NCBI GenBank assembly: GCA_000002445.1 | Contig: CP000068.1 | Location: 1,544,199 to 1,608,198, forward strand | Direction: 5' to 3' | Origin: Trypanosoma brucei | Taxonomy: Eukaryota | DNA: 64,000 bases | Part shown: piece after piece, positions 1-64,000 of the stretch | Position numbering within the stretch: the stretch's first letter is position 1 | Layout of the letters: each line of letters begins with the position of its first letter | The notes under the pieces: generated by a model | Told to the model about the DNA's origin: nothing | The model's database searches: none | What the model saw: only the letters and a program-made list of their open reading frames with translations | Program-made: the position numbers and the translations under genes

Positions 1-355
1 TATCTGTCTTAATTCTTCATTCATAATATTTTCGCCCCCACAATTTTATAATCATCCACCCTCATTCACTCACTTACTCACATTCCAATCTTGCTACTTT
101 TCAAGTTCATCTTTTTGTTTCCGCATTCAGGTTTTAACAATATCCTCATACTAATATTTGTATATGCACAGCCACACCACTTTCCTATCACCATTATTGT
201 TACAACGCTAACTAATATTCATCAAATAAATAAAATAAACAAAATAAACAAAATTAGAACATCACTCATTTTTCATACCTTATCTCTCTGTTACTTTACA
301 TCCATCGGCCACCTTCATACGAAGGTTTAAATAATAGCATATTTTCATCGAAAAG

Positions 356-373
356 TGTGAAAATATAACAGAG
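356..373 (-). promoter_or_regulatory. Variant VSG 3'UTR 16-mer (gtgtgaaaatataacaga)
   Basis: It sits just downstream of the VSG stop and resembles gtgttaaaatatatca. Confidence 0.4.
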
Positions 374-396
374 TCGCAAAAATATAGGTAAAAATT

Positions 397-1999
397 TTAA
401 AACAGTAAGGCCGTAAAAACAGCGGTCATCAGAGCCAATTACTTATTGACTAGAAAACTTCCATTTCGGCATTTCTCTGTATCCTTGTCATCCTCACCAT
501 CTTTGTCCTTTCTGAAACCACAAACGGGGGTTTGGCCTGCTGTGTTTTCAGCTTCGCATTTGGCTTTGTCAGTGCCGTGTTTGGTGCACCTGTCTGAAGC
601 AGTTTTTCTCATCTTTCCCTCCTGTTTCTTGAGTTGCTTTTTCTGCTTCTTTTTTGCTCTCTTCACTCAATGTGCACCTTTTCTTTGGTTCTTTTGCTTC
701 GGCGTCCCATTTGCAGGATGGTTTGCACTCTGTGTTTTTGTTTATCCTATTGCATTTTTCTTCGGCTTCTTCTTGGTTTTGTTTATTGTTTTCTGCTGCT
801 ACTGCTGCACCTGGCGCTTTTTGGGATTGCTGCTGTATAGCCATTGCATTCAGCTGCAGGAGGTTTGTTAGGCTTTCATTGAGGCTGGTTAATTGAATCT
901 CTGCCTGCAAAGTAGTGCGTTGCTCATCCTTTAGTGCCTGTTGCTTTTGAGCTGCTTTATCAAGAGCGCTTAGCCATGTCGGCTCCTGTATCGTGTTTGC
1001 CGCACTTACAAACGCTACACATGGACCTGTGCCTCCCGCGTCAGCGCCGTTGCAGTTGCCCGCTGCCCCTGCTGAGCCGACGTATCCTATGTATCCTACG
1101 GCGCCGCCAGTCCCTTTCGGTTCGTATAGCAGCGCCCTAATGCTGCTGCCGGCCTGTGCTATGTCCGTTTGCTGGTTAGCTTTATCGTGGTTGCCTTCGC
1201 TGCTGCAGTGTTCCGTTATTTGTGTCCACGCTGCTAGTGGTTTGCCTTGAGCCCCGAAATCCTGCTCTGTAGCTTGGGTTTTGTAGCGTGCCGCGGCGTT
1301 GTTGCTGGTACTGTCCGAGGCGCATAGACATGTCATGGTTTCTGCTAGTGAATTTTTGCTTGATGAGCCGCTTTTGCTGTTGGTGCCGCAGTGCGCTTCC
1401 CTGGTCGCCCCTGTGCCGGTTAGCTTGAGGTTGACTTTGTTTCCGCCGGGCCCGTATATTGCTTCCTCTAAGGCCGACTTGATTGCGGCGGCAGCGTCGG
1501 CTTCTTCTAAATAGTCTTTGGCTTGGTCCGCTAGAGTTTTCATTAGTTCGACGGTTTTGTTTATTTGCATGTGCAGTGGGCTCGCCGGCTGCGCCGCGAT
1601 CTTGAGTTTCTGTTTTTCTTCTGGAGCTAAATTTTTTAGGTAGTTGGCTGCCTCTTGATACTGTGCCTTTGAGCTTCCCTTGCACTTTTCAGGAATCTCA
1701 GAGTCTCCCGTTGCCGCTTCTCCTGATGTGGTTGTTTTGTCTGCCATTTTTGCAATTGCGGAGAGCTCGCTTAGAATTAAAGCTATGTGTTGTGTTCTAA
1801 GAGCCGCATCCTTCGCTGCCGCAGACGGCTTGTTCTTACTTTGGAGCTTTGTGGCAGCCAGCACCACGTTGCATAGCAGTCCAAATGTTTGTCTGTTTTC
1901 ACCTTTGGTCGCGGTTCCCGCTTCAGTGGCTGCCGCGTACGTTATAAGCAGCAATGCTACCGCCACTACCGCTTTAGTTGGCCTTTGGTCCAATCGCAT
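397..1999 (-). pseudogene. VSG: VSG (A-type N-terminal domain) pseudogene. A frameshift near 569-666 separates the CTD tail, and an in-frame TAA interrupts the GPI signal (..NGSFLVNK*LALMTAVFTALLF*).
   Basis: The 476-aa ORF 569..1999 starts with a signal peptide (MRLDQRPTKAVVAVALLLITYAAATEA) and has the GENRQTFGLLC and ALYGPG..CLCA motifs plus a Cys-rich CTD. ORF 439..666 in another frame carries the C-terminal end. A 16-mer-like 3'UTR element lies downstream. Confidence 0.75.
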
Positions 2000-2162
2000 C
2001 TCAGTTTGTGTCTAGTGCGTTTCTTTCAGCCTGGATCCGTAGGTAAAAGTGTGAGAAAGATGACGGTTGTTGGTTTTTCCGGCATGTTTTTGAAGTACTT
2101 CGCCTTTAAAAGCTTAGGGTGAGCCAGCTGTTCTGGTGCTCGTTATTTTTGACAAAATAACT

Positions 2163-3260
2163 TCACCATGGACGTTTTGGGACGTCACTTCGACTTAATA
2201 AATCTGGCGGCCCATTGGAATGGCGGCTCGGGTGAAGCCTTTGCTGCGGTTTCATTGTAATACTGTCGCAAACAATACGGTTGCCATTCACTTCCATGGA
2301 TCGCATTAAAATTCTTTTCACATGCATTACATAATGACAATCTTGCATATCCACCGTTAATAACCCCTCAATTTTAAATTTATTCTTTATAACTTCCACG
2401 ACCATAATATCTTCATTGAGTGCTCTAAAATCAATATATGTTTCGACATTTCTGAATTTAATTTCTGATTTTACTAATTTTATCAAAAGCTCATAATCAA
2501 CAATTTTCTTAACTACATCCCTTGATAGTGTGGACGCATAACCTATTGTGTGCCATGTAATTTCGTCACTAAATTCTTTAGGATAACCAACCGCTCTTGC
2601 CACATTCAATTTCTCCATTGGCAATATTTCAAGGCACTGTAACAACAATGGCACCCTCATAAAAATATTATCATCTGCTTTCATTATATAAGGGTTTGTT
2701 GGCTTGAATAATTACACTGCAAATTTAAACTACAGATACGTGTTTCTACTCATCGTGAGTTCTGCTTCCCATCCCCAATTACACCCCTCTCCAACTTTTT
2801 TATCTGCTGTAGGATTTACATCGCAAACTGGTAAAATAATAATATCCTGCTTTAACTCCGCCTCTTCTTCAGCGATTACTCTGAGCTCGCAATTGTTATT
2901 TGTATGAGGTGAAAGGGTATATACTACAGACAACTTCCCAGTAAAATTATTTACCTTCCTTGCCGCTTCGGGATAACTCCAACACGTTTCCCTCTGAAGG
3001 TTGCGCCTTCTGAATCTCCCATCATTATCTATGGAAGGTATTCCAGCTACAACCAAATAATCGTCGGCTTTCCAAATCATCCTTACATCTTTCGAAACAA
3101 ATTTAATACACTCATCCTCAACAACTTCTAGTGAAATAGTGTCACACACGTCAAATAAGCTGTATAGTGACGTTCCTAAATTAACAGAAATAACAATTAA
3201 AAAAAGTAAACTATCATTAACCAAATAGTTTGCAAATACTTTATAAGATGCTATTCCCAT
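2163..3260 (-). pseudogene. ESAG-like / glycosyltransferase-like subtelomeric type-II membrane protein gene, split into two ORFs (2730..3260 and 2163..2684); family uncertain (ESAG3-like?).
   Basis: There is an N-terminal hydrophobic segment (SLLFLIVISVNLGTSLYS) and an IWKADDYLVV motif reminiscent of the GT DxD region. It is related to the ORFs at 25036-26001 and ~55700-56560, and an internal 540 bp is duplicated at 12591-13130. Confidence 0.35.
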
Positions 3261-3924
3261 ATTATTAGAAAACTATTAATATTTGTAAAATCAAAAACGA
3301 TATTTAGAAAATAAGTAAATGCTCTTCACCAAAGTGTTTACATAAGCAATTCCAAGGTATTGTCATGATGTAGCTGTTAAAAAGTCTATGTTAATATTCT
3401 GGAATTTTTATATAACCTCTCCTCTATATTTAGTTTTAGTAGTTATCTAGAGCCACATATAGTGCTTCTAAACAATATAAATCCTTCTGTTCTCTAGAAT
3501 TATTCACATTTTCCTCCAATGTATTTTTGTTTAATTACAGTAGTTACCTGCATCTATGTGTTCAGAAACGCTAATAATTTTACTGTTTATTTGTAGTAAC
3601 TACGACTAACATCCATTTTCGTGACTCTCGCATCACTATAACTTTTGAAACTTATGTAGTTGCCGTCTTGGGCAAAATAATGACACAGTATGGGCTGCAC
3701 ACTTCATCTTCTCTCTTACTTATTGTACCCTCTATCATCTCAATGTGCATAATGGTGTACACCGTTACATTTGTGCTCGAATTTACGCCTCTACAATACT
3801 CGTTTCCGTCTGCCTCCTTGACTCAGCTGCTCTTCACATTATTTACTTGGTCTTGTCGCGCCCTTGACATTGTTTCGACTGTTGCTATTGCGGTAAACCA
3901 TTTAGTATCTACAAACACTAACAT

Positions 3925-4000
3925 TACAATAATATCAGTATATACACACTCACAACACTCACCTATCATCATCATCATTATTATTATTATTATCATGGTA
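3925..4000 (-). repeat. 70-bp repeat (single unit with a short TAA/TGA tract), the upstream boundary of the VSG cassette at 397-1999
   Basis: + strand gtatatacacactcacaacactc...atcatcatcattattattattatt is the reverse complement of the canonical 70-bp repeat. Confidence 0.8.
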
Positions 4001-4224
4001 ATAACATCTTAAACTATCTTCACTATTTTTATTTGGATTGTAAACCTAAATTACTTCTAATATTCATAAAATAAAGAAAGTAAACTAAATTATAATATCA
4101 CTCATTTTTTATACCTTACTCCAAATTGTTTTATACCAATAGGCCACTATCATAAATATTTCATATGTTTGATATTTTTTAAATATTCACAATTTTCAAT
4201 TTTTTGCAAAGTTTTTATTAAAAA

Positions 4225-4240
4225 GTGTTAAAATATATCA
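4225..4240 (-). promoter_or_regulatory. VSG 3'UTR 16-mer, exact (TGATATATTTTAACAC on the sense strand)
   Basis: + strand gtgttaaaatatatca lies about 30 bp downstream of the GPI-tail coding end of the next VSG. Confidence 0.85.
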
Positions 4241-4272
4241 AATTTAAAAAATTATTTTGAAAAATAATTTTT

Positions 4273-5843
4273 TCATAAAATTAAGCAAAAATCCTTAGAA
4301 TATAAGAATGCTAAAATGCAACCACACTCACAAGGTAGCAGACGCCAGCGGAAATTTTTTATTTGCGAGGAAACTGTAATCTTTTCAAGTTGAGTCTTAC
4401 CATTTACAACTATCTTCACATTCTTTCTCTCCTTTCCCTGGACATTTATCCTTTTTCTTTCCATTTTTCTCCTGCTTCTTGGCTTGCTTTTTCTAGTCTT
4501 TCCTTCAGTTCCATTTTCGAGATGCACTTTTTTTCAGCTGGTTTGTTGTCGTGAAAATGGCAATGTTCAGTAGCATTACATGTCTTTGGGTCATTGTCTG
4601 TGATTTTATTGCAAGCTTCTTCTGAATTGCTTGACTGTTTGTTATCTTTGTTAGCTTCTACGTCATCTTTTAACTTGATTATTTCGTTGTTTTTGGCTAT
4701 TATTGAATTAAAAAGCAGTTTTAAAAGTTGCTCAACGCTCTGTATTTCAGAGAGCGAAGTCTCGCCGTTTTCTTTGTCAGAAAATTCTTTGTTTGGAATT
4801 TGTGTTTCTTTAATATCTTTCCATACCTTGAGGTCGGTTGGCTTGTCGCTATCTTTGTAGATCTCTTCTAGCTTCTCGCTTGTTGGGCCGGCGTCGCTGC
4901 TTGTGTCGTATTTTTTTGTTTTCTTCAGTAGCTGGTGGTGGGCTGCTGCCTTTGCTGCTGCCAATTCCTGCAGACATTTAATGGTGAACTTTGTATGCTC
5001 TTTTCCCGCCGCGATTTTATTCTCTGCGGCATATATGAGCAGGTTGCCAAACTCCGCATAAGTGGTTCCGGCTGTAATTTTTTTTCATGTTTTTGCAGGC
5101 TGCGCAATGTGTATCATCGCGGCGCCTGCTGTTGCCTGGCTGAGGTAGCCGGTGTCATATGTTACTGGCGCAGCTAGCGTTTGTGCGCCCACCATGCTGG
5201 TGCCGGTGTGTTGAGTTAGGGCGTAGTTCTGGACAGTTCCAGTCGTTGCTGCATCGCCTGAGGCAGTGGAGAGCTCATCGAACAGAGACGAAGGACTGGT
5301 TATAGCTTTGTTGGCCGTCGCTTTAGCGTCAAGCTGAGGGCCTACACCGCATTTTTTTCAAGGCTTGCCTTTTTTGCACTGCATTGCTGTTCCTGATTCT
5401 TCTAGGCACCCGTGAGTTTCGCATGTAGCGTAGGCCCCTGCAGCTATTTCTGCGAATTCAGCAATCCAGACCTGTAGGTAACTGCCGGCTGCCTGTGCAT
5501 TCAGTGCTACGTCTATTGCCGTTTGCAGCTGTGTGGCTGTTATTGCCAGAAGCTCACGAAGCGATTACAGCAGCGGCCGGAGATTTGTGGCTGCTCCGGG
5601 CGGCTGTCTAGCAAAATATACCATTATTTTCAGTTTGTCTTTTAGCCACGAATCTGCTGTTGCTATGCTCGTTTTTAGTTTGGCAGCCCTCGCCGGAGCT
5701 GCCGTCGCCAACGCTTCCGCTACGCCACACAGTGGCTGCCAGACCGTGTGTTTAACGGCGTCGCCTGCACTTGCGGATGCAGCATCTGCTAGATATATTA
5801 TGAGCAATAGCCTCGCTATGTCGTGCATTTGTGTAATGGGCAT
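4273..5843 (-). pseudogene. VSG: VSG pseudogene with multiple frameshifts
   Basis: ORF 5565..5843 carries the N-terminal signal peptide (MPITQMHDIARLLLIIYLADAASASA). ORF 4446..4964 is a Cys-containing CTD. ORF 4273..4527 ends in the hydrophobic ILAFLYSKDFCLIL. Poly-T indels occur at ~5090 and ~5350. Confidence 0.6.
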
Positions 5844-7039
5844 AGTTGCACGGCTTCTCTTTCTTAGATTTTCTTTCTTGCTTGGGGGATGATGTTGGCA
5901 ACTGACGTATGATATTTGTAGATTTTTTGTCCGGGCCTGGGTTAAGTCGGAATCATGGCATAAAATGGTTGTTGAGGCGTTTAGTTATCTTCTTACGGTG
6001 GTCTTGGCTACGTCTGATCTTAATCTTGCAGTTAGCCGCACCACATCGTTTACTTTAGGTTTTTACTCTCTTTGAGTGCATATCGTCTCGCTGGTTTGAG
6101 TTAGACTTTTGTTGCACTTCTTTAATATTGTTCGTCTTTGTTGAGTAGAACCAACTGTCAACAGCTGACGGCTTTTCTTTTATATCCAAACACTAATTTA
6201 AACACATTAATAAAAATCTACAACACCTTGATTCCTATCGGTATATCAAATATCAACGTATTCTCCAACATTATAGCTTCTAATTGTTCCAAACTGTCGA
6301 CAAACTTTACATATCTGAAATTTCAGTCTTTAGGGTTATTATTAATTTTTGTTTTTCTACAGTTTTATCCGTACTAACTGGTGCTGGAATAACAAAGTAA
6401 CAAGAAGCTTTTCAGGGTCAGAATTCCTTTGAAGCTCCTGTTTTTCGTCATTCAGCTCTGTCATCTTCCGGCGTTTACGTTTAAGACAAGGCAAGTTGTT
6501 GCCAGAAAGCGTCTTCTTCACTGCTTTTCTTTTGTTAATGTGTGTTTTCGGTCTAAGGCATATGACCACTCTTACATACCTTAATCATTTCTTATATTTC
6601 TTAGCGTCTAGCGTGTATACCGATATGGAATTGAAGGGATATAACCATTGATCCTCTCCACTTTATAGAGATAGCTCATTGATTCATATACGAGGTTTCT
6701 TATCCATTTAGTGTCTCCTTCACCTTGAACTTTAGTTAGCATTATCTCCTTGTTCTATCACTGTGTACAACGCAGTTGCTACATTTGTTCGATGTATCGT
6801 GCTGTGTGTCTCAATTATCGCATCCTCAAAATTATATCATATAATAATGTCTTGTCACTTTCTTCTCATGACAATGCGTACAATCAGTTTCATCACTTCA
6901 TTTCATTCTACAATGATACCCATTTTCATTCTAATCCACCATTTCTACCTTATTTAATCACCCCCATCGCACGCTTTCCATTGTATTAACTAATTTTCTT
7001 TCAACCATCCACTTACTATTCATCATTGTTTTTATTGAT

Positions 7040-7095
7040 AATATTAGTATTTACACACACTCACAACGCTCTCTTATCATTATTATTAGTATTTA
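7040..7095 (-). repeat. 70-bp repeat (single, slightly degenerate)
   Basis: acacacactcacaacgctctcttatcattattatt. Confidence 0.7.
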
Positions 7096-7200
7096 TCTTT
7101 AACTAATATCCATCAAATTAACAAAATTAAAAAAATTAGAATATCACTTACTTTACATTCATATACCACTATCACACACATTTAAAAAAAACATGAAAAA

Positions 7201-7216
7201 GTGTTATAATATGCCA
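7201..7216 (-). promoter_or_regulatory. VSG 3'UTR 16-mer variant (gtgttataatatgcca)
   Basis: Its position relative to VSG 7324-8748 supports the call. Confidence 0.5.
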
Positions 7217-7269
7217 TACTTTTAGAGAAATTTTAAGCTACATAAAATGGATCTAAAATTTTTACCAAT

Positions 7270-8748
7270 AATTCTTAAAGTTGTTAAGCTAGAGGAAAAA
7301 CTGCAAGCAAAAAGGGACTTTAATTACAGCTGAAAGAACCGTTCCCTCTTTAACTTTGCACTCTTTCTTTTCTGCGTTACAATCGCATTTTGTTTTGTCG
7401 CAATCTTTCTCTTCGACGGCTGTGAAAACCTCGGCTTTTTTATCCCCGTCTTTCTTATCGTCTTTTTGTCTGGTTTTTCGCTTTGTTTGAGCTTTTCCTC
7501 TGAGCCTGATAACTGAGCTTTTTCCGCTGCTTCTTTGCCGAGATAATATGCTAATACGGTTACACCATCAGCTGTCCCTGCCAATTCAAAGGGAGTCTTT
7601 TTTATTGGCATGTTCCTTATTTTTATGTCAATCCTTGTCTTGTCAATAGTGTCTGTGACTCTTTGCTTGAATATTTCTGGCTTTGCGCCGAAAAACTTGT
7701 GAACAAGCGCTTTCCTTTCGATTGCATCTTTTGGAAGTGGTGTGTCTGGTGATCTTATATCAGTTAGGGTTTCTGCTAACCGGTTTTCAGCTTCCAGTGT
7801 CGACAACGGGCGGTTGTGTGGAGGTGTATATGCAGGTTTCGGGGTACGCCTTAGCTGGCAGATAGCTGCTGCTAGGGCTGTTGGTTTGTACTGGTGCGGC
7901 TTACTGTCGTCGCTGATTTTTGGGCACGCCGTCTGGTCCCCTGTGCTCTTTAGTGCTATCTTCGTTTTTTTGTACGAGTGCGCTTTGTGTTCGACTTTGG
8001 GTAGCAGTGCGTTGGCTTGATTGGCGCCGTCAAAGTCTTGTGATGCCGTGATGCAGGCGCCGGTCGTGTGTGCGGATCCTACCATGGCTCCGTTTACTTC
8101 TCCTTTACTTAGGGACGTCGCTTCTAGGACGTGTCTGCTTGCGGCCGTTGCCGCCAGCGTTATGTGCTCGGTGGTCTGCCATTTGACGTTAGAGCGCTTT
8201 ACGTCGTCTTCTTCGCTGTCTAGGCTGCAATTTTGCGCGGTGTACGAGATTTTGACAGCCGCCTTGCAGCCGTGTATGGTGTTAGTTGAGCCAATTGTGA
8301 GTGGGCTGCCAAGTTTGCTTCCGCTCTCTAAAGTTATTGTTTTGGTTGCTGTATCGTGGTCAGTTAGGTGCACCGCTTCCTGTATTTTTATTATCTCCCG
8401 CGTCGCCGCTACTTGTTCGTTGTGAGCTAGTGTTGCAGAGATTAGCTGTGATACATCTGCCTCGGCGATTGTCGCTAGCGCTTTGAAGGCCACTGCTGTT
8501 ACTGCGTCGTCTGACGAAGCTGCTGCTATTATATATGCCACCGCAGCTTTAACAGCTGTAGTTGCAGCTGATCCGTCGCTCAAATAAGTCGTTTTGATTT
8601 TGTCGTTGATTAATTTAAGATATCTGGCCGTCTGGCCGGGTGTGGATACAGCCTGGCTGGCGGCGTCATCGTCGCCCATGGTGCCCGTTAACTGAGCTGA
8701 TTCCACTAGTATTATTAGTGGCTGTCTCCCTGCGTTGGTGTAAAGCAT
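7270..8748 (-). pseudogene. VSG: VSG-like gene with a B-type N-terminal domain intact over 474 aa; the CTD is frameshifted (a Cys-rich CTD is readable in another frame at 7324-7480).
   Basis: ORF 7324..8748 has the Ala/Thr-rich helical N-terminal domain and conserved Cys. The in-frame C-terminal 80 aa are basic and Cys-free, while the alternate frame gives CDKTKCDCNAEKKECKVKEG. Confidence 0.6.
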
Positions 8749-10024
8749 CTGCTTGCGTGTGTGAGTGATGCTGCTGGTGAGGTGTCTGTGGAATTGGCTG
8801 GTTGGTTCTGTCGTTGCGAAAGTGGCGGAACAAAAGATATATATTCTTGGTGTGCTGCTGAGATGCGTGCCTACGATGCTAGTACATAGGCTGAGCCGTA
8901 GAATTTACACTTTTAATTCCATGTTAATTTGTTTGACATCTATATCTATTTAATCTATTGGTTCGTAAATCCGATTGTTCAACTCTTAAAAGTACTTTTC
9001 ACACTACTACACCTGAAAAATCAAAACTCAAGGTTTCTAATCTTCTCTATTTCCAGACAATTCTGCGTTACATTCCGAATTAATAACCAAGTTCCGCCAT
9101 TGCTTCTTAAAAAACGATTACTTTTCGCTCATATTTTGATCATGTGGCGTTAAGTTGTTCCGATGCCGTTAAATGCTGGGTCATTTTTGTAGCTAACGTA
9201 CCTTGTGTGACGCTTTTATCTTCACTAATACGCGCCACTAACTCACCATATGCAACCGCTTTTATACGGATTAGTCTCTGTTTAGAAGCTCTTAATGGTT
9301 TACCTGTATACAAATATGGAATTAGAGGAATTGTGTCTCTAATTCACTTTACTTCATAGAGATACGCTATTTTCTCCTATATGAGCTATTTAAAGACGTT
9401 TCCAAGTTTTTATTCTTATTTTTCTGTCAGCAAAAATCTATTATTGGTACTGGTTTTTAAATTTTCATCCTAAAAGTATTATATTATTTCCAGAAAATAT
9501 GTGTCATTATTACTATACATGATGAGACTACTTTGACATTATTTCACATCTACCTAACACCTTTCCCAACCTTCTTAATCTTATTCTTTACATCTGAAGA
9601 TTAGGGTACGACATCAGATTAAAAAACGAAGTCAATACCATCTCTACTTTTTCACCAATACATTTTTTGTGAGCTATAAGGCACAGTCTCCTGTACTGTT
9701 CTCTTCTGTGCTCTGCTGCCAGAGCTACCGTTGGTTTACTCAGTTTTTTAATTCCGTCCCTTTGGCTTACTAAAACTGTCACTTCATGTAACGTACGTAC
9801 TCCCTTTATCCTCTACGTTGAATTCTGTATCTCCTTCATTTCACTTCTAACGTATTCTTGTGTATGATGCCTCTATCCGTCATTTATATGTATGAAACCG
9901 CGCATACCCAAACTCCTTCTTTGTATCTTTCTCATGGCCACTACCCTACTCATTTCCCTTGCACCTCTCCCATTTTTTGAAGAGCTTCGATTTTCCTCTT
10001 TCATTCGGTTGCCACAACCACCCT

Positions 10025-10196
<172 letters not shown>

Positions 10197-10355
10197 TTAA
10201 GACTAACTGATTTCGGTCAAATAAACAAGATAAATGACATTAGAATAGTACTCGGTCTTTTTACCTTATCACCATATTAATTGGCATGAATGGTCCTCTT
10301 CCGCACTAAAATTTAGTATTTTTTAAAATACACATTTTTCAAAGGTTCGACAAAA

Positions 10356-10371
10356 GTGTTATAATATATCA
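10356..10371 (-). promoter_or_regulatory. VSG 3'UTR 16-mer, one mismatch (gtgttataatatatca)
   Basis: It lies immediately 3' of the VSG at 10408. Confidence 0.7.
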
Positions 10372-10407
10372 AATTTTAACCAGAAAAATTTTAAAGTACT
10401 AGAAAAA

Positions 10408-11949
10408 TTAAAATAGTAATGCCACAAAGGCAACCGACATTAGAGTAAATTTTTTATTAAAAAAAATACTGGAATCATTGCAAGCAATATTTTTCCATTT
10501 ACAGCTTTTGTCATCCTCACATTTTGCCTTATCAGTTCCGTGTCTTGCATATCCAGATGTATCTGTTCCTTCTCCTGCTTTTTCTACTGCTTTTTTGGCT
10601 TCCTCGCTCAATGTGCACTTTTTGTTGTGTTCCTTTGCTTCGCCGCTCCACGTGCATGGCGGTTTGCAATCTGTGTCTTTTTCTTTTTTATTGCATCCTT
10701 TTTCGGCTTCTTCTTGTTTTGTTGAGTCACCTGAGGCTGTTTCTGCTGCTGCTGCTGGACTTGCTGTTGGCCGCTTAAGCGCTTCCATGCAGTTTAGTGC
10801 TAGGAGGGTCGTTAGGGAATTATTGAGTGTGTGAATTTGTGCCTGTAGTCGAGTTATGGCGGCCTGTTTCCCGTGTAGTGCTGTTTGTTGTTCCGCTGCC
10901 GTCGCCAGTTTGCCGAGCCATTCTGGCGGTGCTATATCGGCTGGCCCGGTCCGAAAGCTTGCGCAGGCACCACTGTTTCCGCTGTTCTCACCGTCGCAGT
11001 TGCCTGTGCCCTGACCAGCGATATGGCCTATGATGCCGGTTTTGCCTGTCGTACCTTTGGCTGCGTTTAGTTCGGCCTGCAGTGCAGCTGTAATTTCAGT
11101 TAGTCTTTGCCTGTGTTGCGTTGCTGCGGTCCCGACCGTCTTCCGGCAGTCTTGCAGTATTGTCGACCAGTCCGTTATTTCTTCGTTTTGTTCCCCGAAG
11201 TTTTGGTTGCCTGTTGGGGTGCTGTAGCACGCCGTGTTTGTTCTCGGTCCTGCGGCGGTTGACGCGCACAGGCAAGCTATTGTTTCCGCGATTGATCTTT
11301 TGGCCGATGCGCCTGGGCCGGTGTCGCCCTTGCCGCAGTGGGTCTCCCTGTCCCCGCCGGCGCCTGGCAACTTCGGCTTGGTTGTTTTTGTCGTTACACC
11401 GTAGATGGCTTAAATCAAATGTTTTTTGACTGGGTCGTTGGTGTCGCCGTTTGAAAATATTTTGTGTGTTGTAGCAATCTTTATGAGTTTTTGCAGCGTG
11501 TTGTTTATCTTTTCCTTGAATCCGCGGTTTTCTGTGGTGGCCTGTAGAAGCTTTTGTTTTTCTGCTTCTGGTAAGCCTTTGAAATATGTTGCAGCTGCCG
11601 TGCACCGAGAAAGTTTTTCCTTTTTACATGCAGTTGAAATAGCGTCATTGTCGTCTGGTTTTGGCTTGCTGTATGTAATAAGCGACGCAACTTTGCTTAT
11701 AGCTGTTGGTTGTTCCATGATTAATGACATGAATTGTGAATTTTGTGCTGCCTCCTTGGAAGCCTGTGCTGGTGCCGGTGCTGCTGAGCCTTCTTCCTCC
11801 GCTAACACCACTGCACATAACAAACTAAATGGGCCTCGGTTTTCTCCTTTGCTGGGTCCAGCTGCTGATACGTGTGTTGCTATTGACACGAACACCGCAC
11901 ATATGGCTACTAACAACATTGCTTGGGGTTTTTTCTGACGCTTAAACAT
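10408..11949 (-). pseudogene. VSG: VSG (A-type) with an intact CTD and GPI signal, but a stop/frameshift at ~11370-11410 between the N-terminal ORF (11410..11949) and the rest.
   Basis: The N-terminal ORF has a signal peptide and GENRGPFSLLCAVVLA. The C-terminal ORF ends ..SSIFFNKKFTLMSVAFVALLF, a canonical GPI signal. Confidence 0.8.
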
Positions 11950-12590
11950 TGCTGTTCGCTGAAGTACTAATTTTCGCTTGGTTAGGGACTTGTTGGTTGT
12001 ATAACAGTTGAAGATACATCGATGCCGGGTTGTATTCTGGTTAATTTCCGCAGAAATGCTGCAAATTTGAAACCGTGTAATCTCGCTATGGTTGAAGTGT
12101 TACTTATTATGCCGCTTATCAGCCGTTATTGCCCGTTTTAAAGGTAATACATCTGACTATGCTCATTGTTTTTTCTTTTCGTTGATGGTAAGGAACATAA
12201 TGGTACTGCCATAAAAAGTGACAGCTTCAGCAATTCATTTATAAGTCGCTCCATTCGTATGATAACAGGTGGCAGCTTCAGCTTGTAGTGAGGTGCATGT
12301 TCGGTGTTTGCCACTGCGCCTTCAACGTGGAAATCTCTGCTTTTGCTTATTTTTGCTGCGAACTTTCCGTGATTTTGGGAATGGCGCAGCGAAACATTAT
12401 GCTTGTGTGAAGCCATGACCGCTTAAGTGTCACCTTATGTGTCGGAAAGATATACGGTGATTGATAAGGTTTAAAAGTCTTTAAATTTTCAACCGCTGTG
12501 TGAAAACATCTCTTAACAATATATTGACATAAACTCAGACGTAAAAAATACCCTTTCATTTATACAGCTGACACGTTTCCTCACATTCCC

Positions 12591-13148
12591 CACATTCAAT
12601 TTCTCCATTGGCAATATTTCAAGGCACTGTAACAACAATGGCACCCTCATAAAAATATTATCATCTGCTTTCATTATATAAGGGTTTGTTGGCTTGAATA
12701 ATTACACTGCAAATTTAAACTACAGATACGTGTTTCTACTCATCGTGAGTTCTGCTTCCCATCCCCAATTACACCCCTCTCCAACTTTTTTATCTGCTGT
12801 AGGATTTACATCGCAAACTGGTAAAATAATAATATCCTGCTTTAACTCCGCCTCTTCTTCAGCGATTACTCTGAGCTCGCAATTGTTATTTGTATGAGGT
12901 GAAAGGGTATATACTACAGACAACTTCCCAGTAAAATTATTTACCTTCCTTGCCGCTTCGGGATAACTCCAACACGTTTCCCTCTGAAGGTTGCGCCTTC
13001 TGAATCTCCCATCATTATCTATGGAAGGTATTCCAGCTACAACCAAATAATCGTCGGCTTTCCAAATCATCCTTACATCTTTCGAAACAAATTTAATACA
13101 CTCATCCTCAACACCTTCTAGTGAAATAGTACCACCTTCACCAAACAA
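12591..13148 (-). pseudogene. Internal fragment of the ESAG-like gene; near-identical copy of 2601-3141
   Basis: About 540 bp are >99% identical to 2601-3141, with flanks diverging on both sides. Confidence 0.6.
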
Positions 13149-14129
13149 GCTTTATAGCGAAACACTAACGCTAGTTCCCATAATAATAAAGACTAAACTA
13201 ACCGGTGTATCATAAATACTTCATATATACTTCATACCTTCCTATTATCGTACTAATGAGAAGCTTGTAATTCATTTAAAAAATAATAGACAACATCGAT
13301 AAAAGAAGTGTTAGTTCCATAAATCTATTTAGTGAAGGAATCCCTGTTTACATATATAAGTCATCATATGATATTGTTATGATATAAGTGTTAAAATGTG
13401 TATTTTCCTGTCTTCAGCATTTATTTGAGAAACATATACTGTATTTGTTTTTGCTTTAAAAGTGAGACTCAGCCAAACCTAATGCAACAAAGCCGACGAA
13501 CTACACTTTTCCTTACATTATTCACATATCCCCTATAAGCAATGTCATAAAAATTTCGAATCTTAGTTGCGGTAGGTAATAGAGAATTACTAAAAATTTT
13601 GCTTCTTTCCTGTGCTAAAGACCCTTACCATTCTCTTTCATTATGAGACTTCAATAACCATAAATTTATGAACTACTGTCCCTTTTTTTCGATCATCATC
13701 TATAGAAGCAGAAGATATCTTTTTTTTTGCGCAAAATATGGAACACGATCTATGCTGATGCATTTTTCCATCTGAGGTACATTTCCACGCCTGCCATTCT
13801 TCACTTTGTATTTTATGTGTTTAATTTTACTCTATTGCTGCTACCAGTACCGATGACATAACAATCTGATTTTACCATTCACTTTATTTTGATTTTGCAT
13901 GATAGCCATATCCTTCTTTTTGTGCATGATAATTCCCATAATTATATCGATTTTAAGGTGCGTATACTCCATTTCCATCTACCCTTTTTTTGCTTTTTCT
14001 TTCATAATATTCCTCTTACTCTCCTACTTACTATCGCATTTACTATACCCATCATTCTCAACCCACACTTGTCATCGTTTCAAATGCTTCTGTTTCGGCT
14101 GTTCATTCTGCTATTACCGCTACTATAAT

Positions 14130-14190
14130 TATCATACATATACGAACCAACAAAATGTTCTTATCATTAGGCTTGTCCCTTCCATCACCA
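14130..14190 (-). repeat. Degenerate 70-bp repeat remnant
   Basis: atacatatacgaaccaacaaaatgttcttatcatta, plus the conserved junction element downstream. Confidence 0.4.
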
Positions 14191-14388
14191 TTACTATTTT
14201 AAACCTAACTAGTATAAAAAATATAAATCAAATTAATATTTTTTCATAATTTCACTCATTTTTCACGTCATATCACCTTTCCACTTTACGTCCATAGGCC
14301 CATTTCATGTACATTTCACTAAAATATAATATTTTTCAGATTTTTTAAAACTTTCAAAAGTTTCACGTTTCTCAAAAGCTTTAAAAAT

Positions 14389-14404
14389 GTGTTAACATAT
14401 ATTA
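14389..14404 (-). promoter_or_regulatory. VSG 3'UTR 16-mer variant (gtgttaacatatatta)
   Basis: Position 3' of the VSG tail at ~14520. Confidence 0.45.
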
Positions 14405-14519
14405 TATTTCATAAAATTCTCTCAAAATAAAAATATTCATAAAAATCATAAAATTGAGCAAAAATATTTAGATTTTTATAATCCAAATATAAAACAAAAA
14501 TCACAAAATCAACAGACAT

Positions 14520-15955
14520 AAGAGAAAATTTCTTATTGACAAGAAAACTGGAATCTTTACAAGCATTATTTTTCCATTTGCATCCATCTTTTCAGTGTTC
14601 TTGTTTTGTCTTTTCAGAGCACTTTGAAGTTGCCCCTGCTGCTCCTACTCCTGTTTGTGTGGCCTGTTCATTTACCTTTGTCGTAATAGACTTGCAGTGT
14701 TTTTCATCTGTTTCGTCCACTTACCATTTTCATTTTTCATTGGTTGTGCAGTCAGCTGCTTTTTCTATTGCTTCGCATTGTTTTTTGTTGGTTTCTGTTG
14801 TGTTTTCATTCGGTGGTTTGGCGTCTGCTCTAGTTGTGGTTGGCTTGGCTACGCTAGAACTCCTGTAAATTTCCCACGCTGTGGAGTTTATTACTTTCAA
14901 TTGCGTTAGCAGGCTGTCGATCCGCCCATGTGTCACCAGTCGTTTGTCTGGTTAGCCCACGGCCCTTTCCAGATCCTGCATTCAGGTAATGCCGTTGTCG
15001 CTGTCACCAAGTTAGTGCTTGTAATTTACGGACATGCCATTGCTGCCATTGCCGTCGCATCCTTCGCTGTTTGTGGGTTTACTGAGTACAGCACAGGCTG
15101 GGAAGGCGCTTATGCTGCTAGTGTGCTTTCCCATTAAGTTTTTGACGCTGCCGAGAGCGGCTGCTATGCTGCCAGTTGTTAGCGCTGTTTCTCTTGTTTT
15201 CAGCCGGCATTTTGTTATCATCGTCTGGAGTTTCGTTTCCTTGTCTCCTTTGTGGTCGCTGTGGCCTTTTGCTGTTGGCGTGGTCCCCTTCTCACACGCA
15301 GCGGTAGCGCTTCCTTCCACGCCGACTCATAGACAGTATAGAGCTGTTGTCAAGGGCTTGTCTACTGTTGCAGCACAGGCTGTTCCGCCGCAAGTTTCGT
15401 CCACACTGGTTGCTACTGTGGATCCGTCAAATGCAGTTTTCTTCTCGCCGTGCAGCGCTTTCTTAATTTTATGCAGGGCTAAAGTTTTGGTGGTGCTATA
15501 CGCTTCTACTTACTGCTCCAGTGCGTCTTTTACTGCTTTCGCTGCAGCGTGTACTTTGATTAGGTTTTTGTTTGCACGTTCACGGTAATTACTTTTTGGT
15601 AGCCTTAGGATTCTGGGCTTGCCTGTTGAGTGTTCTTTTTCGTGTACCTCTTCAAGTTTCTTTCGCCAGGCTTCCTACTCACTTTCTTTGCTGTTGCTGC
15701 CTTCTGGTGTCAGTGCGCCATCTTTGGTTGTGTAGTATGTGTCCGTTTCTGTAGAAATATTTGGGTTCTCGATTTCGTTTAAGGTGGTCTGTACTTGAGC
15801 ATCTGCAGTTATGGCTTCCAGTTGCTTCGCTGCATCTTCTAGGGACAAAACGTTGCATATTACCGCAAATTCATTGTCGTTATCGTTGGCTGTTGCTGAT
15901 ACCTGGCTTATTACTGTATACAACAAAGCCCAAACTGTGAATAAAGTTTCCATTG
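14520..15955 (-). pseudogene. VSG: VSG pseudogene with several frameshifts
   Basis: The signal peptide METLFTVWALLYTVISQVSATA starts at ~15955. CTD pieces lie in ORFs 15012..15320 and 14730..14936. GPI-tail coding (aatttcttattgacaagaaaactgg) is at ~14525. Confidence 0.55.
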
Positions 15956-16162
15956 TATGGCGCTTTTTTTTCTTACTAAAACGAGGTTGAGAAAACATAG
16001 AGGTAATGAATAGCGTTTTGCTTAGAGGAGTTGTAGTTGTATCTCCACAAGCTACCGACTGCTGTGTTTCTTGTTGCTTGCTCTCCGCGCTGGGGCTGAC
16101 GCTTGGTGCAATTTGATTAGCCAAGGTATGGCTGGCTAGGAGTCTGTGAAATGGGCACCTTT

Positions 16163-17060
16163 CTACTGGACACACCGGCCGTTGTTAGCGTCCTTGTTTC
16201 CTTTGCGTCCACACCAGGGGCTGCCAATGCCACTGACCGTCCCAAGTATATGCTGCTGTTGCGCGTTTCCTCCTTTTTTCCTGTTTATTGACTGTCTGAA
16301 GTTGGCCCAGGCTATTTGAACTTCTAGTGGATTGAGTTTGCCTGGGCTTCCAAATTCAGTGCATTTGCTTAGCAGTTTGTCTGCTGCAGTCTTATCGTTT
16401 ACGTTGGAGCTCCAGTTGTCGTTCGTCACGGTGCTTTCTAGGCTGACACCGCATGCTTTTTTCGTGCCTAAGTTCAGGTGGTCTCGCCCCGCGCATAGAC
16501 AAAGCAAGTCGGTGGCTATTGAGTTTCCCGCTTTGTTGTTTGCTCCCCCATCCTTTTCTGAGCACGCCTGTGCCCGTGTCGCGTGGCCTATCATCGCCGG
16601 TTTGCTTCCCGTGTTTCCGGCTCCATATAGTGCTTCTTCTGCTAGTGCGGCTGCATGCTCAGCTGACGATTTTGGTGGCTTATTCGCTGTGTTGAAAGCT
16701 TCGAGCGCTCGGTCGGCCGCTTGCCTAATGTGCTCCACTGTTTTGGGTGAGTGCTTTCCTGCCGTCCATTTTTCTATCGTTTCTTTAGACTTTTGTAACT
16801 CTTGTTTTGCTGCTTTGTAGAAAGGCCAGATTGATGCCTTGTTTTCCAGTGTCTTGCGTTGGTCTTCTGTTAGCCATGCCCATTCCTTTGACGTGTCTAT
16901 GGCTGTTACGAATATTTTGGCAAGATGCTTAGATTTAGCGCACCGATGTATACGGAGGTGGGTACCGATGCCTTTTTGATTGGGGGTGCCTCGATGGCGG
17001 CCCTTTCTAAGTTTGCAATGTTGCAGAGAGAGAGCGGAATTCTGCTGTATTGTTGTGTGT
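16163..17060 (-). pseudogene. VSG: VSG N-terminal-domain fragment (A-type; ALYGAG..CLCAG), lacking a signal peptide and CTD
   Basis: ORF 16163..16738 plus upstream in-frame pieces; it abuts the start of the downstream VSG with no 70-bp repeat between them. Confidence 0.5.
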
Positions 17061-18414
17061 CTGACTAGTGAGCACCATGTACCTGTATAAATTTCACCAG
17101 CACCGCGAGTGTCACCATTGCTAGTACCTCCTCTGAACTCAGTGGTATCATGACCATCTGAGCCTCCGCTCAGTGATCTTGCCTAGTGATAGACAGATGG
17201 GTTGAGATATGGCCACAATAACCTGTTTTATGAGAATTTTCCCTTAATACTCTAGTTTTTATGTTATACCTGCTAGTAAATTTTTAAAGCCTTTTGCCAT
17301 TAAGCTATAAAACTCTTATATTTTTTCCATCAACCGCATTTTCTACTTCTATAATATGTTGAACACCTTTATGGATATAAAACTTCAATTTTTTATACTT
17401 GTTAAGCATTGACACTGTCCATAAACTATTCACCATTACATGCCGATTTTACAACAATATACTGCTGTTTTTTACAAACAACGGTCCTTGGCAGTTTCTC
17501 TTTCGAATTATAGAATATTTTATACCTATTTCTGTTTGTATATCGCAAATCTTTTCCAAGCCGAAATGTCTTTGGCTCTACACTTCCTTTGGTTGCTGCA
17601 TTAAAGCCGGATCAGCAATAAAATTCATATGAATTCTGCTCTCTTTCAATACCGTCATATTTTCAGCAGTATACTAGTAAGAAATTGGTGGTATATCATC
17701 ACTGACTTTTTTGATTCATAGAGATCTTCTAACGATTCATATATTTGTTATTTTTAGTATTTTGCTTGTTTGTGTTATTCTTTTGTCGTAAGGAACAATC
17801 CATTAGTCGTTATTGCTTTAAAAGTAGCACCCGATAATATCATATTGTTTCCAACAAAAATTAACCACTGTTACTATATCAGATGAGAAGAATAATTCGA
17901 GATTACCTCACAGTTACTCATTTTCTTTTTGTTACTTCCTCTTCCTAACATCTTGATATTAGAATCCGCCATTAGTGTGAAACCTACATTCGCCAACATC
18001 ATCTCTTCGATAACATTTACCCATTTTCAATAAATACAGATTATTATCGGCTCCTTCTGTTGTATTATTTTTTCTCTGTGATGTGCTTTCGTTCATCTCA
18101 TGATTTCACTACTTATTTTCCTTTCTTATCTTTCGTATTCTGTTACTGTTTCTGCGTATGAAGTAGCAACGTTTTTGTATTTTATACTGCACTCTGTGTT
18201 TCCATCAACTCCTTGTGTATGATAATGCTAATCATCATGTTTTATCTCACGTGAGCATATTTTGTTCCTTTCACTTTATGAAAATTACAGTCTTTCTTTT
18301 AATAATACTCCTCGTATTTACTCACACCCATTTCGTTCCCATCGCTGTTTTAAGTGTCTTTACTTTTGACCAACCACTTGGGCTTCGCTACCATTCTTCC
18401 AATATTGTTAGTAT

Positions 18415-18475
18415 ATTTACACTCACAACACATCACTATAACAATCACAATTACTATTAAAACCATAATTTACTC
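18415..18475 (-). repeat. Degenerate 70-bp repeat remnant
   Basis: acactcacaacacatcactataacaatcacaattactatt. Confidence 0.4.
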
Positions 18476-18593
18476 CAATATACATAAAATAGAAGAAAAA
18501 GAAGGAAACTTTTCATACCCTATTACTTTACAACTACGTGCCATTAACATAATAAATATTGAAATATTCAAAAAGTTTTAAAAGTTTACAAAA

Positions 18594-18609
18594 GTGTTAA
18601 AATATATCA
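18594..18609 (-). promoter_or_regulatory. VSG 3'UTR 16-mer, exact
   Basis: gtgttaaaatatatca. Confidence 0.85.
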
Positions 18610-18653
18610 GACACTTGAAAAATAGCAAATTTTATAAAATTGGGAAACAATCC

Positions 18654-20099
18654 TTAAATATTTGCTCCTAAGGTCAAAAATGCAAGCAGAATAGGGTCCT
18701 TATGAATGACAAAAGAATTGCTCCATGTGGTGTTTGTTGTTTTCTCTTTTTTTCCTTCTTGATTTTCTGCTGCCTCTCTGTCTTCTGCTGCTTTCCCTTC
18801 CTCACTCAATGTGCACTTTTGGCCGGCTGGCTTATTTTCATCGAATGTGCATCCTGTTTTCTTTCCACATTCAGTTTTATCATCTCCTGCTTTGTTGCAC
18901 TCTTCATCCGCTTTGTTTTGTCTATTTGATTGGGCATCGCCGTCGTTTTTGCTATTTAGTAATGTCGTCATGGCCGGTACTGTGTCTTCTAGCAAATGCG
19001 TAACGGTTAGGTTTAGCATGTGGATTCGTTGGTTTAAAAGCTTAAGTGTATGCTGATGTTTTTCGGCTTCCTGTAGTGTGCTGCCTGCGCTTGTTAGCTC
19101 TTTTACCCATGGGATGCCTTGGAGGCCGTTTTGTAGTTGCGCTGTTTGGTAAGCAACACATGGTCCGTGGGTGCTGGTGGCGTCGCCGCTGCAGCCTCCG
19201 GCTCCGGTGCCTTCGAGGTAGCCCAGTGTATTGTGGAAGTCACGGTTTGTTCCTTTGGATTTTGCCATCCGCGCTGCGAATCGGCTAAGGGCGGCGTTGA
19301 TTGCCGCCGGGCTTAAGCCGAGTGAAGGCTTCTTGGTGTTGCATTTTTCTATGATGGCGTTGAAAAGTGTGGTCGGGTCGGCGTTTGGTGTCCAGTCGTT
19401 ATCTAGTTCGCCCCTGGTCAATTGTTTGCCGCATGCCGTGTTCCCCCTTGCCTCTCCGCTATGTTTGCCGCAAAGACATAATATGTCGAGGGCAATTGAA
19501 TTACCTGCGTGGCTCCCACCTTTTTTGTTGCTGTTGCCGCAGCCGCTAGCCCGGTTCGTGTCTGGCAGCCTTGCATTTTTGCTATTTCCAGTCTCGCCGT
19601 AGAGCGCTTTGGTTAGGGCAGCAGTGACGGCTTCAGCTTTAATTTGCTGCGCCTCATTTTTGGCCGTTTCGCTGATCTGAAATGCGACTTCTGCCGCCTG
19701 GATTAACTTTCGCTTTGCCGCTGTCGTTAGTTGCCGTCGTCGTACTTCTGCATAAGATTTTTTGTCTTGCCCGTGGCTAACCTCTAGCACATTTTTTAGA
19801 AACGCGTATTTGCTAGGTTTGCCGTCCGCCGCTTCTTTCATTGAGGCATTGGAATCACTGTAGTCCTTTTTTAGATCGATCTTGCTTATAAAGTCGGCGT
19901 TTGCAAGAGATATATTTATCACCCCAATTGTGGCTGCTATGTCTTGGGTATCATCGACGGCTGGCACTAGATTGACTTTGCTTTTGGCTAGCGCCGTTAG
20001 TTCGCAGAGAACCTCAAAATCTTCTTGATTCTCTCCCCCACTTATGACTCCATAGACCTGTAGTCTCGCTGTTATCAGAAAGACAACTATTGAAAACAT
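18654..20099 (-). CDS. VSG: VSG, apparently intact (481 aa): signal peptide, A-type N-terminal domain, CTD and hydrophobic tail
   Basis: MFSIVVFLITARLQVYGVISGGENQEDFEVLC ... ALYGETG ... CLCG ... NSFVIHKDPILLAFLTLGANI. Confidence 0.8.
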   Translation of the reverse strand: MFSIVVFLITARLQVYGVISGGENQEDFEVLCELTALAKSKVNLVPAVDDTQDIAATIGVINISLANADFISKIDLKKDYSDSNASMKEAADGKPSKYAFLKNVLEVSHGQDKKSYAEVRRRQLTTAAKRKLIQAAEVAFQISETAKNEAQQIKAEAVTAALTKALYGETGNSKNARLPDTNRASGCGNSNKKGGSHAGNSIALDILCLCGKHSGEARGNTACGKQLTRGELDNDWTPNADPTTLFNAIIEKCNTKKPSLGLSPAAINAALSRFAARMAKSKGTNRDFHNTLGYLEGTGAGGCSGDATSTHGPCVAYQTAQLQNGLQGIPWVKELTSAGSTLQEAEKHQHTLKLLNQRIHMLNLTVTHLLEDTVPAMTTLLNSKNDGDAQSNRQNKADEECNKAGDDKTECGKKTGCTFDENKPAGQKCTLSEEGKAAEDREAAENQEGKKEKTTNTTWSNSFVIHKDPILLAFLTLGANI

Positions 20100-20459
20100 G
20101 TCTCTATTTATTGCTGGCCTTGTTTCGTTAAATCTTTAATGTAACAAAAGCCTCTCAGACTGCAGGTGGGTTGATTATGCAAGGATGCTTGATGATTTGC
20201 ATTACTATTTTTAGGTATTATATTGCTACAATGTCTTTTTTGGCGTGGACCCTCCGGTGTAGTACATCCTATAGACAACAACCCGTCCTTACACAGTCAT
20301 TACAACAACTCCAGTGTCGCTTTATGTTGCTTATTATTTTTATTTTCGCTTTATATGGTCCACTGGCGTACATTAAAAATTTAAAGAGTGAAATTTGGCT
20401 TTGCTTTCAGTTTGGGGATGACTAACTTAGGATCTACAGGTCCTGTTCCGTCGGTATTT

Positions 20460-20471
20460 ATCCATTCTTGT
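20460..20471 (+). repeat. Target-site duplication, left copy (atccattcttgt)
   Basis: The identical 12-mer is repeated at 20974-20985 immediately after the A-rich tail. Confidence 0.75.
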
Positions 20472-20973
20472 CCCTGGCGATGCCGGCCACATCAATGTTG
20501 TGCCAGGGTCCAGTACCCCGTATCATCGAGGGAAGCCAAAAGCTAGCAGCGTTCCTTTCATGGGGAACACTGCTTTGCTCCGACTACGGCATCATACAGC
20601 ACAGGAATCAGCAGCGTCTTGCTCGGACACCATTTTTCATTTGTCTGTCCCTGGACACGTTGCTAGCATGCCATCAGCAGTATCATCCGCACTAAGATGC
20701 TGCTGTCCGGTGATGTGGAACTCCAAAAAAAGGATTGCCAATTGACATCTTTGGGAGAGTCCAGGGTGGGAGGCTTCTCGCCCCATCTGCTGTATTCCGT
20801 TCATATGCGGAAATACAACAAAAATTATAGAGGGTGTGTTAGGATGAATAAAAAAGGGAGACTCTGCCACAGTCGCCAGACCGATAGCATCTCAGGGCTC
20901 TACGGTGATGGCTGATAGCCGCGACAGTGGGGGGAAACTCCCACGAAGGCACGAAGAAAATTCCAAAAAAGAA
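20472..20973 (+). mobile_element. RIME: RIME (ribosomal mobile element), a non-autonomous ingi-family retroposon of ~502 bp
   Basis: It starts ccctggcgatgccggcc. The 3' ~230 bp (20730-20960) are near-identical to the 3' end of the ingi fragment at 61180-61410. It ends in an A-rich tail and is flanked by a 12-bp direct repeat. Confidence 0.8.
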
Positions 20974-20985
20974 ATCCATTCTTGT
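20974..20985 (+). repeat. Target-site duplication, right copy (atccattcttgt)
   Basis: See the left copy. Confidence 0.75.
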
Positions 20986-22584
20986 CCGTCCTTTGCGCTG
21001 ATTCCGCCAGGTAAATCGCTGTGTTCTCATTGGCCATGTTCTCGGCCATTTCGTAGATGTCTGTTATTAATACTGAAGCAACGTCCTCGTAACCTTGGTT
21101 TTTGATTGTCTGATTAGCTTGGGTTGCAGTTTTATTGTTGCGCAGCTGCTGGCGCCAGCATCGTTGCAGTGACTTGAATGGGTTGACTTTTAACTACGCG
21201 TAGATTTTGGGACAGACACTGAGGCTGTTCAGGTTCTGGCCGCTGCGTGCGTGTGAGTGGAATGATAAAAATGCTGCTTTGGCTGCTGGTCTAATGTTCT
21301 GCTCTATTTTGTGGTTGCTGACCCAAAAGATGTGGTAATTCTTATTTCTGGATTTTTCTTGAAGTATAAACGTTACACTACGAGTTACAAGATGTGTTTG
21401 TTATGTACAGGCCTTCTGTTGTTGAACTTTTCGCTCGACTATGTGCCTAGCTCTGGTGCTTCCTCCTGTGTAGTAAGTTAATCTAGAAGCTAAAGTTTTG
21501 AGATATGTGCAAAGCATTCGTTTGCGTGGGTGGTCGGCATATTTCTTTATTTCGCGAAAAAGTCTAATTTGTACGTAGAGAAGACAGCTGTTCTGTTCCT
21601 GCACTCCGGTAAGAAACATTCGTAGATCGATCGTATAACGTGTAAGGCATTTCGAGTAAAGAGAAAATAGAAGGGATACTACCGCGCGGTTGTATCAAAA
21701 AATATATATTAAATAAAGTACGGAGTAGAGTTGAGGAATTTTCACCTTAACATCTAATTTATAGCATGATATATATATTTATATATAAATTATCTAACAT
21801 TTGTAGTCAGTATAGACTTGTAGAAAAGTTCAACTGCTGTTGTACTGGTTCTTCTGCAATAACGATATAAAGCTGACGTTTCACCCTTGCGCACAGCCTT
21901 GAGAATTTAGTACCATCTTCCTATATTATTCTCTCTCTTTCCCTCCTCCTCATAAATTTCTGGCTTGAATGTACTTGTTACTTTTGTATTTGCCCCATAT
22001 AGTTCTTCAATCAAACTTCACCATGTATTTTTATATGAATCAGCCGTTACCTTAATAGGATAAAAGTTTTTTTCAATGATTTAGTATGGGAGCGGTGGAG
22101 TATCATTACAAACTTTCTGTGCTCCACAAATGTTATCTTCGGTCTCCAATGTGTGGGTTCTTATCATTCAATTATTCCTCTTCCTTTAGTCATTCTCCGC
22201 AGGCTCTGCTGTTTTTAATACCGCGGATAACGTAAAGACATCACTTGTCGTGCACACTGCACTCTGCGTCTCAATAATTCTCCACTACATCGTCCCCTAG
22301 TATATAATGGAACAAAGAACCATATGTGTGTTTTAAACTGTGCATATTCCATATTTCTTCATTCCATATCACTTTATGCCTTTCTTCCTTACCTTTAATA
22401 TTCTTCGCTCTGTTCTACTTACTGTTTCATTTACTTACATCCAATATACCATTTATATTTTACAGCGCTTCTATTTTAACTATCCATTTCATCTCAACCA
22501 CAACTGTTATTAAAACATTAGTGTACTCACACCCTCAGCACATTCAATCATTATCATCACCATTTCTCTCTCTTATTAAAATAT

Positions 22585-22640
22585 TTGTATATGCACACTC
22601 ACAACACTCTCCTATCATCATCATTATTGTTATTTTTGCT
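22585..22640 (-). repeat. 70-bp repeat (single)
   Basis: gtatatgcacactcacaacactctcctatcatcatcattattgtta. Confidence 0.75.
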
Positions 22641-22810
22641 ATCGTGACTGCTCTTATTCATGAAATGAATAAAAGACAAATTAATTCAGAATAGTACTCA
22701 GTTTTTGCGCACTTTTACCTTAATACTTTATACCTACAGGCCACTTTAATACACATATTTCACATTGTCGAGTTTTTCAAAATCTGCGCATTTTGCAGAT
22801 GTTTAAGAAA

Positions 22811-22826
22811 GCGTTAGAATATGTCA
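22811..22826 (-). promoter_or_regulatory. VSG 3'UTR 16-mer variant (gcgttagaatatgtca)
   Basis: Position 3' of the VSG at 22930. Confidence 0.4.
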
Positions 22827-22929
22827 AGTTTTAGAAAATTTTACAAACTCCATAAATATCATAAAAATGAGCAAAAATCCTTTAAATATTACTGAACTCA
22901 CAAAAGCTTCGGCCATCGGAGCCAATTTC

Positions 22930-24351
22930 TTATTTAAGAGAAAACTGGAATCTTTTTTCAAGTTTCACCTTCTCACTTACAATCTGGAGACTTGCAATCC
23001 TCTTGATTTTTCTTAGGGGAGAACTTCTTGCCTTCCGCATTTGGTGTCTGTCCTGTCCGTGCTTTAACTTTGCATTCCCTTTTTTCTGAGTCATAATCGC
23101 ATTGTTCGCTTGGGCAATCGCTGGGGGTTTTGTTTTGCGGTTTGCATTTATTCTGCCGCTGCTTGTTTTCTTCCTTTTGTCCTGCCGCTGAATGGTTGCC
23201 ACTTTCTATGAGGATTTCCGGCTGTCGCGTGTATTCCCTGGCTATATCCTCCCCTAATTCTGTTAATTGCTGGGCTAGTGCTGTTGCTGCAGTATCTGCT
23301 CGCTTATATTGGCGATAGAGTTTGGCTGCTGTGCGCAGCTGTTCCACCCAGGGTACTGCCGCTAATCCTTTGCTGTTTGATGCAAAATATGTTGTATATG
23401 CGATGCATGCCGCTGAATCTGATGCCGTGCACGCTGTTGTGTGGCTGGTTACTAACAAATGAACAGATGCACCGTATTTGCGGCTTCCGATGTGCGCCTC
23501 GAGAGTGGCGAGTGTTGTGTCGATCGCTTGCGCCAAATCTTCGTCATCGGTAATTTGAGGACAGGAGGAAGCTATTTTGGCGACTGCTGTCGTTTGTATG
23601 TTGGCTCCGTTAATAATTTGTGTGCCGGCCGATATTCCGCAGACGTAGATTGCGGCTGTTGCACAAACGCAGATTATGTCGTTTGCTAGGCTTTTGCCGT
23701 TTTGTCCTGTCGCAGACTGAGCTGTTTTGGCTGCCGCCGCCGTTAACTCCTTGCATTGCTTTTTTTCCGTGTCATAGGCATGTTCTGCCGTCCCGCATTT
23801 TGCTTTTTGTAGTGCAGATTCTATTGCCTGTCTTTTGTCGGCGGCTGTCGCTGCTGCCTGGACTGCTAGCTTGCGGACCTTGGTTTTGGCTGCCGCGGCC
23901 AGTCGGTTAATGTGCCTGACTGAACTACGGTCCGGCTTGCCGGCCGGGTTGTGTGAGGATTGGCTTTAGGCCACGGGTCAGTCGGTATCTTCGTTTCCTT
24001 TCTGCCTCTTTTCCAGATCGGCCAGTATTGTTCCCATTCGAGCTTGTTTTCTTTCGCTTTTAGAGTAATCGCCATCTTGGCCCATTCCCCGTCTGCGCCT
24101 TCCGTGTCGAAAAGTTGCTGCCAGTCTGTGCTAGACACTGACATGTTATAGTTTTGAATGTCCTGATAGGTCGTGCCTCCTGTTGCGTCGACTGTTGGTG
24201 GCGGCACTTGCGTTTCTGTTAGCCGCCATAGCCTGCAAAACGTCTGGAACAGCGCGGCGTTTTCGTTTTGTTCCGGCGCTGCTGGCTCACACGTGCTCGA
24301 CATATGAAGAAATGCCGCGCTGACAACCAAAAATATATTCGCTGACATGGT
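22930..24351 (-). pseudogene. VSG: VSG pseudogene with frameshifts at ~23200 and ~23540-23870
   Basis: The signal peptide MSANIFLVVSAAFLHMSSTCEPAAP is at ~24351. ORFs 23866..24495, 22973..23536 and 22930..23202 lie in different frames, and the CTD is Cys-rich (CKPQNKTPSDCPSEQCDYDSEKRECK). Confidence 0.6.
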
Positions 24352-25035
24352 TTTTGTTGGCTTTGAATATAAGCATTCGGGAGGGAATTTAGTTTGTGGC
24401 GTTTCTTCAGGGTACACTTTCTTCTTAATTAATTGTTTCCAAGTTTTATATGGGGTTTTTAAAATAAATTTTATGTTCACCATTCGGATATACAATGTTT
24501 ATGTGTAATTGTTTAGTGTTGAGACTGAGGCTTGTCTTTTTAAAATTGCTTAATTTTTGTGTAGTGGCTGCAATTTTGTAAAGACACAGGTCAAACGATC
24601 AGTTGTGAGTTGGCTGCTTTACACTTCCCTATCTACCACACGCTGGCAGTTCTAGTTTGCGTCCGGCTTCGAGTTGCATTCTAATGGCTACGTTCTGTGA
24701 AATGCCACCCTTTACAGCTGCCTCTTGTTAGTCGCTGTTAAAGTCCACGGCTGCTACTTCCATGATATTCCCAGGAACCCAACCTTGTTTTTTGTCACAG
24801 CCTACTTTCTCTCATCGTTGCTTATTTGCTGCCTGACATTGTGCTTTTGATCCTTAGTTGTGGAAGTAACTTAACATACCGGCTAAACTTTGAAGTATTT
24901 AAATAGCACAAAGTTGTGCTACTTGTGGTTGAACTTATCTTAAAATAACAATTTCGGCTCTCGTTGGCGCCACCACGGCCAAGAAATAAGTTTTTTTGCC
25001 GGAGTCGAGTACCGGCCTCCATGAACGCTATCGTT

Positions 25036-26001
25036 TCAAAGTTTATTTGGTTTAAATAAATCCCCCTTTTTGAGCGCATAACCACAAATTCTTTCATATC
25101 GAAAATCCCAATTCTCTCCACCTACTACATAAGTTTCTATTTTTCCCATATCCTTCGAATTAAGTTGTCTTCCTTTCAACTCTTTATACCAAGTAAAATT
25201 TTTCACAATCAATTTCGTCTTCTCCTCCAACGCAATAGGCTGACCTGGAAAATGAATAAATGGAGCCCCTCCAATCACCACAATACTGGGAACAGTAAAT
25301 AATATCTCCTCATAATCCAATCCAATCATTCCTCTCTTCAAAACAAATCTCTGTCCAACAGCTTCGTCCTGAATGACACTCCATATTAGCAACGGTTTGT
25401 AAATACTCTGCTCTGACTACCATTTCTCACCCCCTTTAAGAAATTCTCCAAATATGAATTCAAATTTATTAAATGCCCAAACTCTGGTTATTATACCGTC
25501 ACCATTAAGATAAGGTTTGTCACTAAGGGGTGACTTCAGTGAGCGAGGTAGCTTCTTATTCTATTTCTTTCTATGGCAAACATTAAAAACACAATATATC
25601 TCTCCATTGCTTTATGTGATCTGAATTCAAAATTAAGTCCAACTGAGGCGCATAACATTCTGATATTGTCATGAATATAATAGGGGAAATTTGCTTCTCT
25701 TTTACTATATCTTCTCTACTAAACTTCTCTTCATTTTCTGAACTTTTTTGTATAAAATATTCCACAGCATTTTCATATTTTTCTCCTTATCACTAACAAT
25801 GACTTCATATCCATCAAAAGTTATCACAACATCTCCATCACTTGCATTCTTACTTTCTAAGAATTCTATTACCCATCTAGACGTCTTAACAAGGCTATGC
25901 AAACCTCCTATTTCAATTGTAATAATTTCAGCATGGCTTAGTTTGGCACTCAATATGAGTCTACACCATCCTTGTGTTGCATGAGTTTGAACGACAACCA
26001 C
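25036..26001 (-). pseudogene. ESAG-like / glycosyltransferase-like pseudogene broken into three ORFs; same family as 2163-3260 and ~55700-56560
   Basis: RWVIEFLESKNASDGDVVITFDGYEVIV aligns with ECIKFVSKDVRMIWKADDYLVV of the copy at 2730-3260; the downstream pieces share blocks with 55950-56440. Confidence 0.35.
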
Positions 26002-26624
26002 AAACGCTCTTGTGTTCTTATGTTTGTTGTCTATTAAATTTGTTATGTTATTTACTTTATCATATTAAAGAGATATTGAGGTTATACACAATAAATGTAA
26101 TAGTGGCGTTAATAGGACAGTTCCTAGGATACCAAATTTCATTCCCTAACATACTAATAAAATTTGATATGTTATAAGGAAATGTAAGAATTATTAATAA
26201 AAAAGCTTGTAGTGCTACTAATCTGTTTGCTTATATAATTAATGCATCTGTAATGTTATGATATATCTGTTACAATTTGTTTGTTTAGTATGTTTAGCTT
26301 ATATTTTAACACAAATGTGTGGTTTCTGTTTTATAGGTTATAATTGGCCACATGCGGCGCCGCTGCCTTTTTAAATCTAGTCTTCCCTGCATTGATAACC
26401 CATGTCTATGCATTGTTATTGGAGTTACAGTAGTTTGTTGCACTGATTAATTCGAATATGCTAATAATTTTATCGCCTTAGTGTGCAAAATACTACAACC
26501 ATTTACTACTATCAAGTTCCTCCCATTAGCATGATTTTGCGATACACTTCTACTGTTGTCGTTGAAATAATCTCCTCCGTAGATTTTATTACATTTTGAG
26601 TGAAGGTTAGGGCACGAAACGCTC

Positions 26625-26665
26625 CTGTCATCATCATTATCATTATTACCCTAACTAATATCCAT
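26625..26665 (-). repeat. Degenerate 70-bp repeat remnant with the junction element
   Basis: tcatcatcattatcattattaccctaactaatatcc. Confidence 0.4.
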
Positions 26666-26961
26666 AAAATAGAGAAAAAATATAATTATATTAGTACTCA
26701 TTTTTCATATCCTATAACACTATTGCTTTCAATATATTTGACACTTTCGTTCCCAAATTTCGTATTATCAGACTATTTTCACTAATCTTAGCATATTTTC
26801 ATTACAAATTGTTAAATCTTTAAACTTTAGAAAATTTCCTATGATTTCATTAAATTAATCAAAATTTCTTGAAATACTTTCAAAAATCACAAAGGAATAG
26901 TCCATGAAAACAAATATGTTATTTAAAAAACTAGAAACTTTGCACTTGCCTTCTATCAATT

Positions 26962-28467
26962 TCAAAAAGCTTTTTTATCTTTTGGAATATCACCTTTTGC
27001 TAAAACAAAATCCTCAGGAGTTTTTGCTAGGCCACACTTATCTGTTGTTGCTCCTGCAGCTCCCTCTTCTGTTCCTGCTGTCTGGGCTGCTTGTTGTTCT
27101 ATCGCTTTTACGGGATCTAATGAGCATTTTTTGTTTATGTCAGTGGTATTCTCGTTCCATTTGCAGGGGGATTTGCAGGTGTTGTTGCTGGTAAGCTTGT
27201 TGCACTCTCCATCGCTGATTTCCATGTTCACAGTTTTGCCTGGCGCAGCTTGCCCGTGGGCCGTCTGTAAGTGGCCTTTGATGATTTTTGCTATTTCCCC
27301 TTCCCTGCTTAATTTTCTGGCCTGTTCGGCAAGTGCTTTGAGCGCTGCTTTCGTGCTTTCTGCTTGCACTATTCTACTTTCCCTGTCTGCAAGGTCGGTT
27401 GCTATGCTGTGCGGTATTGTCAGCCATGGTGTATGGGGTGGTATTGAGCCGTTGTTGTCGGCGTATCCAGTGAATTTGACGCAGCGGCCGCTGCCCTGAG
27501 CACCTGTGCAGCCGGTTTTGGTTGCCCCAAGGTAGCCGGTACCGCTGTTCGTGGTTATGAGTGCCACGATTTCCTCGATCGCCTGCCTCAGCTCGTTTTC
27601 TTTTAGCTGCCGTGGCGGTATTTTGCCACACAGCTTTGTTATTTTTCCTGTGTTCGATGGTGTGTCTGGGCTGCCGGTTGCCCACCGGTCGGCTTTAGCC
27701 ACCGCCGGTGTGCACACGTAGTCGGCTTGGCTGTCTGTTTCAGGCGCACATACGCAGCTTAGCGCACCCATGAGGGAATTTGTTCGGGTTCCTGAGCTGC
27801 CGGTCGTGCAGGCTGTTTGGCGGTCGCTGCCCGAGCTTGCCCCGTATATGCTTTGGTAGTCCGCCGTGTCGACGTCCTTCGAGCCGTCGCCAGTTACCGC
27901 TTCTGTTAGCTTCTGTTTGAGCGTCTTACCTTTTAGCGAAGGTAGCTGGGCTGGCGCCGCCGGAGATTTTGCTAGTGCGGCCGCCGCGCTTGCCAAGTTT
28001 ATCATACGCGGCCTTATAGTGTCTTTTACGTCTTCAGGCAAGCTTTCAAACGTTATTTTGTCTTCTGCCTTTGTTCGGTCCGCCTTATAAAGACTTCTTA
28101 TTGCTTCCTTCCAGTCCAACCAGTATTCTTCCCAGTCATCACCGTGTTGGTCCTTCGGTGGTAGCTCGTCCTGCCAGGCGTTTTTTTCACCTGTTTTCCA
28201 GAACACTTGCTTCCATGCTTTTGGTGCCAAACTCATATTTAGTTTGATGATGTCTTTGAAGTCTTGGTTTTTTAAGTTCGGTTCCTCTGGAATTGTAAGG
28301 TCAATACGAGCCAGCTTTGTTAATTTGCAGAGACCGTCGAACACTGGTCGGTTTTGGCCACCTTCTATGTTGGTTGCTTTACCAAGTTTGGTAATACTGA
28401 GAACTATGAATGCTACGGCTATTATGCAGCCATTAACTGTTCGCTTTTGCTCTTGACTTCTCTGCAT
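26962..28467 (-). CDS. VSG: VSG ORF of 501 aa with signal peptide, N-terminal domain and CTD, but no hydrophobic GPI-signal tail in frame (ends ..DIPKDKKAF)
   Basis: MQRSQEQKRTVNGCIIAVAFIVLSITKLGKATNIEGGQNRPVFDGLC ..LNMSLAPKAW.. CTD CNKLTSNNTCKSPCKWNENTTDINKKC. Confidence 0.7.
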   Translation of the reverse strand: MQRSQEQKRTVNGCIIAVAFIVLSITKLGKATNIEGGQNRPVFDGLCKLTKLARIDLTIPEEPNLKNQDFKDIIKLNMSLAPKAWKQVFWKTGEKNAWQDELPPKDQHGDDWEEYWLDWKEAIRSLYKADRTKAEDKITFESLPEDVKDTIRPRMINLASAAAALAKSPAAPAQLPSLKGKTLKQKLTEAVTGDGSKDVDTADYQSIYGASSGSDRQTACTTGSSGTRTNSLMGALSCVCAPETDSQADYVCTPAVAKADRWATGSPDTPSNTGKITKLCGKIPPRQLKENELRQAIEEIVALITTNSGTGYLGATKTGCTGAQGSGRCVKFTGYADNNGSIPPHTPWLTIPHSIATDLADRESRIVQAESTKAALKALAEQARKLSREGEIAKIIKGHLQTAHGQAAPGKTVNMEISDGECNKLTSNNTCKSPCKWNENTTDINKKCSLDPVKAIEQQAAQTAGTEEGAAGATTDKCGLAKTPEDFVLAKGDIPKDKKAF

Positions 28468-29034
28468 CTGCGGTGCCGTATGCTATTACTAGCCTGCCCC
28501 TTTTTGTAGAGAAACGAGGAACTAGTTGGTTACACATTTTCAATGCCTATGCTTAGTGAAAAAACTGCCGTTCACTGTGGCTTTGTGAAACAGGTTTTTG
28601 TGGGTTGTGCTTTCTTCGTCTTATAAAGTCTAATTAACTTCTGTTTACTGACTTTTATGCATCTATAGGAGAAACATTTAGCCTTGTCGCTCTGACTTTA
28701 GTATGTTTATATGCCATGAAGATTGCAGCCTTTGAAGGTTTTGTTTAAAAAACTCTTCTTCTGCTCATATAATGCTTATGCTCCACGCATTACTTAAAAA
28801 ATAGTGTGACAAAAAGCGGCATCCCTGTTTCTCCCTTTTCAGTTTCTATTCTTGTAAGAAGAACACTTGGCTTAGCTAAAGACTTTGTAGTTTCATTTCC
28901 AACCACTGCTATTCCATATATGAAAATATTGTGGCTATCTTCTTTGCAACTATGGGCTCTTACTTGGAAAAAACACACACATTGCTGTACCTCCAATATT
29001 CAAATTATATGTATTTTTATTTTTTGTATCTGCT

Positions 29035-29345
29035 TTTATTATAATATTCGTATATACACACACTCACAACACTCTCCTATTTTTATTATTATTATTATTA
29101 TTATTACTGCTCTTATTATAATATTTGTATATACACACACTCACAACACTCTCCTATTATTATCATTATTATTATTATCATTATTATTATTACTGCTTTT
29201 ATTATAATATTTGTATATACACACACTCACAACACTCTCCTATTTTTATTATTATTATTATTATTATTACTGCTTTTATTATAATATTCGTGTATACACA
29301 CTCTCACAACACTTTCCTGTTATTATTATTATTGTCATCATTATT
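29035..29345 (-). repeat. 70-bp repeat array of ~4 units
   Basis: Four tandem copies of attcgtatatacacacactcacaacactctcct + (att)n. Confidence 0.9.
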
Positions 29346-29487
29346 CTTTCTAAACCATTACAAAAAAATTAGAATAACACTTATTTTAATACGCTTTCAC
29401 AAATACTTTACGCCTACATTATACTTTCATACCAAATTTATATATTTTAAGATTTTTAAAATTTTTTATTGAATTTTTTTACAGAAA

Positions 29488-29503
29488 ATGTTAAAATATA
29501 TCA
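29488..29503 (-). promoter_or_regulatory. VSG 3'UTR 16-mer (atgttaaaatatatca), belonging to the orphan VSG tail fragment
   Basis: Near-exact 16-mer. Confidence 0.7.
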
Positions 29504-29574
29504 AACTTTAGAAAATATTTTTAAAATTTTCTCAAAATAACAAAATGTTGCAAATTTAGAATATCAAGACGATA

Positions 29575-29830
29575 AAATTAAAAATTCCACTAAACTCACA
29601 AAAGCAGCAACGATACTCGGAGCTAATTTCCTATTGACAAGGATACTGAAAGAGAGTCACTCAGGTTTGGGAAGTTTGCCTTCTTTGTCTGTGAAAGTTA
29701 TCCAACCACATTTACAAGGGGCACAAGCTGGCAGTCCTTCATTCTTGTTTTTCACCAGATGTCTGATCCTGGTGGCTAGAGAAATTAGTTTGCAAGTCTT
29801 TCCCTCACGATTCTTGGCTTGCCTTTTCTA
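29575..29830 (-). pseudogene. VSG: Orphan VSG 3'-end fragment (degenerate GPI-signal/CTD tail with an in-frame stop)
   Basis: Reverse-complement translation gives ..NLSDSLSVSLSIGN*LRVSLLLL*, a decayed NSFVINK..LLLAFLLF-type tail with its own 16-mer 3'UTR. Confidence 0.4.
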
Positions 29831-30341
29831 GTTCTTGTGTCAACTCCTTTTTCAACTCACATTTGTCTCTGACACCGTTAAAAACACACCTCTGACAGTT
29901 GAACGGCTTTAGACGTCTGGTGCCAGCGACAGATTGTGCCACTGAGGGTTAATTGCTTATTGTTATAATCTGCTGGTGACAAATGTTTCCCTATTTCCTT
30001 AATTTTCCCTTTAAAAGCAAATCGGTTTGCGCACCGAAATTGCCGCGCGCCAGCTTTAAAAAAAACAGCGTGCAGCCCCTTAGTCTACGCACCAGAGTTT
30101 TTTTAAAAAACAAATTAAGCACCACTTCACGTGCGGAAGGCAAATAAGCGTTAGGGTCCGCGTCAAGAAAGAGCCGCTGCATTACATTAAAAACATGGAA
30201 AACTATAAAACAAACCAAAAAAAAAGAAAAATTAAAACCTTAAAAAACTCAATAGATAAAAGGGGAATTTTTGAGCCATCAACAAAAAATTTACAGAATC
30301 AGAATTTTTACAAACAAACGAAAACTCTCCGCTGAATTTAG

Positions 30342-30357
30342 GTGTTAAAATATATCA
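30342..30357 (-). promoter_or_regulatory. VSG 3'UTR 16-mer, exact
   Basis: gtgttaaaatatatca, about 35 bp 3' of the stop at 30392. Confidence 0.85.
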
Positions 30358-30391
30358 AACAGCAAATGTTTTACGTATAGGGGAAATTCTT

Positions 30392-31972
30392 TTAGAAAAC
30401 CATGGCCACAAATGCAGCAGAAACCACGCTGAGGGCGAATTGTTTGTTTACTAGAATAGAGGAATCTTTGCATTTTTCTTCAATCCAGCCGCAATTGGCT
30501 TTTTCACCCGGTTTCTGACCCTCGTTTTCCTTTTCACAGTTTGCTTTATCTTTGTGCTTTTTGCACCTATCTTATGGTGTTGATGTCTCTCCAGTTTGAC
30601 TTTGTGTTACAGGGGCGCCATTTGCTGTGGCTTTTGTTGCATTATATTTGCACCTTTTTGTACCATCGCTTTCTTTTTCATAACTGCATTCATTTTCTTT
30701 GTTGCATATCTCTTCCGTAACTATTTGATTGCATTTGTTAGTCGGCTGAGTCCCCTGGTCGCCTTTGCGGTTGACATTGTCGCTGCTCGTCTGACCGGCT
30801 GTTGGAGGTGCGGTCTTCTGTAGCAGTGCTGCCGCATAGGCTTTATTTTTGGCCACAGCAAGTTGCTGTTCGAGTGCCGTCGCTTCTGCGATTGCTTTTT
30901 CTTGCTGGCGCAGATCGTCGTGGAGAGCTAGCAACTTCTGGGCCCAGGGGATCGCCGCAAAAGCCTTGGTGGGCGTCCCGTCATAGCCAGCGTACTTTAT
31001 GCATATTCCTTGTGTTTTGTCGCCGTTGCAGCTGCTTCCTGTTTTGAGAGCCCCCATGTAGGCGTCGCCGCCTACTCTTCTTATTAGGTTTTTGATCTTG
31101 GTTATGAGACCCATTAATAGGCTGGATGTTAGGTGCGTTTTTGCTGGGCCGGCGCAGTGCTTTACTATTTCCTCGAATCCGTCCTTGGTCATGGCGTTGG
31201 TGCTCGATGTCCACTTGTGAGTATCTGCCTGGTTTCTTGCGCACACTTTTTCTGCTTGGGCGTTGTCTTGGCCGCAGATACAGTAAATAGCGCCTGCGAT
31301 TGTTGTTGTTTTAGCTTCGCTGCCTAGCCCGACGCATATCGCTTCCCTTGCTTGTGTGTTCAGACCGTCATAGTTTCTCGTTGGCTCAAAGTCTGGTGTC
31401 TCCTCTTGTTTGACCCCGTATATAGCTTCGTTTAGCGCTGCTTTAATGGTTTCCGGTGTGTGCTTTTTTCCTAAGCTTTGTTTGTTGGCGATCCGCGTCG
31501 CTAGGAATTGTGCTTCTGCTGCTATTTGTGCTACACTTACTTTGGCCCCTGCCTTTTCTATTGGGTTTAAGGTTTCAAAGCCGCTGTTTTTTATCTCTAG
31601 TGTCGTCCCTTCCGCTCCTAGTTTTTCTGCTGCGGCGGCCCACTTTGGCCAACTTTTTTTCCAGTAGCCAGGGTCTGTTGTGCCTGCCGGAAGCTCTTTT
31701 ATCCACTCTTTTTTCGCCCCGTCCTTACTGAACCGCTTCTTCCACGACTCATCTGCTAAGCTCATGTTAAGGGCTAGAACGGCCCCTTCTAGGGCAGCTG
31801 TCTGATCCGGAAACTGGTTAATGGTTATGTCCGATCGTGAAATATCGACAATAGCGCACAATGCACCAAATTCCTGCTCGTTTGCTCCTGCCGGTATGTT
31901 GCCTCTTGCTTGCTCTGCCGTTAGTGCTAAGGCCAGCAGCGCCGTCACTGCCACCGTCGCTTTGGGCGTCAT
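30392..31972 (-). pseudogene. VSG: VSG, otherwise intact, with a single in-frame TAA at 30572-30574; the 466-aa ORF is followed in frame by 59 more residues ending in a perfect GPI signal.
   Basis: ORF 30572..31972 is MTPKATVAVTALLALALTAEQARG... Past the stop, the same frame reads [59 protein letters not shown]. Confidence 0.8.
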
Positions 31973-32959
31973 TTAGGCTTTTGTTTTTTTGTTTTACCTA
32001 CTTTAAAATTGTCCCCGGCGTAGTTGTTCGCCGCTATACTTGGTTAAAAGTTGTTTACTGCCGCTTGCAGGTGCTTTCGCCGGGACTTTCTTGTACAATC
32101 TACGAAACACAGAAGAAAAGCAATTATGATTGGTCGTGTTTGTAGCTACAAGCCCTATTTAGAGCATCTTGTTCCAAAGCCGTATGAAGTTGTTGGTCTG
32201 CCATGTCAAATGGCATTTTGGTATCTGCTTAGCTGAAGTTAGTGGCTCGCGTGGTGTTGTCGTCTATGGTCTGGTCGTTGCCGTCCGCCGCGGTGTTAAG
32301 GTGTGTGTGCGGTCCTGCTACGGTGTCTTGTGTTGTTACTTGTATGCACTCGTTTCGAAATGACGATAAATAGTCGGTGGTTACGTTCCTTCTTATTTTA
32401 GTAGTTGTTACTGTCCTTGGGTTTGTGTCTGACACAGTCAGAAAACATCTTTGTCACCTTTTCCCCATCTACAATGTTCCATTCTCATACCATTAAAAAA
32501 AACCACATTCAATCTATCTGTCGCCACAGACTTAGTCTTGTCGATTAAGATAGGAACTTACCATAAATTTAAAACCCCATTCGGAACAATTATTGATAGA
32601 GTAGCACATATTCATTTTTGTGGGAAATGTGGTGTAAAATCTCCTCTTCCTATATCATTTTTTACGTGATGAGCTACTACGTATTCTGTAGTTTTCCTCT
32701 GTATTTTCTTCCCCCTTTTTCAATCTCTGTCGCTACTTGTACGAATGACATAAAAAAATTATTTAGACTGTTTACTGCATTCTGTCTATCCATATTGGCC
32801 AATCAATTATCTTCTCGTATAATGATTCCCATTGTCACGCTCATTTATGTAAATACTCACGTTCCATCTTCCTCATTATTTAACTTATGTTACACTATGC
32901 CCATTGTTTTAAGTTCTTGTATTTTTTCATCCACTTTGTTTTCAATTCTATAGTCATTA

Positions 32960-33015
32960 TAATATTATTATATACACACTCCAAAAACTCCCCTATTATT
33001 ATCATCACCTTTATT
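32960..33015 (-). repeat. 70-bp repeat (single, degenerate)
   Basis: atatacacactccaaaaactcccctattattatcatcacc. Confidence 0.6.
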
Positions 33016-33195
33016 ACTATAAATTATAACCGTACCAAGTATCCATAAAGTAAACAAAATAAAGCAAATTGAAAAATTTCCTAGTGACACCAATTTTTCA
33101 TACGTTATCACCCTACAAAGTTTTATCCATAGACCACAGTCATACAAAAAATTAAAAATTTTCAAATTCTCTATATTTACACATTTTATCAAAAA

Positions 33196-33211
33196 GTTTT
33201 AGAATGTATCA
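33196..33211 (-). promoter_or_regulatory. VSG 3'UTR 16-mer variant (gttttagaatgtatca)
   Basis: Position 3' of the VSG at 33310. Confidence 0.4.
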
Positions 33212-33309
33212 AATCGTATTAAATTTATTTTTTTTTATCATAATAGCAAAATTTTGTAAATTTCACAAAATGGAACAAAAACCTTTTACCAACAATTCTT
33301 AAAATTTGA

Positions 33310-34715
33310 TTATTTAATAAAAACTGCAAGCAAAAGAGGGGCCTTGTGAATGACAAATGAATTGCTTCCTGTGGTGTTTGTGTTGGTTTTCTCATCTTTC
33401 CCTCCTGTTTCTTGGTTTTCTCCCTCTCCTTTCTTTGTTGGTTTGCAAACTCCGTCTACCAGAACGCAATCGCCTTTGCAATCATCTCCTGTTTTGTCAC
33501 TGCATCCTTGGACGCCTTTGAGAGTCGGTTCGCCGCTCGCTTGTGGGTCTGTTTCTATCGCCAGTCTTTTGAGTGTCACCCTTGCTAAAGCGTCAGCAAG
33601 GTCGGTGAAAGTTTCTACGCTTGTCAGCGGCTCTGTCTTTTTTTTGCCGTCGGCGGAGATTTCGGTTTGTTTATTGCCTGGGGTCTCATACACTACTTTG
33701 TTGAAGTTTTTGCCGCCTTCGCCGTATGCTGTGGTGAGCGCCTTCTCTAAGGTTTCGGCCGGGCTTGTCTTCTTTTTTTCGTTGCCCTGTTTTTGCAATA
33801 GGGTCTTTATTGCTAGCCGCTTGAACAGTCCTGTTCCTGCTATGGTACTGTAGTCTGTAATCTTTGCTGCACACGCTGTTGTCGGGTCCGCTTCTTTTAG
33901 TTCTTTGAGAGCGTTGTTTAGGTTTGTTATATTATCATCAAGAAGCGCAACTTCTTTGCCAAAATCCGCGCTCGTGGTATATGTGTTTGAACGCCAGGCG
34001 GCTGTGGTGTCTGGGACGTCGCCGGTTGTGTGCGCCAAGTCCAGTTGGATCCAGCCGTTCGCTGCTACTGTGGCGCTGTGGCATGTGCTGCCTCCACTGT
34101 TTGTCGAGCACTTTAGCGACATTTTTGTTTTTAGTGCAAATGGTGGCAGATCCGGCTCCGTGGCCGCTGTTTCTGCCGTTAGCGCTGCCGCTTTTTCACC
34201 TCCGCTTGGTGCTTTGCATTTACTCGGTTGTACCTTGCCGAGTGTTTTTGTCGTGAACGATGTTTCTTTAAAGTAGCCACTGCCGTCCGCTGTCAGCTTC
34301 AGTTGAGAAGCCGCTTTCACAAAATGTTGCATTATGGAGTAAGTTTTTTCGACCTTGGCGGCGATCCGTGCTTCCGTGTCAAATTTTTTTGGGCGTCGTC
34401 CAGTTTTGCCTTGCATTGATCCAAGATGTCTCCGGCTGCCCCTATTACTGGCACCGCTGCTTTAGAAAAAGACCTGTCACCGTTTAACGTTGCTATTTGA
34501 AGTTTTAACAGTTGTTTCAAATTATATTCTGAATTCTTCCGTGCGTTTGCTATGTGTATGTCGTAGTATTTTATTATTTTTTCCAGTCGTTCTTTGCAAT
34601 CGCATGGAGTTGAGCAGGCAGCGTTTGTTTTCGCTTCGTTTGCGGTTACCTGTACTAGTGTTATCAATATCCATAGGGACACCTCGCCTTTATTGATGTT
34701 TTTCTTCACTTTCAT
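33310..34715 (-). pseudogene. VSG: VSG pseudogene with one frameshift at ~34332-34416; the GPI tail is intact
   Basis: The N-terminal ORF 34332..34715 begins with the signal peptide MKVKKNINKGEVSLWILITLVQVTANEA. ORF 33310..34416 ends ..TNTNTTGSNSFVIHKAPLLLAVFIK. Confidence 0.7.
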
Positions 34716-35839
34716 TGTTCTCGCTATATTTTAGTCTATGCCTGCTATTTTATCCTGTAGGTGTAATCTGCATAGTTTTTTTGTAGTGAAAGGACACATT
34801 TTAGTTGGTCTCCAGGATGTACGTTACACGCCTACTGTTAGTGTTACCTCGTCGCTGTCGCAACAGATTATACTTTTCGACATCGGTATGAATCTTGTGC
34901 TGTGCTGGGCTGGTCTACTGTACACTGCCTCTCCTTTTGCCGTCGGACAGGTCCTTCTGGCACAAAAAGGGCAGAAGGGAACCCCCATTTTGTTCCAGTT
35001 CAACGCCACATTGATCAGCTATTGAACTCCTGTTGTTGTAGCAGTCTGCCGCCGGTGACTCAGCTGGTTGAAGCAGTGGCTACCATATCTGCTGTTCTTT
35101 ATTCTAGGTTTTGCCTTTTCCAAGCTGTTCGACAATAAGTTGTGCGGAAATGAAGAGCTTTCACTGCGAGTAACAGAACCATTAGGACAATTGCCTTGAT
35201 GAACCTCTAGAATGTCTCGTTTGACTGTGTGTAGTATGCTCACTGAATTACATTCCTTTGAACGTTGCCGCACTTCAATTCCTAATTTATGCAGTTTAAT
35301 AAAATTATTACCAACTTATCAGCATAATCTATTAAAATCCTCTAGTTATGCCAGCGTTCACACAGAAAATAAATGCATGACGCTTCTACATAAATATTGC
35401 TGATTTTTGTCACTAATGTATAGCGGAAGGTCCACCATCAAAAAAAGCTACAGTAGACGTCATCATTTCTGCAGTATAATTTATTCTTTTTCCGTTAAAT
35501 ACGTGGCATAACTGGCTCCTTTTATATCATTTCCTCCTGTTACTCACTGTATTTTTGGGTGCTCTTTCATTTAATTTTGGATTTTTCTCCCTTGTCTTAT
35601 TCTTTTGAATATGCAGATCATATAGCGAGTCAATCTATCCAGGGCACTGCATTACGTCTTTTCAGAATGTTCTCTCTGTCATCTCTTTGTATATAATGAT
35701 GTCTATTGCCATTTCTGTGGTTGAAGCTGCGCATATTACACCACCACTTTCTCCTTATTGTCTATCAATCCTACTCACTCTCATTGCACCATTTCCATTT
35801 ATTTAACTTTTACTATTTCGACAGTGCGTTTAGCATTTA

Positions 35840-36060
35840 GCATAACTCTTATTATAATATTAGTATATACACACTCACAACACTCTTCTATTATTATTAT
35901 CATAATTATTATCATTACTTCTCTTATCATAATATTCGTATATACACACTCACAACACTCTTCTATTATTATTATCATAATTATTATCATTACTTCTCTT
36001 ATCATAATATTCGTATATACACACTCACAACACACTCTCCTATCATTATTATAATTATTA
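35840..36060 (-). repeat. 70-bp repeat array of ~3 units
   Basis: agtatatacacactcacaacactcttctattattattatcat, three times. Confidence 0.9.
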
Positions 36061-36422
36061 CACCAATAATCAACTTTAATACCAAATATGTTAATTTTAC
36101 TTGAATTAAAAACTTTAAAATATGCATATTTCTTTCAAAAGTGTTAAAATAGGTCAAATTTTATAAATTTTTATAAAATTCTTAAAAAGCTACCAAAGTC
36201 ACAAAGCAACACCAATTAGAGCCAATTTCTTATCCAAATCAAAACAGGAACCTTTGCATTTTTCTTCTATCCAGCCGCAAACAGATTTCTCATCTGCTTT
36301 GACATTCTTGTTTTCTGCCTCACAAGCCTCTTTTTTCGTGTGATCGTAACACTTTTTACCAGTCTGGGTCCCTCCTGTTCCTGCTTGTGTTGCTTGTTGT
36401 GCTGCTGCTGTCGTATTCAATT
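35952..36422 (-). repeat. Segmental duplication copy A (~470 bp, >99% identical to 39080-39549), spanning 70-bp repeat, 3'UTR and the last ~75 codons of the VSG
   Basis: Direct reading of both stretches shows one mismatch or indel. Confidence 0.9.
36141..36156 (-). promoter_or_regulatory. VSG 3'UTR 16-mer variant (gtgttaaaataggtca)
   Basis: Duplicated identically at 39268-39283. Confidence 0.6.
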
Positions 36423-37755
36423 CGCAGTGTTTTCCTGTTTCATCAGTTTCTTTCGTCCATTTGCAGTTTCCATTCTTTCTGCATTCTGTTGCTTTTTCTA
36501 TTACTGCGCAGTTTTTAGTTACTTTTTCTGTTTCAGGTGCGGTCTTGTCGTGTTTTGCCGTTTCTATTTGCTGCGGCCGCTCGGTGTACAGCAGTGCTTG
36601 CACTAGTTGCTTTTTAGCTTTCAGTTGCCTTGCGGCCTCCTTTCTTATTTGCACTGCTTGCTCGTGTTTGCGCAGTTGGCTTGCTATCTCAGAGAGTCCG
36701 CTGAGCCACGGGATGTCCGTCACTTTCGCCGTGCCGTCCGTGCCGAGGTCAGTGTACTTGACACACATGCCGCCCCCTTGGAGGCCTGTGCATGTGCCGG
36801 CGATGGTTTTTCCTAGTGTTGCTTGACCGCTTTTCCTTGCTATCAATCCAGTGACTGCCGCTAACCGCGATTCTAGCGAAGCGGCTGATAGTTTATGTTT
36901 GGTTTTGAGATCGCAGAGCTTTACAGCTTGTGAGATTACTGTTGCCGGTGGTGCAGAAGCGGCGTTCCAGTCAGTTGTCAGTCCTGTTGTGTGTTCACAG
37001 GCTTTTTGTTCGCTGCCGGCTTTAGATTGGTCTGCTGTGCAGATGCAAATCAGGGCCGCCGTTACTGTTTTAGCAGCGTTGGTTTGTGTCGTGCCGTCGC
37101 AATATCCGGCCCTGTTGCTCGCTGTTGGCGATGTAAACAGCTTTGTTGCGGCAGCGGGTGGTTCGGCGTCTGGGTTTCCGCCGTAGATTTGCTCGTTTAG
37201 TAGTGTTTTCAGCTTTTCGTCATTTAGCAGATGCGTTTCGGGCGCATCGGCTGTCGCTAGCGACTCTATCGCTTCGGCCTCGGCTGTTATCCTGGCGACT
37301 GCCGCCCGAATTGACACACGCTGCTCCTGCGTCATTGCTTGTAGCTTGTGTTTTGTCAAAGCTTCTTTCTGTCCGTCTGCTTTTAATAGCGACTCAGCTG
37401 CGGTTTTCCATTTTGGCCACCTTCCGGGCCAGTCTTTGTGCTCCCTGAATTCTGCTTCCGGAAAGTCTCGCGGCTTCTCCCTGGCATCGGTTTGCCGGAA
37501 AATGTCAAGCCAGCTGCTATCTGCCAGCGACATATTTAGCTCTAGTAGATCTGCCATGTCTTTACCGAGTTGTGAGTCGCTCGACTCCAGAGCTGCGCGC
37601 CCATTTGCTAATTCGATTAAGCCGCAGAGGGCTCCTCTCTCCCGCACATTGTCGTCTGCTGCTATGTTTCCGCGCGCGGTCTGTGTCGTTAGAACTATAG
37701 CAATAACTATCGCCACTTGTAGATGACTGCCGTGTCTTTGTGGCAGTGGCGGCAT
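36199..37755 (-). CDS. VSG: VSG of 518 aa with signal peptide, N-terminal domain and CTD intact; the GPI signal is truncated by in-frame stops (..KLALIGVAL*LW*LF)
   Basis: MPPLPQRHGSHLQVAIVIAIVLTTQTARGNIAADDN..LNMSLADSSW.. CTD CKWTKETDETGKHCELN...[26 protein letters not shown]. Confidence 0.75.
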   Translation of the reverse strand: MPPLPQRHGSHLQVAIVIAIVLTTQTARGNIAADDNVRERGALCGLIELANGRAALESSDSQLGKDMADLLELNMSLADSSWLDIFRQTDAREKPRDFPEAEFREHKDWPGRWPKWKTAAESLLKADGQKEALTKHKLQAMTQEQRVSIRAAVARITAEAEAIESLATADAPETHLLNDEKLKTLLNEQIYGGNPDAEPPAAATKLFTSPTASNRAGYCDGTTQTNAAKTVTAALICICTADQSKAGSEQKACEHTTGLTTDWNAASAPPATVISQAVKLCDLKTKHKLSAASLESRLAAVTGLIARKSGQATLGKTIAGTCTGLQGGGMCVKYTDLGTDGTAKVTDIPWLSGLSEIASQLRKHEQAVQIRKEAARQLKAKKQLVQALLYTERPQQIETAKHDKTAPETEKVTKNCAVIEKATECRKNGNCKWTKETDETGKHCELNTTAAAQQATQAGTGGTQTGKKCYDHTKKEACEAENKNVKADEKSVCGWIEEKCKGSCFDLDKKLALIGVAL

Positions 37756-38914
37756 TACGACGTTTACTAGTTTCTTCTTTTTAAAGGATGTGCGTTGAAG
37801 CTGAGGCGTTGGTTTTTTTTGTTACAGTTTGGTGGTATAGAAGATTGATATTTGGTGTTCACTGCCTTGCCGACTTTTTTGAGCAGCCAAAGCTAGAGAT
37901 ATTTTGTTTAAGGCTGAATCGGTAACGGTTATAAAATGGAAGTGCTTATCTTTTGTGCTCGTTTAGTAAGATTATGTTTCCGCCTTATAGAAGATGTATG
38001 TGAGCTTCTATGGGAAATCTCCATAAGTTAAAAACTAATTGAGCTTTTGGTATCTTTTTTGCATTTACAGCAGGCACGCATCCTTTGAACACTGGATTTA
38101 CAAAATTACGCTCAAAAACGACCTAAATATTGGTTTTAGCTATATTTTAACTCTTAATTCTAATATACGGCGCTCTATATCTGTAACTATTGCATCTTTC
38201 CTTCACATTCCCAATTCCCTGCCTGTCTACTTTTAAAAAACGTTAGATGGGTCTGTAAACGTAAAAAAATTGGAATTTATGATTGTCACTTTCTTCTATC
38301 AACTTTTTCCTCCTATGTTTTCCCTGAGCTTCGAAGCACAAGATAACACTGTTGCTTCTCGCACACGTGGCCCCTCTTTTCCTCTTTTTTTGGAGTGGTG
38401 ATACTGAGTTCCTCAGATTTTCGAAATTGGAAATTTCTGTGCAGACGTATGCTGCTAATCTTGGTCTGTCGGTTACCATTATATGATTTACGCTTGGTTT
38501 AAATTGCTTTATCGCCGGTCCGTATATCAACACGGATTTTTTTGCTATCGCCATTAATTTTCTTTACTTTATAGAAATAGTCTGCGGTTGCATCTGCGTG
38601 TATTATTGTTCACTCATTGCTGTTGCTAGCCGGGGGTTCGGTCAGCCGTCTACGCCTCAGTATTCGCCATGCACGCCGCGCTATATGCATTGCTTGTGCC
38701 GCTTCTATATGGTTCGTCGGTGTCTGGTTTTGTCTTGATACGTGTGGCGCCCCTTTTTGGCTGCCCTCGCTTGAAAATACGTATAAGCCAGTCGTTGCTG
38801 GCCAGCATCTTTTTCAACAATACACTTTTTGAATCCTTTCCTTCTATTATACTGCCGACACTGGTTGTACTCCTGTCGCTTGTCGCGTTCAAGCGACAAC
38901 AATCATCTTTGTAA

Positions 38915-39190
38915 CGTTTTAGTATACACACACTCACAACATTCTCCCATCATTATCATCATCATCATCATTACTGCTCTTATTATAATATTAGTATATG
39001 CACACTCACAACACTCTTCTATTATCATCATAATATTTATTACTGTTCTTATTATAATATTTGTATATACACACAGTCACAACACTCTTCTATTATTATT
39101 ATCATAATTATTATCATTACTTCTCTTATCATAATATTCGTATATACACACTCACAACACACTCTCCTATCATTATTATAATTATTACAC
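38915..39190 (-). repeat. 70-bp repeat array of ~4 units
   Basis: gtatacacacactcacaacattctcc... repeated with (att)n tracts. Confidence 0.9.
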
Positions 39191-39549
39191 CAATAATCAA
39201 CTTTAATACCAAATATGTTAATTTTACTTGAATTAAAAACTTTAAAATATGCATATTTCTTTCAAAAGTGTTAAAATAGGTCAAATTTTATAAATTTTTA
39301 TAAAATTCTTAAAAAGCTACCAAAGTCACAAAGCAACACCAATTAGAGCCAATTTCTTATCCAAATCAAAACAGGAACCTTTGCATTTTTCTTCTATCCA
39401 GCCGCAAACAGATTTCTCATCTGCTTTGACATTCTTGTTTTCTGCCTCACAAGCCTCTTTTTTCGTGTGATCGTAACACTTTTTACCAGTCTGGGTCCCT
39501 CCTGTTCCTGCTTGTGTTGCTTGTTGTGCTGCTGCTGTCGTATTCAATT
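39080..39549 (-). repeat. Segmental duplication copy B of 35952-36422
   Basis: See copy A. Confidence 0.9.
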
Positions 39550-40944
39550 TGCACTGGGGGCCATCTTTCGCGTCATCGCCCTCCCATTTGCAGTTACCAT
39601 TCTTTCTGCATTCTGTTGCTTTTTCTAGCTTTGCGCATTCTTTTTTTTAATGTCTGCTGTTTCTGCGCTGTTCTCTACTACCTTTTAGATTTGTTTGTGT
39701 GGTATGTCTAGTTCAGCGTTGTTGAGATTGTGGATTATGGCATACGAACTGTTGACTACCTGCTTCAGTTGATGAGTGAGCATCTTTGTCTGTTGACATG
39801 CTTCGTCGTAGATTTTAAATATGGTCCCTAGGGATTCTAGGTACTCAAGCCAGGGTATCTTGCCCGCCGCTATTTTGCCGCCGCTTACATAATTTGCATA
39901 TTTGACGCACACTCCGTTGGTGGCTGTTCCTTCGCAGTTTTTAGTTCCTGCGATTGCGCCTAGATAGCCGCCGGTGGAGTCGACTATTATTGGCTGTCTT
40001 ACCTGTCTCGCCAGATGGCGTAGGCTTTCGGCCTGTAGTACGGTGGCCGCTGGCTGCGGGCAGTGCTTTATGAGTTCGTTCCGTGCTGTGCTGCCTGATA
40101 TCGCACTGCCGCTAGTTCATGCATGGCCTAGAGTGACGCTGTGGTGGCAGGGGATGGCAGGGCTGCCTACACTGTCCTTCATGCACACGCACGTCAGCAC
40201 CGCCGCTATCGTCGTCGCTTTGTCGCCATCGCAGTCCGTTGCTCGTGTGTCCGATTTGCGTGTGAAAGCCGTCGCCGCTGTGAAGGTGGTCCCCGTGCTT
40301 TTATCGCCGTAAACGATTTTTCTTAGCTTCTCTGGGGCTTCGGTTATATCCTTGTCCTGCAGCCTCGGTTTTAGTGCATCGATCTGCTTTTTGAGCACGC
40401 CTGCCGTGTGCGCCGCTGACGTTTTGTGAACACGTGCCAGTTTTCTCGCTAAGCCCTCAAGCTTGTTGGCCTGCAGTTTTTTTATCCTTTCGGGTGTTGT
40501 AGCCATGTCGGAGAGCTTTTTTGCTGCTGCACTCCAGAGTGGCCAGTTTTTCGTCCACGTATCGTCTACGAGGTCTTCTGTTATGCCGGCTTTCTGAGCT
40601 ATTTCGGCTTTTGTGCTCTTTGGATTGCTGTCCCTTAAAATATTCCGCCATTTTTCGTTCGCCACAGATATGTTTAGGTCGACGATGCCAGTGATCTCGG
40701 TGTCGGCGTCGCTTTCGTAGTTAAGTGCCTTAGGTGGTGAACGGCCTAAGTTGACTAGGTCGCAGAGCGTGTCGAACAGTGCTGCAATGCCACCGTCCGC
40801 TATCGCGGCATTTACTGGTAAGAGCAGCCTCAATAGAATGCCAGTGTTAATAGCATTAGACGGTGCATCTTGCGCACAGTACGACTCACTTTTGTTGTGC
40901 CTATTCGCCTCTTGCTGTGCTTTTGCTTCAGTAGAACGAAACAA
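39326..40944 (-). pseudogene. VSG: Mosaic or chimeric VSG pseudogene. The last 73 codons plus 3'UTR are identical to the VSG at 36199, joined to a different N-terminal domain (ORFs 39685..39912 and 40117..40944) through frameshifts.
   Basis: ORF 39326..39547 is identical to the C-terminal 73 aa of ORF 36199..37755. The upstream ORFs encode the N-terminal domain (..LNISVANEKWRNIL.. CVCMKDS). Confidence 0.65.
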
Positions 40945-42119
40945 GTGCTGAATAATGGTTGGGAGTGGCAGTTGCTTCTATTTCGTCTGGATTTTTGAAG
41001 AACAAAATTTCCGAATCTGACCTGCAGTCTCGTGTGCTTCTGTGGTTATTCTTTTTATTCTTTTGTTGACTGTTGCTTGCTTTTGTCTTGTGTCAATCCG
41101 CTTGAATCTTTTTTTGCCTTCCTTACCAACCAGTGTTTTTAGTTTTTTTTTCCAAAACCCACGCCGCTTAAATTTATCGTTTTTTGCCATCACCGCGATT
41201 TAATTCGGTGTTTTTCCTTCGAATCACCTTGCATTTGGTGTTGACAGGTTGAGAAGGGTTAAGTCTTGAAGTTCTGTTGTGCTTTCAAGCGACGCCGGTG
41301 ACGCTTCTACTAGTCGCTTCAGTTCACAGCCGACGCGGTATTTCACTACGCTATCGCTGGAGGCTGTGAAGGCGGGCTGATTTACATTTATTATTGTTAT
41401 TAGCGTTCACTCAATTAAGTGAAACACGTTAGGTTCTTCCCTTATGACTGGAGCTTTATTGGAAAACTGAATTTTAAATTGATTGGTGCCGACGTTTATA
41501 TCCGCGTGGTTCTTGTTGCCTTCAAAGAAAATTATGAATTATTTAGCACTTTAATTTGGAGAAAGCAACCTAATAAGCCTTAGGTATCTATGCCTACCGT
41601 AATTGAGCCTTACGAGCGTGTGAAGTTAAATATAAATATTAATGAAAAGTATTCTGTTTGCCTAAGGTGCATTTCCACAAACACATTTTTTTAAAATGCT
41701 AAGGATCATTCGCTGAATGCAGCTCCTAGCAAAGCACATTAGAATTCACAAAAAATAAAAAAAACACAGGCATCACCATCTTTTAAGCAATAGTATATAT
41801 CTATTTTTGAGTAAAATGTGCACCATAATGTCCTCTTGTAGCATTACCACTTGTACCATCTGTGTGGTTGCGCATACTGCTGTTTCATTCTCTATTTTAT
41901 TTCCTTCTTTTCAACTTTCTTTCACCATTTATATCGACAAGGGAGTGGGTCTATTTGGCCTGCTCACTGGAATTTGTTTCCGTATCATTTTCCTCTCCAG
42001 TCTCTGTATCTCTGATGATGCTCATAGCCATGTTCGTCTTTAAAACTGCGTATATTTCATCTCCTTTTATTTCCTTCTTTTTTTGTTTCCTTAAAAAATA
42101 TTCCTTGTGTTCTGTTAAA

Positions 42120-42195
42120 TCCCTTTTACACACACACACACTCACACTCACAAAAATCCCCTAGCATTATTATTATTATTACTATTGTCATTAAC
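42120..42195 (-). repeat. 70-bp repeat (single; (ac)n-rich variant)
   Basis: cacacacacacactcacactcacaaaaatcccctagcattattattattattact. Confidence 0.6.
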
Positions 42196-42391
42196 TGTTA
42201 GATATAACCCTAACCATAATTAATATCCAATATAATAAATAAAACAAAGAAATTAGAAAGAATTTCAAAATATCGCTAATTTTTCATACCCTATCACCCT
42301 GCTTCTTGACACCTGTGCGCTAAACTCATATATATTTGAGGAAAATTGTATTTTTAAAAAATTTACCGAACTTGCACTTTTCTATCAAATA

Positions 42392-42407
42392 GTGTTAAAA
42401 TGAAACA
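42392..42407 (-). promoter_or_regulatory. VSG 3'UTR 16-mer variant (gtgttaaaatgaaaca)
   Basis: Position 3' of the VSG tail at ~42540. Confidence 0.45.
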
Positions 42408-42539
42408 AAATTTATACTTTTCACGAATTACATCAAGATATCGTATTTTATTTAATTTTATGAAGTTGAGAAATGATCCTTAAAATTGTAAAATGCTCTA
42501 TAAGTCACAAAAGCAGCAGAAATCAAAGCTAATTTCTTA

Positions 42540-44004
42540 TTTACAAGAAAAGTAGTATCTTTGCAAGTTTTACCGTCTAACATACACTTTGGGACTTTTC
42601 AATCATCGTTTTTAGCGTGTTTCGATCACTTTGAGTCAACTTTCTCTTGTTTGTTTGCTTCTGCAGCGGCTTCTTTTGTTATTGTGCACTTTTTGTCTTG
42701 GGATTTGCAGAAACAAAATGACAACTTGGAGTCTTGTTTCAAGAAGTTTCATTTTGATCCTCTATCGCGTTGCAAATTTGCTCTTGTGTTTTCGAGGCTC
42801 CTTTGTTAATTTGCTCTTATAATTCTGCAATTTTCCTTTTTAAAGCTTTGGTATTGATGTCCTGGTAGTATGCTAGTGTTGCCGTTAGGTCCTTCAGTGT
42901 TGAAAGTGATGTCAATGGAACTTTGTCCGTGCCTTTGGCATTGGGGTTGTGGACTTGTGCTGAGGCGAAAGCAGTGTTGTATTCTTTTGCCATTGCTCCT
43001 TTGTCTCCAAAGGCACCTCCGATCTCATCCTTTATGACGGCTTCCTCAGTTTGCCCTATTGTATCTTTCTTTTTAACTAGCATGGCATAGATTGTCCTGA
43101 AGTCAGCACTTTCTTTGAGCTGGTCGGCTGTCTCGAATTTGTAACTTGCCGGGGTGTACTTTGTTGTTAGGTAAGCGTCGTGTGCTGCTTTGAGCGTGGG
43201 TGCCGTCCCTTCGGCTGTGCTTAGGGATACCGTTGCCCGCCTTTGCATGCCGTCGTTGTGGATGTAGTACAGTCCTGAAGCGAAGGTCGGGCTCCCTTGT
43301 ATTGCGCTGTCGCCGTTGGCGCCGTCTAGTAGTCTTGAACTTGCTTTGGCTGCTGTTATTGCACACGTGTCCGACGTGGTGTCGGTGTTCGCGGCTACAT
43401 CTGCATCTTCTTGCAGCCCGCCGTCGTAGCCTGTTTGTGTGAAATGGTTTGTCGCCGTGTCAACCGTTGTTAGTGTGGCGGTTGAAATTTTACAGCCTTC
43501 TGAGTTGCCGGCAAAGGCCGTACTGTGAGGCCTGTGGCTATTGCTGCCTGTCTCTTTCTCTAAGCAACCGTCAGCTCCGCTCGTCGTTGATATTTGTGCC
43601 ATTGCGCCTATGAAATCCCTGATGGAGCCCTCAGCTCTGGCGGCATCTCTTATAGCTGATGCTAGCTTGCCTACTGCGGTCGAGGTTAGCTCGTTTGCTG
43701 CTACGTCCGCTTTGTATGCATAGTAGGCTAGGAGTGCCCTATCGGCTGCTGTATAGGTCCCGTTTCTGTAGGCTTCGGTATATATTGCTGTTCGAAAGTA
43801 CTGTTTTAAGTAGTCGTTTACCGTTGCCATAGGTGTCGCCAGTCTGTGGGCGGCTTTTTGTTCTACTTTGTCTAATTCGCTAGCCAGTTGGCATGCCGCT
43901 GTCCAACCATTTGCTTTGAGCCGTCCTCCAGCTCCTGCATCGCCCATTTGCAACGCCCAAAGCAGAATCACACTTATGATTGCTATTTGCTGACTTTGCT
44001 GCAT
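42540..44004 (-). pseudogene. VSG: VSG with an intact B-type N-terminal domain (395-aa ORF 42817..44004) and a CTD riddled with in-frame stops
   Basis: MQQSQQIAIISVILLWALQMGDAGAG signal peptide. The N-terminal ORF ends KRKIAEL*. Downstream frames give ..ICNAIEDQNETS*..SAQ*..KSQSVC*TVKLAKILLFL*. Confidence 0.7.
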
Positions 44005-45829
44005 GGGTGCACCACGCGTCCTGTGTTAGTGATTGAAACTTACGGTTGCTTATTTATTTATAAAAGAAGAGGAAAGCTGTTTGCGAAAAAGGATTGAGTC
44101 AAGTCGCGTCGGCGTCGGTTTTTTTTCCTGACACTCTTGCGGTGCTGATTAACTTTTCATGTGACCTTCCGGATTTCACTCCTCTGAAAGGTTAATAGAC
44201 CGCTTGAACCGCCGGTTAAAGTTTTTTACTCACCTTTGTTGGTTATTTTTCTCAAAATTACATTCAAAACAACCTTTGATTGCATTTTCTTCTCTCTATA
44301 TATCTCTCTCCTTAAAGCCTTAAAGTACTTCAATCTCTCACACTTCCAGGTCATGGCGTTGTGTGGATAAATTCTTCTGCCACTACGCTCTAAGCACTAC
44401 TTGAGTAACTACTGCAGCTGCTTTGGTTAACGACTGATGACTAAAGTTCAGTTGTTTCCAATTAGCTGCATTACTGTCCTCCTTTTGCAGTTCATGTGTT
44501 ATGGCTGGTACTAAACCTGAAGGTAGTTGTGCGCTGTGGATTTTTTGTTTTTTATTATTTTTGGATATATATGGTCTTGTTGTTGTTTGTGATAATGCTG
44601 CTTGACTTCTTTTTATATGACGCGTTCTTTTGTAGTGCAGAACCAATTGTTGGCAGGTCACAGCTAGCGTTGTAATTTAAAACCCCATGTTGCATCCGTA
44701 AATAAATTTCCAACACATATTCAACCCTCATCTATTAAATTCCCATCTATGCTCCATTATCTCATCCTGTTATTGCTCCGAATCATCGAAAACATTTTAT
44801 GTCTAAAATTTCAACTTTTATCGTTATTAGCCGTATCTATTTTCTACATTTTCATCTATGCTTGTTTTTTCTAGAATAACAAAGTACAGGCATGCTTTTT
44901 TATGGAAACAATTCCATGCCTGATTGTGGTGCGTATCGTGCTGCTCTGATGCCAAAAGAGGCTTAATGCCTGGAAAATTAAGGCTACAAAGTGCTTTAAA
45001 GCTGATTTTTGTTTTTTGTCCTGCTACATGCTGGTCAACCAACCACTTTTTATTAATTAATCGCTTATTCAAACGTTTTGATCTCTATCCAGTATACCGA
45101 TTTTGAATAAAGTAACATACCTATCGATTTTCTATACTTCATAGGCTTCCTTCATCTTTTCATATATTTGCTATTTAAAAAATCCTTATTTTTATTTTAA
45201 TTCTGCTGTCATGGATTATCCATTAGTATTCCTAGTTTTAAAATTCTTCTCCAAACAATAAAATGTTGTTTCCTACAACTGTTAGATATTGTTAATATAT
45301 ATGAAAAGATGTCCCCTATATTACGTCACCCTTACCCAATTCCTTCCCGTTTCCTCTTCTGAACATGAGGATAAGAAACCAAACTAAAAAGCATTTTCTG
45401 CAACCTTTCCTCCTGTATCTAACAATTATTTAGTGAAATATAGAACACAATCACCTCTCCCTCACCCTGCATCACTTTCTTCTGCTGCGTTTCGGATCAC
45501 ACCAAGTCACTTAAATCGGTATCTTTCGTCCCTTTTTAATTTTTCTACAACTGCTCCTGCGGATAACATGGCACTTTCATTTGGCTTTTACACTAGGCTC
45601 TGTGCGTCTGCCATTGTCCCCTAAATCATCTCCCTGAGTATGATTATATCGGTAGTCTTTTATCTTTTACAAGCACTTATATTCAAACATTCCTTTCTTT
45701 TTCTGCCTTTTTGGACCTCTTCAATAATAATCCTGATACTTCTCCACTTCTTTTAACTCACTCATTTGATCTTATCGCACACCTGCAGTTGTTTTTAATT
45801 CCTCTATTTTAATTTTTCCATTCTGTCTT

Positions 45830-46200
45830 ACTACTCTAATATGAGTATATACACACTCACCACACACTCCTATAATCATTATTATTATTACTATTATAAT
45901 TACTGCTCTTACTATAATATTCGTATATACACACTCACAATACTCTCCTACTATTATCATTATTATTATTATATTCGTATATACACACTCACAACACTCT
46001 CCTACTATTATCATTATTATTATTATATTCGTATATACACACTCACAACACTCTCCTACTATTATCATTATTATTATTATATTCGTATATACACACTCAC
46101 AACACTCTCCTACTATTATCATTATTATTATTATATTCGTATATACACACTCACAACACTCTCCTACTATTATTATTATTACTATTATTACTATTTTCAT
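45830..46200 (-). repeat. 70-bp repeat array of ~6 regular units (~58-75 bp period)
   Basis: attcgtatatacacactcacaacactctcctactattatcattattattatt, six times. Confidence 0.9.
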
Positions 46201-46365
46201 AGCTTTCATATATAAAATAAACAAAGTAAAACAAAATTGTAATATCACTTACTTGTCATACCTTCTGATCATACTGTTTTACAATATTCGGTCAAATTTA
46301 AGAAAATAAGTTTGTAAAACATTTCGAATTTCCAAAATTTGAACAGGTCGCAAAGGTTTCACAAA

Positions 46366-46381
46366 ATGTTAAAATATATCA
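46366..46381 (-). promoter_or_regulatory. VSG 3'UTR 16-mer (atgttaaaatatatca)
   Basis: Near-exact 16-mer. Confidence 0.75.
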
Positions 46382-46457
46382 AAATAAAAACTTTTCACAA
46401 TGTTTGTAAACTTAATAAAAAGAACAAAGTTCTTAAAATTCTAATATGCTACCAAAC

Positions 46458-47888
46458 CTATAAAAGCAGCAGAAAGGAAAGCAAATTTTCTATTGAAAAG
46501 AAAACAGGACTCCTCAAACTATTTACCATCCCGTTTTCAGCTATTGTTGCAGTCTTTTTGCTCTTTGCCTGCATACTTCTCTTTAGTTTCCCATCTGGTC
46601 CTTTTGTTTCTTTGTGCACTGCTTGCTTGCCTTCCTCACTCAAGGTGCACTTTCTCTTTGGTTCCTTTGCGTCGCCGTCCCACTTGCAAGGCGTTTTGCG
46701 TTCTGTATCTGTTTCTTTTTTATTGCACTCTTTTTCGACTTGTGTTTCTTGTTCACTTTTCTTTGCTGTATTTTTTAGCGCTGATGCGTGGCTTGGCGCA
46801 TCTCCTCCTAGTGCCGCCATGTAGGCGGCTAGTGCCGTCGTTTTTAGCGCCGTTGCTGTTGCTGCAAGGTGTGCGTTGTGCTGTGCTTCGCCGTTGGCTG
46901 TTTCTAGTTTGGTTATCGCGTTGTCGATAGCGGCTTGCCACTTTACGTCAAGTTTGCCTTCTGCCTCGATGTCTTTGTACAGTATGCAGTTGCCGTTGGC
47001 TGCACCATTGCACTGGGCTGTGCTGCCTGCGCCGAGTATGTTTTTTGCTGCCGTGGCCGATTTGGCGCCCGTCATGAAGTTTGCTAGAAAAAGCTGCTCG
47101 GCTTGGAGAAGTGTAGCTATGCCAGTCTTTCCTCTGCCCTGGTGAGGGCATTTGGTTGCTAGTTCCTCAAAAGCTGCTGCAGCTTCCGCCGTAGTGCCCA
47201 TCTTTACTGCATTTAGCGCCTTTCCTGTACAGTCGACCGAGTTTCCGTTGGCTTGGCTGCAAAGGCACACTAGGTCCGCCGCGAACGTCGTCCCGGCTGC
47301 GCTGGTGCTGGCGACACTGCCTCCGCATGCCGTGGCCCCGTTGTCGACAAACGCCGTTGGGCCGCTTTTATCTAGGGTTTTTGTCGGTCCATAAAGTGCT
47401 GTTTTGAGCTCGTCCTCTACGACTTTTTCTTTTATAGTTTGTTTTAACTGCTGCTTGAGCTTCTCTGTCAGTTTGAGCGTTCTGTTGATGACCTCTGACG
47501 CTCGCTGCCTGGCGAACGATGCTCGTGGCCGTTGCAGCTTCAGTCCGCTTATTTCTGTTGCTCCTGTTTTTATTTGGTTTTTAATCTCTTGCCATCGTTG
47601 TCTGTGGTTCCGATATTCTTCTGGCTTCTTGCTGTCGTCGTCTGCTGGATCGAATGATTGGTCGTAGAGACTGTCCTCAGCTGTCGACAGATTTAACTGT
47701 TGCAGTTCAGCGATTGCCTGTGTTATTAAGGCTTCACTGTTGTCGAGCGGGATATCTGGCTTTTCCTGCAGTGTTCGCAAGATAGTGCACATTGTAGTGA
47801 AGGCTTGCGCGTTGCCGTTAGCCTTCCCACTAACAAGCTCCTGGGGTGTCAGCCATAAAATTATGGCCGCTACCAAAATTGTCATCAC
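46458..47888 (-). CDS. VSG: VSG, apparently intact (476 aa; A-type)
   Basis: MMTILVAAIILWLTPQELVSGKANG...ALYGPTK..CLCSQ.. CTD CNKKETDTERKTPCKWDGDAKEPKRKC ... hydrophobic end LLSFLLLL. Confidence 0.8.
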   Translation of the reverse strand: MMTILVAAIILWLTPQELVSGKANGNAQAFTTMCTILRTLQEKPDIPLDNSEALITQAIAELQQLNLSTAEDSLYDQSFDPADDDSKKPEEYRNHRQRWQEIKNQIKTGATEISGLKLQRPRASFARQRASEVINRTLKLTEKLKQQLKQTIKEKVVEDELKTALYGPTKTLDKSGPTAFVDNGATACGGSVASTSAAGTTFAADLVCLCSQANGNSVDCTGKALNAVKMGTTAEAAAAFEELATKCPHQGRGKTGIATLLQAEQLFLANFMTGAKSATAAKNILGAGSTAQCNGAANGNCILYKDIEAEGKLDVKWQAAIDNAITKLETANGEAQHNAHLAATATALKTTALAAYMAALGGDAPSHASALKNTAKKSEQETQVEKECNKKETDTERKTPCKWDGDAKEPKRKCTLSEEGKQAVHKETKGPDGKLKRSMQAKSKKTATIAENGMVNSLRSPVFFSIENLLSFLLLL

Positions 47889-49784
47889 TTCTTTTAGATT
47901 GTTGAGGTGGTGCCGAAAGTGTGGAGATAAATTCCAGGACCCTCGTTATTGCCTGTGTTTCGCGTTGGCACACAGTGAATCTGGTTTCTTCCCTATTTAA
48001 ATTTTTAATTTTAGTTGCAGAGTTTGTTAGTTTTTACATTCTGTTGCTACTTCGAGAAGTGTAAACTTCAGGTTATATGTCTCGGCTGCTTTCAAATCGT
48101 TTGCAACTGGTTTCCCCGTCCTTCACTGGTATGCTTTTTGAGAGATCCACGTGACTGCGTGTTAACACGCAAAATAAAGCAAAACAAAGACTTTTCTTAA
48201 ACATTTGCAAGTGTAATCAAGTTCTATTTGGGTGGAATGCCGGTTGACACTAATGGCTCCGCACATGTGTGCTGCTTTCCTTAATTCCAGAGGGTTGTGT
48301 CCGTGGTCAACGTGCTCGCTGAGGTACAGTTGGTGCATTTTTGTTTGCCTGTCAATAAGTTTTTGTGTTTGGCTGCTGCTTACGTCGGACTTGCTGTTGC
48401 GGTTAGTTGCGCTTTCCTTCCTCTTCCGCTGAAGACAAAAATAGTCTATGGATATTTCTTTGCAGGTTTGATCAAGCCTCAGCTTCTTCAATTCTCGCTT
48501 AATCCTTTAAAATACTATTTTCGTTGCTACACTACTTGCTTTACTTCCTGTCCATGCAGCTAACGTTTGAGAGGTACTTTGAGGGCTATTTAGCTGTCAT
48601 TATTTTAAAAGGGAAAACACGATGTTTGGCTTCAACGTTTACACTATTAATTCCAATGTGTTTCACTGTAGATCTATATATATAACTTCTATTGTTGAGT
48701 AGGTCCGATTATGCCTTGCTTTAAAATAGAATTACTATTTATAGACTTTGTAATTAAAATCTTATGGTTTATACTGTGGTCTATTTTCCTGTACATTTTG
48801 CTTGTTGCTTTTTTGAGTCAGTAGTATTGTAACATCTGTACTTCGGCTTTCCAAGTCCTCCTAGTTTAAGTTCCTTTGGAACATGTATGTTTTCAGCTAG
48901 TTTACGCTACATATTTTCTAGTTTTTTGTACGCTTTAAAGGTTTGGCTGCTCCGATACTTTATATTAGTCATCAAATAAGTATAACCTTCGCTTCTAATA
49001 TTGAGAACTTGATTATTGTGCCTACTTAGTGTTTTTTACTTTTTCAATACGGAACCATTTGAGTTTCTGGTTAATTTCTTTACTTCATAACGTTCTGCTA
49101 GCGCTCATAGATATGCTGATTTAATAATTTTAACATTTTTATATTTAGTCTCCTGTCATAGATAACACATTATAATCCTTAGCACTAAAATGCTTCTTCC
49201 GATAGTATTATATTTTTGCTCACAAATATTATCCACTGTTACTAAATATTATTAGAATAAGACTTTCAATTATTTCAAATTACAAAATTCCTTCTTTCTT
49301 CTATTGCTCCTTTAAATTTAGATATTAGGATCCCCTATCAGATTTTAAATGGCAGTAGGTAGCATTTCTTATGCCGTGTATATCCTTTTCTGTATGAAAT
49401 ACGGGTATAATCGATTTCTGTTCTTCCTGATAATGTATTATTTTCTTTTGTGCTGCGCCAGCGCGTATTCCGTTTTTATTCTGTGTCTTCTTTTCTTCCC
49501 CTTCGTTTGCTTCCTCTAGAAGTGGCGCCAACTTGGCCAGTCACTTTGGCCTGTAAAATACTCAAACTCTTAAACATTGTCCTGTGCCAGCATCACCTTG
49601 TATATGATGATGTCCATCTATATATTTGTGCTTGAAACTGAGCATATTACATATTTCATATCTTTTTTACAGTATTTAAAATCACTCAACCTCTTCCACT
49701 CTCTCTTTTACCCACATAGAAATCACACATGCCATAGTTTTCAGTGCTTCTATTTATTTTTCAAAATTTCCTCTCAGCTGCCAC

Positions 49785-49828
49785 TCTTATTATAATATTC
49801 GTATATACACACACTTACAACACTCTCC

Positions 49829-49860
<32 letters not shown>

Positions 49861-49905
49861 CTGTTCTTATTATAATATTCGTATACACACACTCACAACA
49901 CTTTT
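49785..49905 (-). repeat. 70-bp repeats (~2 units)
   Basis: attcgtatatacacacacttacaacactctcctatcattatcattattatt. Confidence 0.85.
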
Positions 49906-50109
49906 ACATCAATATCATCGTTACTAATAATATTACTAATACAGCTCTAACCAATTTCAATGAAATACACATAATTAGAATAATAATCATTTTCATGCCA
50001 TATCCTTTAACTATCTTGCAGCCATATGCAACTTTCATGCGTATTTTACTAAATTATTAGATATTTTTTATTTTCTATTTTTAAAAAATTTACATATTTT
50101 TATCAGAAA

Positions 50110-50125
50110 GCGTTAAAACATATAA
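50110..50125 (-). promoter_or_regulatory. VSG 3'UTR 16-mer variant (gcgttaaaacatataa)
   Basis: Position 3' of the VSG tail at ~50215. Confidence 0.35.
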
Positions 50126-50214
50126 AAATTTAGAAAAGTTTTATAAAATTGATAAATATCATAAATTTGAGTAAAATATCCTTATAATGTTAAAATTATA
50201 CCGAACCTAAAAAA

Positions 50215-51742
50215 TAGTAGCAATCATATTCAATTTCGTATGGACGAAAAAACTGAAATCTTTTCACTTTTCTTCTATCAATCTGCAATTAGCTTTTGCC
50301 TCTGGTGCCAATCCCTCATTTTCTTTTTCACAGTTTGCTTTGTCTTTGTGTCTTGTGCACCTATCTGAGGCAGTTGATGTCTCTTCAATTTGAGCTTGTG
50401 CTACAGGGACACCGCTTTTTGAGACTTTTGTTTCATTATATACACATCTTTTACCCTCATCTTTTGTTTGATCATAAGTACAGAAATCCTTTTAATCACA
50501 ATCATGTTGGCTAGCGTGGTGTTTGTTGCATTCTTTTTGTTTTTCTCCTGTTGCCTTCACATCCTCGCCCGATTTTATAGTTGCAAATTCATTTGCGAGT
50601 TTGTCTTTAGTGTGCGTGACTGCTAAGGTGACTCGCAGAAGCAGATTTGTTAATGTTGGTACTCCAGTGATGTCGCCGAGTTTTGTGTCTTCTGTCACTC
50701 CTAGGTTGCCCTTCTTTAGTGGGTACTTTTCGACGTTTTCGATGAATTTCTCTATTGTTTTTCTTCTCTATTTGGCAAATAGCCTTAGCGTGTTTGTTTG
50801 TGGTGTTTGTTGTCCGCTGTTTTTCGGTTCTGATTTAATTGCCGTTACGACTTGCTCGAGGTTTGCTGCTGCTGTGTTGTCGTCTGTTTTGATGTCGTGT
50901 TGAGAAGTATCAAGCTTGTCGAGGGCGTCCATGGTCATGAAGGCATCCTTCCATATCTTGTGCTTCTGGTCGGTCGCTGTTTTGAGGGTGGCTATGTGCG
51001 TCCCGGTCTGCTGGGCATCAGCCTTTGCTGCCTCGAAGAGGCCGCCCCCGTAGGTTACGGAGGTTGCTGTTTGTGGCTCGCCTCCGCCGAAACCGTCGGC
51101 GTTGACATTGGGTAAGTTGCAGTTTTTGCTATTAGTTTGTTTTGTTGACCCCTTCGCTGTGGGTATTGGTTCTGTTCCTAGTCCAGTTGCGGTGAGTATT
51201 CCAGGTTTAAAATAGCCTTCTTGCGTCTTCTTGCGTTCTAAGCCGCATACAACACTTGCTATTGCCTCACCAGTCTTGATCGCTGGGCTCCCGGCGTCGC
51301 CGTTGCCTGTTTGCAGACATCCGTGAGAGGCGCCTTTGGTCTGCAACATCAGTTCGAGCAGCTCGTCGACTCGACCTTTGGCGTAGTAGTTGGCAGCTGC
51401 GGCTTCGATGGCCTGGCCGGCTGCTGCTGTCTCTGATTTTTCTTGCAATCACAGTGCGAGAGCTGCTGCTTTTGTCCTTTCCGCTTCGCTTGTCGTTAGT
51501 AACGCGAAAAGTTGCAGCCGTAGCGCGGCCTCGGAATTTTTTTTCCTGAGGCTGTTTATGTCTGCCAGTCTGGCGCGGCTGTTGCCTTCGATTTTGTTGA
51601 TGTCCTCACTTAGCCAGCAGTAACCGCTCCAAGCAGATTAGTCCAGCGCGTTGGTTGCTGCCGCTGCCGCTTTTTCCCCTGTTGTTGCTACAGCCGCTAC
51701 TGCTAGGGGCAGTGTTGCCAATGGCCGTAAATTTTCTGACAT
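50215..51742 (-). pseudogene. VSG: VSG pseudogene with multiple frameshifts and in-frame stops
   Basis: The signal peptide MSENLRPLATLPLAVAAVATTGEKAAAAATNALD* starts at ~51742. ORF 50768..51448 is the N-terminal domain and ORF 50492..50698 a CTD piece. GPI-tail coding lies at ~50225-50260. Confidence 0.65.
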
Positions 51743-53319
51743 TTTTCATACGCAGGGAACGTTACCGGCTGGTGTCGATTTTCCTTTCTGAAATTGTAAG
51801 TTTTTTTATTCGGCAGAATGAATTCCTGGAAATCTCCGCCGGTTATATATTCTACAAATTGAGATTTATGCAAAAGTAGTTGCGTTCCCCATTAGACCCA
51901 GTCCTATGTAAAACCATTTTTTTAGAGCTTGTCTCGGCTACATCTTTGCGCACAATCGTTGTTTAACTTCGAAAATCAACGAAATACAACCCATTGACTT
52001 GTCTGTCTCCACGTCAAAGTTTCGTATCTGGATTTTCAGCTTCATTCCCTCTGAAAAGTGAACCAAACTTGATTTTGTCGGCTCTTGTACGGTAAGTTTG
52101 CCGTTCTGCTGAAGTTATGAGTTCTTTACAAGTATATATCTGTTAATTACTCATAATAATACTTGTGTAGGGCTGCTGAACTATTTTTTGAAGAACGATG
52201 TTTCACCTGCTATTTTCAGTGCTGCTTGCCATCTTGTCGTCAGTTTGTAGGTTCTTATGGCTGGGTCTAGTTGTCACATTAGTCTTGCAGCTTGATGGTT
52301 GTGCTGCGTGTCGCCTTTTGCACCATGTTTTCTACTTGATTTATTTCTGGTTTAGTAGATTAAATTATTTTAAAACATCGGGTAGTCTACAAATGAAATC
52401 TATATTATTCAGTAAGCTCCATTTATTTTGCCTATGTGCCGTTAAATTAAACTCAAAAATGCTGAAATCTCTTAACCTACGAAATATGTATTGTATATGG
52501 CTTCTTTTCACTGCTTTCTGACTGCTACGGAGTATTCACAAGGGTTATTTTCCGTTATTTCATTTCCACACTAATAAATATATCATTTAGTGTATGTTTA
52601 CACACTTTTACACGTTTAATTCTAAAAATAAACTAAAATCTTGCTGATGTCTAATAAATAATTGTAACTTCAAGAGTGCATATACCACTAACACTTACTT
52701 TCTCCGCACTATTATGTGATAAAATAACACACTATTATTACTATTTTTTGATTTTTTTCTTGCTTTTGACCTTTCTAACTTCCGTGCTCTTTTTGTTTGT
52801 TTTAGAACGATTTATTGCAATAATAACCCTTTTGATTTGGTTTTGACTTTTCGTATGAGTTGACTACACATCAAGAAAACTCATATATGAATTGCAAGGT
52901 TTTAGAATACAGATAACTTATCACCAATATACAAGTATAAAATTTATGTGGTGTCGCTACGAAGTCTGTCTGCTTCATAGAGATTTTTTGATTGTTGATA
53001 TATGAGCTTTATTATTTTTGCCTCACCGGTGCTCCCTTCCATTGTTCTCAGAAGTATCGCCTATTTGCTTGAGAAAACAAATGTAGTAGCTTTATTTCTT
53101 TGTACAGTGCTGTGCATCTCATCCTCATAGCCGGCACCGTATTCTACCATGCTTCTTCCTATTTTATTTCTGCAATTGACAGTGCTTGTATCCTTCGACC
53201 CTCCAGTATTTTCTTTAATACTAATATTTCTCTTCACTTACTCTCAATTCTTTCTCACCTACTTATTGTAGTTAAACCCAGCCACTGTTTTAAATTCTTT
53301 CATATTGGTCATCTGTTTA

Positions 53320-53470
53320 GTATTTACTACTACCACTATTATTATATTACTGTGTATCCACTCACAACACTCTACTATTATTATCATAACTATTATCATT
53401 ATCATTATTACTGCTCTTATCATAATATTCGTATATACACACTCACAACATTCTCCTATTATTATCAACA
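53320..53470 (-). repeat. 70-bp repeats (~2-3 units)
   Basis: ctgtgtatccactcacaacactctactattattatcat...attcgtatatacacactcacaacattctcc. Confidence 0.85.
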
Positions 53471-53759
53471 TCATAACACAACATATAATCATAAAATAAA
53501 TAAAATAATAATAATTAGAATAGCACTCATTTTCCATACCCTACCACCCTATTTCTTTATACCCAGAGGACACAGTCATACATATTTTATAAAGATTTTC
53601 ATATTTTTCATATTTTTCATATTCTTTACTTTTTTTTTCAATTTTCATCAGAAAGAGGTAAAGCTTCTAAAATTTTATAAAAAATATAAATTTACCAATT
53701 TTTAAAAATTTAGTAAATTTGATAAAATGGGGAAATAATCTTTGGAGAGAACCAAAATG

Positions 53760-55280
53760 ATAGCAAATTCATAATGTGGTGACAATCAGAGACATTTCAT
53801 ATTTACATGTAAACTGGAATCCTTGCCATCTTTTCTATCCCATTTGCAACCATCTTTGCATTCCTCTTCTTTTTGTTATCGGAGCACTTTTTGCCTTCTG
53901 CATTTGTTCCTGCAGCTCCTGTTCCTGCTTGGGTTGTCTGCTCTTCTCCATCTTTGGGTTTGCAGTGGGCAACTTTATCCTCTGTAGTGATATCCCATTT
54001 GCAGTTATTGTCCACTGTGCAGGTGGTGTTTGTTTTGTGTTGGGTACAATCTTTGCCGTCTTTTGTTTGTGGTTGCGCAGCCGTATTGATTTGCTTGTCG
54101 TGATCCTGTTTTTGGGCGAGGGCTGCATACACTACAGCCTGTGCCGCTGATCCCTTTCTTTTTATTTATTCGTTGACTCTTTCGAGTTCTTTGACTGCAT
54201 CCTCGTGGCATCGCAGATTGTCTTCTAGCGTACTAAGCGTTTTGAGCCAGCCGACGGCTTCGAGTGGGGACATCGCTGCAGCCGCCAGGGCAGTATACTT
54301 GACGCATATTCCGGCATTGTTGCTGCCTGTACATTGCCCGGTTGTGTGGGCACCTATGTATCCCGCGGCGCTGTCGTATTTGAATTTTGCGGCGATGGCT
54401 TGTATTCTGTGCTTGAGGTCGGTACTTGTGACTGAGTGTTGCCTTTTGCGGTTGTACATGTTGGCTATTTCTTTTTGTAGTGCTGCGGCGGGGTTGCTGT
54501 TGGCGCCGCTCCAGTCCTCGTTTGGTGCCGTCCCTGTGCAGGCCGCCGCTGTGTTGGCTGCGTTGGTTGAGTCTTTGGCGCAGAGGCAGACTAAGACGGC
54601 TAGTATAGTTTTGGCTTTGCCGCCTGATTCGTCGCCTACACAAGCGGCCTGTCTGCTCCCCCCATAGATGAAGTAAAAAGGTTTGTTACCATTGATCCGT
54701 CGGCCGGCTCTTCATTTGCGCCATATATAGCCTGGTTAAATTGCTTTTGCATGTCCGCCTCGTTCATTATTTTTTGCTGCAACCCTTCGTCTTTTGCTTT
54801 AGAGATTAGGTGCTGCGCCTCCTCCGCTATTGGCTCTAGGGCTAGGCGCAAGGTGGCCCTCTGTTTCTCGCTTAACATGTTAATTTTGTGTTTTTTCTCC
54901 AGGGTTGTTCTTGCATCTTGCTTGAGCAGTTTGCCTGCTTGTTTCTTCCACGCTTTCCACTTTCCTTCCCAGTCTGTGCCCTTCGGCAACTTCGCCGCGT
55001 GATAATCACGGGTGTCGTCTTTTCCTTGTTCTTTCCGGAACAATTCTATCCAGGCCTGTTCGGAGGCTGTCATGTTTAACTCTATTATTGAGTCCGCTGT
55101 CGGTGAGAGCGGCGGTTTCGTGGTGGTGAGCTTGGCCCTTGTTCCCCCTAGCTCAACTATCGTGCACAACGCCTCCCGCACTTGTACGTTGGCATCGTCT
55201 TGGAGCGCTGCCTTTGCTACGCTGCAGTATGCTGCTGCTGCTGCTGAAAGAAGTAAAATAAAGTTTAGTTTGTCTTTCAT
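53760..55280 (-). pseudogene. VSG: VSG pseudogene in three frames (CTD 53803..54132, mid 54166..54459, N-terminal 54636..55280)
   Basis: N-terminal MKDKLNFILLLSAAAAAYCSVAKA..ELNMTASEQAW. CTD CTVDNNCKWDITTEDKVAHCKPKDG. The tail is KMARIPVYM*. Confidence 0.65.
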
Positions 55281-55699
55281 GTGCGCTTTCTACGTTTTTT
55301 TCAGTCAAAAGACAGGAGCTGAATAAATGCTTTTGAGTTGACTGATGAGATGTCCAAGGCGTCAGTTAGAGAATACCAAGAGGATTTTAAGTGATAATTG
55401 AGATGCATACACAAAACGTCTTCTTCCAAATGCTGGTTTGACTTTGATGGCTTTACTGCGAGTGCTGAACTCATTAACTTTGTCACTGCTTAAGCATCTC
55501 TTTTTTGCTCCTGTGTTTAGGCACTATCGTGATATGCCACATAGTAATTACTCATATCTTCTTGCTTCGCTGAAGGACTAAAATTTACATTGAAAATTTC
55601 TACACGGTAATGTTGGGGTTTGTGGTTCGTTTTGTGTGGTGCCACTCCCGTTTGCTATCTCCAGCCTGCGGTGATGGTGTACGGTCCGAGGATCTTCAC

Positions 55700-56560
55700 A
55701 GCATTACAATTTGTTAGCATTAAACAAAAACCCTTTTCAAACGCATTATCATATAAATACTTATATTCAGCATGTAAGTTTTCTTCACTTATCACATAAG
55801 TTTCAATATTCCACAAATCTCTCGTATTAAATTTCCTCCTTTCAACTATTTACATTATGTAAGATTTCTTACCATTAACTTTGCTTTCTCCTCCAAAGAA
55901 ACTTGTTGGCAATGAAAATGAATGAATGTTGCCGCTCCTATATCACACTATTGGGAATAGAAGAAAATCTCTCCTCATAATCCAATTCAATCATTCCTCT
56001 CTTCAAAACAAATATCTGTCCAACAGCTTCTTCCTGAATTGCACTCCAAGTTAGCAACATTTTTTACACACTCTGCTTTAAAACATGTTTCTCACTTCCC
56101 TTTAGTAACTCTCCAAATAAATATTCAAGCTTTTTAAATGCCCATACTCTGGCTATCAAACCGCCACCACTAAGATAAGGTTTTCCACTAGGAGGTGATT
56201 TCATTAAACGCGGTAACTTCTCATCCTCCTCTTTTCTGTAGGCCACATTAAAAAACCAAAAACATCTCTGCACATGTTCTTTATGAATACCCTCTTCGCT
56301 AACGTTTCCTCATTTTTAGCAGTATTTTGTATAAAATACTCCGCTGTATTCTCATACTTCTCTTTCTCACAAACAATAACATCAGACCCGTCTGAATGAA
56401 TTACAATATCCTCATCACTTGCATTCTGTCTTTCCAAAAAAGTCTATTACCCATCTAGGTCTCTCAACATGGCTGTCCAAACCCCCCACTTCAATTGTAA
56501 TAATTTAAACCTTGCTTAATTTGGAAATCAATATTAACCTACATCATCCTTGAGTTGCAT
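55700..56560 (-). pseudogene. ESAG-like / glycosyltransferase-like pseudogene, the third member of the family
   Basis: Sequence blocks are shared with 25036-26001 (for example, tcctcataatccaat(c/t)caatcattcctctcttcaaaacaaat). ORFs 56064..56273 and 56204..56437 lie in different frames. Confidence 0.35.
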
Positions 56561-57559
56561 GAGTATGAACTACAACACTCTTGGTTTCTCAGAATAATTA
56601 TTTGTTATATTTGTTGTTGTATCCTCTTGAACAGATGCTGAGCTTAGTCATATTAAATGTAATAGCAATGCTAATAGCAAAATCGTTATGACACCAAATT
56701 TCATTCCCTGATCTGCATTTAAAAGTTAAGAGGGTTATTAAAAAGGCTTTATAAAAGAAATGAGTTTCTGCACTAAAATGTTTATTTAGTGAAACTGTGT
56801 TTACATAAGTTATGCCTTGATATTGTTATGATATAGGTGTTGAATGGCGAATGCTCATTGTCCGGGACTTATATTTCAATTGAAATTAATACTTTTCTTT
56901 TGCAAATTAGCTTTAGGAAGAAGAGTTACCGAAAAATTCTAGATGAATTCTACTGTTGTTTAGCATTCCTCACATTTACCCTTTATGCACTGTTACGGGG
57001 ATTGTAGCAGCCAGTTGTACTGATTATTTCATTTATATTAGGACGTTAACGATGTTTTTGTGATAACTACGCCAACATCTGGCTCCGTCATAGGAATCCT
57101 TTTCGCTTATATTTATGAATCACAGCTAATATTGATACTAGAACCATATCTTTAATATTAAATATTCATTTCTGTGTGAAATGTAAATAATTAACATCCC
57201 TTGTATCATTTTCTGCTGCGACTCTTTGTGGCGTTGCGCATTCTATTATCTTACTATGCATTATTGTACCTTTTTTGTGTTATGTCGCTTTTTCAGTGGC
57301 AGATGTAGCGACTCCATTTGGTCTATATGCTGGACTTTACCTCTACCTTATTATCTCCTACATCATCTACATAGTTATGATGGCCATGGGCATGTTAGTG
57401 TTTGCAGCTGCTAATTTTCCATTTTCCTTCTCCTCACTTTTTTGCGTTTCCTTTAATAACATTCTTTGTTCACTCTCGCTCTCTTACTCAATTAGTGCAA
57501 TTACATACTTTCCGTTCTTTTAATAGGCTATACCTTGTCCGGGTAATTCGTTTTCTCTA

Positions 57560-57690
57560 CACTCTTATTATAATTTTAGTATATGCACACTCACAACACT
57601 CTTCTATCATTATTATTATTAACACTTTTACGCTAATATTAGCAAATACACTCACAACACAATTTTTTCATTATTATTTTTTTGTTACAC
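57560..57690 (-). repeat. 70-bp repeats (~2 units, one degenerate)
   Basis: agtatatgcacactcacaacactcttctatcattattattatt ... aaatacactcacaacacaa. Confidence 0.8.
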
Positions 57691-57853
57691 TCACTAATAT
57701 CCACAGAAAACTAAATACACAAATTAGAATAGCAGTTAATTTTCATACCCTATCATCCCACTGCTTCTTTGCATACATAGGCAACTCTCATACCAAGTTT
57801 TCAGATTTTTGACTTTTTTGAAATTTGTACACTTTGCAGAGATTTGACAAAAA

Positions 57854-57868
57854 GTGTAAAATGTATCA
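57854..57868 (-). promoter_or_regulatory. VSG 3'UTR 16-mer variant (gtgtaaaatgtatca)
   Basis: Position 3' of the VSG fragment at 57990. Confidence 0.45.
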
Positions 57869-57989
57869 AATGTTTCTCCGATTAAATAGAAATTTCATAA
57901 ATTTTCACAAAGTTGAGAAAAATCATTAAAATTATTAAAATTATAAAATTCTAGCAGGCTCACAAACACAGCAGCAATTAGACACATTT

Positions 57990-58500
57990 GTTTTTTTACA
58001 AGAAAACCGAGTCTTTCATTTATTGTCTTCCCATTTTCAACCATATTTGCACTGACCTTGGTTTGTCCCTGCTGAAAAAGAAGCTTTGATTGCTACTTCT
58101 GCCCCGTTTGACCTTCGCTGCCACGCATTTGTCATTTTTGAATTTGAACCAATCATCTGTTTTGCATTTATCTTTTTCTGTTATTGTTTTGCATTTGTCG
58201 CCAAAGTCTTTTGTTCCAGTGTGCATGGCTACTGCTTCCTGTGCATGTATTTTTTCAGAAACGTTCTTTCCACGGCAGTAACAGAGCACAGTTATGCCTT
58301 TTATAGTTCCGCAAATATCGAGCGGTGTTTCATCAATTCTCACCTTGTTTATTGTGAGTTTAATCTTGGTTTCCTCTATTGCGTTTGTTATTGTCGTTTT
58401 CAATTCGCTCGGACTGCTCCCGAAATACTTGTTAACAACTGCCTTTTTGATGTTTGCATCAGCTGGAGGTTAGCTCCCCGATTGTATCAGTTGCTTTAGG
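57990..58500 (-). pseudogene. VSG: VSG C-terminal fragment (CTD plus frameshifted GPI signal), truncated at its 5' side where the ingi fragment begins
   Basis: ORF 58020..58403 has Cys-rich CTD motifs (CYCRGKNVSEKIHAQEAVAMHTGTKDFGDKCKTITEKDKCKTDDW). An alternate frame gives LGFLVKKQMCLIAAVFV. Confidence 0.55.
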
Positions 58501-58890
58501 GCACTTATTAGCTAGTTGTTTGTCTCCAGGTTGCTCATGGCTTCCCTGTGAGGGCCACGTACTGTGGAATTTCTGTTTTTCTTAAATTGCAAAGTAAGTG
58601 GTCGAGAGGAAACGCAAGATGGACTTCAGACTACTGCAGATAACAGCCATCTCAGCTTCTACATGGGGGCCAAGACGACAATACTGAGAGCTTTTTATCT
58701 AGCACTCGTACAGGCACACACCATGTATGGCATTGAGGTATGGTACTGGGACGCTTAGGAACGAAGTCGCGACCTCCTTGCATCAGCACAACACAAAGCC
58801 AGTCGCATCATAGCTGGTATACTGCATGGGACACGCAAAGAGGTCTCTCTGCTGGAAGCAAACCTCCTGCCACTCAAGACGGCCACTCTT

Positions 58891-59829
58891 GTGCGCAGCA
58901 TGAAATTCATGCTGATGTGTGAGTCACGAGGCGGATGTTTGCGGCGCAGTGCTGAGGAAGTATACCACAGCAAACACCCAGTCAGAGCCCTACATTCCCG
59001 CATCATGCGGTCCTACCCCCACCTCCGCATTGAGCCACGCGAGCACCCACTAGAGACATCGACGCTCCGCCACAGCTGCCGACCTCTATTTCACACGCAG
59101 ATAAAGCCTGTGTGCGCTGATGACCCTGACGATGTCAAAAGGGAGGCTCATGAAAAGTGGATTGCACGGCATTTTGCACGGAGGGGGAAGGAGCCACCGC
59201 GACGAGAGCACTACGAATTGTGGACTGATGGATCCGTGTCCCTCGGTGAGAAGTCCGGAGCAGCTGCCCTGCTCTATAGAAACAACACGCTGATTCGTGC
59301 ACCAGAGACCGGAGCAGGGGAACTCTCATGCAGTTACAGAGCGGAATGCGTAGCATTAAAAATAGGACTGCAACGGCTGCTGAAATGGCTCCTGGCATAC
59401 AGAAGCACACCGAGCAGGTTGTCTATCTTCTCTGACTCGCTGTCAATGTTAACAGCACTGCAGACAGGCCCCCTAGCCGTAACGGACCCAATTCTAAGAC
59501 GACTATGGAGGCTTCTGCTTCAAGTTCAGAGAAGGAAGGTGCGTATCCGACTGCAATTTGTGTTTGGCCATTGTGGCGTGAAACGGAATGAGGTTTGCGA
59601 TGACATGGCCAAAAAGGCCACTGATTTACCACAGTTGCGAGACACATGGATCCCCGACATCATTGCTTATGCGAAGCGAGTGCTTAGGTCGGAAGAAGTC
59701 TATGAAAACACTCATAGGTTTGGTATCGCGGGCAACCACTTTCCAACAAAACATAAAGAAGAACTGACGAGGGAAGAAGAAACGGCACTGGCACGCTTTC
59801 GGGTTGGGTCTTCAAGGCACTATGGATAG
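58891..59829 (+). CDS. ingi ORF segment with the RNase H domain
   Basis: The ORF terminates in an in-frame TAG at 59827-59829, directly followed in the same frame by the zinc-finger ORF. Confidence 0.65.
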   Translation: MRSMKFMLMCESRGGCLRRSAEEVYHSKHPVRALHSRIMRSYPHLRIEPREHPLETSTLRHSCRPLFHTQIKPVCADDPDDVKREAHEKWIARHFARRGKEPPRREHYELWTDGSVSLGEKSGAAALLYRNNTLIRAPETGAGELSCSYRAECVALKIGLQRLLKWLLAYRSTPSRLSIFSDSLSMLTALQTGPLAVTDPILRRLWRLLLQVQRRKVRIRLQFVFGHCGVKRNEVCDDMAKKATDLPQLRDTWIPDIIAYAKRVLRSEEVYENTHRFGIAGNHFPTKHKEELTREEETALARFRVGSSRHYG

Positions 59830-61140
59830 ATGTTGCGAAAGATCAACCCGAGTGTGCCTCCACAGTGCCGATGGTGTAACCCGCAACATGCAGCGATAGG
59901 GCCAACAATACAAGTACAAGCAGCCCCAACTGTTGCGACACGCACTCTTCAGAGGACCTCCGAACCGACCAAATGTACGGAATGTGATGACACATACCAG
60001 TGCCGCTCGAGTGCTGTAACGCACATGGTAAACAAACATGGCTTTGTGCGAGCTGATGCCCTCCGGAGGATCAAATACGGCGATGCAACACCTGCAGTGG
60101 ATATCCCCCCGGAGCCCCCTCCAGTGGCGGCGATCGTTCCTCTACCATCGAGCACACGAGTCCATATGAGACCGCAGGTGCTTTACTGTATCCTCTGTGC
60201 TTTCAAATTCGCAGTGCCAGGCCGACTATTACACCACCTTAGAACAATACATGGCATAAGCAGCGGTAGTTGCCGCGTGAAAAGGGGGCGAGAAAACGAG
60301 GACTCATTGCAAGGAGATGGTAGCGTCCCAGCAGCGCCAGCCCCTCAGGATACACGGAAGCTGCCGTTTCAATGTGACCTGTGCGTGGTGAGCTTCGGTA
60401 CACGTTCTTCCCTGTCACTACACAAGAAATTCAAACATAAGAGCATAGTGACGGAGGACGGTACCGTGGTGGTGGTGCAATTCCCTCGTAAGCGTGCCCG
60501 TGAGGGAAACGTTGACGTCCCGGGGAAGGGAGAGGTGCAGTGTGGTGTGTGCCAAAAAGTGCTCAGTTGCAGGGACTCCCTCATCCGACACTGTAAGGCT
60601 TTCCACAAAGGTGAGGGAGTCGAGCTTAAATGCAGCAAAAGCACAAAATTGTGTGCCACTGATTCCCCGCATACAAACACATCCATGTTGGTGTGCCCGA
60701 CATGCGGAAGGCAGTGTGCTAGCAAAACTGGCCTCACCATACATCAAAAGAAGATGCGCGGTATGAAGGTAGAGCACGCTGCTACCAGCCAACGCGGCCA
60801 CTGCGAAGAAACGTCGCTGCACTTGATGAGCTGTCCCGGTTTGAAGGATTTACGTGTCAGGTTTGCGGTAGAAGGTGAGTGTGTGTGTGTGCAGGATGTA
60901 TGTTTTTCTAAGAGGCTGGCGCAGTTTCTCATTGCGGCTGAACGGAGCCGGCTGCAGGTGAAGTCTTCACCTAATGTAACAGTCATACAACCCACTCTCC
61001 CTTCTACAACTTCCCCCCTTATTGCCGAGTGTGGAGCTAGCAGGAAAAGCACCGGACGCAGGAATAGTCCAGACACCCTCAGAGACAGAGGGGGTATGCA
61101 ATCAACAAGCAACAGAAACAGAAAGAGGGAGAGAGAATAA
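59830..61140 (+). CDS. ingi ORF C-terminal segment with C2H2 zinc fingers (L1Tc/ingi-type nucleic-acid chaperone region)
   Basis: CTECDDTYQCRSSAVTHMVNKHG; LYCILCAFKFAVPGRLLHHLRTIHG; FQCDLCVVSFGTRSSLSLHKKFKHK; CGVCQKVLSCRDSLIRHCKAFHKG; CPTCGRQCASKTGLTIHQKKMRG. Confidence 0.65.
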   Translation: MLRKINPSVPPQCRWCNPQHAAIGPTIQVQAAPTVATRTLQRTSEPTKCTECDDTYQCRSSAVTHMVNKHGFVRADALRRIKYGDATPAVDIPPEPPPVAAIVPLPSSTRVHMRPQVLYCILCAFKFAVPGRLLHHLRTIHGISSGSCRVKRGRENEDSLQGDGSVPAAPAPQDTRKLPFQCDLCVVSFGTRSSLSLHKKFKHKSIVTEDGTVVVVQFPRKRAREGNVDVPGKGEVQCGVCQKVLSCRDSLIRHCKAFHKGEGVELKCSKSTKLCATDSPHTNTSMLVCPTCGRQCASKTGLTIHQKKMRGMKVEHAATSQRGHCEETSLHLMSCPGLKDLRVRFAVEGECVCVQDVCFSKRLAQFLIAAERSRLQVKSSPNVTVIQPTLPSTTSPLIAECGASRKSTGRRNSPDTLRDRGGMQSTSNRNRKRERE

Positions 61141-62199
61141 TAAACGAATAACAAAAATCAAAACAAAAGGATTGCTAATTGACATCTTTGGGAGAGTCTG
61201 GGGTGTGGGGACTTCTCGCCCCATCTGCTGTATTCCGTTCAAATGCGGAGCTACAACAAAAAATTATAGAGGGTGTGTTAGGCTTAATAAAAAAACGGAG
61301 ACTCTGCCACAGTCGCCAGACCGATAGCATCTCAGGGCTCTACGGTGATGGCTGATGGCCGCGCCAGTGGGGGGAAACGCTCACCAAGGCACGAAGAAAA
61401 TTCCAAAAAAAAAATAGAGTTGAATTAACTACTGTTGCGATTCTATCCATGGAAGTGGCTTCTCATGGTTGCTTTGGTAGAGACAGTTTGAAAAATTGAA
61501 TCACTACATTTTTGTTTCTTTTTCTTTACTCTTTGATCTCGAAACTGTCATTTGATTCCCCTTATTGGGCGCATGGCTTTGCTCGGCTATCATCGCTATT
61601 GTTACGCAAATAACGTTTGGCCTCAGCCGCCAGTTTGAATGCCTTTTGATCTTTTTTTAACTTACACTTATTTACGGTTTGGATTATAATCGCAGAAATA
61701 TAATCAAAACTACCTACCCTTCCCCCACATTTCTTATCGGTGTCTATCGCTACTTCCATAGAATAGACTTTAATACTCTATAAGTCGATTCTATTTGAAG
61801 TTATAGGTTATTAACGGTTGCTGTATTCGCATTAAAACTTCAGCTAAGTCATCTACAGTGTTCATCCTGTGCGAAATATGTAGAGCAATCTCTTCCTCCT
61901 TTTGTATTATATCACAATATACTTTGTAGTCTAGACTATTCTATGGTTGTATTCTGTTATTTTCGTTATTAAACATATTGAGTGGCTTCTGTGGATTAAA
62001 TGCCGACCCGTAGGCTTGTCCACTGGGCACTGTATTTCTTCATTATCGCCCTCTTCAACATTTTCTTGTGTATAATTGTACACATCGTCATGTGTTTGAA
62101 GTTGCACATATTACATCTCCAACTATCTCCAGCATTTACTCCAACCCCACACTTTAAATTGCTTTAACTACTTCTATTTTGATTACCTATTTAGGTCTC

Positions 62200-62640
<441 letters not shown>

Positions 62641-62803
62641 ATTAACAAAATATACAAATTATAAAATTTTTAAAAAGTCACTCCCTTTTCATTCCCTGAA
62701 ACTTTACGTCTTTACGCTCATAGGGCAATGTCACAAATTTGTAACCAACCTTTTCACATTTTTTAGTTTTAAACAGCTCGATTTTAATATTTCTTTCAAA
62801 ATG

Positions 62804-62819
62804 TGTTACAATATAACAA
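62804..62819 (-). promoter_or_regulatory. VSG 3'UTR 16-mer variant (gtgttacaatataaca)
   Basis: Position 3' of the VSG tail at ~62930. Confidence 0.4.
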
Positions 62820-62929
62820 AGTTTGCTAATTTCATAAGGTTTCATATAATTGAGTAAATATCCTTAAATTCCTTAGAATGCTAGAATGCTAAGGAATCAC
62901 AAGAAAAGCAGCACCCATACTCAGAGTCA

Positions 62930-64000
62930 ATTTTTTATTGACGAGAGAACTACCATTTCGACACATTTCTTTATCTTTATTAGGTTATCCATTTTTACCC
63001 TTTACTCATCCACAAACATGGCTAGATTTTTCAACATTTTCTTCTTACAAGTTGCTCTGTCATTGTGAACAGTATAGTTAACAGTATTTGTTCCTTCAGT
63101 TTGAGTTTGGGATACAAGGACACCATTTGTTGTGGACTTTGTTTCATTAAATTTGCACTTTGTTTTGCCTTCAGCTTCCTTTTATTGTAACTACTGTAAC
63201 GCTTGTTTTTGCATTCTGTTGCATCTTTAATTTTATTGCAGTTGTTTTCTACCGCCTTAGTATTTCTTCCTTTTTTGCTTTGTAAAGTTCTTTGCTAAGG
63301 CTGGCGACTTTAATCGCGGCATGTAGCTCATAGTAGCTAATGAGTTCGGCTAGTTCGTCGCCTTGCTTTATCATACAGAGCTTTGCTGCGCTTTTGCGAC
63401 CTGCAGCACTGCTGGGAAGGTCTTCCGTATCCACCATGTCGTTTAGCTCTTTGTCTGCTGCAGGGGAGTCGTCGCCAAATTACTGCCTTCACTTCTGTGT
63501 TGACCGCTGGCTTGGTTGCATCTCTATTGGTTAGCAAAACACTTTTGATCACTTCTGTCAACGGTCGGTGGTCCGATTGCTTGGCTGTCTCATTTGTGAA
63601 TTCACTGTCTTTGCTCTCCGGCAACGATTTTTGTTCTGCAGCTACATCTGCTCAAGCTGCCACTTTGCCTTCAAGCGCGTCTTTGTTGCACATTCTCGGC
63701 TCGGAGTTCCCTGTCTGTAGAGATAAGTAGCCACCTATGATTTCTATAGCAGCTCTGGGGCCATGTGCACCTTCCGTGAAGCCGCTGGCGGCATGCGCGA
63801 CCAGTAGATTGCACTTGTTTGTGTCAGAAGCTGGTGTGTGCGAGCCGCTTCTGTCGCCTACCACGGCGAAAACACTACCTTTAAAACCGGTGATATCTAA
63901 AAAATTGTTTGTTGCGGCGGCAACCTCGAGGGAAGTTAGTTTGGTATTGCAGTTGTATAGGCCAAGGTTGCCGAGCGATTTCGCCGCTGCCGTAGAATTC
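62930..64000 (-). pseudogene. VSG: VSG pseudogene, partial (it continues beyond the window end), with multiple frameshifts
   Basis: GPI-tail coding (caattttttattgacgagagaactacc) is at ~62930-62960. ORFs 63249..63437, 63337..63624 and 63652..63864 are in different frames, with N-terminal-domain-like GSHTPASDTNKCNLLVAHAASGFTEGAHG. Confidence 0.5.

Follow-up and report, generated by a model that had tools for sequence, protein, structure and literature searches.

The closest described relatives of the genes considered here are the full-length pseudogenes and "atypical" VSGs in the silent archive of Trypanosoma brucei TREU927 (Berriman 2005 annotation; VSGdb, PMC1868767), which belong to the same genome. 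Only ~4.5% of this archive is annotated as intact, and its annotators describe silent-gene GPI signals as more varied and of uncertain function (VSGdb, PMC1868767). An established mechanism, 3' donation, copies an N-terminal domain into the expression site while the tail of the expression-site gene is kept (PMC3708902). It was reported for 57% of expressed sequences, 25% of which had their boundary inside the GPI-signal region, and was explicitly said to make VSGs usable despite damage to their CTD regions; boundaries of this kind need 13-143 bp at >85% identity (PMC3708902). That paper cites work of the 1980s-90s, among it the "incomplete basic copy" of Aline 1994. A bias of recombination to the C-terminus has been described as well (Jayaraman 2019 and a 2026 Nature paper). 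In mosaic VSGs made from pseudogenes, described for T. equiperdum and T. brucei, damaged archive genes are reached by segmental conversion (Roth 1989; Thon 1989/1990; Kamper & Barbet 1992).

A subtelomeric array of silent VSGs

The window, a stretch of 64,000 nucleotides, is a subtelomeric VSG array of T. brucei brucei TREU927. It contains ~17 VSG units arranged head to tail, all on the minus strand, as are the features whose coordinates are given below. The top database matches of its ORFs are T. brucei VSGs throughout, and two ORFs (units F and H) match TREU927 proteins exactly. Pfam searches identified the VSG_B, Trypan_glycop and Trypan_glycop_C families, with no usable match for the non-VSG ORFs of the window. 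We observed 25 70-bp repeats (0 expected) and 20 copies of the VSG 3'UTR 16-mer (1.3 expected), the intact form of which, TGATATATTTTAACAC, is present in only 3 of the ~17 units. In its layout (70-bp repeat, ~1-2 kb spacer, VSG, then 16-mer) and in the kinds of lesion it carries (frameshifts, in-frame stops or both, together with doubtful GPI signals), the window is the same as the TREU927 silent archive. Units with a first lesion in the tail are a selected subset of such pseudogenes, with no difference of substance from the rest.

Three of these units, A, I and K, are full-length VSGs with open N-terminal domains, each interrupted by one or more frameshifts or premature stops. All three match VSG_B, the B-type N-terminal domain, I and K also match Trypan_glycop_C, and 70-bp repeats lie 5' of each. 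A GPI signal is recognizable in every case but cannot be reached in frame, which makes these genes pseudogenes rather than functional VSG members. Their ORFs have no exact protein entry, in contrast to those of F and H, which is consistent with annotation as pseudogenes. Very probably, A, I and K belong to the ordinary run of silent-array pseudogenes or "atypical" VSGs of TREU927; each has a readable antigenic front and a broken tail.

Tail lesions in units I, A and K

Unit I (30392-31972) is identified as a full-length B-type VSG pseudogene by its ORF, its Pfam match and its orthologues in strain EATRO1125. The ORF spans 466 aa (VSG_B, E = 5e-80); one frame runs through the N-terminal domain, both 4-Cys subdomains of the CTD and the GPI signal, and the Cys framework aligns with that of database VSGs. 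Its sole disabling lesion is a TAA at 30572-30574, after ...GETSTP, beyond which the CTD, the GPI signal and the 3'UTR 16-mer (30342-30357, located by a 16-mer scan) are perfect. The first-pass annotation had described exactly this single TAA followed by an in-frame CTD and GPI signal; its placement of the stop near the GPI signal was generous, as the codon lies inside the CTD, between the two subdomains and 60 codons before the natural stop, but ~36 codons upstream of the signal. In VSG 3340 and further relatives the residue aligned with the TAA is Ser, and a TCA>TAA change is the likely origin of the stop. About 1 kb upstream of the gene lies a single degenerate 70-bp-type repeat (32955-33005; GGTGATGATAATAATAGGGGAGTTTTTGGAGTGTGTATATAATAATATTATAATGA), which a search allowing <=3 mismatches had missed. 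The second CTD subdomain of unit I is not that of its closest N-terminal relatives but recurs in VSG 3340, a more distant one. This conflict of kinship is indirect evidence suggesting a historical CTD exchange in the family.

Unit A (397-1999) is a B-type VSG (476-aa ORF; VSG_B, E = 7e-35) with two tail lesions, its N-terminal domain and first CTD subdomain being open. The peptide reported for it, NGSFLVNK(stop)LALMTAVFTALLF(stop), and its TAA at 439-441 are present, but in a frame other than that of the ATG. Contrary to the proposal, nonsense codons are not the only damage to the gene; a 1-nt frameshift was missed, at or next to an A5 run (603-607), upstream of which the product reads ...ETGGKDEK and after which it continues in the other frame (ASDRCTKHGTDKAKC...; ASDRCTKHGTDKAKCEAEN...). 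The span of the unit, 1603 nt, is no multiple of 3. The TAA falls within the GPI signal, opposite a Gln in P0022, and may have arisen by a CAA>TAA change; once the tail of unit A is reconstructed, its Cys framework can be aligned with that of P0022. The 3'UTR 16-mer has 2 mismatches, and a 70-bp repeat lies upstream at 3938-3960. Unit A has no close orthologue (best match 68% identity), so its lesions are without independent confirmation.

Unit K (36182-37755), also a B-type VSG (518-aa ORF; VSG_B, E = 9e-66), had been read as ..KLALIGVAL(stop)LW(stop)LF. Both stops, TGA 36199-36201 and TAG 36190-36192, are present but are by-products of one lesion: a single-base deletion in a T3 run (36203-36205) is the most economical reading of the sequence, and a one-base shift of frame after the run restores the canonical VSG tail ...IGVAFVTLVAF, ending at the expected natural stop, TAA 36182-36184. 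The expected omega-site region is missense-mutated as well (CKGSCFDLDKK vs the usual CKDSSFLLNKK), the 3'UTR 16-mer has 2 mismatches, and four copies of the 70-bp repeat lie upstream (38922-39162). The description of all three units as disabled by nonsense codons thus holds for I, with one C>A-type substitution, but not for A (a homopolymer indel plus a substitution) or K (one homopolymer indel).

The faulty tail of unit K was copied onto its neighbor. A block of 473 bp (35950-36422) is 100% identical in pairwise match to 39077-39549 in unit L. It contains the second CTD subdomain together with the faulty GPI signal, plus the 3'UTR, whose 16-mer is mutated (TGACCTATTTTAACAC), and the first of the 70-bp repeats downstream. 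Unit L (39309-40868) has the same faulty 3' end and an N-terminal domain heavily damaged by four lesions on its lesion path. The spread of this tail is hitch-hiking between neighbors, not independent decay.

Excess of lesions toward the 3' end

The span given by the first-pass annotation, positions 397-37755, includes VSGs outside the pattern of tail lesions: units B, E2, G and J, which carry N-terminal lesions, and unit D (10408-11949), a counter-example whose CTD and GPI signal are open and whose sole stop (11410-11412) lies in the N-terminal domain. In unit H (26882-28467; ORF identical to TREU927 XP_845143.1), the N-terminal domain is open, a frameshift near 26964-26970 precedes both the final CTD Cys and the GPI signal, and the natural stop is lost. 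Unit M (42491-44004) has an open A-type N-terminal domain, a hinge stop at 42817-42819 and then several CTD lesions; unit N (46441-47885) has an open N-terminal domain and a frameshift plus stops in its second CTD subdomain. The VSG-like unit C (7289-8748) has an open 474-aa ORF, for which a Pfam search gave no usable match, and a frameshift at an A5 run (~7467-7480) before a short CTD. Unit F (18654-20099) has an ORF without interruption, and its GPI tail, ...LLAFLTLGANI, is atypical; the ORF matches TREU927 XP_845142.1, described as "VSG, atypical," exactly, and the EATRO1125 orthologues stop at F's W459.

Across the 16 units in this one window that were scored, lesion density is 4.81/kb in the CTD/GPI region and 1.12/kb in the N-terminal domain, a 4.3-fold difference, with the border set by convention at the first CTD Cys. 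The underlying counts, 22 lesions in 4.6 kb of CTD and 22 in 19.7 kb of N-terminal domain, follow a minimum-lesion path and are lower bounds. By length, the CTD excess has p = 3e-6; under the most generous null, based on homopolymers, p is ~0.014-0.04. Seven units combine an open N-terminal domain with a broken tail and two show the reverse (7:2, p = 0.008). The position of the first lesion per unit is not significantly non-uniform (KS p = 0.16); density and discordance are the informative tests here, rather than first-lesion position.

This excess is in part a matter of composition. Homopolymers of >=5 bases occur at 14.4/kb in the CTD and 6.5/kb in the N-terminal domain (2.2-fold), and substitutions that would create a stop number 0.486 per codon in the CTD vs 0.368 in the N-terminal domain (1.3-fold). 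The proposal of a relaxed C-terminus is supported in part: a 3' excess is measurable in this window, but composition accounts for some of it. One could go further and attribute the whole pattern to mutational bias, chance and tail copying, with selection equal in both domains. Besides the difference in composition, this would fit the several frameshifts located in A5-A7 or T runs, the origin of the K and L tails in one event and the distribution of first lesions. We nevertheless think it unlikely, although it deserves serious weight: 22 of 44 lesions in the CTD exceed even the 33% share expected if all lesions followed homopolymers (p = 0.014), while nonsense lesions should follow a 23% share instead; the 7:2 imbalance of tail-broken over N-terminal-broken units speaks against it; and the 16-mer, which is non-coding, has decayed too in most units. 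The excess would most likely combine higher mutability of the Lys/Glu-rich, A-run-rich CTD, 3' conversion that carries faulty tails from one array member to another, and weaker constraint on a replaceable, non-antigenic part of the protein.

Persistence and possible use of the damaged copies

The first-pass annotation had suggested comparing isolates, and EATRO1125 protein entries proved informative. Two orthologues of unit I (1125.1164 and 1125.4736) are 95% identical to it and consist of 466 aa ending in ...GETSTP; that of unit K (1125.456) is 96% conserved and has 518 aa and the same end, ...LALIGVAL; and those of unit H are equal to it in length and end. Orthologues of I and K thus terminate at identical residues at 95-96% identity, and their lesions, present in an independently sequenced strain, are old and heritable. 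Stops shared with sister strains were one half of what the annotation had said would count against its reading, the other being a lack of evidence of mosaic use, and the sister-strain orthologues do carry the same stops. A text search of the literature for the names of the EATRO1125 orthologues yielded nothing informative. Differences between the strains are patchy, clustering in conversion patches that leave ~25-30 independent changes. Nonsense changes among them in open N-terminal domains number 0 (~1.6 expected, not significant), and because of this clustering, a test of purifying selection on N-terminal domains is uninformative.

Conservation in EATRO1125 might also be taken to mean that unit K is alive, like unit F, its shortened GPI signal ...KKLALIGVAL serving a functional "atypical" VSG. 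The 518-aa ORF is uninterrupted and its orthologue is listed as a VSG protein, and the varied GPI signals of silent genes, with their uncertain function (PMC1868767), leave room for the idea. We find it very doubtful, as the hydrophobic tail is shortened to ~8 residues, the omega-site region has several missense changes, the 16-mer, published as essential for VSG mRNA stability, has 2 mismatches, and the canonical tail in the shifted frame marks the present frame as damaged; K also lacks the exact protein entry that F and H have.

It is more improbable still that tail lesions are kept by selection as "locks" against whole-gene activation, forcing transfer of the N-terminal domain only. Identical lesions in I, K and H in both strains, beside open N-terminal ORFs, are compatible with such locks, which, if real, would contribute to the sequence of appearance of archive VSGs; yet shared descent and the ~25-30 independent point changes explain the same facts.

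Errors of sequencing or assembly are a scarcely credible source of the stops and frameshifts. Three indel lesions do fall in short homopolymers, and apparent frameshifts arising from assembly are documented for another T. brucei assembly (PMC8445201). However, independent EATRO1125 entries share the ends of I (twice), K and H, the unit K lesion is present twice in the window (K and L), and the stops of I and A are substitutions; for units I, K and H, we regard the error reading as already refuted by this sequence comparison. The source, moreover, is the finished, Sanger-sequenced TREU927 reference. Programmed read-through was rejected, being without a supporting feature and with two of the three lesions being frameshifts.

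On the preferred reading of A, I and K as silent pseudogenes, none of them, as it stands, would be able to make a GPI-anchored coat protein, and each would contribute only through gene conversion into an expression site. Such conversion would begin at the upstream 70-bp repeats and end inside the CTD, upstream of the lesion, so that the resident gene's tail, GPI signal and 3'UTR 16-mer would be retained. The CTD sequence available for this crossover, counted between the first CTD Cys and the lesion, amounts to ~160 nt in I and ~305 nt in K; in A, where the frameshift sets the limit, it is ~150 nt. Rescue by 3' donation from the expression-site VSG, which the first-pass annotation had invoked, matches the published mechanism and is already known (Hall 2013, PMC3708902). 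Expressed products were observed in the published studies, whereas the window holds silent donors alone, whose use we infer. Mosaics recombine within the N-terminal domain between close donors; for I, A and K, a single CTD crossover would be enough. The same type of conversion has acted on silent copies here, in the TREU927/EATRO1125 patches and the K/L block. The further proposal that these copies are first-line donors is hard to square with the published hierarchy, where VSGs from arrays and mosaics come up at a late stage of infection (Hall 2013, PMC3708902).

For the biology of T. brucei, these observations offer little beyond confirmation, illustrating what textbooks say of antigenic variation in trypanosomes: the majority of silent VSGs carry damage, in many cases confined to a buried, replaceable tail, and are used via segmental gene conversion. 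Two modest additions are that specific lesions common to two strains are stable states rather than errors, and that a faulty tail can reach a neighbor by conversion. Genome-wide claims of "relaxed selection on the C-terminus" need control for sequence mutability.

A subtelomeric VSG array and its landmarks

Every large VSG-like ORF of the window lies on the minus strand, at a spacing of ~3.5-4 kb, and Pfam detects N-terminal domains (VSG_B or A-type) as well as the VSG C-terminal domain (CTD) in the window's ORFs. [quoted passage not shown] Database matches of the VSG ORFs are all Trypanosoma brucei VSGs; with units lettered A to R by increasing coordinate, the ORFs of unit F (18657-20099, minus strand) and unit H (26965-28467, minus strand) are identical to TREU927 XP_845142.1 ("VSG, atypical, putative") and XP_845143.1 ("VSG, putative"), respectively. 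The VSG ORFs, repeats, 16-mers and two TREU927-identical proteins therefore identify the window as a subtelomeric VSG array of this reference strain. Whereas F and H have exact protein entries, none was found for the ORFs of units A, I and K, which would fit annotation of these three as pseudogenes.

Other elements accompany the cassettes. Perfect trinucleotide tracts on the plus strand, (ATT)45 at 10062-10196 and (TAT)113 at 62247-62585, lie beside 70-bp repeats. E1 (16166-17182), an N-terminal-domain fragment lacking a start codon, adjoins the start of the heavily damaged VSG E2 (14490-15953), an arrangement that suggests fusion or rearrangement of a cassette. A non-VSG ORF pair between VSG cassettes (2166-3272) gave no Pfam match; part of it (2600-3170) is duplicated ~10 kb away at 12590-13160 with 98% identity. 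Upstream of units G and P lie two copies (25039-26147 and 55779-56709; 72-76% identity) of a second non-VSG remnant, whose sole match, weak and below threshold, is to a Pfam glycosyltransferase domain (GT_PLOD; E = 0.008). The window's only large plus-strand ORFs (58891-61140), in a region richer in G+C, carry RNase H and C2H2 zinc-finger domains, and the segment thus resembles a retroelement that has inserted into the array. Adjoining it, a 254-bp segment (61162-61415) recurs at 20725-20975 with 92% identity.

Tail lesions in units A, I and K and their age

Units A, I and K had been read in the first-pass annotation as otherwise intact VSGs disabled by one or two nonsense codons at or near the GPI-signal coding region. 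For unit I (30392-31972), the description itself is accurate: a single TAA (30572-30574) follows GETSTP, and the frame then runs on through the entire second CTD subdomain into a canonical GPI signal. However, this stop lies outside the GPI signal, between the two CTD subdomains and 60 codons ahead of the natural end. It aligns to Ser in relatives, so a TCA to TAA change is its likely origin. The 16-mer of unit I is perfect, and one degenerate 70-bp repeat lies ~1 kb upstream. Tail exchange is evident in its family, in which the closest N-terminal relatives (87-89% identity) have a different second CTD subdomain and the more distant VSG 3340 has that of unit I.

In unit A (397-1999), the quoted tail (NGSFLVNK, stop, LALMTAVFTALLF, stop) and its TAA at 439-441 are present, but a frameshift had been missed and the tail is off the ATG frame, which leads instead into GGKDEKNCFRQVHQTRH and a stop. 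The span of 1603 nt is not a multiple of 3. Because the frame changes at or adjoining an A5 run (603-607), and the tail minus one base matches a database VSG in its Cys framework with the TAA falling on Gln, unit A is best described as combining a frameshift with a nonsense codon, damage that a donated GPI signal would by itself be insufficient to repair. No close orthologue of unit A was found among database proteins. A relative from strain EATRO1125 (P0021, VSG 1125.4162) has a C-terminus, CAFRIKRVNQNPKKKCAEMEVFY, that matches an out-of-frame reading of unit A's CTD type, and is another VSG with an open N-terminal domain and a frameshifted tail.

The TGA and TAG reported for unit K (36199-37755) are both real but represent one lesion rather than two. 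The next frame reads AFVTLVAF to a TAA at 36182-36184, and a single frameshift at ~36204 suffices on the minimum-lesion path; the most economical account is that a T4 run (36203-36205) lost one T. Near the expected GPI attachment (omega) site, the tail carries missense changes as well, and the 16-mer of unit K has 2 mismatches.

Comparison with the independently sequenced VSG repertoire of EATRO1125, made at the level of protein ends, bears on whether these lesions are real. Both counterparts of unit I (1125.1164 and 1125.4736; 95% identity) are 466 aa long and end in GETSTP, and that of unit K (1125.456; 96% identity; 518 aa) ends in LALIGVAL. Likewise, the counterparts of unit H (1125.1035 and 1125.4184; 96% and 99% identity) share its truncated end, KDKKAF, and those of unit F (1125.431 and 1125.4782; 98% and 95% identity) stop exactly at F's W459, just before the GPI signal. 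The first-pass annotation had named shared stops in sister-strain orthologues, combined with absence of mosaic use, as grounds for refuting its reading; the first half of this condition, the shared stops, does hold in EATRO1125. The matching ends of I, K and H rule out sequencing error in every testable case, and indicate that these lesions are real and predate the split between TREU927 and EATRO1125.

Where the two strains differ in amino acids, the changes cluster in patches of 50-100 residues (I, 337-405; K, 319-369; H, 201-259; F, 213-311) and are sparse outside them, as would be expected if short gene conversions had acted on the silent archive.

An excess of lesions toward the 3' end

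We mapped lesions in 16 full-length units along the path from start to expected stop with the fewest stops and frameshifts, using codon log-odds only as a tie-break. With counts being lower bounds and the domain border conventional, the N-terminal domain plus hinge contains 22 lesions in 19.7 kb (1.12 per kb) and the CTD plus GPI signal 22 in 4.6 kb (4.81 per kb), a 4.3-fold higher density in the CTD. The natural stop is also lost in five units. Seven units (A, C, H, I, K, M and N; F is borderline) combine an open N-terminal domain with a broken tail, and only two (D and J) show the reverse.

Sequence composition accounts for part of the CTD excess; the CTD has 2.2 times the density of homopolymer runs of at least 5, and stop-creating substitutions per codon are 1.3 times commoner there. 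The CTD holds 50% of lesions, against expected shares of 19% by length (p = 3e-6), 23% by nonsense mutability (p = 7e-5) and 33% by homopolymer count (p = 1.4e-2), and for the 7:2 discordance p is 2e-4 by length and 8e-3 when homopolymer count sets the null. The window thus does show an excess at the 3' end, although its size beyond mutational bias is modest at n = 16 units, and a test of first-lesion position across the window's units was not significant. Decay of the 16-mer, which is perfect only in units B, F and I, agrees with this excess, since the element is essential in expressed VSGs according to the cited literature.

In the tail of unit F (18654-18730), a Trp (TGG) in NTTWSNSF directly precedes the GPI signal, at the position where both EATRO1125 orthologues end (458 aa) and unit J has Gly (NTTGSNSFVIHK); either a stop reverted to sense in TREU927 or one codon was hit independently. 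The F tail also has an odd end, LLAFLTLGANI. Despite its name "VSG, putative" (XP_845143.1), the 501-aa ORF of unit H ends within its tail region (26882-27010), before the last CTD cysteine and GPI signal, which continue in another frame (CKLIEGKCKVSSFLNN) with the expected stop missing. Unit O (50207-51742), an A-type VSG, keeps one reading frame throughout with five in-frame stops (51638-40, 51449-51, 50768-70, 50492-94 and 50264-66), a decay by substitution alone with zero indels. In the open tail of unit D (10408-10700), Tyr occupies the place of the first Cys in the second CTD subdomain (SGYARHGTDKAKC versus SDRCTKHGTDKAKC in unit A), so this "intact" CTD is probably non-functional as well.

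3'-end conversion in the silent archive

Units A, I and K have open N-terminal domains, broken tails and cassette landmarks, and the lesions of I and K are heritable. By the published mechanism, activation of the three would need duplicative transfer into an expression site by a conversion tract whose downstream boundary falls in the CTD, ahead of the lesion. Such a tract would leave the resident gene with its own tail, GPI signal and 3'UTR. The crossover stretch on offer is ~160 nt in I, ~150 nt in A and ~305 nt in K. Such 3' donation was found in 57% of expressed sequences, with a quarter of boundaries in the GPI-signal region and local boundary homology of 13-143 bp, and permits use of VSGs with damaged CTD regions (Hall et al. 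2013, PMC3708902). Later papers describe a given N-terminal domain joined to different CTDs, and recombination strongly biased toward the C-terminus. The first-pass annotation proposed these copies as candidate first-line donors, a suggestion that fits poorly with published hierarchies, in which array-derived and segmentally converted VSGs come after early telomeric and minichromosomal genes. Only ~4.5% of TREU927 archive genes carry an intact annotation; the others are atypical genes, fragments, or pseudogenes bearing frameshifts and/or stops (PMC1868767). The three units and the window match this archive and the 3' donation model, with no difference in kind.

Unit K and its upstream neighbor L also have in common a 473-bp block at 100% identity (36422-35950 versus 39549-39077), which comprises the second CTD subdomain, the GPI signal with its frameshift, the 3'UTR and its mutated 16-mer, and the 70-bp repeat that comes first downstream. 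Identity upstream of the block is patchy and then gone, and the badly damaged N-terminal domain of L is unrelated to that of K. The block has the appearance of a recent conversion of one silent gene's 3' end by another's, with the defect copied along. A perfect block carrying a faulty tail beneath unrelated N-terminal domains therefore suggests that 3'-end conversion acts between silent VSGs too, where it can spread defects.

What the first reader, a model, noticed from the sequence alone, without database searches (positions are those of the whole stretch)
20460..20985. Complete RIME retroposon with a 12-bp target-site duplication in a VSG co-transposed region
A ~502-bp element begins ccctggcgatgccggcc and ends in an A-rich tail. 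Its 3' 230 bp match the 3' end of the ingi fragment at 61180-61410. It is flanked by the perfect direct repeat atccattcttgt at 20460-20471 and 20974-20985. It lies between the VSG at 18654-20099 and that VSG's 70-bp repeat (22585), in + orientation, antisense to the array. The clean duplication suggests a relatively recent insertion.
Basis: partly seen in the sequence, partly recalled or inferred. Interest (0 to 1): 0.5.

Follow-up and report, generated by a model that had tools for sequence, protein, structure and literature searches.

The report
Ordinary RIME retroposon upstream of a VSG
This is a complete copy of RIME, the well-known 0.5-kb non-coding retroposon of Trypanosoma brucei, with its 12-bp target-site duplication, sitting upstream of a silent surface-antigen (VSG) gene; it is a correct call but an ordinary, already described kind of element.

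Summary
A 502-bp element (20472-20973, + strand) starts CCCTGGCGATGCCGGCC and ends AAAAAAGAA. It is flanked by ATCCATTCTTGT on both sides, a match expected by chance about 1e-7 of the time.

It is a genuine TbRIME:
- Positions 1-249 match the 5' end, and 254-502 the 3' end, of a full-length 5,253-bp ingi encoding reverse transcriptase, RNase H and zinc fingers.
- Two RIME copies at unrelated loci share its internal deletion junction (92.9% and 94.8% identical).
- All eight published RIME-LAMP primer sites map in order, with 2 mismatches in 160 nt.
- The 34 nt upstream match the published Tbingi/TbRIME insertion signature at 8 of 10 positions.

The context is also as described. The window is a T. 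brucei VSG array on the − strand. The element lies 372 bp upstream of an intact VSG_B gene and below its 70-bp repeat, antisense to the array.

The "relatively recent" inference is not demonstrated. The copy differs from a small consensus at 3.8% of positions, close to the published median of 4%. At that divergence a perfect duplication survives 30-50% of the time.

I could not test for an empty site in other strains. Verdict: already known, low interest.

The parts
20438..20471 (+). Insertion-site signature (putative recognition site of the ingi-encoded endonuclease): 22 nt upstream plus the 12-nt duplicated target, AGGTCCTGTTCCGTCGGTATTT^ATCCATTCTTGT
   Evidence: Matches the published Tbingi/TbRIME 'ingi4' signature AxxxxxxxTxxxGTxGGxTxxx^xTxTxxTxxxxx (PMC3820030) at 8 of 10 specified positions. 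Only 73 of 63,966 + strand positions in the window score 8 or more. The GTxGG core sits at the same offset upstream of three of the four comparator elements; the fourth, the L003 ingi, has GAGGG there.
20460..20471 (+). Left copy of the 12-bp target-site duplication, ATCCATTCTTGT
   Evidence: 12 of 12 identical to the right copy.
20472..20973 (+). Complete TbRIME retroposon, 502 bp, non-coding (longest internal ORF 81 aa), GC 51% against 40.7% for the window
   Evidence: 92.9% identical to the RIME at L002:861-1360 (T. b. equiperdum) and 94.8% to the RIME at L003:4300-4801 over full length. ORFs. GC. AT-skew reverses inside the element.
20472..20550 (+). Pr77 / '79-bp signature', the hallmark of ingi-clade retroposons. 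It is reported in relatives to act as an HDV-like self-cleaving ribozyme and, in L1Tc, as an internal promoter.
   Evidence: Aligns without gaps to the first 79 nt of two ingi and two RIME copies. Helix P1 (1-7 with 31-37) is 7 of 7 paired here and 100% paired in six copies, with one compensatory G-C to A-U change. This copy has one mismatch each in the proposed P3 and P4. Function is taken from PMC4035085 and PMC1874656 and was not tested here.
20472..20720 (+). 5' half, homologous to the first ~249 nt of ingi
   Evidence: 92.4% to L001:8118-8364, which lies upstream of RVT_1 ORFs. 90.8% to nt 1-248 of the full-length ingi at L003:6605-11857(−).
20721..20731 (+). RIME-specific deletion junction, CTCC plus A7, joining the two ingi ends
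   Evidence: The same breakpoint (…GTGGAA / CTCC-A-run / GGATTGCC…) is present in RIMEs L002 and L003, whereas ingi continues GAGAATCCCGG. The published RIME-LAMP amplicon spans it: F3 at 20703-20721, F2 at 20737-20756.
20725..20973 (+). 3' half, homologous to the last ~250 nt of ingi, ending in a short A-rich tail (20965-20973, AAAAAAGAA)
   Evidence: 91.7% to window 61162-61413. 89.6% to nt 5004-5253 of the L003 ingi.
20974..20985 (+). Right copy of the 12-bp target-site duplication, ATCCATTCTTGT
18654..20099 (-). Context: intact VSG gene (481 aa, b-type). Its ATG lies 372 bp from the RIME 5' end.
   Evidence: Pfam VSG_B 1e-74. 98% and 93% identical to T. brucei EATRO1125 VSGs 1125.431 and 1125.4560.
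22520..22650 (-). Context: the 70-bp repeat belonging to this VSG cassette (one good unit plus a degenerate one)
   Evidence: Sequence read. Core GGAGAGTGTTGTGAGTGTG at 22594-22612, one of 28 hits to that core motif (up to 3 mismatches allowed), all on the − strand.
58600..61413 (+). Related element in the window: a 5'-truncated ingi (equivalent to nt 2453-5253 of a full-length ingi), in the same orientation as the RIME
   Evidence: 94.7% over 2,815 bp to the L003 ingi. RNase H and C2H2 zinc-finger ORFs.

Best explanation
The feature is a full-length copy of TbRIME, the 0.5-kb non-autonomous partner of the T. brucei LINE-like retroposon ingi. It was inserted by target-primed reverse transcription into the stretch between a silent array VSG and its 70-bp repeat.

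Inferred sequence of events:
1. An ingi-encoded endonuclease recognised the T-rich …GTCGGTATTT motif.
2. It nicked the bottom (−) strand between window positions 20459 and 20460.
3. The freed 3'-OH primed reverse transcription of a RIME RNA from its A-rich 3' end.
4. The top strand was cut 12 nt downstream, and repair duplicated ATCCATTCTTGT.

The RIME encodes nothing and depends on ingi proteins supplied in trans. Its first 77-79 nt are the clade's Pr77 hallmark. In relatives this folds into an HDV-like ribozyme that trims the RNA to nucleotide +1.

In a silent array the copy is most probably a neutral passenger. It would travel with this VSG in any gene conversion that starts in the 70-bp repeat.

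What is shown: the anatomy, the homology, the duplication and the target motif. What is inferred: the order of nicks, mobilisation in trans, ribozyme activity and neutrality.
For: - **Boundaries and duplication:**. Chance probability about 1.3e-7.
- **5' half equals the ingi 5' end; 3' half equals the ingi 3' end.** The comparator ingi carries RVT_1 (8.7e-45), RNase H and zinc fingers.
- **Deletion junction** is shared with two RIMEs at unrelated loci.
- **Other copies carry the same kind of duplication.** The comparator RIMEs and ingi have 12-bp duplications that are 12/12, 11/12 and 11/12 identical. The published rule is that ingi-clade duplications are 12 bp (PMC3820030).
- **Target motif:** 8 of 10 positions, reached by only 0.11% of window positions. 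Comparators score 10, 6, 6 and 8.
- **Diagnostic primers:** eight published RIME-LAMP primer sites designed on GenBank K01801 map collinearly with 2 mismatches in 160 nt.
- **Composition:** GC 51% against 40.7% for the window, matching the published 53.8% against 41%.
- **No coding capacity:** longest ORF 81 aa.
- **Ribozyme helix P1** is fully paired, with one compensatory change among six copies.
Against: Nothing contradicts the identification. The limits are these:
- No empty site from another strain or a paralogue could be obtained. The insertion event is therefore inferred from the duplication, not seen directly.
- The A-tail is short (9 nt, with one G).
- This copy has mismatches in the proposed ribozyme helices P3 and P4. 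It also differs from consensus at 3.8% of positions, so it may no longer be a competent source element.
- Promoter activity of the ingi/RIME 5' end was reported absent in T. brucei (Garcia-Salcedo 2003, as cited in PMC1874656).
- The fold I tested was drawn by me on the generic HDV topology. It is not taken from a published ingi structure.
Confidence: 0.95

Rival explanations
1. A full-length ingi inserted here and later lost its central 4.7 kb by deletion in place, leaving something that only looks like a RIME.
For: RIME is by definition an internally deleted ingi (PMC2323293; PMC3447711), so the two ends alone cannot separate the two histories.
Against: The breakpoint (GTGGAA / CTCC-A-run / GGATTGCC) is the same in two RIMEs at unrelated loci, L002 and L003. 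It lies inside the published RIME-LAMP amplicon designed on the 1984 RIME sequence. An independent deletion hitting the same nucleotides is very unlikely.
Confidence: 0.02
2. The 12-mer pair is a chance repeat or the edge of a segmental duplication, not a target-site duplication.
For: Short two-copy repeats are common; one search lists many of 10-14 nt in the same 2 kb.
Against: The pair abuts the homology-defined ends of the element exactly. The probability is about 1.3e-7. The 12-mer occurs nowhere else in the window. A reconstructed empty site has no other match in the window. The length equals the family's fixed 12 bp.
Confidence: 0.01
3. The insertion is not recent. It is a copy of average age, possibly inherited when the whole VSG cassette was duplicated, rather than a fresh event at this locus.
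For: - 19 differences in 501 positions (3.8%) from a five-sequence majority consensus, 13 of them private, against a published median of 4%, with 13.8% of RIMEs more than 99% identical to consensus.
- The RIME in L003 is at 1.4% by the same measure.
- The tail is short and interrupted.
- P(perfect duplication) is 0.29-0.48 at 3-5% divergence.
Against: - The consensus rests on only five sequences from two or three genomes, so some 'private' changes may have come from an unsampled source element.
- The duplication is perfect.
- VSGs 98% and 93% identical exist in strain EATRO1125, but their flanks are not available.
Confidence: 0.55
4. It belongs to a different short ingi-clade family (TbSIDER1, TbSIDER2 or a degenerate DIRE fragment) rather than RIME.
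For: All of these share the 76-79-bp 5' signature (PMC3820030; PMC2323293).
Against: It is 93-95% identical over its full length to RIMEs and about 90-92% to both ingi ends. TbSIDER families are about 570 bp or carry two signatures, and are 8-18% diverged from their own family consensus sequences. The TbSIDER2 sequences in the PMC4035085 supplement are visibly different beyond the signature.
Confidence: 0.01

Closest known systems
TbRIME (ribosomal inserted mobile element; Hasan, Turner & Cordingley 1984; GenBank K01801)
   Same: Length about 0.5 kb. 5' and 3' halves equal the two ends of ingi. CCCTGG… start with the 79-bp signature. A-rich tail. 12-bp duplication. Upstream GTxGG motif. GC about 51-54%. 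All RIME-LAMP primer sites present.
   Different: Nothing structural. This copy has a short 9-nt tail with one G, and about 3.8% divergence from a small consensus with an excess of G-to-A changes.
Tbingi (5.25-kb autonomous LINE-like retroposon, ingi4 subclade)
   Same: Shares the first ~249 and last ~250 nt, the 12-bp duplication and the upstream insertion signature. It presumably supplies the endonuclease and reverse transcriptase in trans.
   Different: [quoted passage not shown]
NARTc / L1Tc pair of Trypanosoma cruzi
   Same: The same logic of a short non-coding element derived from its autonomous partner, with the Pr77 hallmark at the 5' end, a 12-bp duplication and relative site specificity.
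   Different: NARTc is a 3'-deleted derivative of 0.25 kb. Its upstream signature is different (the ingi1 or ingi6 one; the source paper gives both assignments). Little nucleotide similarity beyond Pr77.
HDV-like ribozymes of non-LTR retrotransposons (L1TcRz, R2Rz)
   Same: The first 77 nt can be drawn as P1/P2/P3/P4 of the nested double pseudoknot. P1 is perfectly conserved and covaries once.
   Different: Activity was not tested for this copy. It has a mismatch in each of P3 and P4, no Rfam model matches it, and the drawing is my own inference.

Membership tests
TbRIME | About 500 bp, no protein-coding capacity | tested here: met
   502 bp. Longest ORF overlapping it is 81 aa.
TbRIME | 5' ~250 bp collinear with the 5' end of ingi | tested here: met
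   Positions 1-249: 92.4% to L001:8118-8364, upstream of RVT_1 ORFs. 90.8% to nt 1-248 of the 5,253-bp ingi in L003.
TbRIME | 3' ~250 bp collinear with the 3' end of ingi | tested here: met
   Positions 254-502: 91.7% to window 61162-61413 and 89.6% to nt 5004-5253 of the L003 ingi.
TbRIME | Family-specific internal deletion junction | tested here: met
   The same breakpoint as in RIMEs L002:861-1360 and L003:4300-4801. The LAMP F3/F2 primer sites straddle it.
TbRIME | 76-79-bp ingi-clade signature (Pr77) at the extreme 5' end | tested here: met
   Ungapped alignment of nt 1-79 with four other T. brucei-group elements.
TbRIME | A-rich 3' terminus | tested here: met
   AAAAAAGAA at 20965-20973. 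Shorter than in the comparators.
TbRIME | 12-bp target-site duplication | tested here: met
   ATCCATTCTTGT on both sides, 12 of 12. Rule from PMC3820030. The boundary is formally ambiguous between 12 and 14 nt because of a shared CC.
TbRIME | Conserved 'ingi4' motif upstream of the insertion (AxxxxxxxTxxxGTxGGxTxxx^xTxTxxTxxxxx) | tested here: met
   8 of 10 positions, reached by 0.11% of + strand positions.
TbRIME | Sequence identity to the reference RIME (K01801) | tested here: met
   Tested only indirectly. 158 of 160 nt are identical across eight published primer sites, in the correct order and orientation.
TbRIME | Mobilised in trans by ingi-encoded proteins | not testable with these tools
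   Inferred from the shared ends, shared duplication length and shared target motif.
HDV-like ribozyme (Pr77 / L1TcRz type) | Nested double-pseudoknot fold with self-cleavage 5' of nucleotide +1 | tested here: inconclusive
   - On six copies, 90.3% of cells pair, against 28-51% for slid controls.
- P1 is 100% paired with one compensatory change, but 73 of 500 shuffles do as well.
- The MFE fold is not better than shuffles (z = −0.18).
- No Rfam hit.
- Cleavage is not testable here.
Tbingi (autonomous element) | About 5.25 kb with an ORF encoding endonuclease, reverse transcriptase and RNase H | tested here: not met
   The element is 502 bp and lacks the central region, so it is RIME and not ingi.

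The most novel reading that the evidence does not exclude
The RIME could be a strain-polymorphic insertion inside a functional VSG cassette, one that gets copied into the expression site whenever this VSG is activated from its 70-bp repeat. There, lying antisense in the Pol I-transcribed unit, it could do one of three things. It could feed the abundant ingi/RIME siRNA pathway. It could offer a cryptic polypyrimidine/AG splice acceptor, since its poly-T face lies on the VSG sense strand. Or it could serve as a 250-bp homology patch with the same-orientation ingi fragment 40 kb away, and so influence the expression or recombination of this particular VSG.
Probability: 0.05. Interest if true: 0.35.

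Novelty: already known. Interest (0 to 1): 0.1.

Why it matters
It matters little beyond correct annotation. [quoted passage not shown] Their structure, 12-bp duplication and target motif were described between 1984 and 2004.

A well-bounded copy inside a VSG cassette has some practical uses:
- It can serve as a presence/absence marker for strain typing or for dating cassette duplications.
- It is a reminder that retroposons lengthen the region co-converted with a VSG. Here the interval from the 70-bp repeat to the ATG is 2.5 kb, against 0.6-1.9 kb for neighbouring cassettes.
- It flags a pair of same-orientation ingi-derived repeats that could mediate deletion within the array.

Tried and rejected
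- **Rfam** scan of 20300-21200 at E ≤ 10: only chance hits, and no HDV-like family.
- **Plain MFE folding** of nt 1-79: no better than shuffles and unable to represent the pseudoknot.
- **Exact-protein look-ups** for three window VSGs and two close homologues, to find the source contig or an orthologous empty site: nothing on record.
- **Exact search** for the reconstructed empty-site junction in metagenome contigs: 0 hits. The bacterial/archaeal genome, phage, plasmid and E. coli collections were not searched, because they cannot hold trypanosome DNA.
- **Bringaud et al. 2004** (the primary paper on ingi/RIME site specificity) is not held. I took the signature from the later paper that restates it.
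- **Text search for 'ccctggcg'** together with 'ingi' gave only irrelevant papers.
- **A precedent I recall from memory** (Smiley et al. 1990, a retroposon in the 5' flank of a VSG gene) could not be found in the library. It is not used as evidence.
- **Rejected explanations:** in-place deletion of an ingi, a chance repeat, and a SIDER or DIRE identity. The reasons are given under the rival explanations.

Full report
**What is in the sequence**

Reading 20300-21200 shows an element that begins CCCTGGCGATGCCGGCC at 20472 and ends AAAAAAGAA at 20973, 502 bp in all. ATCCATTCTTGT sits immediately before it (20460-20471) and immediately after it (20974-20985).

The repeat finder reports the pair as a 14-nt exact repeat, because the element and the downstream flank both start with CC. 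The duplication is therefore formally 12-14 nt. Twelve is the reading that leaves the element with the CCCTGG start seen in every comparator.

Three checks rule out chance and a larger duplication:
- The 12-mer occurs only at these two places in 64 kb.
- With the window's base composition, the chance that the 12 nt abutting two fixed ends are identical is 1.3e-7.
- A reconstructed empty site (1 kb left, one copy of the 12-mer, 1 kb right) matches nothing else in the window.

**What the window is**

Sixteen ORFs were scanned against Pfam, and nine of the ten on the − strand hit trypanosome VSG domains (VSG_B or Trypan_glycop). The ORF at 18654-20099 (−) hits VSG_B at 1e-74. Its closest database relatives are T. 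brucei EATRO1125 VSGs, at 98% and 93% identity.

The 70-bp-repeat core GGAGAGTGTTGTGAGTGTG occurs 28 times, always on the − strand, in short clusters upstream of successive VSGs. One cluster is at 22594-22612.

So the window is a T. brucei-group subtelomeric VSG array read on its antisense strand. The element lies 372 bp upstream of an apparently intact VSG and about 1.6 kb below that VSG's 70-bp repeat, in the opposite orientation.

**Is it a RIME?**

Within the window, only the 3' half has a second copy: positions 254-502 match 61162-61413 at 91.7%. To test the 5' half I needed outside sequences.

A protein search with the RNase H ORF of the window's ingi fragment found ingi proteins in T. 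b. equiperdum. Their contig gave loci L001 and L002. A search with a 72-aa ORF spanning the middle of the element found one protein, annotated in Schistosoma mansoni. Its 13-kb scaffold is locus L003.

These loci contain:
- two more complete RIMEs, L002:861-1360 (92.9% identical) and L003:4300-4801 (94.8%);
- an ingi 5' end followed by RVT_1 ORFs, at L001:8118 onward;
- a complete 5,253-bp ingi at L003:6605-11857 (−), with RVT_1 (8.7e-45), RNase H and C2H2 zinc fingers.

The window element's positions 1-249 align with the first 248 nt of that ingi (90.8%). Positions 254-502 align with its last 250 nt (89.6%).

The alignment shows where they part. After …GGTGATGTGGAA, ingi continues GAGAATCCCGG. 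All three RIMEs continue CTCC, then an A-run, then GGATTGCC, which is the start of the ingi 3' block. The deletion junction is therefore a family character and did not arise at this locus.

As an independent check against the original RIME sequence (GenBank K01801), I mapped the eight primer-binding sites of the published RIME-LAMP assay. All map inside the element in the right order and orientation, with 2 mismatches in 160 nt. The F3 site lies on the 5' side of the junction and F2 on the 3' side.

Two further properties fit. GC is 51% against 40.7% for the window, matching the published 53.8% against 41%. No ORF exceeds 81 aa.

**Insertion anatomy and mechanism**

The literature states that ingi-clade elements have a fixed 12-bp target-site duplication. 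It also states that Tbingi and TbRIME are preceded by the motif AxxxxxxxTxxxGTxGGxTxxx^xTxTxxTxxxxx, where the arrow marks the first-strand nick (PMC3820030).

The 34 nt before this element, AGGTCCTGTTCCGTCGGTATTT^ATCCATTCTTGT, match 8 of the 10 specified positions. Only 0.11% of + strand positions in the window reach that score.

The comparators behave the same way:

| Element | Duplication | Identity | Motif score (of 10) |
|---|---|---|---|
| Window RIME | ATCCATTCTTGT | 12/12 | 8 |
| L002 RIME | TTATTTTCCCTA | 12/12 | 10 |
| L003 RIME | TAGTTCCACACG / TAGTTCCGCACG | 11/12 | 6 |
| L003 ingi | ATATTTCTTTGT / ATAGTTCTTTGT | 11/12 | 6 |
| L001 ingi | not assessable (3' truncated) | – | 8 |

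From the established target-primed reverse-transcription model, I infer the following. The bottom strand was nicked between 20459 and 20460. The cDNA was primed from that 3'-OH on the A-rich end of a RIME RNA. The top strand was cut 12 nt downstream. The CC shared by the target and the element's 5' end may have helped the 5' junction form, but that is speculation.

**The 5' hallmark**

The first 77-79 nt are the Pr77 / 79-bp signature. [quoted passage not shown] Active ribozymes are also reported for T. brucei and T. congolense LINEs of this clade, although promoter activity was not found for ingi/RIME (PMC4035085, PMC1874656).

I drew a generic HDV topology on the sequence: P1 1-7/31-37, P2 11-15/72-76, P3 16-19/26-29, P4 45-49/56-60. 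I then counted pairs on six copies:
- P1 pairs in all six copies, with one G-C to A-U double change.
- Overall 90.3% of cells pair, against 28-51% when the partners are slid by 1-3 columns.
- With six sequences the shuffle control is weak (73 of 500).
- The window copy has C17·U28 in P3 and C47·A58 in P4.

This is compatible with the published function but does not demonstrate it. Rfam has no matching model, and ordinary MFE folding is uninformative.

**Age**

Against a majority consensus of five sequences per half, the window copy differs at 19 of 501 positions (3.8%). At 13 of these, all the others agree. By the same measure the L002 RIME is at 3.4% and the L003 RIME at 1.4%.

Published values are a median of 4% divergence from consensus, with 13.8% of RIMEs more than 99% identical to consensus. 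This copy is therefore of ordinary age by that yardstick.

At 3-5% divergence the 24 bases of the duplication would remain untouched 29-48% of the time. The clean duplication says little about age.

The caveat is that my consensus is tiny, so some differences may come from the source element. I could not obtain an orthologous locus from another strain.

**Comparison with what is known, and verdict**

Every defining feature of TbRIME that could be tested was met. The feature that separates it from ingi, the missing coding region, is also clear. The SIDER, DIRE, in-place deletion and chance-repeat alternatives are excluded by the full-length alignments, the shared junction and the statistics above.

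RIME has been known since 1984. Its relation to ingi, its 12-bp duplication and its target preference are all published, and retroelements are a recognised component of T. brucei subtelomeres. Only the 'recent' gloss is unsupported.

The finding is ordinary. It is useful for annotation and as a possible strain marker, and it is not novel.

Noticed in passing
window 58600-61413 (+), with 57895-58403 (−) and 70-bp repeats at 57586 and 62228: The 'ingi fragment' is a 5'-truncated ingi equal to nt 2453-5253 of a full-length element (94.7%). It has no obvious target-site duplication. Its truncated end abuts a VSG C-terminal fragment (cysteine-rich CTD plus a hydrophobic GPI-signal-like tail) on the − strand. 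It occupies the place where the N-terminal part of that VSG should be, between two 70-bp repeat sites. It has the same orientation as the RIME 40 kb away, so the two share a ~250-bp direct repeat (91.7%) that could mediate a deletion.
   Followed up: partly
L003 (NCBI GCF_000237925.1, NW_017386363.1, 13,228 bp, labelled Schistosoma mansoni; protein Smp_186500): This unplaced 'S. mansoni' scaffold carries a complete T. brucei-type RIME (94.8% to the window copy) and a complete 5,253-bp ingi (94.7% to the window's ingi fragment over 2.8 kb). It is most probably trypanosome DNA contaminating the schistosome assembly, and the annotated 67-aa 'hypothetical protein' is an ORF inside the RIME.
   Followed up: partly
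window 20472-20973: Of the 19 differences between this RIME and the small consensus, 9 are G-to-A on the element's sense strand and only 1 is C-to-T (binomial p = 0.02). The cause is unknown. It could be strand-asymmetric mutation in the array, reverse-transcription error, or an artefact of a five-sequence consensus.
   Followed up: no
window 45909-46188 (−): A tandem array of 5.2 units with a 54-bp period (97% matches) carries the 70-bp-repeat core. This is a shortened variant of the usual ~72-78-bp spacing seen at the other clusters in the window. It also creates a spurious 158-aa ORF at 45772-46248.
   Followed up: partly
L001:19839-19920 (T. b. equiperdum): A more diverged ingi-clade 5' end (83% to the RIME) carries G6-to-A together with C32-to-T. 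This is a compensatory change that keeps helix P1 of the proposed HDV-like fold paired.
   Followed up: partly
L001:12826-12904 (+) and 15654-15732 (−): Two ingi 3' segments in inverted orientation both stop at the same internal position (equivalent to RIME position 332), about 2.75 kb apart. This suggests a palindromic rearrangement or an assembly artefact in the T. b. equiperdum chromosome.
   Followed up: no
whole window: There is strong strand asymmetry: T 36% against A 23% on the + strand. Every VSG-family Pfam hit among the scanned ORFs, and all 28 hits to the 70-bp-repeat core motif, are on the − strand. The AT-skew flips inside the RIME, which makes the insert visible by composition alone.
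   Followed up: no
window 20099-22612 compared with other cassettes: The interval from the 70-bp repeat to the VSG ATG is 2,495 bp here. That is the longest in the window; the others measured are about 590-1,950 bp. Without the 514-bp insertion it would be 1,981 bp, within the normal range.
   Followed up: no

What the first reader, a model, noticed from the sequence alone, without database searches (positions are those of the whole stretch)
35952..39549. A ~470-bp near-perfect duplication copies the 3' end of one VSG cassette onto a neighbouring VSG, creating a mosaic
35952-36422 and 39080-39549 are essentially identical, with one mismatch or indel. The block covers the last 70-bp repeat unit, the junction, the 16-mer 3'UTR and the final 73 codons of the VSG at 36199. 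Upstream of 36422/39549 the two genes diverge abruptly into different CTD and N-terminal-domain sequence. This is a fresh gene-conversion tract with its 5' breakpoint inside the C-terminal domain coding region, the kind of segmental conversion thought to generate mosaic VSGs, caught here between two adjacent silent array genes.
Basis: seen in the sequence. Interest (0 to 1): 0.7.

Follow-up and report, generated by a model that had tools for sequence, protein, structure and literature searches.

The report
Shared 3' end of neighbouring VSGs
Two adjacent silent coat-protein (VSG) genes of Trypanosoma brucei carry a 473-base stretch that is identical to the letter. It was almost certainly copied from the intact gene onto its dead neighbour by gene conversion, which makes it a clean but ordinary example of how this antigen archive remodels itself.

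Summary
Window 35950-36422 equals 39077-39549: 473 bp, no mismatch, 3127 bp apart, genes on the minus strand. The block holds the last 73 codons of VSG A (36199-37755), namely the CTD linker, CTD subdomain 2 and the GPI signal. It also holds the stop codon, the 3'UTR with a variant 16-mer, and 1.5 units of the downstream 70-bp repeats. The 119 other pairs of equivalent 3' modules in the window are 59-70% identical, so family conservation does not explain it.

The window is the T. b. brucei TREU927 reference. A's counterpart in strain EATRO1125 (VSG 1125.456) already has this C-terminus, truncated GPI signal included, so A is the likely donor. The recipient B (about 40944-39326) is a multiply broken pseudogene. 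Its CTD is a patchwork: 44 bp A-like (43/44), 34 bp native-type, then 473 bp A-identical.

The best reading is a homology-bounded, non-reciprocal conversion from A to B, anchored in a 70-bp repeat core and in the CTD. In pattern it is a "3' donation", not an epitope-changing mosaic, and the donated module is itself defective. Conversion among silent VSGs is already known. This is a new instance of a known process, and interest is low to moderate.

The parts
35950..36422 (-). Copy A of the 473-bp identical block. It holds the last 73 codons of VSG A, the stop codon, the 3'UTR, the spacer and 1.5 units of the downstream 70-bp repeats. Inferred donor.
   Evidence: 100% identity at offset 3127; reading frame.
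39077..39549 (-). Copy B of the 473-bp identical block, forming the 3' end of pseudogene B. Inferred recipient.
36199..37755 (-). VSG A: an uninterrupted 518-aa ORF with a type-B N-terminal domain, a two-subdomain CTD and a truncated GPI signal (...KKLALIGVAL*).
   Evidence: ORF. (Pfam VSG_B 9e-66, Trypan_glycop_C 2e-17). (96% identical to EATRO1125 VSG 1125.456, which has the same C-terminus).
39326..40944 (-). VSG B pseudogene with a type-B N-terminal domain. It has no ATG, in-frame stops near 40119 and 39687, a frameshift in an A-run before the CTD, and a further stop near 39640.
   Evidence: three-frame translation; Pfam VSG_B and CTD fragments; best relative P0009, 70%.
39584..39627 (-). 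A-like patch in B's CTD subdomain 1 (43/44 identical to 36457-36500). It encodes (L/I)EKATECRKNGNCKW.
   Evidence: (D4). Protein comparison with P0009, P0010, P0007 and P0012.
39550..39583 (-). 34-bp patch in B that differs from A (12/34 identical to 36423-36456). It encodes EGDDAKDGPQCK, the type found in B's relative P0009 (EGPDEKDGKHCK), so it is native B-lineage sequence or a later short import.
35846..36060 (-). 70-bp repeat array downstream of VSG A: 2.9 units, period 75, homogeneous (94% matches; units 1 and 2 are 99% alike).
   Evidence: (D1).
38919..39187 (-). 70-bp repeat array downstream of B: 3.7 units, heterogeneous (79% matches). Unit 1 and the gene-proximal half of unit 2 are A-type and the rest differs. 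The junction lies in the core (plus strand TCACAACAC) of unit 2 at 39076/39077.
36141..36156 (-). Variant of the VSG 3'UTR 16-mer (TGACCTATTTTAACAC, 2 mismatches to TGATATATTTTAACAC). The identical copy is at 39268-39283.
36182..36213 (-). Disrupted GPI-signal coding end. The present frame stops at 36199-36201 (GVAL*). The +1 frame continues FVTLVAF* to 36182-36184. This implies a 1-nt loss in the T run 36203-36205. The same sequence lies in copy B at 39309-39340.
   Evidence: frames; intact GPI signals of relatives P0002, P0009. The deletion itself is an inference.

Best explanation
A single non-reciprocal homologous recombination event (gene conversion, most simply by synthesis-dependent strand annealing after a lesion in or near the 3' end of cassette B) copied the 3' module of VSG A onto the adjacent upstream cassette B in a silent subtelomeric array of T. 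brucei TREU927. The copied tract runs from the CTD to the second 70-bp repeat unit downstream. It carries the inter-subdomain linker, CTD subdomain 2, the frameshifted GPI signal, the stop codon, the 3'UTR with its variant 16-mer, and the spacer. One end was resolved in the conserved core of a 70-bp repeat. The other was resolved in CTD subdomain 1, where the tract is discontinuous: 44 bp A-like, 34 bp native, then 473 bp A-identical. That pattern is what short-patch mismatch repair of heteroduplex or a template switch would leave. The product is a chimeric pseudogene: B body plus A 3' end. Shown: the identity, its boundaries, the state of both genes, and that A's C-terminus predates the split from EATRO1125. 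Inferred: the direction, the one-step mechanism, the initiating lesion and the timing.
For: Identity is 473/473 with sharp flanks. The pair is an outlier against 119 other 3'-module pairs at 59-70% and against all other cassettes in the window. Among 1.84 billion representative proteins, only A's counterpart 1125.456 has this CTD (99%), and the next best are 57-62%. So this is not a common CTD family. Donor A: 1125.456 (EATRO1125) is 96% identical over all 518 aa and shares the last 73 aa, with one D/Y difference and the truncated GPI end. Recipient B, first line: its CTD subdomain 1 combines an A-type motif (CRKNGNCKW, elsewhere linked to TKETDETGKHC in A, P0010, P0007, P0012) with the EG.D.KDG..C motif of B's own relative P0009. 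Recipient B, second line: its 70-bp array is a hybrid of A-type and other units, whereas A's array is homogeneous. Both boundaries lie in sequence that VSG cassettes share, namely the 70-bp core and the CTD cysteine framework. B's body, B's upstream region and A's upstream region have no other copy in the window. Literature: the silent archive evolves by gene conversion (PMC1868767; PMC3472502; PMC3467770). CTD-located junctions with short identity are common (PMC3708902; PMC13233330). Short-patch mismatch repair occurs during T. brucei recombination (PMC1904282).
Against: The pre-event state of B's 3' end is not available, so direction and single-step origin rest on indirect arguments. A two-step history gives the same end state. 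The tract (473-551 bp) is about 20 times longer than the mean conversion tract estimated for silent VSG N-domains (14-25 nt, PMC3472502). It is also longer than the mean insertions at the active site (41-70 bp, PMC13233330), so it is not the typical micro-conversion. The original A/B homology at the CTD end was probably low (about 60-75%), which is poor substrate for RAD51-dependent recombination. No read-level evidence for the assembly was available.
Confidence: 0.55

Rival explanations
1. Two-step history. Unequal exchange between the 70-bp repeat arrays flanking cassette A first duplicated the whole cassette in tandem. Then a canonical VSG cassette conversion, from an upstream 70-bp repeat to the CTD, replaced the body of the upstream copy with a B-type pseudogene from elsewhere. 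A's 3' module was left behind, as a '3' donation' at a silent locus. On this reading the 473 bp are a remnant, not the converted tract.
For: The hybrid 70-bp array between B and A has A-downstream-type units next to B and different units next to A. That is exactly what an unequal crossover between A's two flanking arrays would give. Canonical conversions start in 70-bp repeats and end in the 3' coding region or UTR (PMC1868767). Retention of the resident CTD is frequent at expression sites: 57% of expressed sequences in PMC3708902. Individual VSGs are known to be duplicated within and between arrays (PMC3467770). The patchy junction in CTD subdomain 1 is equally compatible.
Against: It needs two events within the time in which 473 bp gathered no substitution. 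It needs an unobserved, nearly identical donor copy of B's body. The repeat upstream of B is a single degenerate unit (about 42130-42200) unlike the units next to A. Nothing else of a former A copy survives upstream of 39627.
Confidence: 0.25
2. B received the module from a third locus that carries the same 3' end as A, for example a paralogue of A elsewhere in the genome. Adjacency to A would then be coincidental.
For: Subtelomeric VSGs recombine ectopically, independently of locus (PMC3472502; PMC3467770). Only 64 kb of the genome could be examined.
Against: The only known protein with this CTD is A's counterpart in another strain. No third copy exists in the window. The identity extends into the 70-bp repeat units that are specific to A's own downstream array.
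Confidence: 0.07
3. Assembly or finishing artefact: sequence from A's 3' end was wrongly placed at B's 3' end in the reference.
For: VSG arrays are repeat-rich. No reads were available here. A second perfect tract of about 0.5 kb exists in the same window (2600-3123 = 12590-13113).
Against: The window is from the finished TREU927 reference (exact matches to XP_845142.1 and XP_845143.1 on a 1,608,198-bp record). A 473-bp repeat is shorter than a Sanger read and far shorter than clone inserts (general knowledge). A misjoin would normally delete the 3.1 kb between the copies rather than paste an in-frame, homology-bounded block. The junctions fall in homologous positions (a Cys codon of the CTD, the core of a 70-bp unit) and the junction region is patchy. 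That looks like recombination and repair, not misassembly.
Confidence: 0.07
4. The identity reflects selective conservation of a functional CTD/3'UTR module, not recent copying.
For: CTDs and VSG 3'UTR elements are more conserved than N-terminal domains (about 40% vs about 20% identity; PMC1868767).
Against: All other module pairs are 59-70% identical. The identity covers synonymous sites, spacer and repeat DNA alike. The module is degenerate, with a truncated GPI signal and a mutated 16-mer, and sits in a pseudogene.
Confidence: 0.01

Closest known systems
'3' donation' during VSG switching (Hall, Wang and Barry 2013, PMC3708902; from memory, first seen as the 'altered 3' end' of expression-linked copies, Bernards et al. 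1981)
   Same: Two VSGs with unrelated N-terminal domains share an identical 3' part. The boundary lies in the CTD-coding region, with only local homology. The exchanged part is buried or non-antigenic. It allows, or here merely accompanies, damaged 3' ends.
   Different: Described for the active telomeric expression site, where the resident CTD is retained and the incoming N-terminal domain is new. Here both partners are silent, chromosome-internal array cassettes. The tract continues past the 3'UTR into the next cassette's 70-bp repeat, and the product is a pseudogene.
Canonical duplicative transposition of a VSG cassette (70-bp repeat upstream; 3' coding region or UTR downstream; PMC1868767, PMC4858185)
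   Same: It uses the same two homology blocks, the 70-bp repeat and the CTD/3' end, as conversion boundaries.
   Different: The identical tract here is the complement of the classical cassette. It runs from the CTD to the downstream 70-bp repeat, so the 'linker' between two genes is shared rather than the gene body (unless the two-step rival is true).
Diversifying micro-conversions among silent archive VSGs (Gjini et al. 2012, PMC3472502)
   Same: Non-reciprocal exchange between silent VSGs in the TREU927 archive. The 34-bp divergent patch at 39550-39583 is of the size they infer.
   Different: Their tracts average 14-25 nt, were inferred in N-terminal domains of highly similar pairs, and add differences. 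This tract is 473-551 bp, lies in the CTD, UTR and repeat, and homogenises two otherwise unrelated genes.
Mosaic VSG formation by templated repair at the active VSG (Nature 2026, PMC13233330)
   Same: Templated, non-crossover homologous repair. There is a strong bias of natural junctions to the C-terminal region, and short perfect identity at the junctions.
   Different: Those events occur in the transcribed expression site, mostly insert 41-70 bp from closely related family members, and did not involve 70-bp repeats. Here the locus is silent, the tract is long and one end lies in a 70-bp repeat.

Membership tests
T. brucei silent-array VSG cassette | VSG N-terminal domain followed by a VSG C-terminal domain | tested here: met
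   A: Pfam VSG_B 9.2e-66 and Trypan_glycop_C 1.8e-17. B: VSG_B fragments (4.6e-29, 1.2e-4) and Trypan_glycop_C 1.4e-19.
T. brucei silent-array VSG cassette | 70-bp repeats upstream and a conserved 16-mer in the 3'UTR | tested here: met
   70-bp arrays at 38919-39187 (upstream of A) and 35846-36060, plus one degenerate unit at about 42130-42200 upstream of B. 16-mer variants with 2 mismatches at 36141-36156 and 39268-39283: 20 matches in the window against 1.3 expected.
T. brucei silent-array VSG cassette | Functional gene: start codon, open frame, complete GPI-anchor signal | tested here: not met
   A has an open frame, but its GPI signal ends at KKLALIGVAL*, 5-6 residues short of relatives such as KKLALISAAFLALLF. 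B lacks an ATG and has stops and a frameshift. Both are archive pseudogenes or 'atypical' genes, which is the norm for arrays (PMC1868767).
Segmental gene conversion of the '3' donation' type (Hall et al. 2013) | The shared or donated segment is confined to the CTD-coding 3' end, and the partners have low overall identity | tested here: met
   Identity starts at codon 446 of 518 of A. The N-terminal domains are unalignable at DNA level and about 34% identical at protein level in the best local patch.
Segmental gene conversion of the '3' donation' type (Hall et al. 2013) | Local homology at the boundary (>85% over 13-143 bp) | tested here: inconclusive
   A 44-bp stretch at 98% lies 34 bp upstream of the breakpoint. 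It may itself be part of the converted tract, and B's original sequence at the junction is unknown.
Segmental gene conversion of the '3' donation' type (Hall et al. 2013) | Takes place in the active telomeric expression site, retaining the resident CTD | tested here: not met
   Both genes lie inside a run of about 16 tandem minus-strand cassettes on the 1.6-Mb TREU927 chromosome record. No telomere or expression-site features are nearby.
Segmental gene conversion of the '3' donation' type (Hall et al. 2013) | Non-reciprocal: the donor is left unchanged | tested here: inconclusive
   A keeps the C-terminus of its EATRO1125 counterpart, which is consistent with an unchanged donor. A reciprocal product cannot be looked for without the ancestral locus.
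Mosaic VSG in the strict sense (epitope-changing assembly from closely related donors) | Donors are highly sequence-related family members | tested here: not met
   A and B bodies are unrelated beyond the domain type.
Mosaic VSG in the strict sense (epitope-changing assembly from closely related donors) | Segments within the N-terminal domain, giving a new intact, expressible gene | tested here: not met
   The tract lies wholly in the CTD, UTR and repeat, and the product is a pseudogene.
Silent-archive micro-conversion (Gjini et al. 2012) | Short imported tracts (mean 14-25 nt) that raise mismatch density between close paralogues | tested here: not met
   The tract is 473 bp perfect (551 bp with the patch) and homogenising. 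Only the 34-bp divergent patch fits this class.
Assembly artefact | Not supported by reads that span the repeat into unique flanks | not testable with these tools
   No read data. The source is a finished reference.

The most novel reading that the evidence does not exclude
The inter-gene 'linker' of a VSG array (CTD subdomain 2, GPI signal, 3'UTR and first 70-bp unit) behaves as a mobile module in its own right. It would be copied between neighbouring silent cassettes using the downstream 70-bp repeat as one homology anchor and the CTD as the other. Chimeric VSGs would then be made and stored in the silent archive itself, not only in the expression site, and defective or functional 3' modules could spread along arrays independently of N-terminal domains.
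Probability: 0.3. Interest if true: 0.45.

Novelty: new member of a known kind. Interest (0 to 1): 0.3.

Why it matters
The finding gives a dated-by-identity, base-resolved example of recombination between two silent VSG cassettes in the reference genome. Both junctions are mapped, one in a 70-bp repeat core and one at the boundary between the two CTD subdomains, and the junction region is patchy. Such examples can calibrate models of archive evolution. They show that long homogenising tracts exist beside the 14-25-nt diversifying ones. They also show that 3' modules, including non-functional GPI signals and mutated 16-mers, move independently of the antigenic N-terminal domain. The finding does not change the current picture: conversion among silent VSGs, CTD junctions and reliance on 3' replacement for damaged genes are all established.

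Tried and rejected
1. Orthologous loci in other strains could not be reached. Exact-protein look-ups for VSG A, two neighbouring VSGs and the EATRO1125 counterpart found no contig. The DNA collections on offer hold no trypanosome genomes.
2. The word-indexed protein search with the 108-aa CTD returned nothing. The exhaustive HMMER search replaced it.
3. The T. equiperdum relative of A (P0002, locus L001) is too diverged in CTD subdomain 2 and the UTR to serve as a DNA outgroup. It only helped to show what an intact GPI-signal end looks like.
4. No donor for B's 34-bp native-type patch, for A's corresponding patch, or for the A-versus-1125.456 variable patch exists in the window.
5. Marcello and Barry 2007, the primary analysis of this very archive, is not held in the library. 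What I say about it comes from papers that cite it.
6. Rfam found nothing in 35000-42500 and base composition shows nothing unusual.
7. The 2-bp 'indel' at the repeat junction was considered as a repair scar and rejected. It matches ordinary (CA)n length variation of 70-bp repeat cores: ACACACAC-TCACAAC in other arrays against ACACAC-TCACAAC in A's.
8. Conservation by selection was rejected.
Full report
**Observation.** At a constant offset of 3127 bp, every base of 35950-36422 equals 39077-39549: 473 bp with no mismatch and no gap (MAFFT alignment; repeat family D2). Just outside the low-coordinate end there is a 2-bp length difference, followed by ordinary 70-bp-repeat similarity. Outside the high-coordinate end lie 34 strongly divergent bp (12/34 identical). 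Then come 44 bp with one mismatch (36457-36500 vs 39584-39627), then about 35 bp at roughly 70%, then unrelated sequence.

**Anatomy.**
- The genes are on the minus strand. The window is a tandem array of about 16 VSG cassettes, marked by 3'UTR 16-mer matches (20 found against 1.3 expected) and 70-bp repeat arrays.
- VSG A (36199-37755) is an open 518-aa frame with a type-B N-terminal domain and a VSG C-terminal domain.
- Its 3'UTR carries a 16-mer variant with two mismatches (36141-36156). A homogeneous 2.9-unit 70-bp array follows at 35846-36060.
- The next cassette upstream holds VSG B (about 40944-39326). It has type-B N-domain fragments but no ATG, in-frame stops near 40119 and 39687, a frameshift in an A-run just before the CTD, and another stop near 39640.
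- B is followed by its UTR and a heterogeneous 3.7-unit array at 38919-39187.
- In gene orientation the block starts one base after the fourth cysteine codon of CTD subdomain 1. It runs through the linker, subdomain 2, the GPI signal, the stop codon, the UTR and the spacer, and ends in the core of the second 70-bp unit.

**Not chance, and not family conservation.**
- I extracted the equivalent 473-bp 3' module from 16 cassettes. The 119 other pairs are 58.8-69.6% identical (mean 64.7%, sd 2.1%), and this pair is 100%.
- A BLASTN of 35800-36700 against the window finds only 70-bp repeats elsewhere. The best other CTD match is 69.9%.
- An exhaustive HMMER search of A's last 108 residues against 1.84 billion representative proteins finds this CTD at 99% in one protein only. 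The next best are 57-62%.

**Source and direction.**
- Two other VSG ORFs of the window are exact matches to T. b. brucei TREU927 proteins XP_845142.1 and XP_845143.1 on a 1,608,198-bp record. The window is therefore the finished reference genome.
- The single protein with the same CTD is VSG 1125.456 of strain EATRO1125. It is 96% identical to A over all 518 residues and identical in the last 73 apart from one D/Y change, premature end ...KKLALIGVAL* included. A therefore owned this C-terminus before the two strains diverged.
- B's best relative (P0009, 70% over the N-domain) has a CTD of the same broad type, but diverged and with an intact GPI signal.
- B's own CTD subdomain 1 is a chimera. 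CRKNGNCKW goes with TKETDETGKHC in A, P0010, P0007 and P0012. In B it is followed by EGDDAKDGPQCK, the motif of P0009 (EGPDEKDGKHCK).
- B's repeat array is also a hybrid. Unit 1 and the proximal half of unit 2 are A-type and the rest differs, whereas A's array is uniform.
- All of this points to A as donor and B as recipient.

**State of the module.**
- Relatives end with a full hydrophobic tail, for example KKLALISAAFLALLF. In A and B the frame stops after GVAL, while the +1 frame reads FVTLVAF*.
- This indicates a 1-nt loss in the T run 36203-36205. That is an inference, and the loss is shared with 1125.456.
- With its mutated 16-mer as well, the donated 3' end is itself defective. Expression of such genes depends on replacement of the 3' end (PMC3708902).

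**Mechanism.**
- The best-supported reading is one non-reciprocal homologous repair event that used adjacent cassette A as template. One end was resolved in a 70-bp repeat core and the other in the CTD.
- The interrupted tract (A-like 44 bp, native 34 bp, A-identical 473 bp) fits short-patch mismatch repair, which is documented in T. brucei recombination (PMC1904282), or template switching. A later micro-conversion of the size inferred by Gjini et al. is also possible (PMC3472502).
- Main rival: tandem duplication of cassette A by unequal exchange between its flanking repeat arrays, followed by canonical 70-bp-to-CTD replacement of one copy's body. This predicts the same hybrid array and the same junction. 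It needs two events and an unseen donor of B's body.
- A third-party donor and an assembly artefact cannot be excluded without the whole genome and reads. Both are unlikely, for the reasons listed under the rivals.
- 'Fresh' is relative. A differs from 1125.456 by about one change in the 219 coding nt of the block, so zero changes in 473 bp is only mildly improbable (roughly 0.1-0.25 by my estimate) even for an event as old as the strain split.

**Comparison with what is known.**
- Gene conversion among silent VSGs is an accepted driver of archive evolution (PMC1868767; PMC3472502; PMC3467770).
- CTD-located junctions between otherwise unrelated VSGs are the defining feature of '3' donation' (PMC3708902). 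They dominate natural recombinants (PMC13233330).
- By pattern this is a 3' donation-like chimera, not an epitope-changing mosaic. By location (silent array, not expression site) and extent (continuing into the next 70-bp repeat; about 20 times longer than typical silent-archive tracts) it is a less commonly documented variety.
- The same window holds a second perfect tract (2600-3123 = 12590-13113, 524 bp) between non-VSG sequences 10 kb apart. VSG A shows a clustered patch of differences from its EATRO1125 counterpart (aa 319-368). Segmental exchange therefore looks routine here.

**Verdict.** This is a real, neatly bounded, probably A-to-B conversion of a defective 3' module onto a dead neighbour. 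It is a new instance of a known process, useful as a worked example but not surprising to a specialist. Interest is 0.3.

Noticed in passing
window 2600-3123 and 12590-13113: A second perfect segmental identity: 524 bp, 100%, same strand, 9990 bp apart. It lies inside ORF fragments with no Pfam hit that are otherwise poorly alignable. The edge at 2600 is abrupt and the edge at 3124-3170 tapers. It may be another recent conversion between array-associated non-VSG pseudogenes.
   Followed up: partly
window about 36650-36800 (VSG A residues 319-368): Of about 21 amino-acid differences between VSG A and EATRO1125 VSG 1125.456, 17 cluster in these 50 residues and the rest of the protein is nearly identical. 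This suggests a roughly 150-bp segmental replacement in one strain's copy. No donor was found in the window.
   Followed up: partly
window 36182-36213 (and 39309-39340): The GPI-anchor signal of VSG A ends prematurely (GVAL*). The +1 frame continues FVTLVAF*, pointing to a 1-nt deletion in a T run. The same truncated end is present in EATRO1125 VSG 1125.456, so the lesion is older than the strain split.
   Followed up: yes
window 58891-61140 (+), also 20725-20975 vs 61162-61415: Two adjoining plus-strand ORFs with RNase H and C2H2 zinc-finger hits look like an ingi-type non-LTR retroelement inside the array. A 254-bp stretch just after it is 91.7% identical to 20725-20975, possibly a retroelement or RIME end.
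   Followed up: no
window 42130-42200: The cassette of pseudogene B has only one degenerate 70-bp repeat unit upstream. Its neighbours have 3-4 units.
   Followed up: no
window 42458-42583 (-): The VSG upstream of B ends ...KKLALISAAFVTYRAFYNFKDHFSTS*, an over-long aberrant GPI tail. Its 16-mer has 3 mismatches. Damaged 3' ends seem common in this array.
   Followed up: no
window 62247-62585 and 10024-10196: Long tracts with 3-bp periodicity (TAA/TAT-type parts of 70-bp repeats) are 95-100% identical to each other across 52 kb.
   Followed up: no

What the first reader, a model, noticed from the sequence alone, without database searches (positions are those of the whole stretch)
57990..61415. 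5'-truncated ingi (RNase H plus C2H2 fingers) inserted antisense into a VSG, truncating it; the ingi ORF has an in-frame TAG
The VSG C-terminal fragment at 57990-58500 ends where retroelement sequence starts. The element, on the + strand, encodes the RT C-terminus in shifted frames, an RNase H domain and an L1Tc/ingi-type C2H2 zinc-finger tail, then the RIME-homologous 3' region and a10. A single TAG at 59827-59829 separates RNase H from the zinc-finger ORF in the same frame. Only ~760 bp separate the element's end from the next 70-bp repeat, so the VSG's N-terminal domain is missing. This suggests the insertion was accompanied by, or followed by, a deletion.
Basis: partly seen in the sequence, partly recalled or inferred. 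Interest (0 to 1): 0.55.

Follow-up and report, generated by a model that had tools for sequence, protein, structure and literature searches.

The report
Dead truncated ingi in VSG pseudogene
This is a broken, 5'-truncated copy of the trypanosome retrotransposon ingi sitting backwards in a decayed surface-antigen (VSG) pseudogene near the end of Trypanosoma brucei TREU927 chromosome 5; it is ordinary, and a published catalogue already lists it.

Summary
The window is T. brucei TREU927 chromosome 5, 1544199-1608198. Window 58586-61414 (+) is the 3' 2.8 kb of a Tbingi (positions 2439-5255 of a 5255-bp reference, 95% identity), ending in A10. A published dataset already lists it as a 'Partial INGI' (NC_007278:1602810-1605612, 5' truncated, 3' intact).

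- **What the copy keeps.** It starts about 6 codons after the end of the RT domain, so no RT or endonuclease remains. It keeps RNase H, the C2H2 fingers and the RIME-type 3' end.
- **The TAG.** The TAG at 59827-59829 is TGG (Trp) in the reference copy, so it is a plain nonsense mutation. A second in-frame TAG (58756-58758, TCG in the reference) and a 1-bp deletion (58682) lie upstream.
- **The VSG fragment.** It lies on the minus strand and reaches 58589, not 58500, flush with the ingi. It covers only positions 302-492 of a 497-position VSG family profile and is itself a pseudogene.
- **The right flank.** The 775 bp at 61415-62189 shows no VSG similarity, and there is no target-site duplication. 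A RIME in the same window has a perfect one.

Insertion plus loss of about 0.9 kb or more of target DNA is therefore supported. The order of the two events is unresolved. Interest is low.

The parts
57946..58589 (-). 3' fragment of a VSG pseudogene: the last part of the N-terminal domain, the hinge, the C-terminal domain and the GPI-signal tail. It has in-frame stops at 58512-58514 and 58470-58472, and frame shifts in the C-terminal domain.
   Evidence: An HMM built from 9 related VSGs hits this strand at profile positions 302-492 of 497 with E=8e-52, starting at 58589. tblastn with 14 VSG relatives gives E down to 6e-34. phmmer hits are ~490-524-aa VSGs, two of which carry Pfam Trypan_glycop_C. 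Three-frame translation shows the stops and the ...CLIAAVFVSLLEF tail in another frame.
58552..58585 (+). 34 nt directly upstream of the truncated ingi that resemble the Tbingi/RIME endonuclease target: a 22-nt 'ingi4' signature plus the 12 nt that would normally be duplicated (TGTTTTTCTTAA, 58574-58585).
   Evidence: 7 of 10 specified positions match, and this was the best score in a 90-position scan around the junction. Elements with an intact 5' end score >=7 in 15 of 29 cases, against 3.4% of window positions. The signature is taken from PMC3820030. This is suggestive only.
58586..61414 (+). 5'-truncated, non-functional Tbingi non-LTR retrotransposon (ingi nt 2439-5255), including its poly(A).
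   Evidence: Colinear alignment to the 5255-bp ingi at 95% identity. Listed as 'Partial INGI', NC_007278:1602810-1605612, element 2465-5256, 5' truncated and 3' ok, with a 100-nt upstream sequence identical to window 58512-58611 (PMC4660242 Supplementary File 1).
58586..58611 (+). First 26 nt of the element. They are in register with ingi but only 17/26 identical, against ~95% for the rest.
   Evidence: Pairwise alignment. The chance of >=17/26 in-register matches is about 2e-4. The published BLAST-based catalogue starts the element at 58612.
58682..58682 (+). Site of a 1-bp deletion relative to the reference ingi, causing a frameshift.
   Evidence: Global alignment indel list. tblastn shows the frame change between 58681 and 58666.
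58756..58758 (+). In-frame TAG. The reference codon is TCG (Ser).
59209..59619 (+). RNase H domain.
   Evidence: Pfam PF00075, E=2.9e-10, residues 107-243 of ORF 58891-59829.
59827..59829 (+). In-frame TAG between the RNase H and zinc-finger regions. The reference codon is TGG (Trp), so this is a G-to-A nonsense substitution.
   Evidence: P0001 reads ...SSRHYGWMFRKINP... where the window reads ...SSRHYG*MLRKINP.... Codon comparison. The T. grayi homologue has Cys at this position.
59974..60753 (+). C2H2 zinc-finger region: four canonical fingers at 59974-60606 plus a fifth Pfam-matched finger at 60691-60753.
   Evidence: Pfam zf-C2H2_4 and zf-C2H2. Motif scan.
61165..61414 (+). RIME-homologous 3' end of ingi, with the A10 tail at 61405-61414.
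   Evidence: ingi 5006-5254 aligns both here and to the RIME at 20725-20973. Direct identity between the two window copies is 90.5%. Sequence read.
61415..62189 (.). Right flank: AT-rich, apparently non-coding, unique in the window. It has no VSG N-terminal-domain similarity and no copy of the expected TSD.
   Evidence: GC 35-39%. Only stop-ridden frames. No Pfam hit in any of the six frames. No VSG hit by blastx, tblastn or HMM. No repeat within the window. No TSD.
62190..62600 (-). 70-bp-type repeat that marks the upstream edge of this VSG cassette. It contains a perfect (TAT/ATT)113 tract at 62247-62585.
   Evidence: TRF. 62196-62263 is 89.7% identical to the 70-bp repeat at 57554-57621.

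Best explanation
A Tbingi non-LTR retrotransposon copy lies on the + strand, antisense to a silent array VSG on the minus strand, in the right subtelomere of T. brucei TREU927 chromosome 5. Only ingi nt ~2439-5255 are present. These cover the post-RT linker, RNase H, the C2H2 fingers, the RIME-type 3' end and the poly(A). The copy has no endonuclease, no RT domain and no 5' promoter/ribozyme signature, so it cannot move or make a functional protein.

The VSG keeps only its last ~190 profile positions. About 300 codons of N-terminal domain, the start codon and probably some upstream sequence are gone, and the poly(A) now abuts non-coding DNA 775 bp from the cassette's 70-bp repeat.

Shown: the identity and extent of both parts, the lesions, the missing VSG N-terminal domain, and the missing TSD.

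Inferred: the element entered by target-primed reverse transcription at a site inside the VSG. The 34 nt left of the junction resemble the ingi endonuclease target. The DNA on the poly(A) side (right TSD copy plus VSG N-terminal domain) was then lost, either during the same event or in a later deletion starting in or at the A-tail. The locus has no function beyond being one more damaged cassette in the silent VSG archive.
For: Source and prior listing:
- Two window VSG ORFs are identical to TREU927 proteins AAZ11584 and AAZ11583 on a 1,608,198-bp contig.
- The published table row NC_007278:1602810-1605612, 'Partial INGI', has an upstream sequence identical to window 58512-58611.

Element identity:
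- 95% identity over 2.8 kb to a 5255-bp ingi whose ends match the two halves of a RIME.
- The best protein hits are T. brucei ingi RT and 'Tbingi protein'.
- RNase H and C2H2 Pfam hits.

Truncation: RVT_1 ends at P0001 residue 312 and the copy begins at about residue 318.

Lesions: the TGG-to-TAG and TCG-to-TAG changes and the 1-bp deletion.

VSG fragment: family HMM E=8e-52, positions 302-492 of 497, starting at 58589. The right flank gives E>=0.8.

TSD: nothing beyond a chance 6-mer is shared, whereas the RIME control has a perfect 14-mer.

Left junction: it scores 7/10 on the ingi4 target signature. Genuine 5' ends reach this in 52% of cases, against a 3.4% background (signature from PMC3820030).

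Context: about two-thirds of array VSGs are pseudogenes (PMC3467770). The same catalogue holds 76 'Partial INGI' rows, although entries such as this one appear twice.
Against: - No empty-site allele or intact paralogue could be retrieved. The pre-insertion sequence is therefore unknown, and the order of events (one step or two) is untested.
- The signature match at the left junction is only a likelihood ratio of about 15. It could be chance, and two candidate junction positions were examined.
- If the deletion came later, its left breakpoint must have fallen in or at the short A-tail, which is a coincidence.
- The first 26 nt of the element are unusually diverged (65% identity), which the simple model does not explain.
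- dN/dS between this copy and the reference copy is 0.25. Most of the 5% divergence therefore reflects different active source lineages, not decay in place, and the age of the insertion cannot be read from it.
Confidence: 0.85

Rival explanations
1. A full-length ingi first inserted in the non-coding region upstream of the VSG, at 61414/61415. The RIME at 20472-20973 sits upstream of its VSG in just this way. One later deletion then removed ingi nt 1-2438, the left TSD and target signature, the rest of the upstream region and the VSG N-terminal domain, joining ingi nt 2439 to VSG codon ~300.
For: - A single deletion with two arbitrary breakpoints explains the 5' truncation, the missing TSD and the missing N-terminal domain together.
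- The right flank looks like ordinary non-coding upstream DNA.
- In this window the distance from a VSG start to its 70-bp repeat is typically ~0.55-1.9 kb (coordinates), so 775 bp of surviving upstream sequence fits.
- The 12 nt after the A-tail fit the weak TSD pattern as well as the controls do, 2 of 3 positions when the first A is counted.
Against: Under this model the 7/10 match to the ingi target signature ending exactly at 58585 has to be a coincidence, with a background of about 1-3%. The cluster of mismatches in the first 26 nt of the element also remains unexplained.
Confidence: 0.3
2. The VSG was already only a C-terminal fragment before the ingi arrived. The retroelement then landed at, or was recombined onto, the fragment's edge, so it did not cause the truncation.
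For: The VSG fragment carries independent lesions: two stops and C-terminal-domain frame shifts. About two-thirds of array VSGs are pseudogenes, some of them through deletions (PMC3467770).
Against: - A clean insertion into a pre-existing junction should have left a 12-bp TSD, and none is present.
- The end of the VSG homology and the start of the ingi homology coincide to within 4 nt. That is unlikely if the two truncations were unrelated.
Confidence: 0.07
3. The in-frame TAG is a functional feature, either programmed read-through or a deliberate split into two products, and not damage.
For: The TAG is the only interruption in 749 codons spanning RNase H and the zinc fingers, and an ATG follows it directly. 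dN/dS against another copy is 0.25.
Against: - The same codon is TGG in the T. b. equiperdum copy and Cys in the T. grayi homologue. The following Met belongs to the native ...GWM... sequence.
- Potentially functional ingi are described as encoding one continuous protein (PMC2323293).
- This copy lacks EN and RT and has a second TAG and a frameshift upstream, so nothing here could be selected for retrotransposition.
Confidence: 0.02

Closest known systems
Tbingi (ingi4 subclade) non-LTR retrotransposon of Trypanosoma brucei, and its deletion derivative RIME
   Same: 95% nucleotide identity over 2.8 kb to a 5255-bp ingi. The domain order is the same (RNase H, then the C2H2 fingers), the 3' ~250 bp is shared with RIME, and there is a short poly(A) tail. 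The left flank resembles the ingi4 endonuclease target.
   Different: It lacks nt 1-2438: the 79-bp 5' signature, the AP-endonuclease and the whole RVT_1 domain. It has no 12-bp TSD. It carries two nonsense codons and a frameshift.
'Partial INGI' entry NC_007278:1602810-1605612 in Khan et al. 2015 (Data Brief 5:818, PMC4660242, Supplementary File 1)
   Same: It is the same element. The strand matches, the 3' end matches (window 61414 = chr5 1605612), and the listed 100-nt upstream sequence equals window 58512-58611.
   Different: The catalogue starts the element at ingi nt 2465 (window 58612). In-register homology at lower identity continues a further 26 nt to 58586. The catalogue says nothing about the VSG, the TSD or the lesions.
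Mammalian L1 5'-truncated insertions and L1 insertion-associated target deletions (compared from general knowledge, not tested here)
   Same: 5' truncation with an intact poly(A) end, no TSD, and loss of about 1 kb of target DNA next to the insertion.
   Different: It belongs to a different clade with a different target signature. Whether the deletion here happened during insertion is not known.
Silent-array VSG pseudogenes and fragments of the T. brucei subtelomeric archive
   Same: Minus-strand cassette bounded by 70-bp repeats, a C-terminal domain with a GPI-signal tail, in-frame stops and frameshifts.
   Different: Here the loss of the N-terminal domain coincides with a retroelement junction.

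Membership tests
Tbingi (ingi/RIME) retroposon | High nucleotide identity to the ~5.25-kb ingi consensus or to a full-length copy | tested here: met
   94.4% by BLAST and 95.0% by global alignment over ingi nt 2439-5254.
Tbingi (ingi/RIME) retroposon | The terminal ~250 bp is shared with the 3' half of RIME, followed by an A-rich tail | tested here: met
   61165-61414 is 90.5% identical to the RIME 3' half at 20725-20973. A10 lies at 61405-61414.
Tbingi (ingi/RIME) retroposon | A single ORF encoding AP-endonuclease, RT, RNase H and C2H2 fingers | tested here: not met
   Only RNase H and the C2H2 region are present. EN and RVT_1 are absent because of the 5' truncation. The remaining ORF is broken by two TAGs and a frameshift. 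This is the expected state of a truncated dead copy, and it does not argue against ingi origin.
Tbingi (ingi/RIME) retroposon | 79-bp 5' signature (promoter/ribozyme hallmark) | tested here: not met
   ingi nt 1-2438 are absent here. Within the window only nt 1-250 occur elsewhere, in the RIME at 20473-20720.
Tbingi (ingi/RIME) retroposon | 12-bp target-site duplication | tested here: not met
   The longest shared exact word between the flanks is 6 nt, which is the mode of shuffled controls. The RIME control gives a perfect 14-mer. The candidate left copy TGTTTTTCTTAA has no partner after the poly(A).
Tbingi (ingi/RIME) retroposon | ingi4 target signature AxxxxxxxTxxxGTxGGxTxxx^xTxTxxTxxxxx upstream of the element | tested here: inconclusive
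   7/10 for the 34-mer ending at 58585. Genuine 5' ends reach >=7 in 15/29 cases, against a 3.4% background.
SLACS/CZAR site-specific retroposons | Best homology to SLACS/CZAR proteins and insertion in spliced-leader RNA genes | tested here: not met
   All significant protein hits are ingi-clade. The flanks are a VSG and a 70-bp repeat, not SL-RNA genes.
Variant surface glycoprotein (VSG) gene | C-terminal domain with conserved cysteines and a GPI-signal tail, homologous to known VSGs | tested here: met
   phmmer hits to VSGs down to E=3e-21, two of which carry Pfam Trypan_glycop_C. Family HMM E=8e-52. The tail ...CLIAAVFVSLLEF is seen in another frame. Pfam itself does not hit the degraded fragment directly.
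Variant surface glycoprotein (VSG) gene | N-terminal domain with signal peptide, contiguous with the C-terminal domain | tested here: not met
   Profile positions 1-301 have no counterpart on either side of the ingi.

The most novel reading that the evidence does not exclude
The truncation of the VSG and of the ingi came from one aberrant target-primed reverse-transcription event. The ingi endonuclease cut at the signature inside the VSG (58552-58585). The priming strand then lost about 1 kb or more before or during cDNA synthesis. The result was a 5'-truncated insertion with a target-site deletion and no TSD. This would be an 'ingi insertion-mediated deletion', analogous to those described for human L1, and it would make ingi a direct sculptor of the VSG archive.
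Probability: 0.3. Interest if true: 0.3.

Novelty: already known. Interest (0 to 1): 0.08.

Why it matters
It matters little. The locus is one more example of how retroelement insertion and deletion erode cassettes in the silent VSG archive of T. brucei, where most genes are already pseudogenes. Its only wider use is as a documented case with exact breakpoints. That case would help anyone studying whether ingi insertions cause target deletions in trypanosome subtelomeres. The in-frame TAG has no implication for ingi biology, because it is a Trp-to-stop mutation in a copy that was already dead.

Tried and rejected
- **Empty-site or orthologous alleles in other strains.** The word-indexed protein search found nothing for the VSG fragment or for the neighbouring VSG ORF 54639-55280. 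Exact-sequence look-ups of window ORFs and of P0008 found no contig (one search was a coordinate error). No DNA-level search of trypanosome genomes was available.
- **Inverted 5' signature at the 3' end.** I suspected the ingi 3' end (61290-61372) carried an inverted copy of the 5' 79-bp signature. Alignment against the real 5' end scored at the shuffle mean, so I rejected the idea.
- **Rfam.** The gathering-threshold scan of the whole window gave 0 hits.
- **The 26-60 nt around the left junction.** No templated source was found elsewhere in the window or in ingi; only short chance or low-complexity words matched.
- **Right flank.** There were no Pfam hits in any of the six frames and no repeat within the window.
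- **Bringaud et al. 2004.** The original paper on ingi target sites (Mol Biol Evol 21:520) is not held. I took the signature from PMC3820030 instead.
- **VSG 3'-UTR 16-mer.** It is frequent in the window: 20 matches against 1.3 expected. It was not found within 3 mismatches below this fragment. By eye, a copy with one substitution and a 1-nt deletion lies at about 57855-57869.


Full report
**Source of the window.** Two intact minus-strand ORFs in the window (26965-28467 and 18657-20099) are identical to VSG proteins AAZ11584 and AAZ11583 of Trypanosoma brucei brucei TREU927, on a contig of 1,608,198 bp. A published table of ingi/RIME copies in TREU927 (Khan et al. 2015, PMC4660242, Supplementary File 1) has a row for NC_007278 (chromosome 5), 1602810-1605612, plus strand. 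It reads element positions 2465-5256, 5' end 'tr', 3' end 'ok', 'Partial INGI'. Its 100-nt upstream sequence is identical to window 58512-58611. The window is therefore chr5:1544199-1608198, the right end of the assembly. The element under study is already catalogued.

**The retroelement.** The concatenated RNase H and zinc-finger translation finds T. brucei 'reverse transcriptase' (P0001, 93% identity) and 'Tbingi protein' of T. grayi as best hits. The genomic locus of P0001 in T. b. equiperdum (L001) holds a 5255-bp element. It starts with CCCTGGCG and ends in A9. Its first 250 and last 250 nt match the two halves of a 0.5-kb RIME at window 20473-20973, which is the defining architecture of ingi.
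- Window 58586-61413 aligns colinearly with nt 2439-5254 of this ingi at 94.4% identity. The global alignment gives 95.0% with nine small indels.
- No other ingi-internal sequence occurs in the window. The missing 5' half is therefore not nearby, although only 2.6 kb of assembly lies to the right.
- Pfam confirms RNase_H (59209-59619) and C2H2 fingers. Four canonical fingers lie at 59974-60606.
- RVT_1 in P0001 spans residues 70-312 and the window copy begins at about residue 318. No RT domain proper is retained, only the linker after it.
- The first 26 nt (58586-58611) are in register with ingi but only 17/26 identical, with a chance probability of about 2e-4. This is why the BLAST-based catalogue starts the element at 58612.

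**The TAG.** From 58683 to 61140 the copy reads in one frame. The TAG at 59827-59829 corresponds to TGG (Trp) in L001 (...SSRHYGWMFRK...), and to Cys in the T. grayi homologue. The ATG after it is the native Met. A second in-frame TAG at 58756-58758 corresponds to TCG (Ser), and a 1-bp deletion at 58682 shifts the frame upstream. Potentially functional ingi are described as encoding a single long protein (PMC2323293). The TAG is thus an ordinary nonsense substitution in a copy that was already incapable of retrotransposition. dN/dS between this copy and the L001 copy is 0.25 over 408 codons. Most of their 5% divergence therefore arose in selected source lineages, and in-place decay is modest.

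**The VSG fragment.** On the minus strand, phmmer against 1.8 billion representatives returns 14 proteins, with E down to 3e-21. The six I read are 404-524-aa VSGs with the usual C-terminal cysteine pattern and GPI-signal tail. Two of the five scanned carry Pfam Trypan_glycop_C.
- A profile built from nine of them hits the minus strand with E=8e-52 at profile positions 302-492 of 497, and the alignment starts at 58589.
- tblastn with the individual VSGs gives the same picture.
- The fragment is itself a pseudogene. It has in-frame stops at 58512-58514 and 58470-58472, and its C-terminal domain and hydrophobic tail (...CLIAAVFVSLLEF, ending near 57946) lie in other frames.
- The end of the VSG homology (58589) and the start of the ingi homology (58586) are flush.

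**The right flank.** Window 61415-62189 (775 bp) has 35-39% GC, stop-ridden frames and no repeat in the window. It has no Pfam hit in any of the six frames. It shows no similarity to VSGs by blastx, tblastn or the family profile, where E is 0.8 or worse. The 70-bp-type repeat of the cassette begins at about 62190 and contains a perfect 113-unit trinucleotide tract. About 300 codons of the VSG N-terminal domain are therefore absent.

**Target-site duplication and target signature.**
- The RIME at 20472-20973 serves as a positive control. It is flanked by a perfect ATCCATTCTTGT(CC) duplication, and its upstream 34 nt match the published ingi4 target signature (PMC3820030) at 8 of 10 positions.
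- For the truncated ingi, the two flanks share nothing longer than a 6-mer, which is the mode of shuffled controls.
- The 34-mer ending exactly at 58585 scores 7/10 on the signature, the best of 90 positions scanned.
- Using the upstream sequences of 29 elements with complete 5' ends from the published table, 15 reach 7 or more, against 3.4% of window positions. That is a likelihood ratio of about 15 that the left junction is a genuine endonuclease target.
- The implied left duplication copy, TGTTTTTCTTAA, has no partner after the poly(A).

**Interpretation.** Three histories remain possible.
- (a) A 5'-truncated insertion within the VSG at 58585/58586, with the poly(A)-side DNA lost in the same event or later. 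This fits the signature, but a later deletion must then have started at the A-tail.
- (b) A full-length insertion upstream of the VSG at 61414/61415, followed by one deletion that removed the ingi 5' half and the VSG 5' half. This is the most economical in number of events, but it makes the signature match a coincidence.
- (c) A pre-existing VSG fragment. This is disfavoured by the flush junction and the missing duplication.

I could not retrieve an empty site or an intact paralogue, so the order of events is not settled.

**Verdict.** Partial ingi copies are common: the same table has 76 such rows, although entries such as this one appear twice. About two-thirds of array VSGs are pseudogenes (PMC3467770).

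Noticed in passing
window 20472-20973 (+): A complete 0.5-kb RIME lies between VSG ORF 18654-20099 and its 70-bp repeat (~22500-22630). It has a perfect 12-14-bp target-site duplication (ATCCATTCTTGT[CC]) and an 8/10 match to the ingi4 target signature. It looks like a clean, fairly recent insertion. The published table (PMC4660242) mislabels it 'Complete INGI'.
   Followed up: yes
window 62247-62585; also 10062-10196: Perfect trinucleotide tracts sit inside 70-bp-type repeats: 113 uninterrupted TAT/ATT units (339 bp) next to the cassette studied, and 45 units at 10062-10196. The first is unusually long and has no interruption at all.
   Followed up: no
window 58586-58611: The first 26 nt of the truncated ingi are 35% diverged from the reference, against ~5% for the rest of the element, and stay in register. 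This may be a footprint of error-prone joining at the 5' junction. It is unexplained.
   Followed up: partly
window 63995-64000: The window, and with it the chromosome 5 assembly (position 1,608,198), ends in GAATTC inside a minus-strand VSG. The assembly stops at a cloning site, not at a telomere, so anything to the right of the locus is unseen.
   Followed up: no
PMC4660242 Supplementary File 1 (rows for NC_007278): Elements in the published table appear twice, with coordinates offset by multiples of 175,000 bp (for example 27880-30682 and 1602810-1605612, with identical flanks). This looks like a chunking artefact and would inflate copy counts taken from that table.
   Followed up: partly
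window 7324-8748 (-): A 474-aa ORF is related to the VSG fragment (35% identity over 113 aa) but has no Pfam hit and a non-VSG-like basic C-terminus. It is not in the protein collection and is probably a frameshifted VSG pseudogene.
   Followed up: no
whole window, minus strand: The VSG 3'-UTR 16-mer TGATATATTTTAACAC occurs 20 times at 3 or fewer mismatches, against 1.3 expected. Nearly all copies are on the minus strand, each lying just beyond the low-coordinate end of a VSG ORF. This marks about 17 head-to-tail cassettes in the 64 kb.
   Followed up: partly
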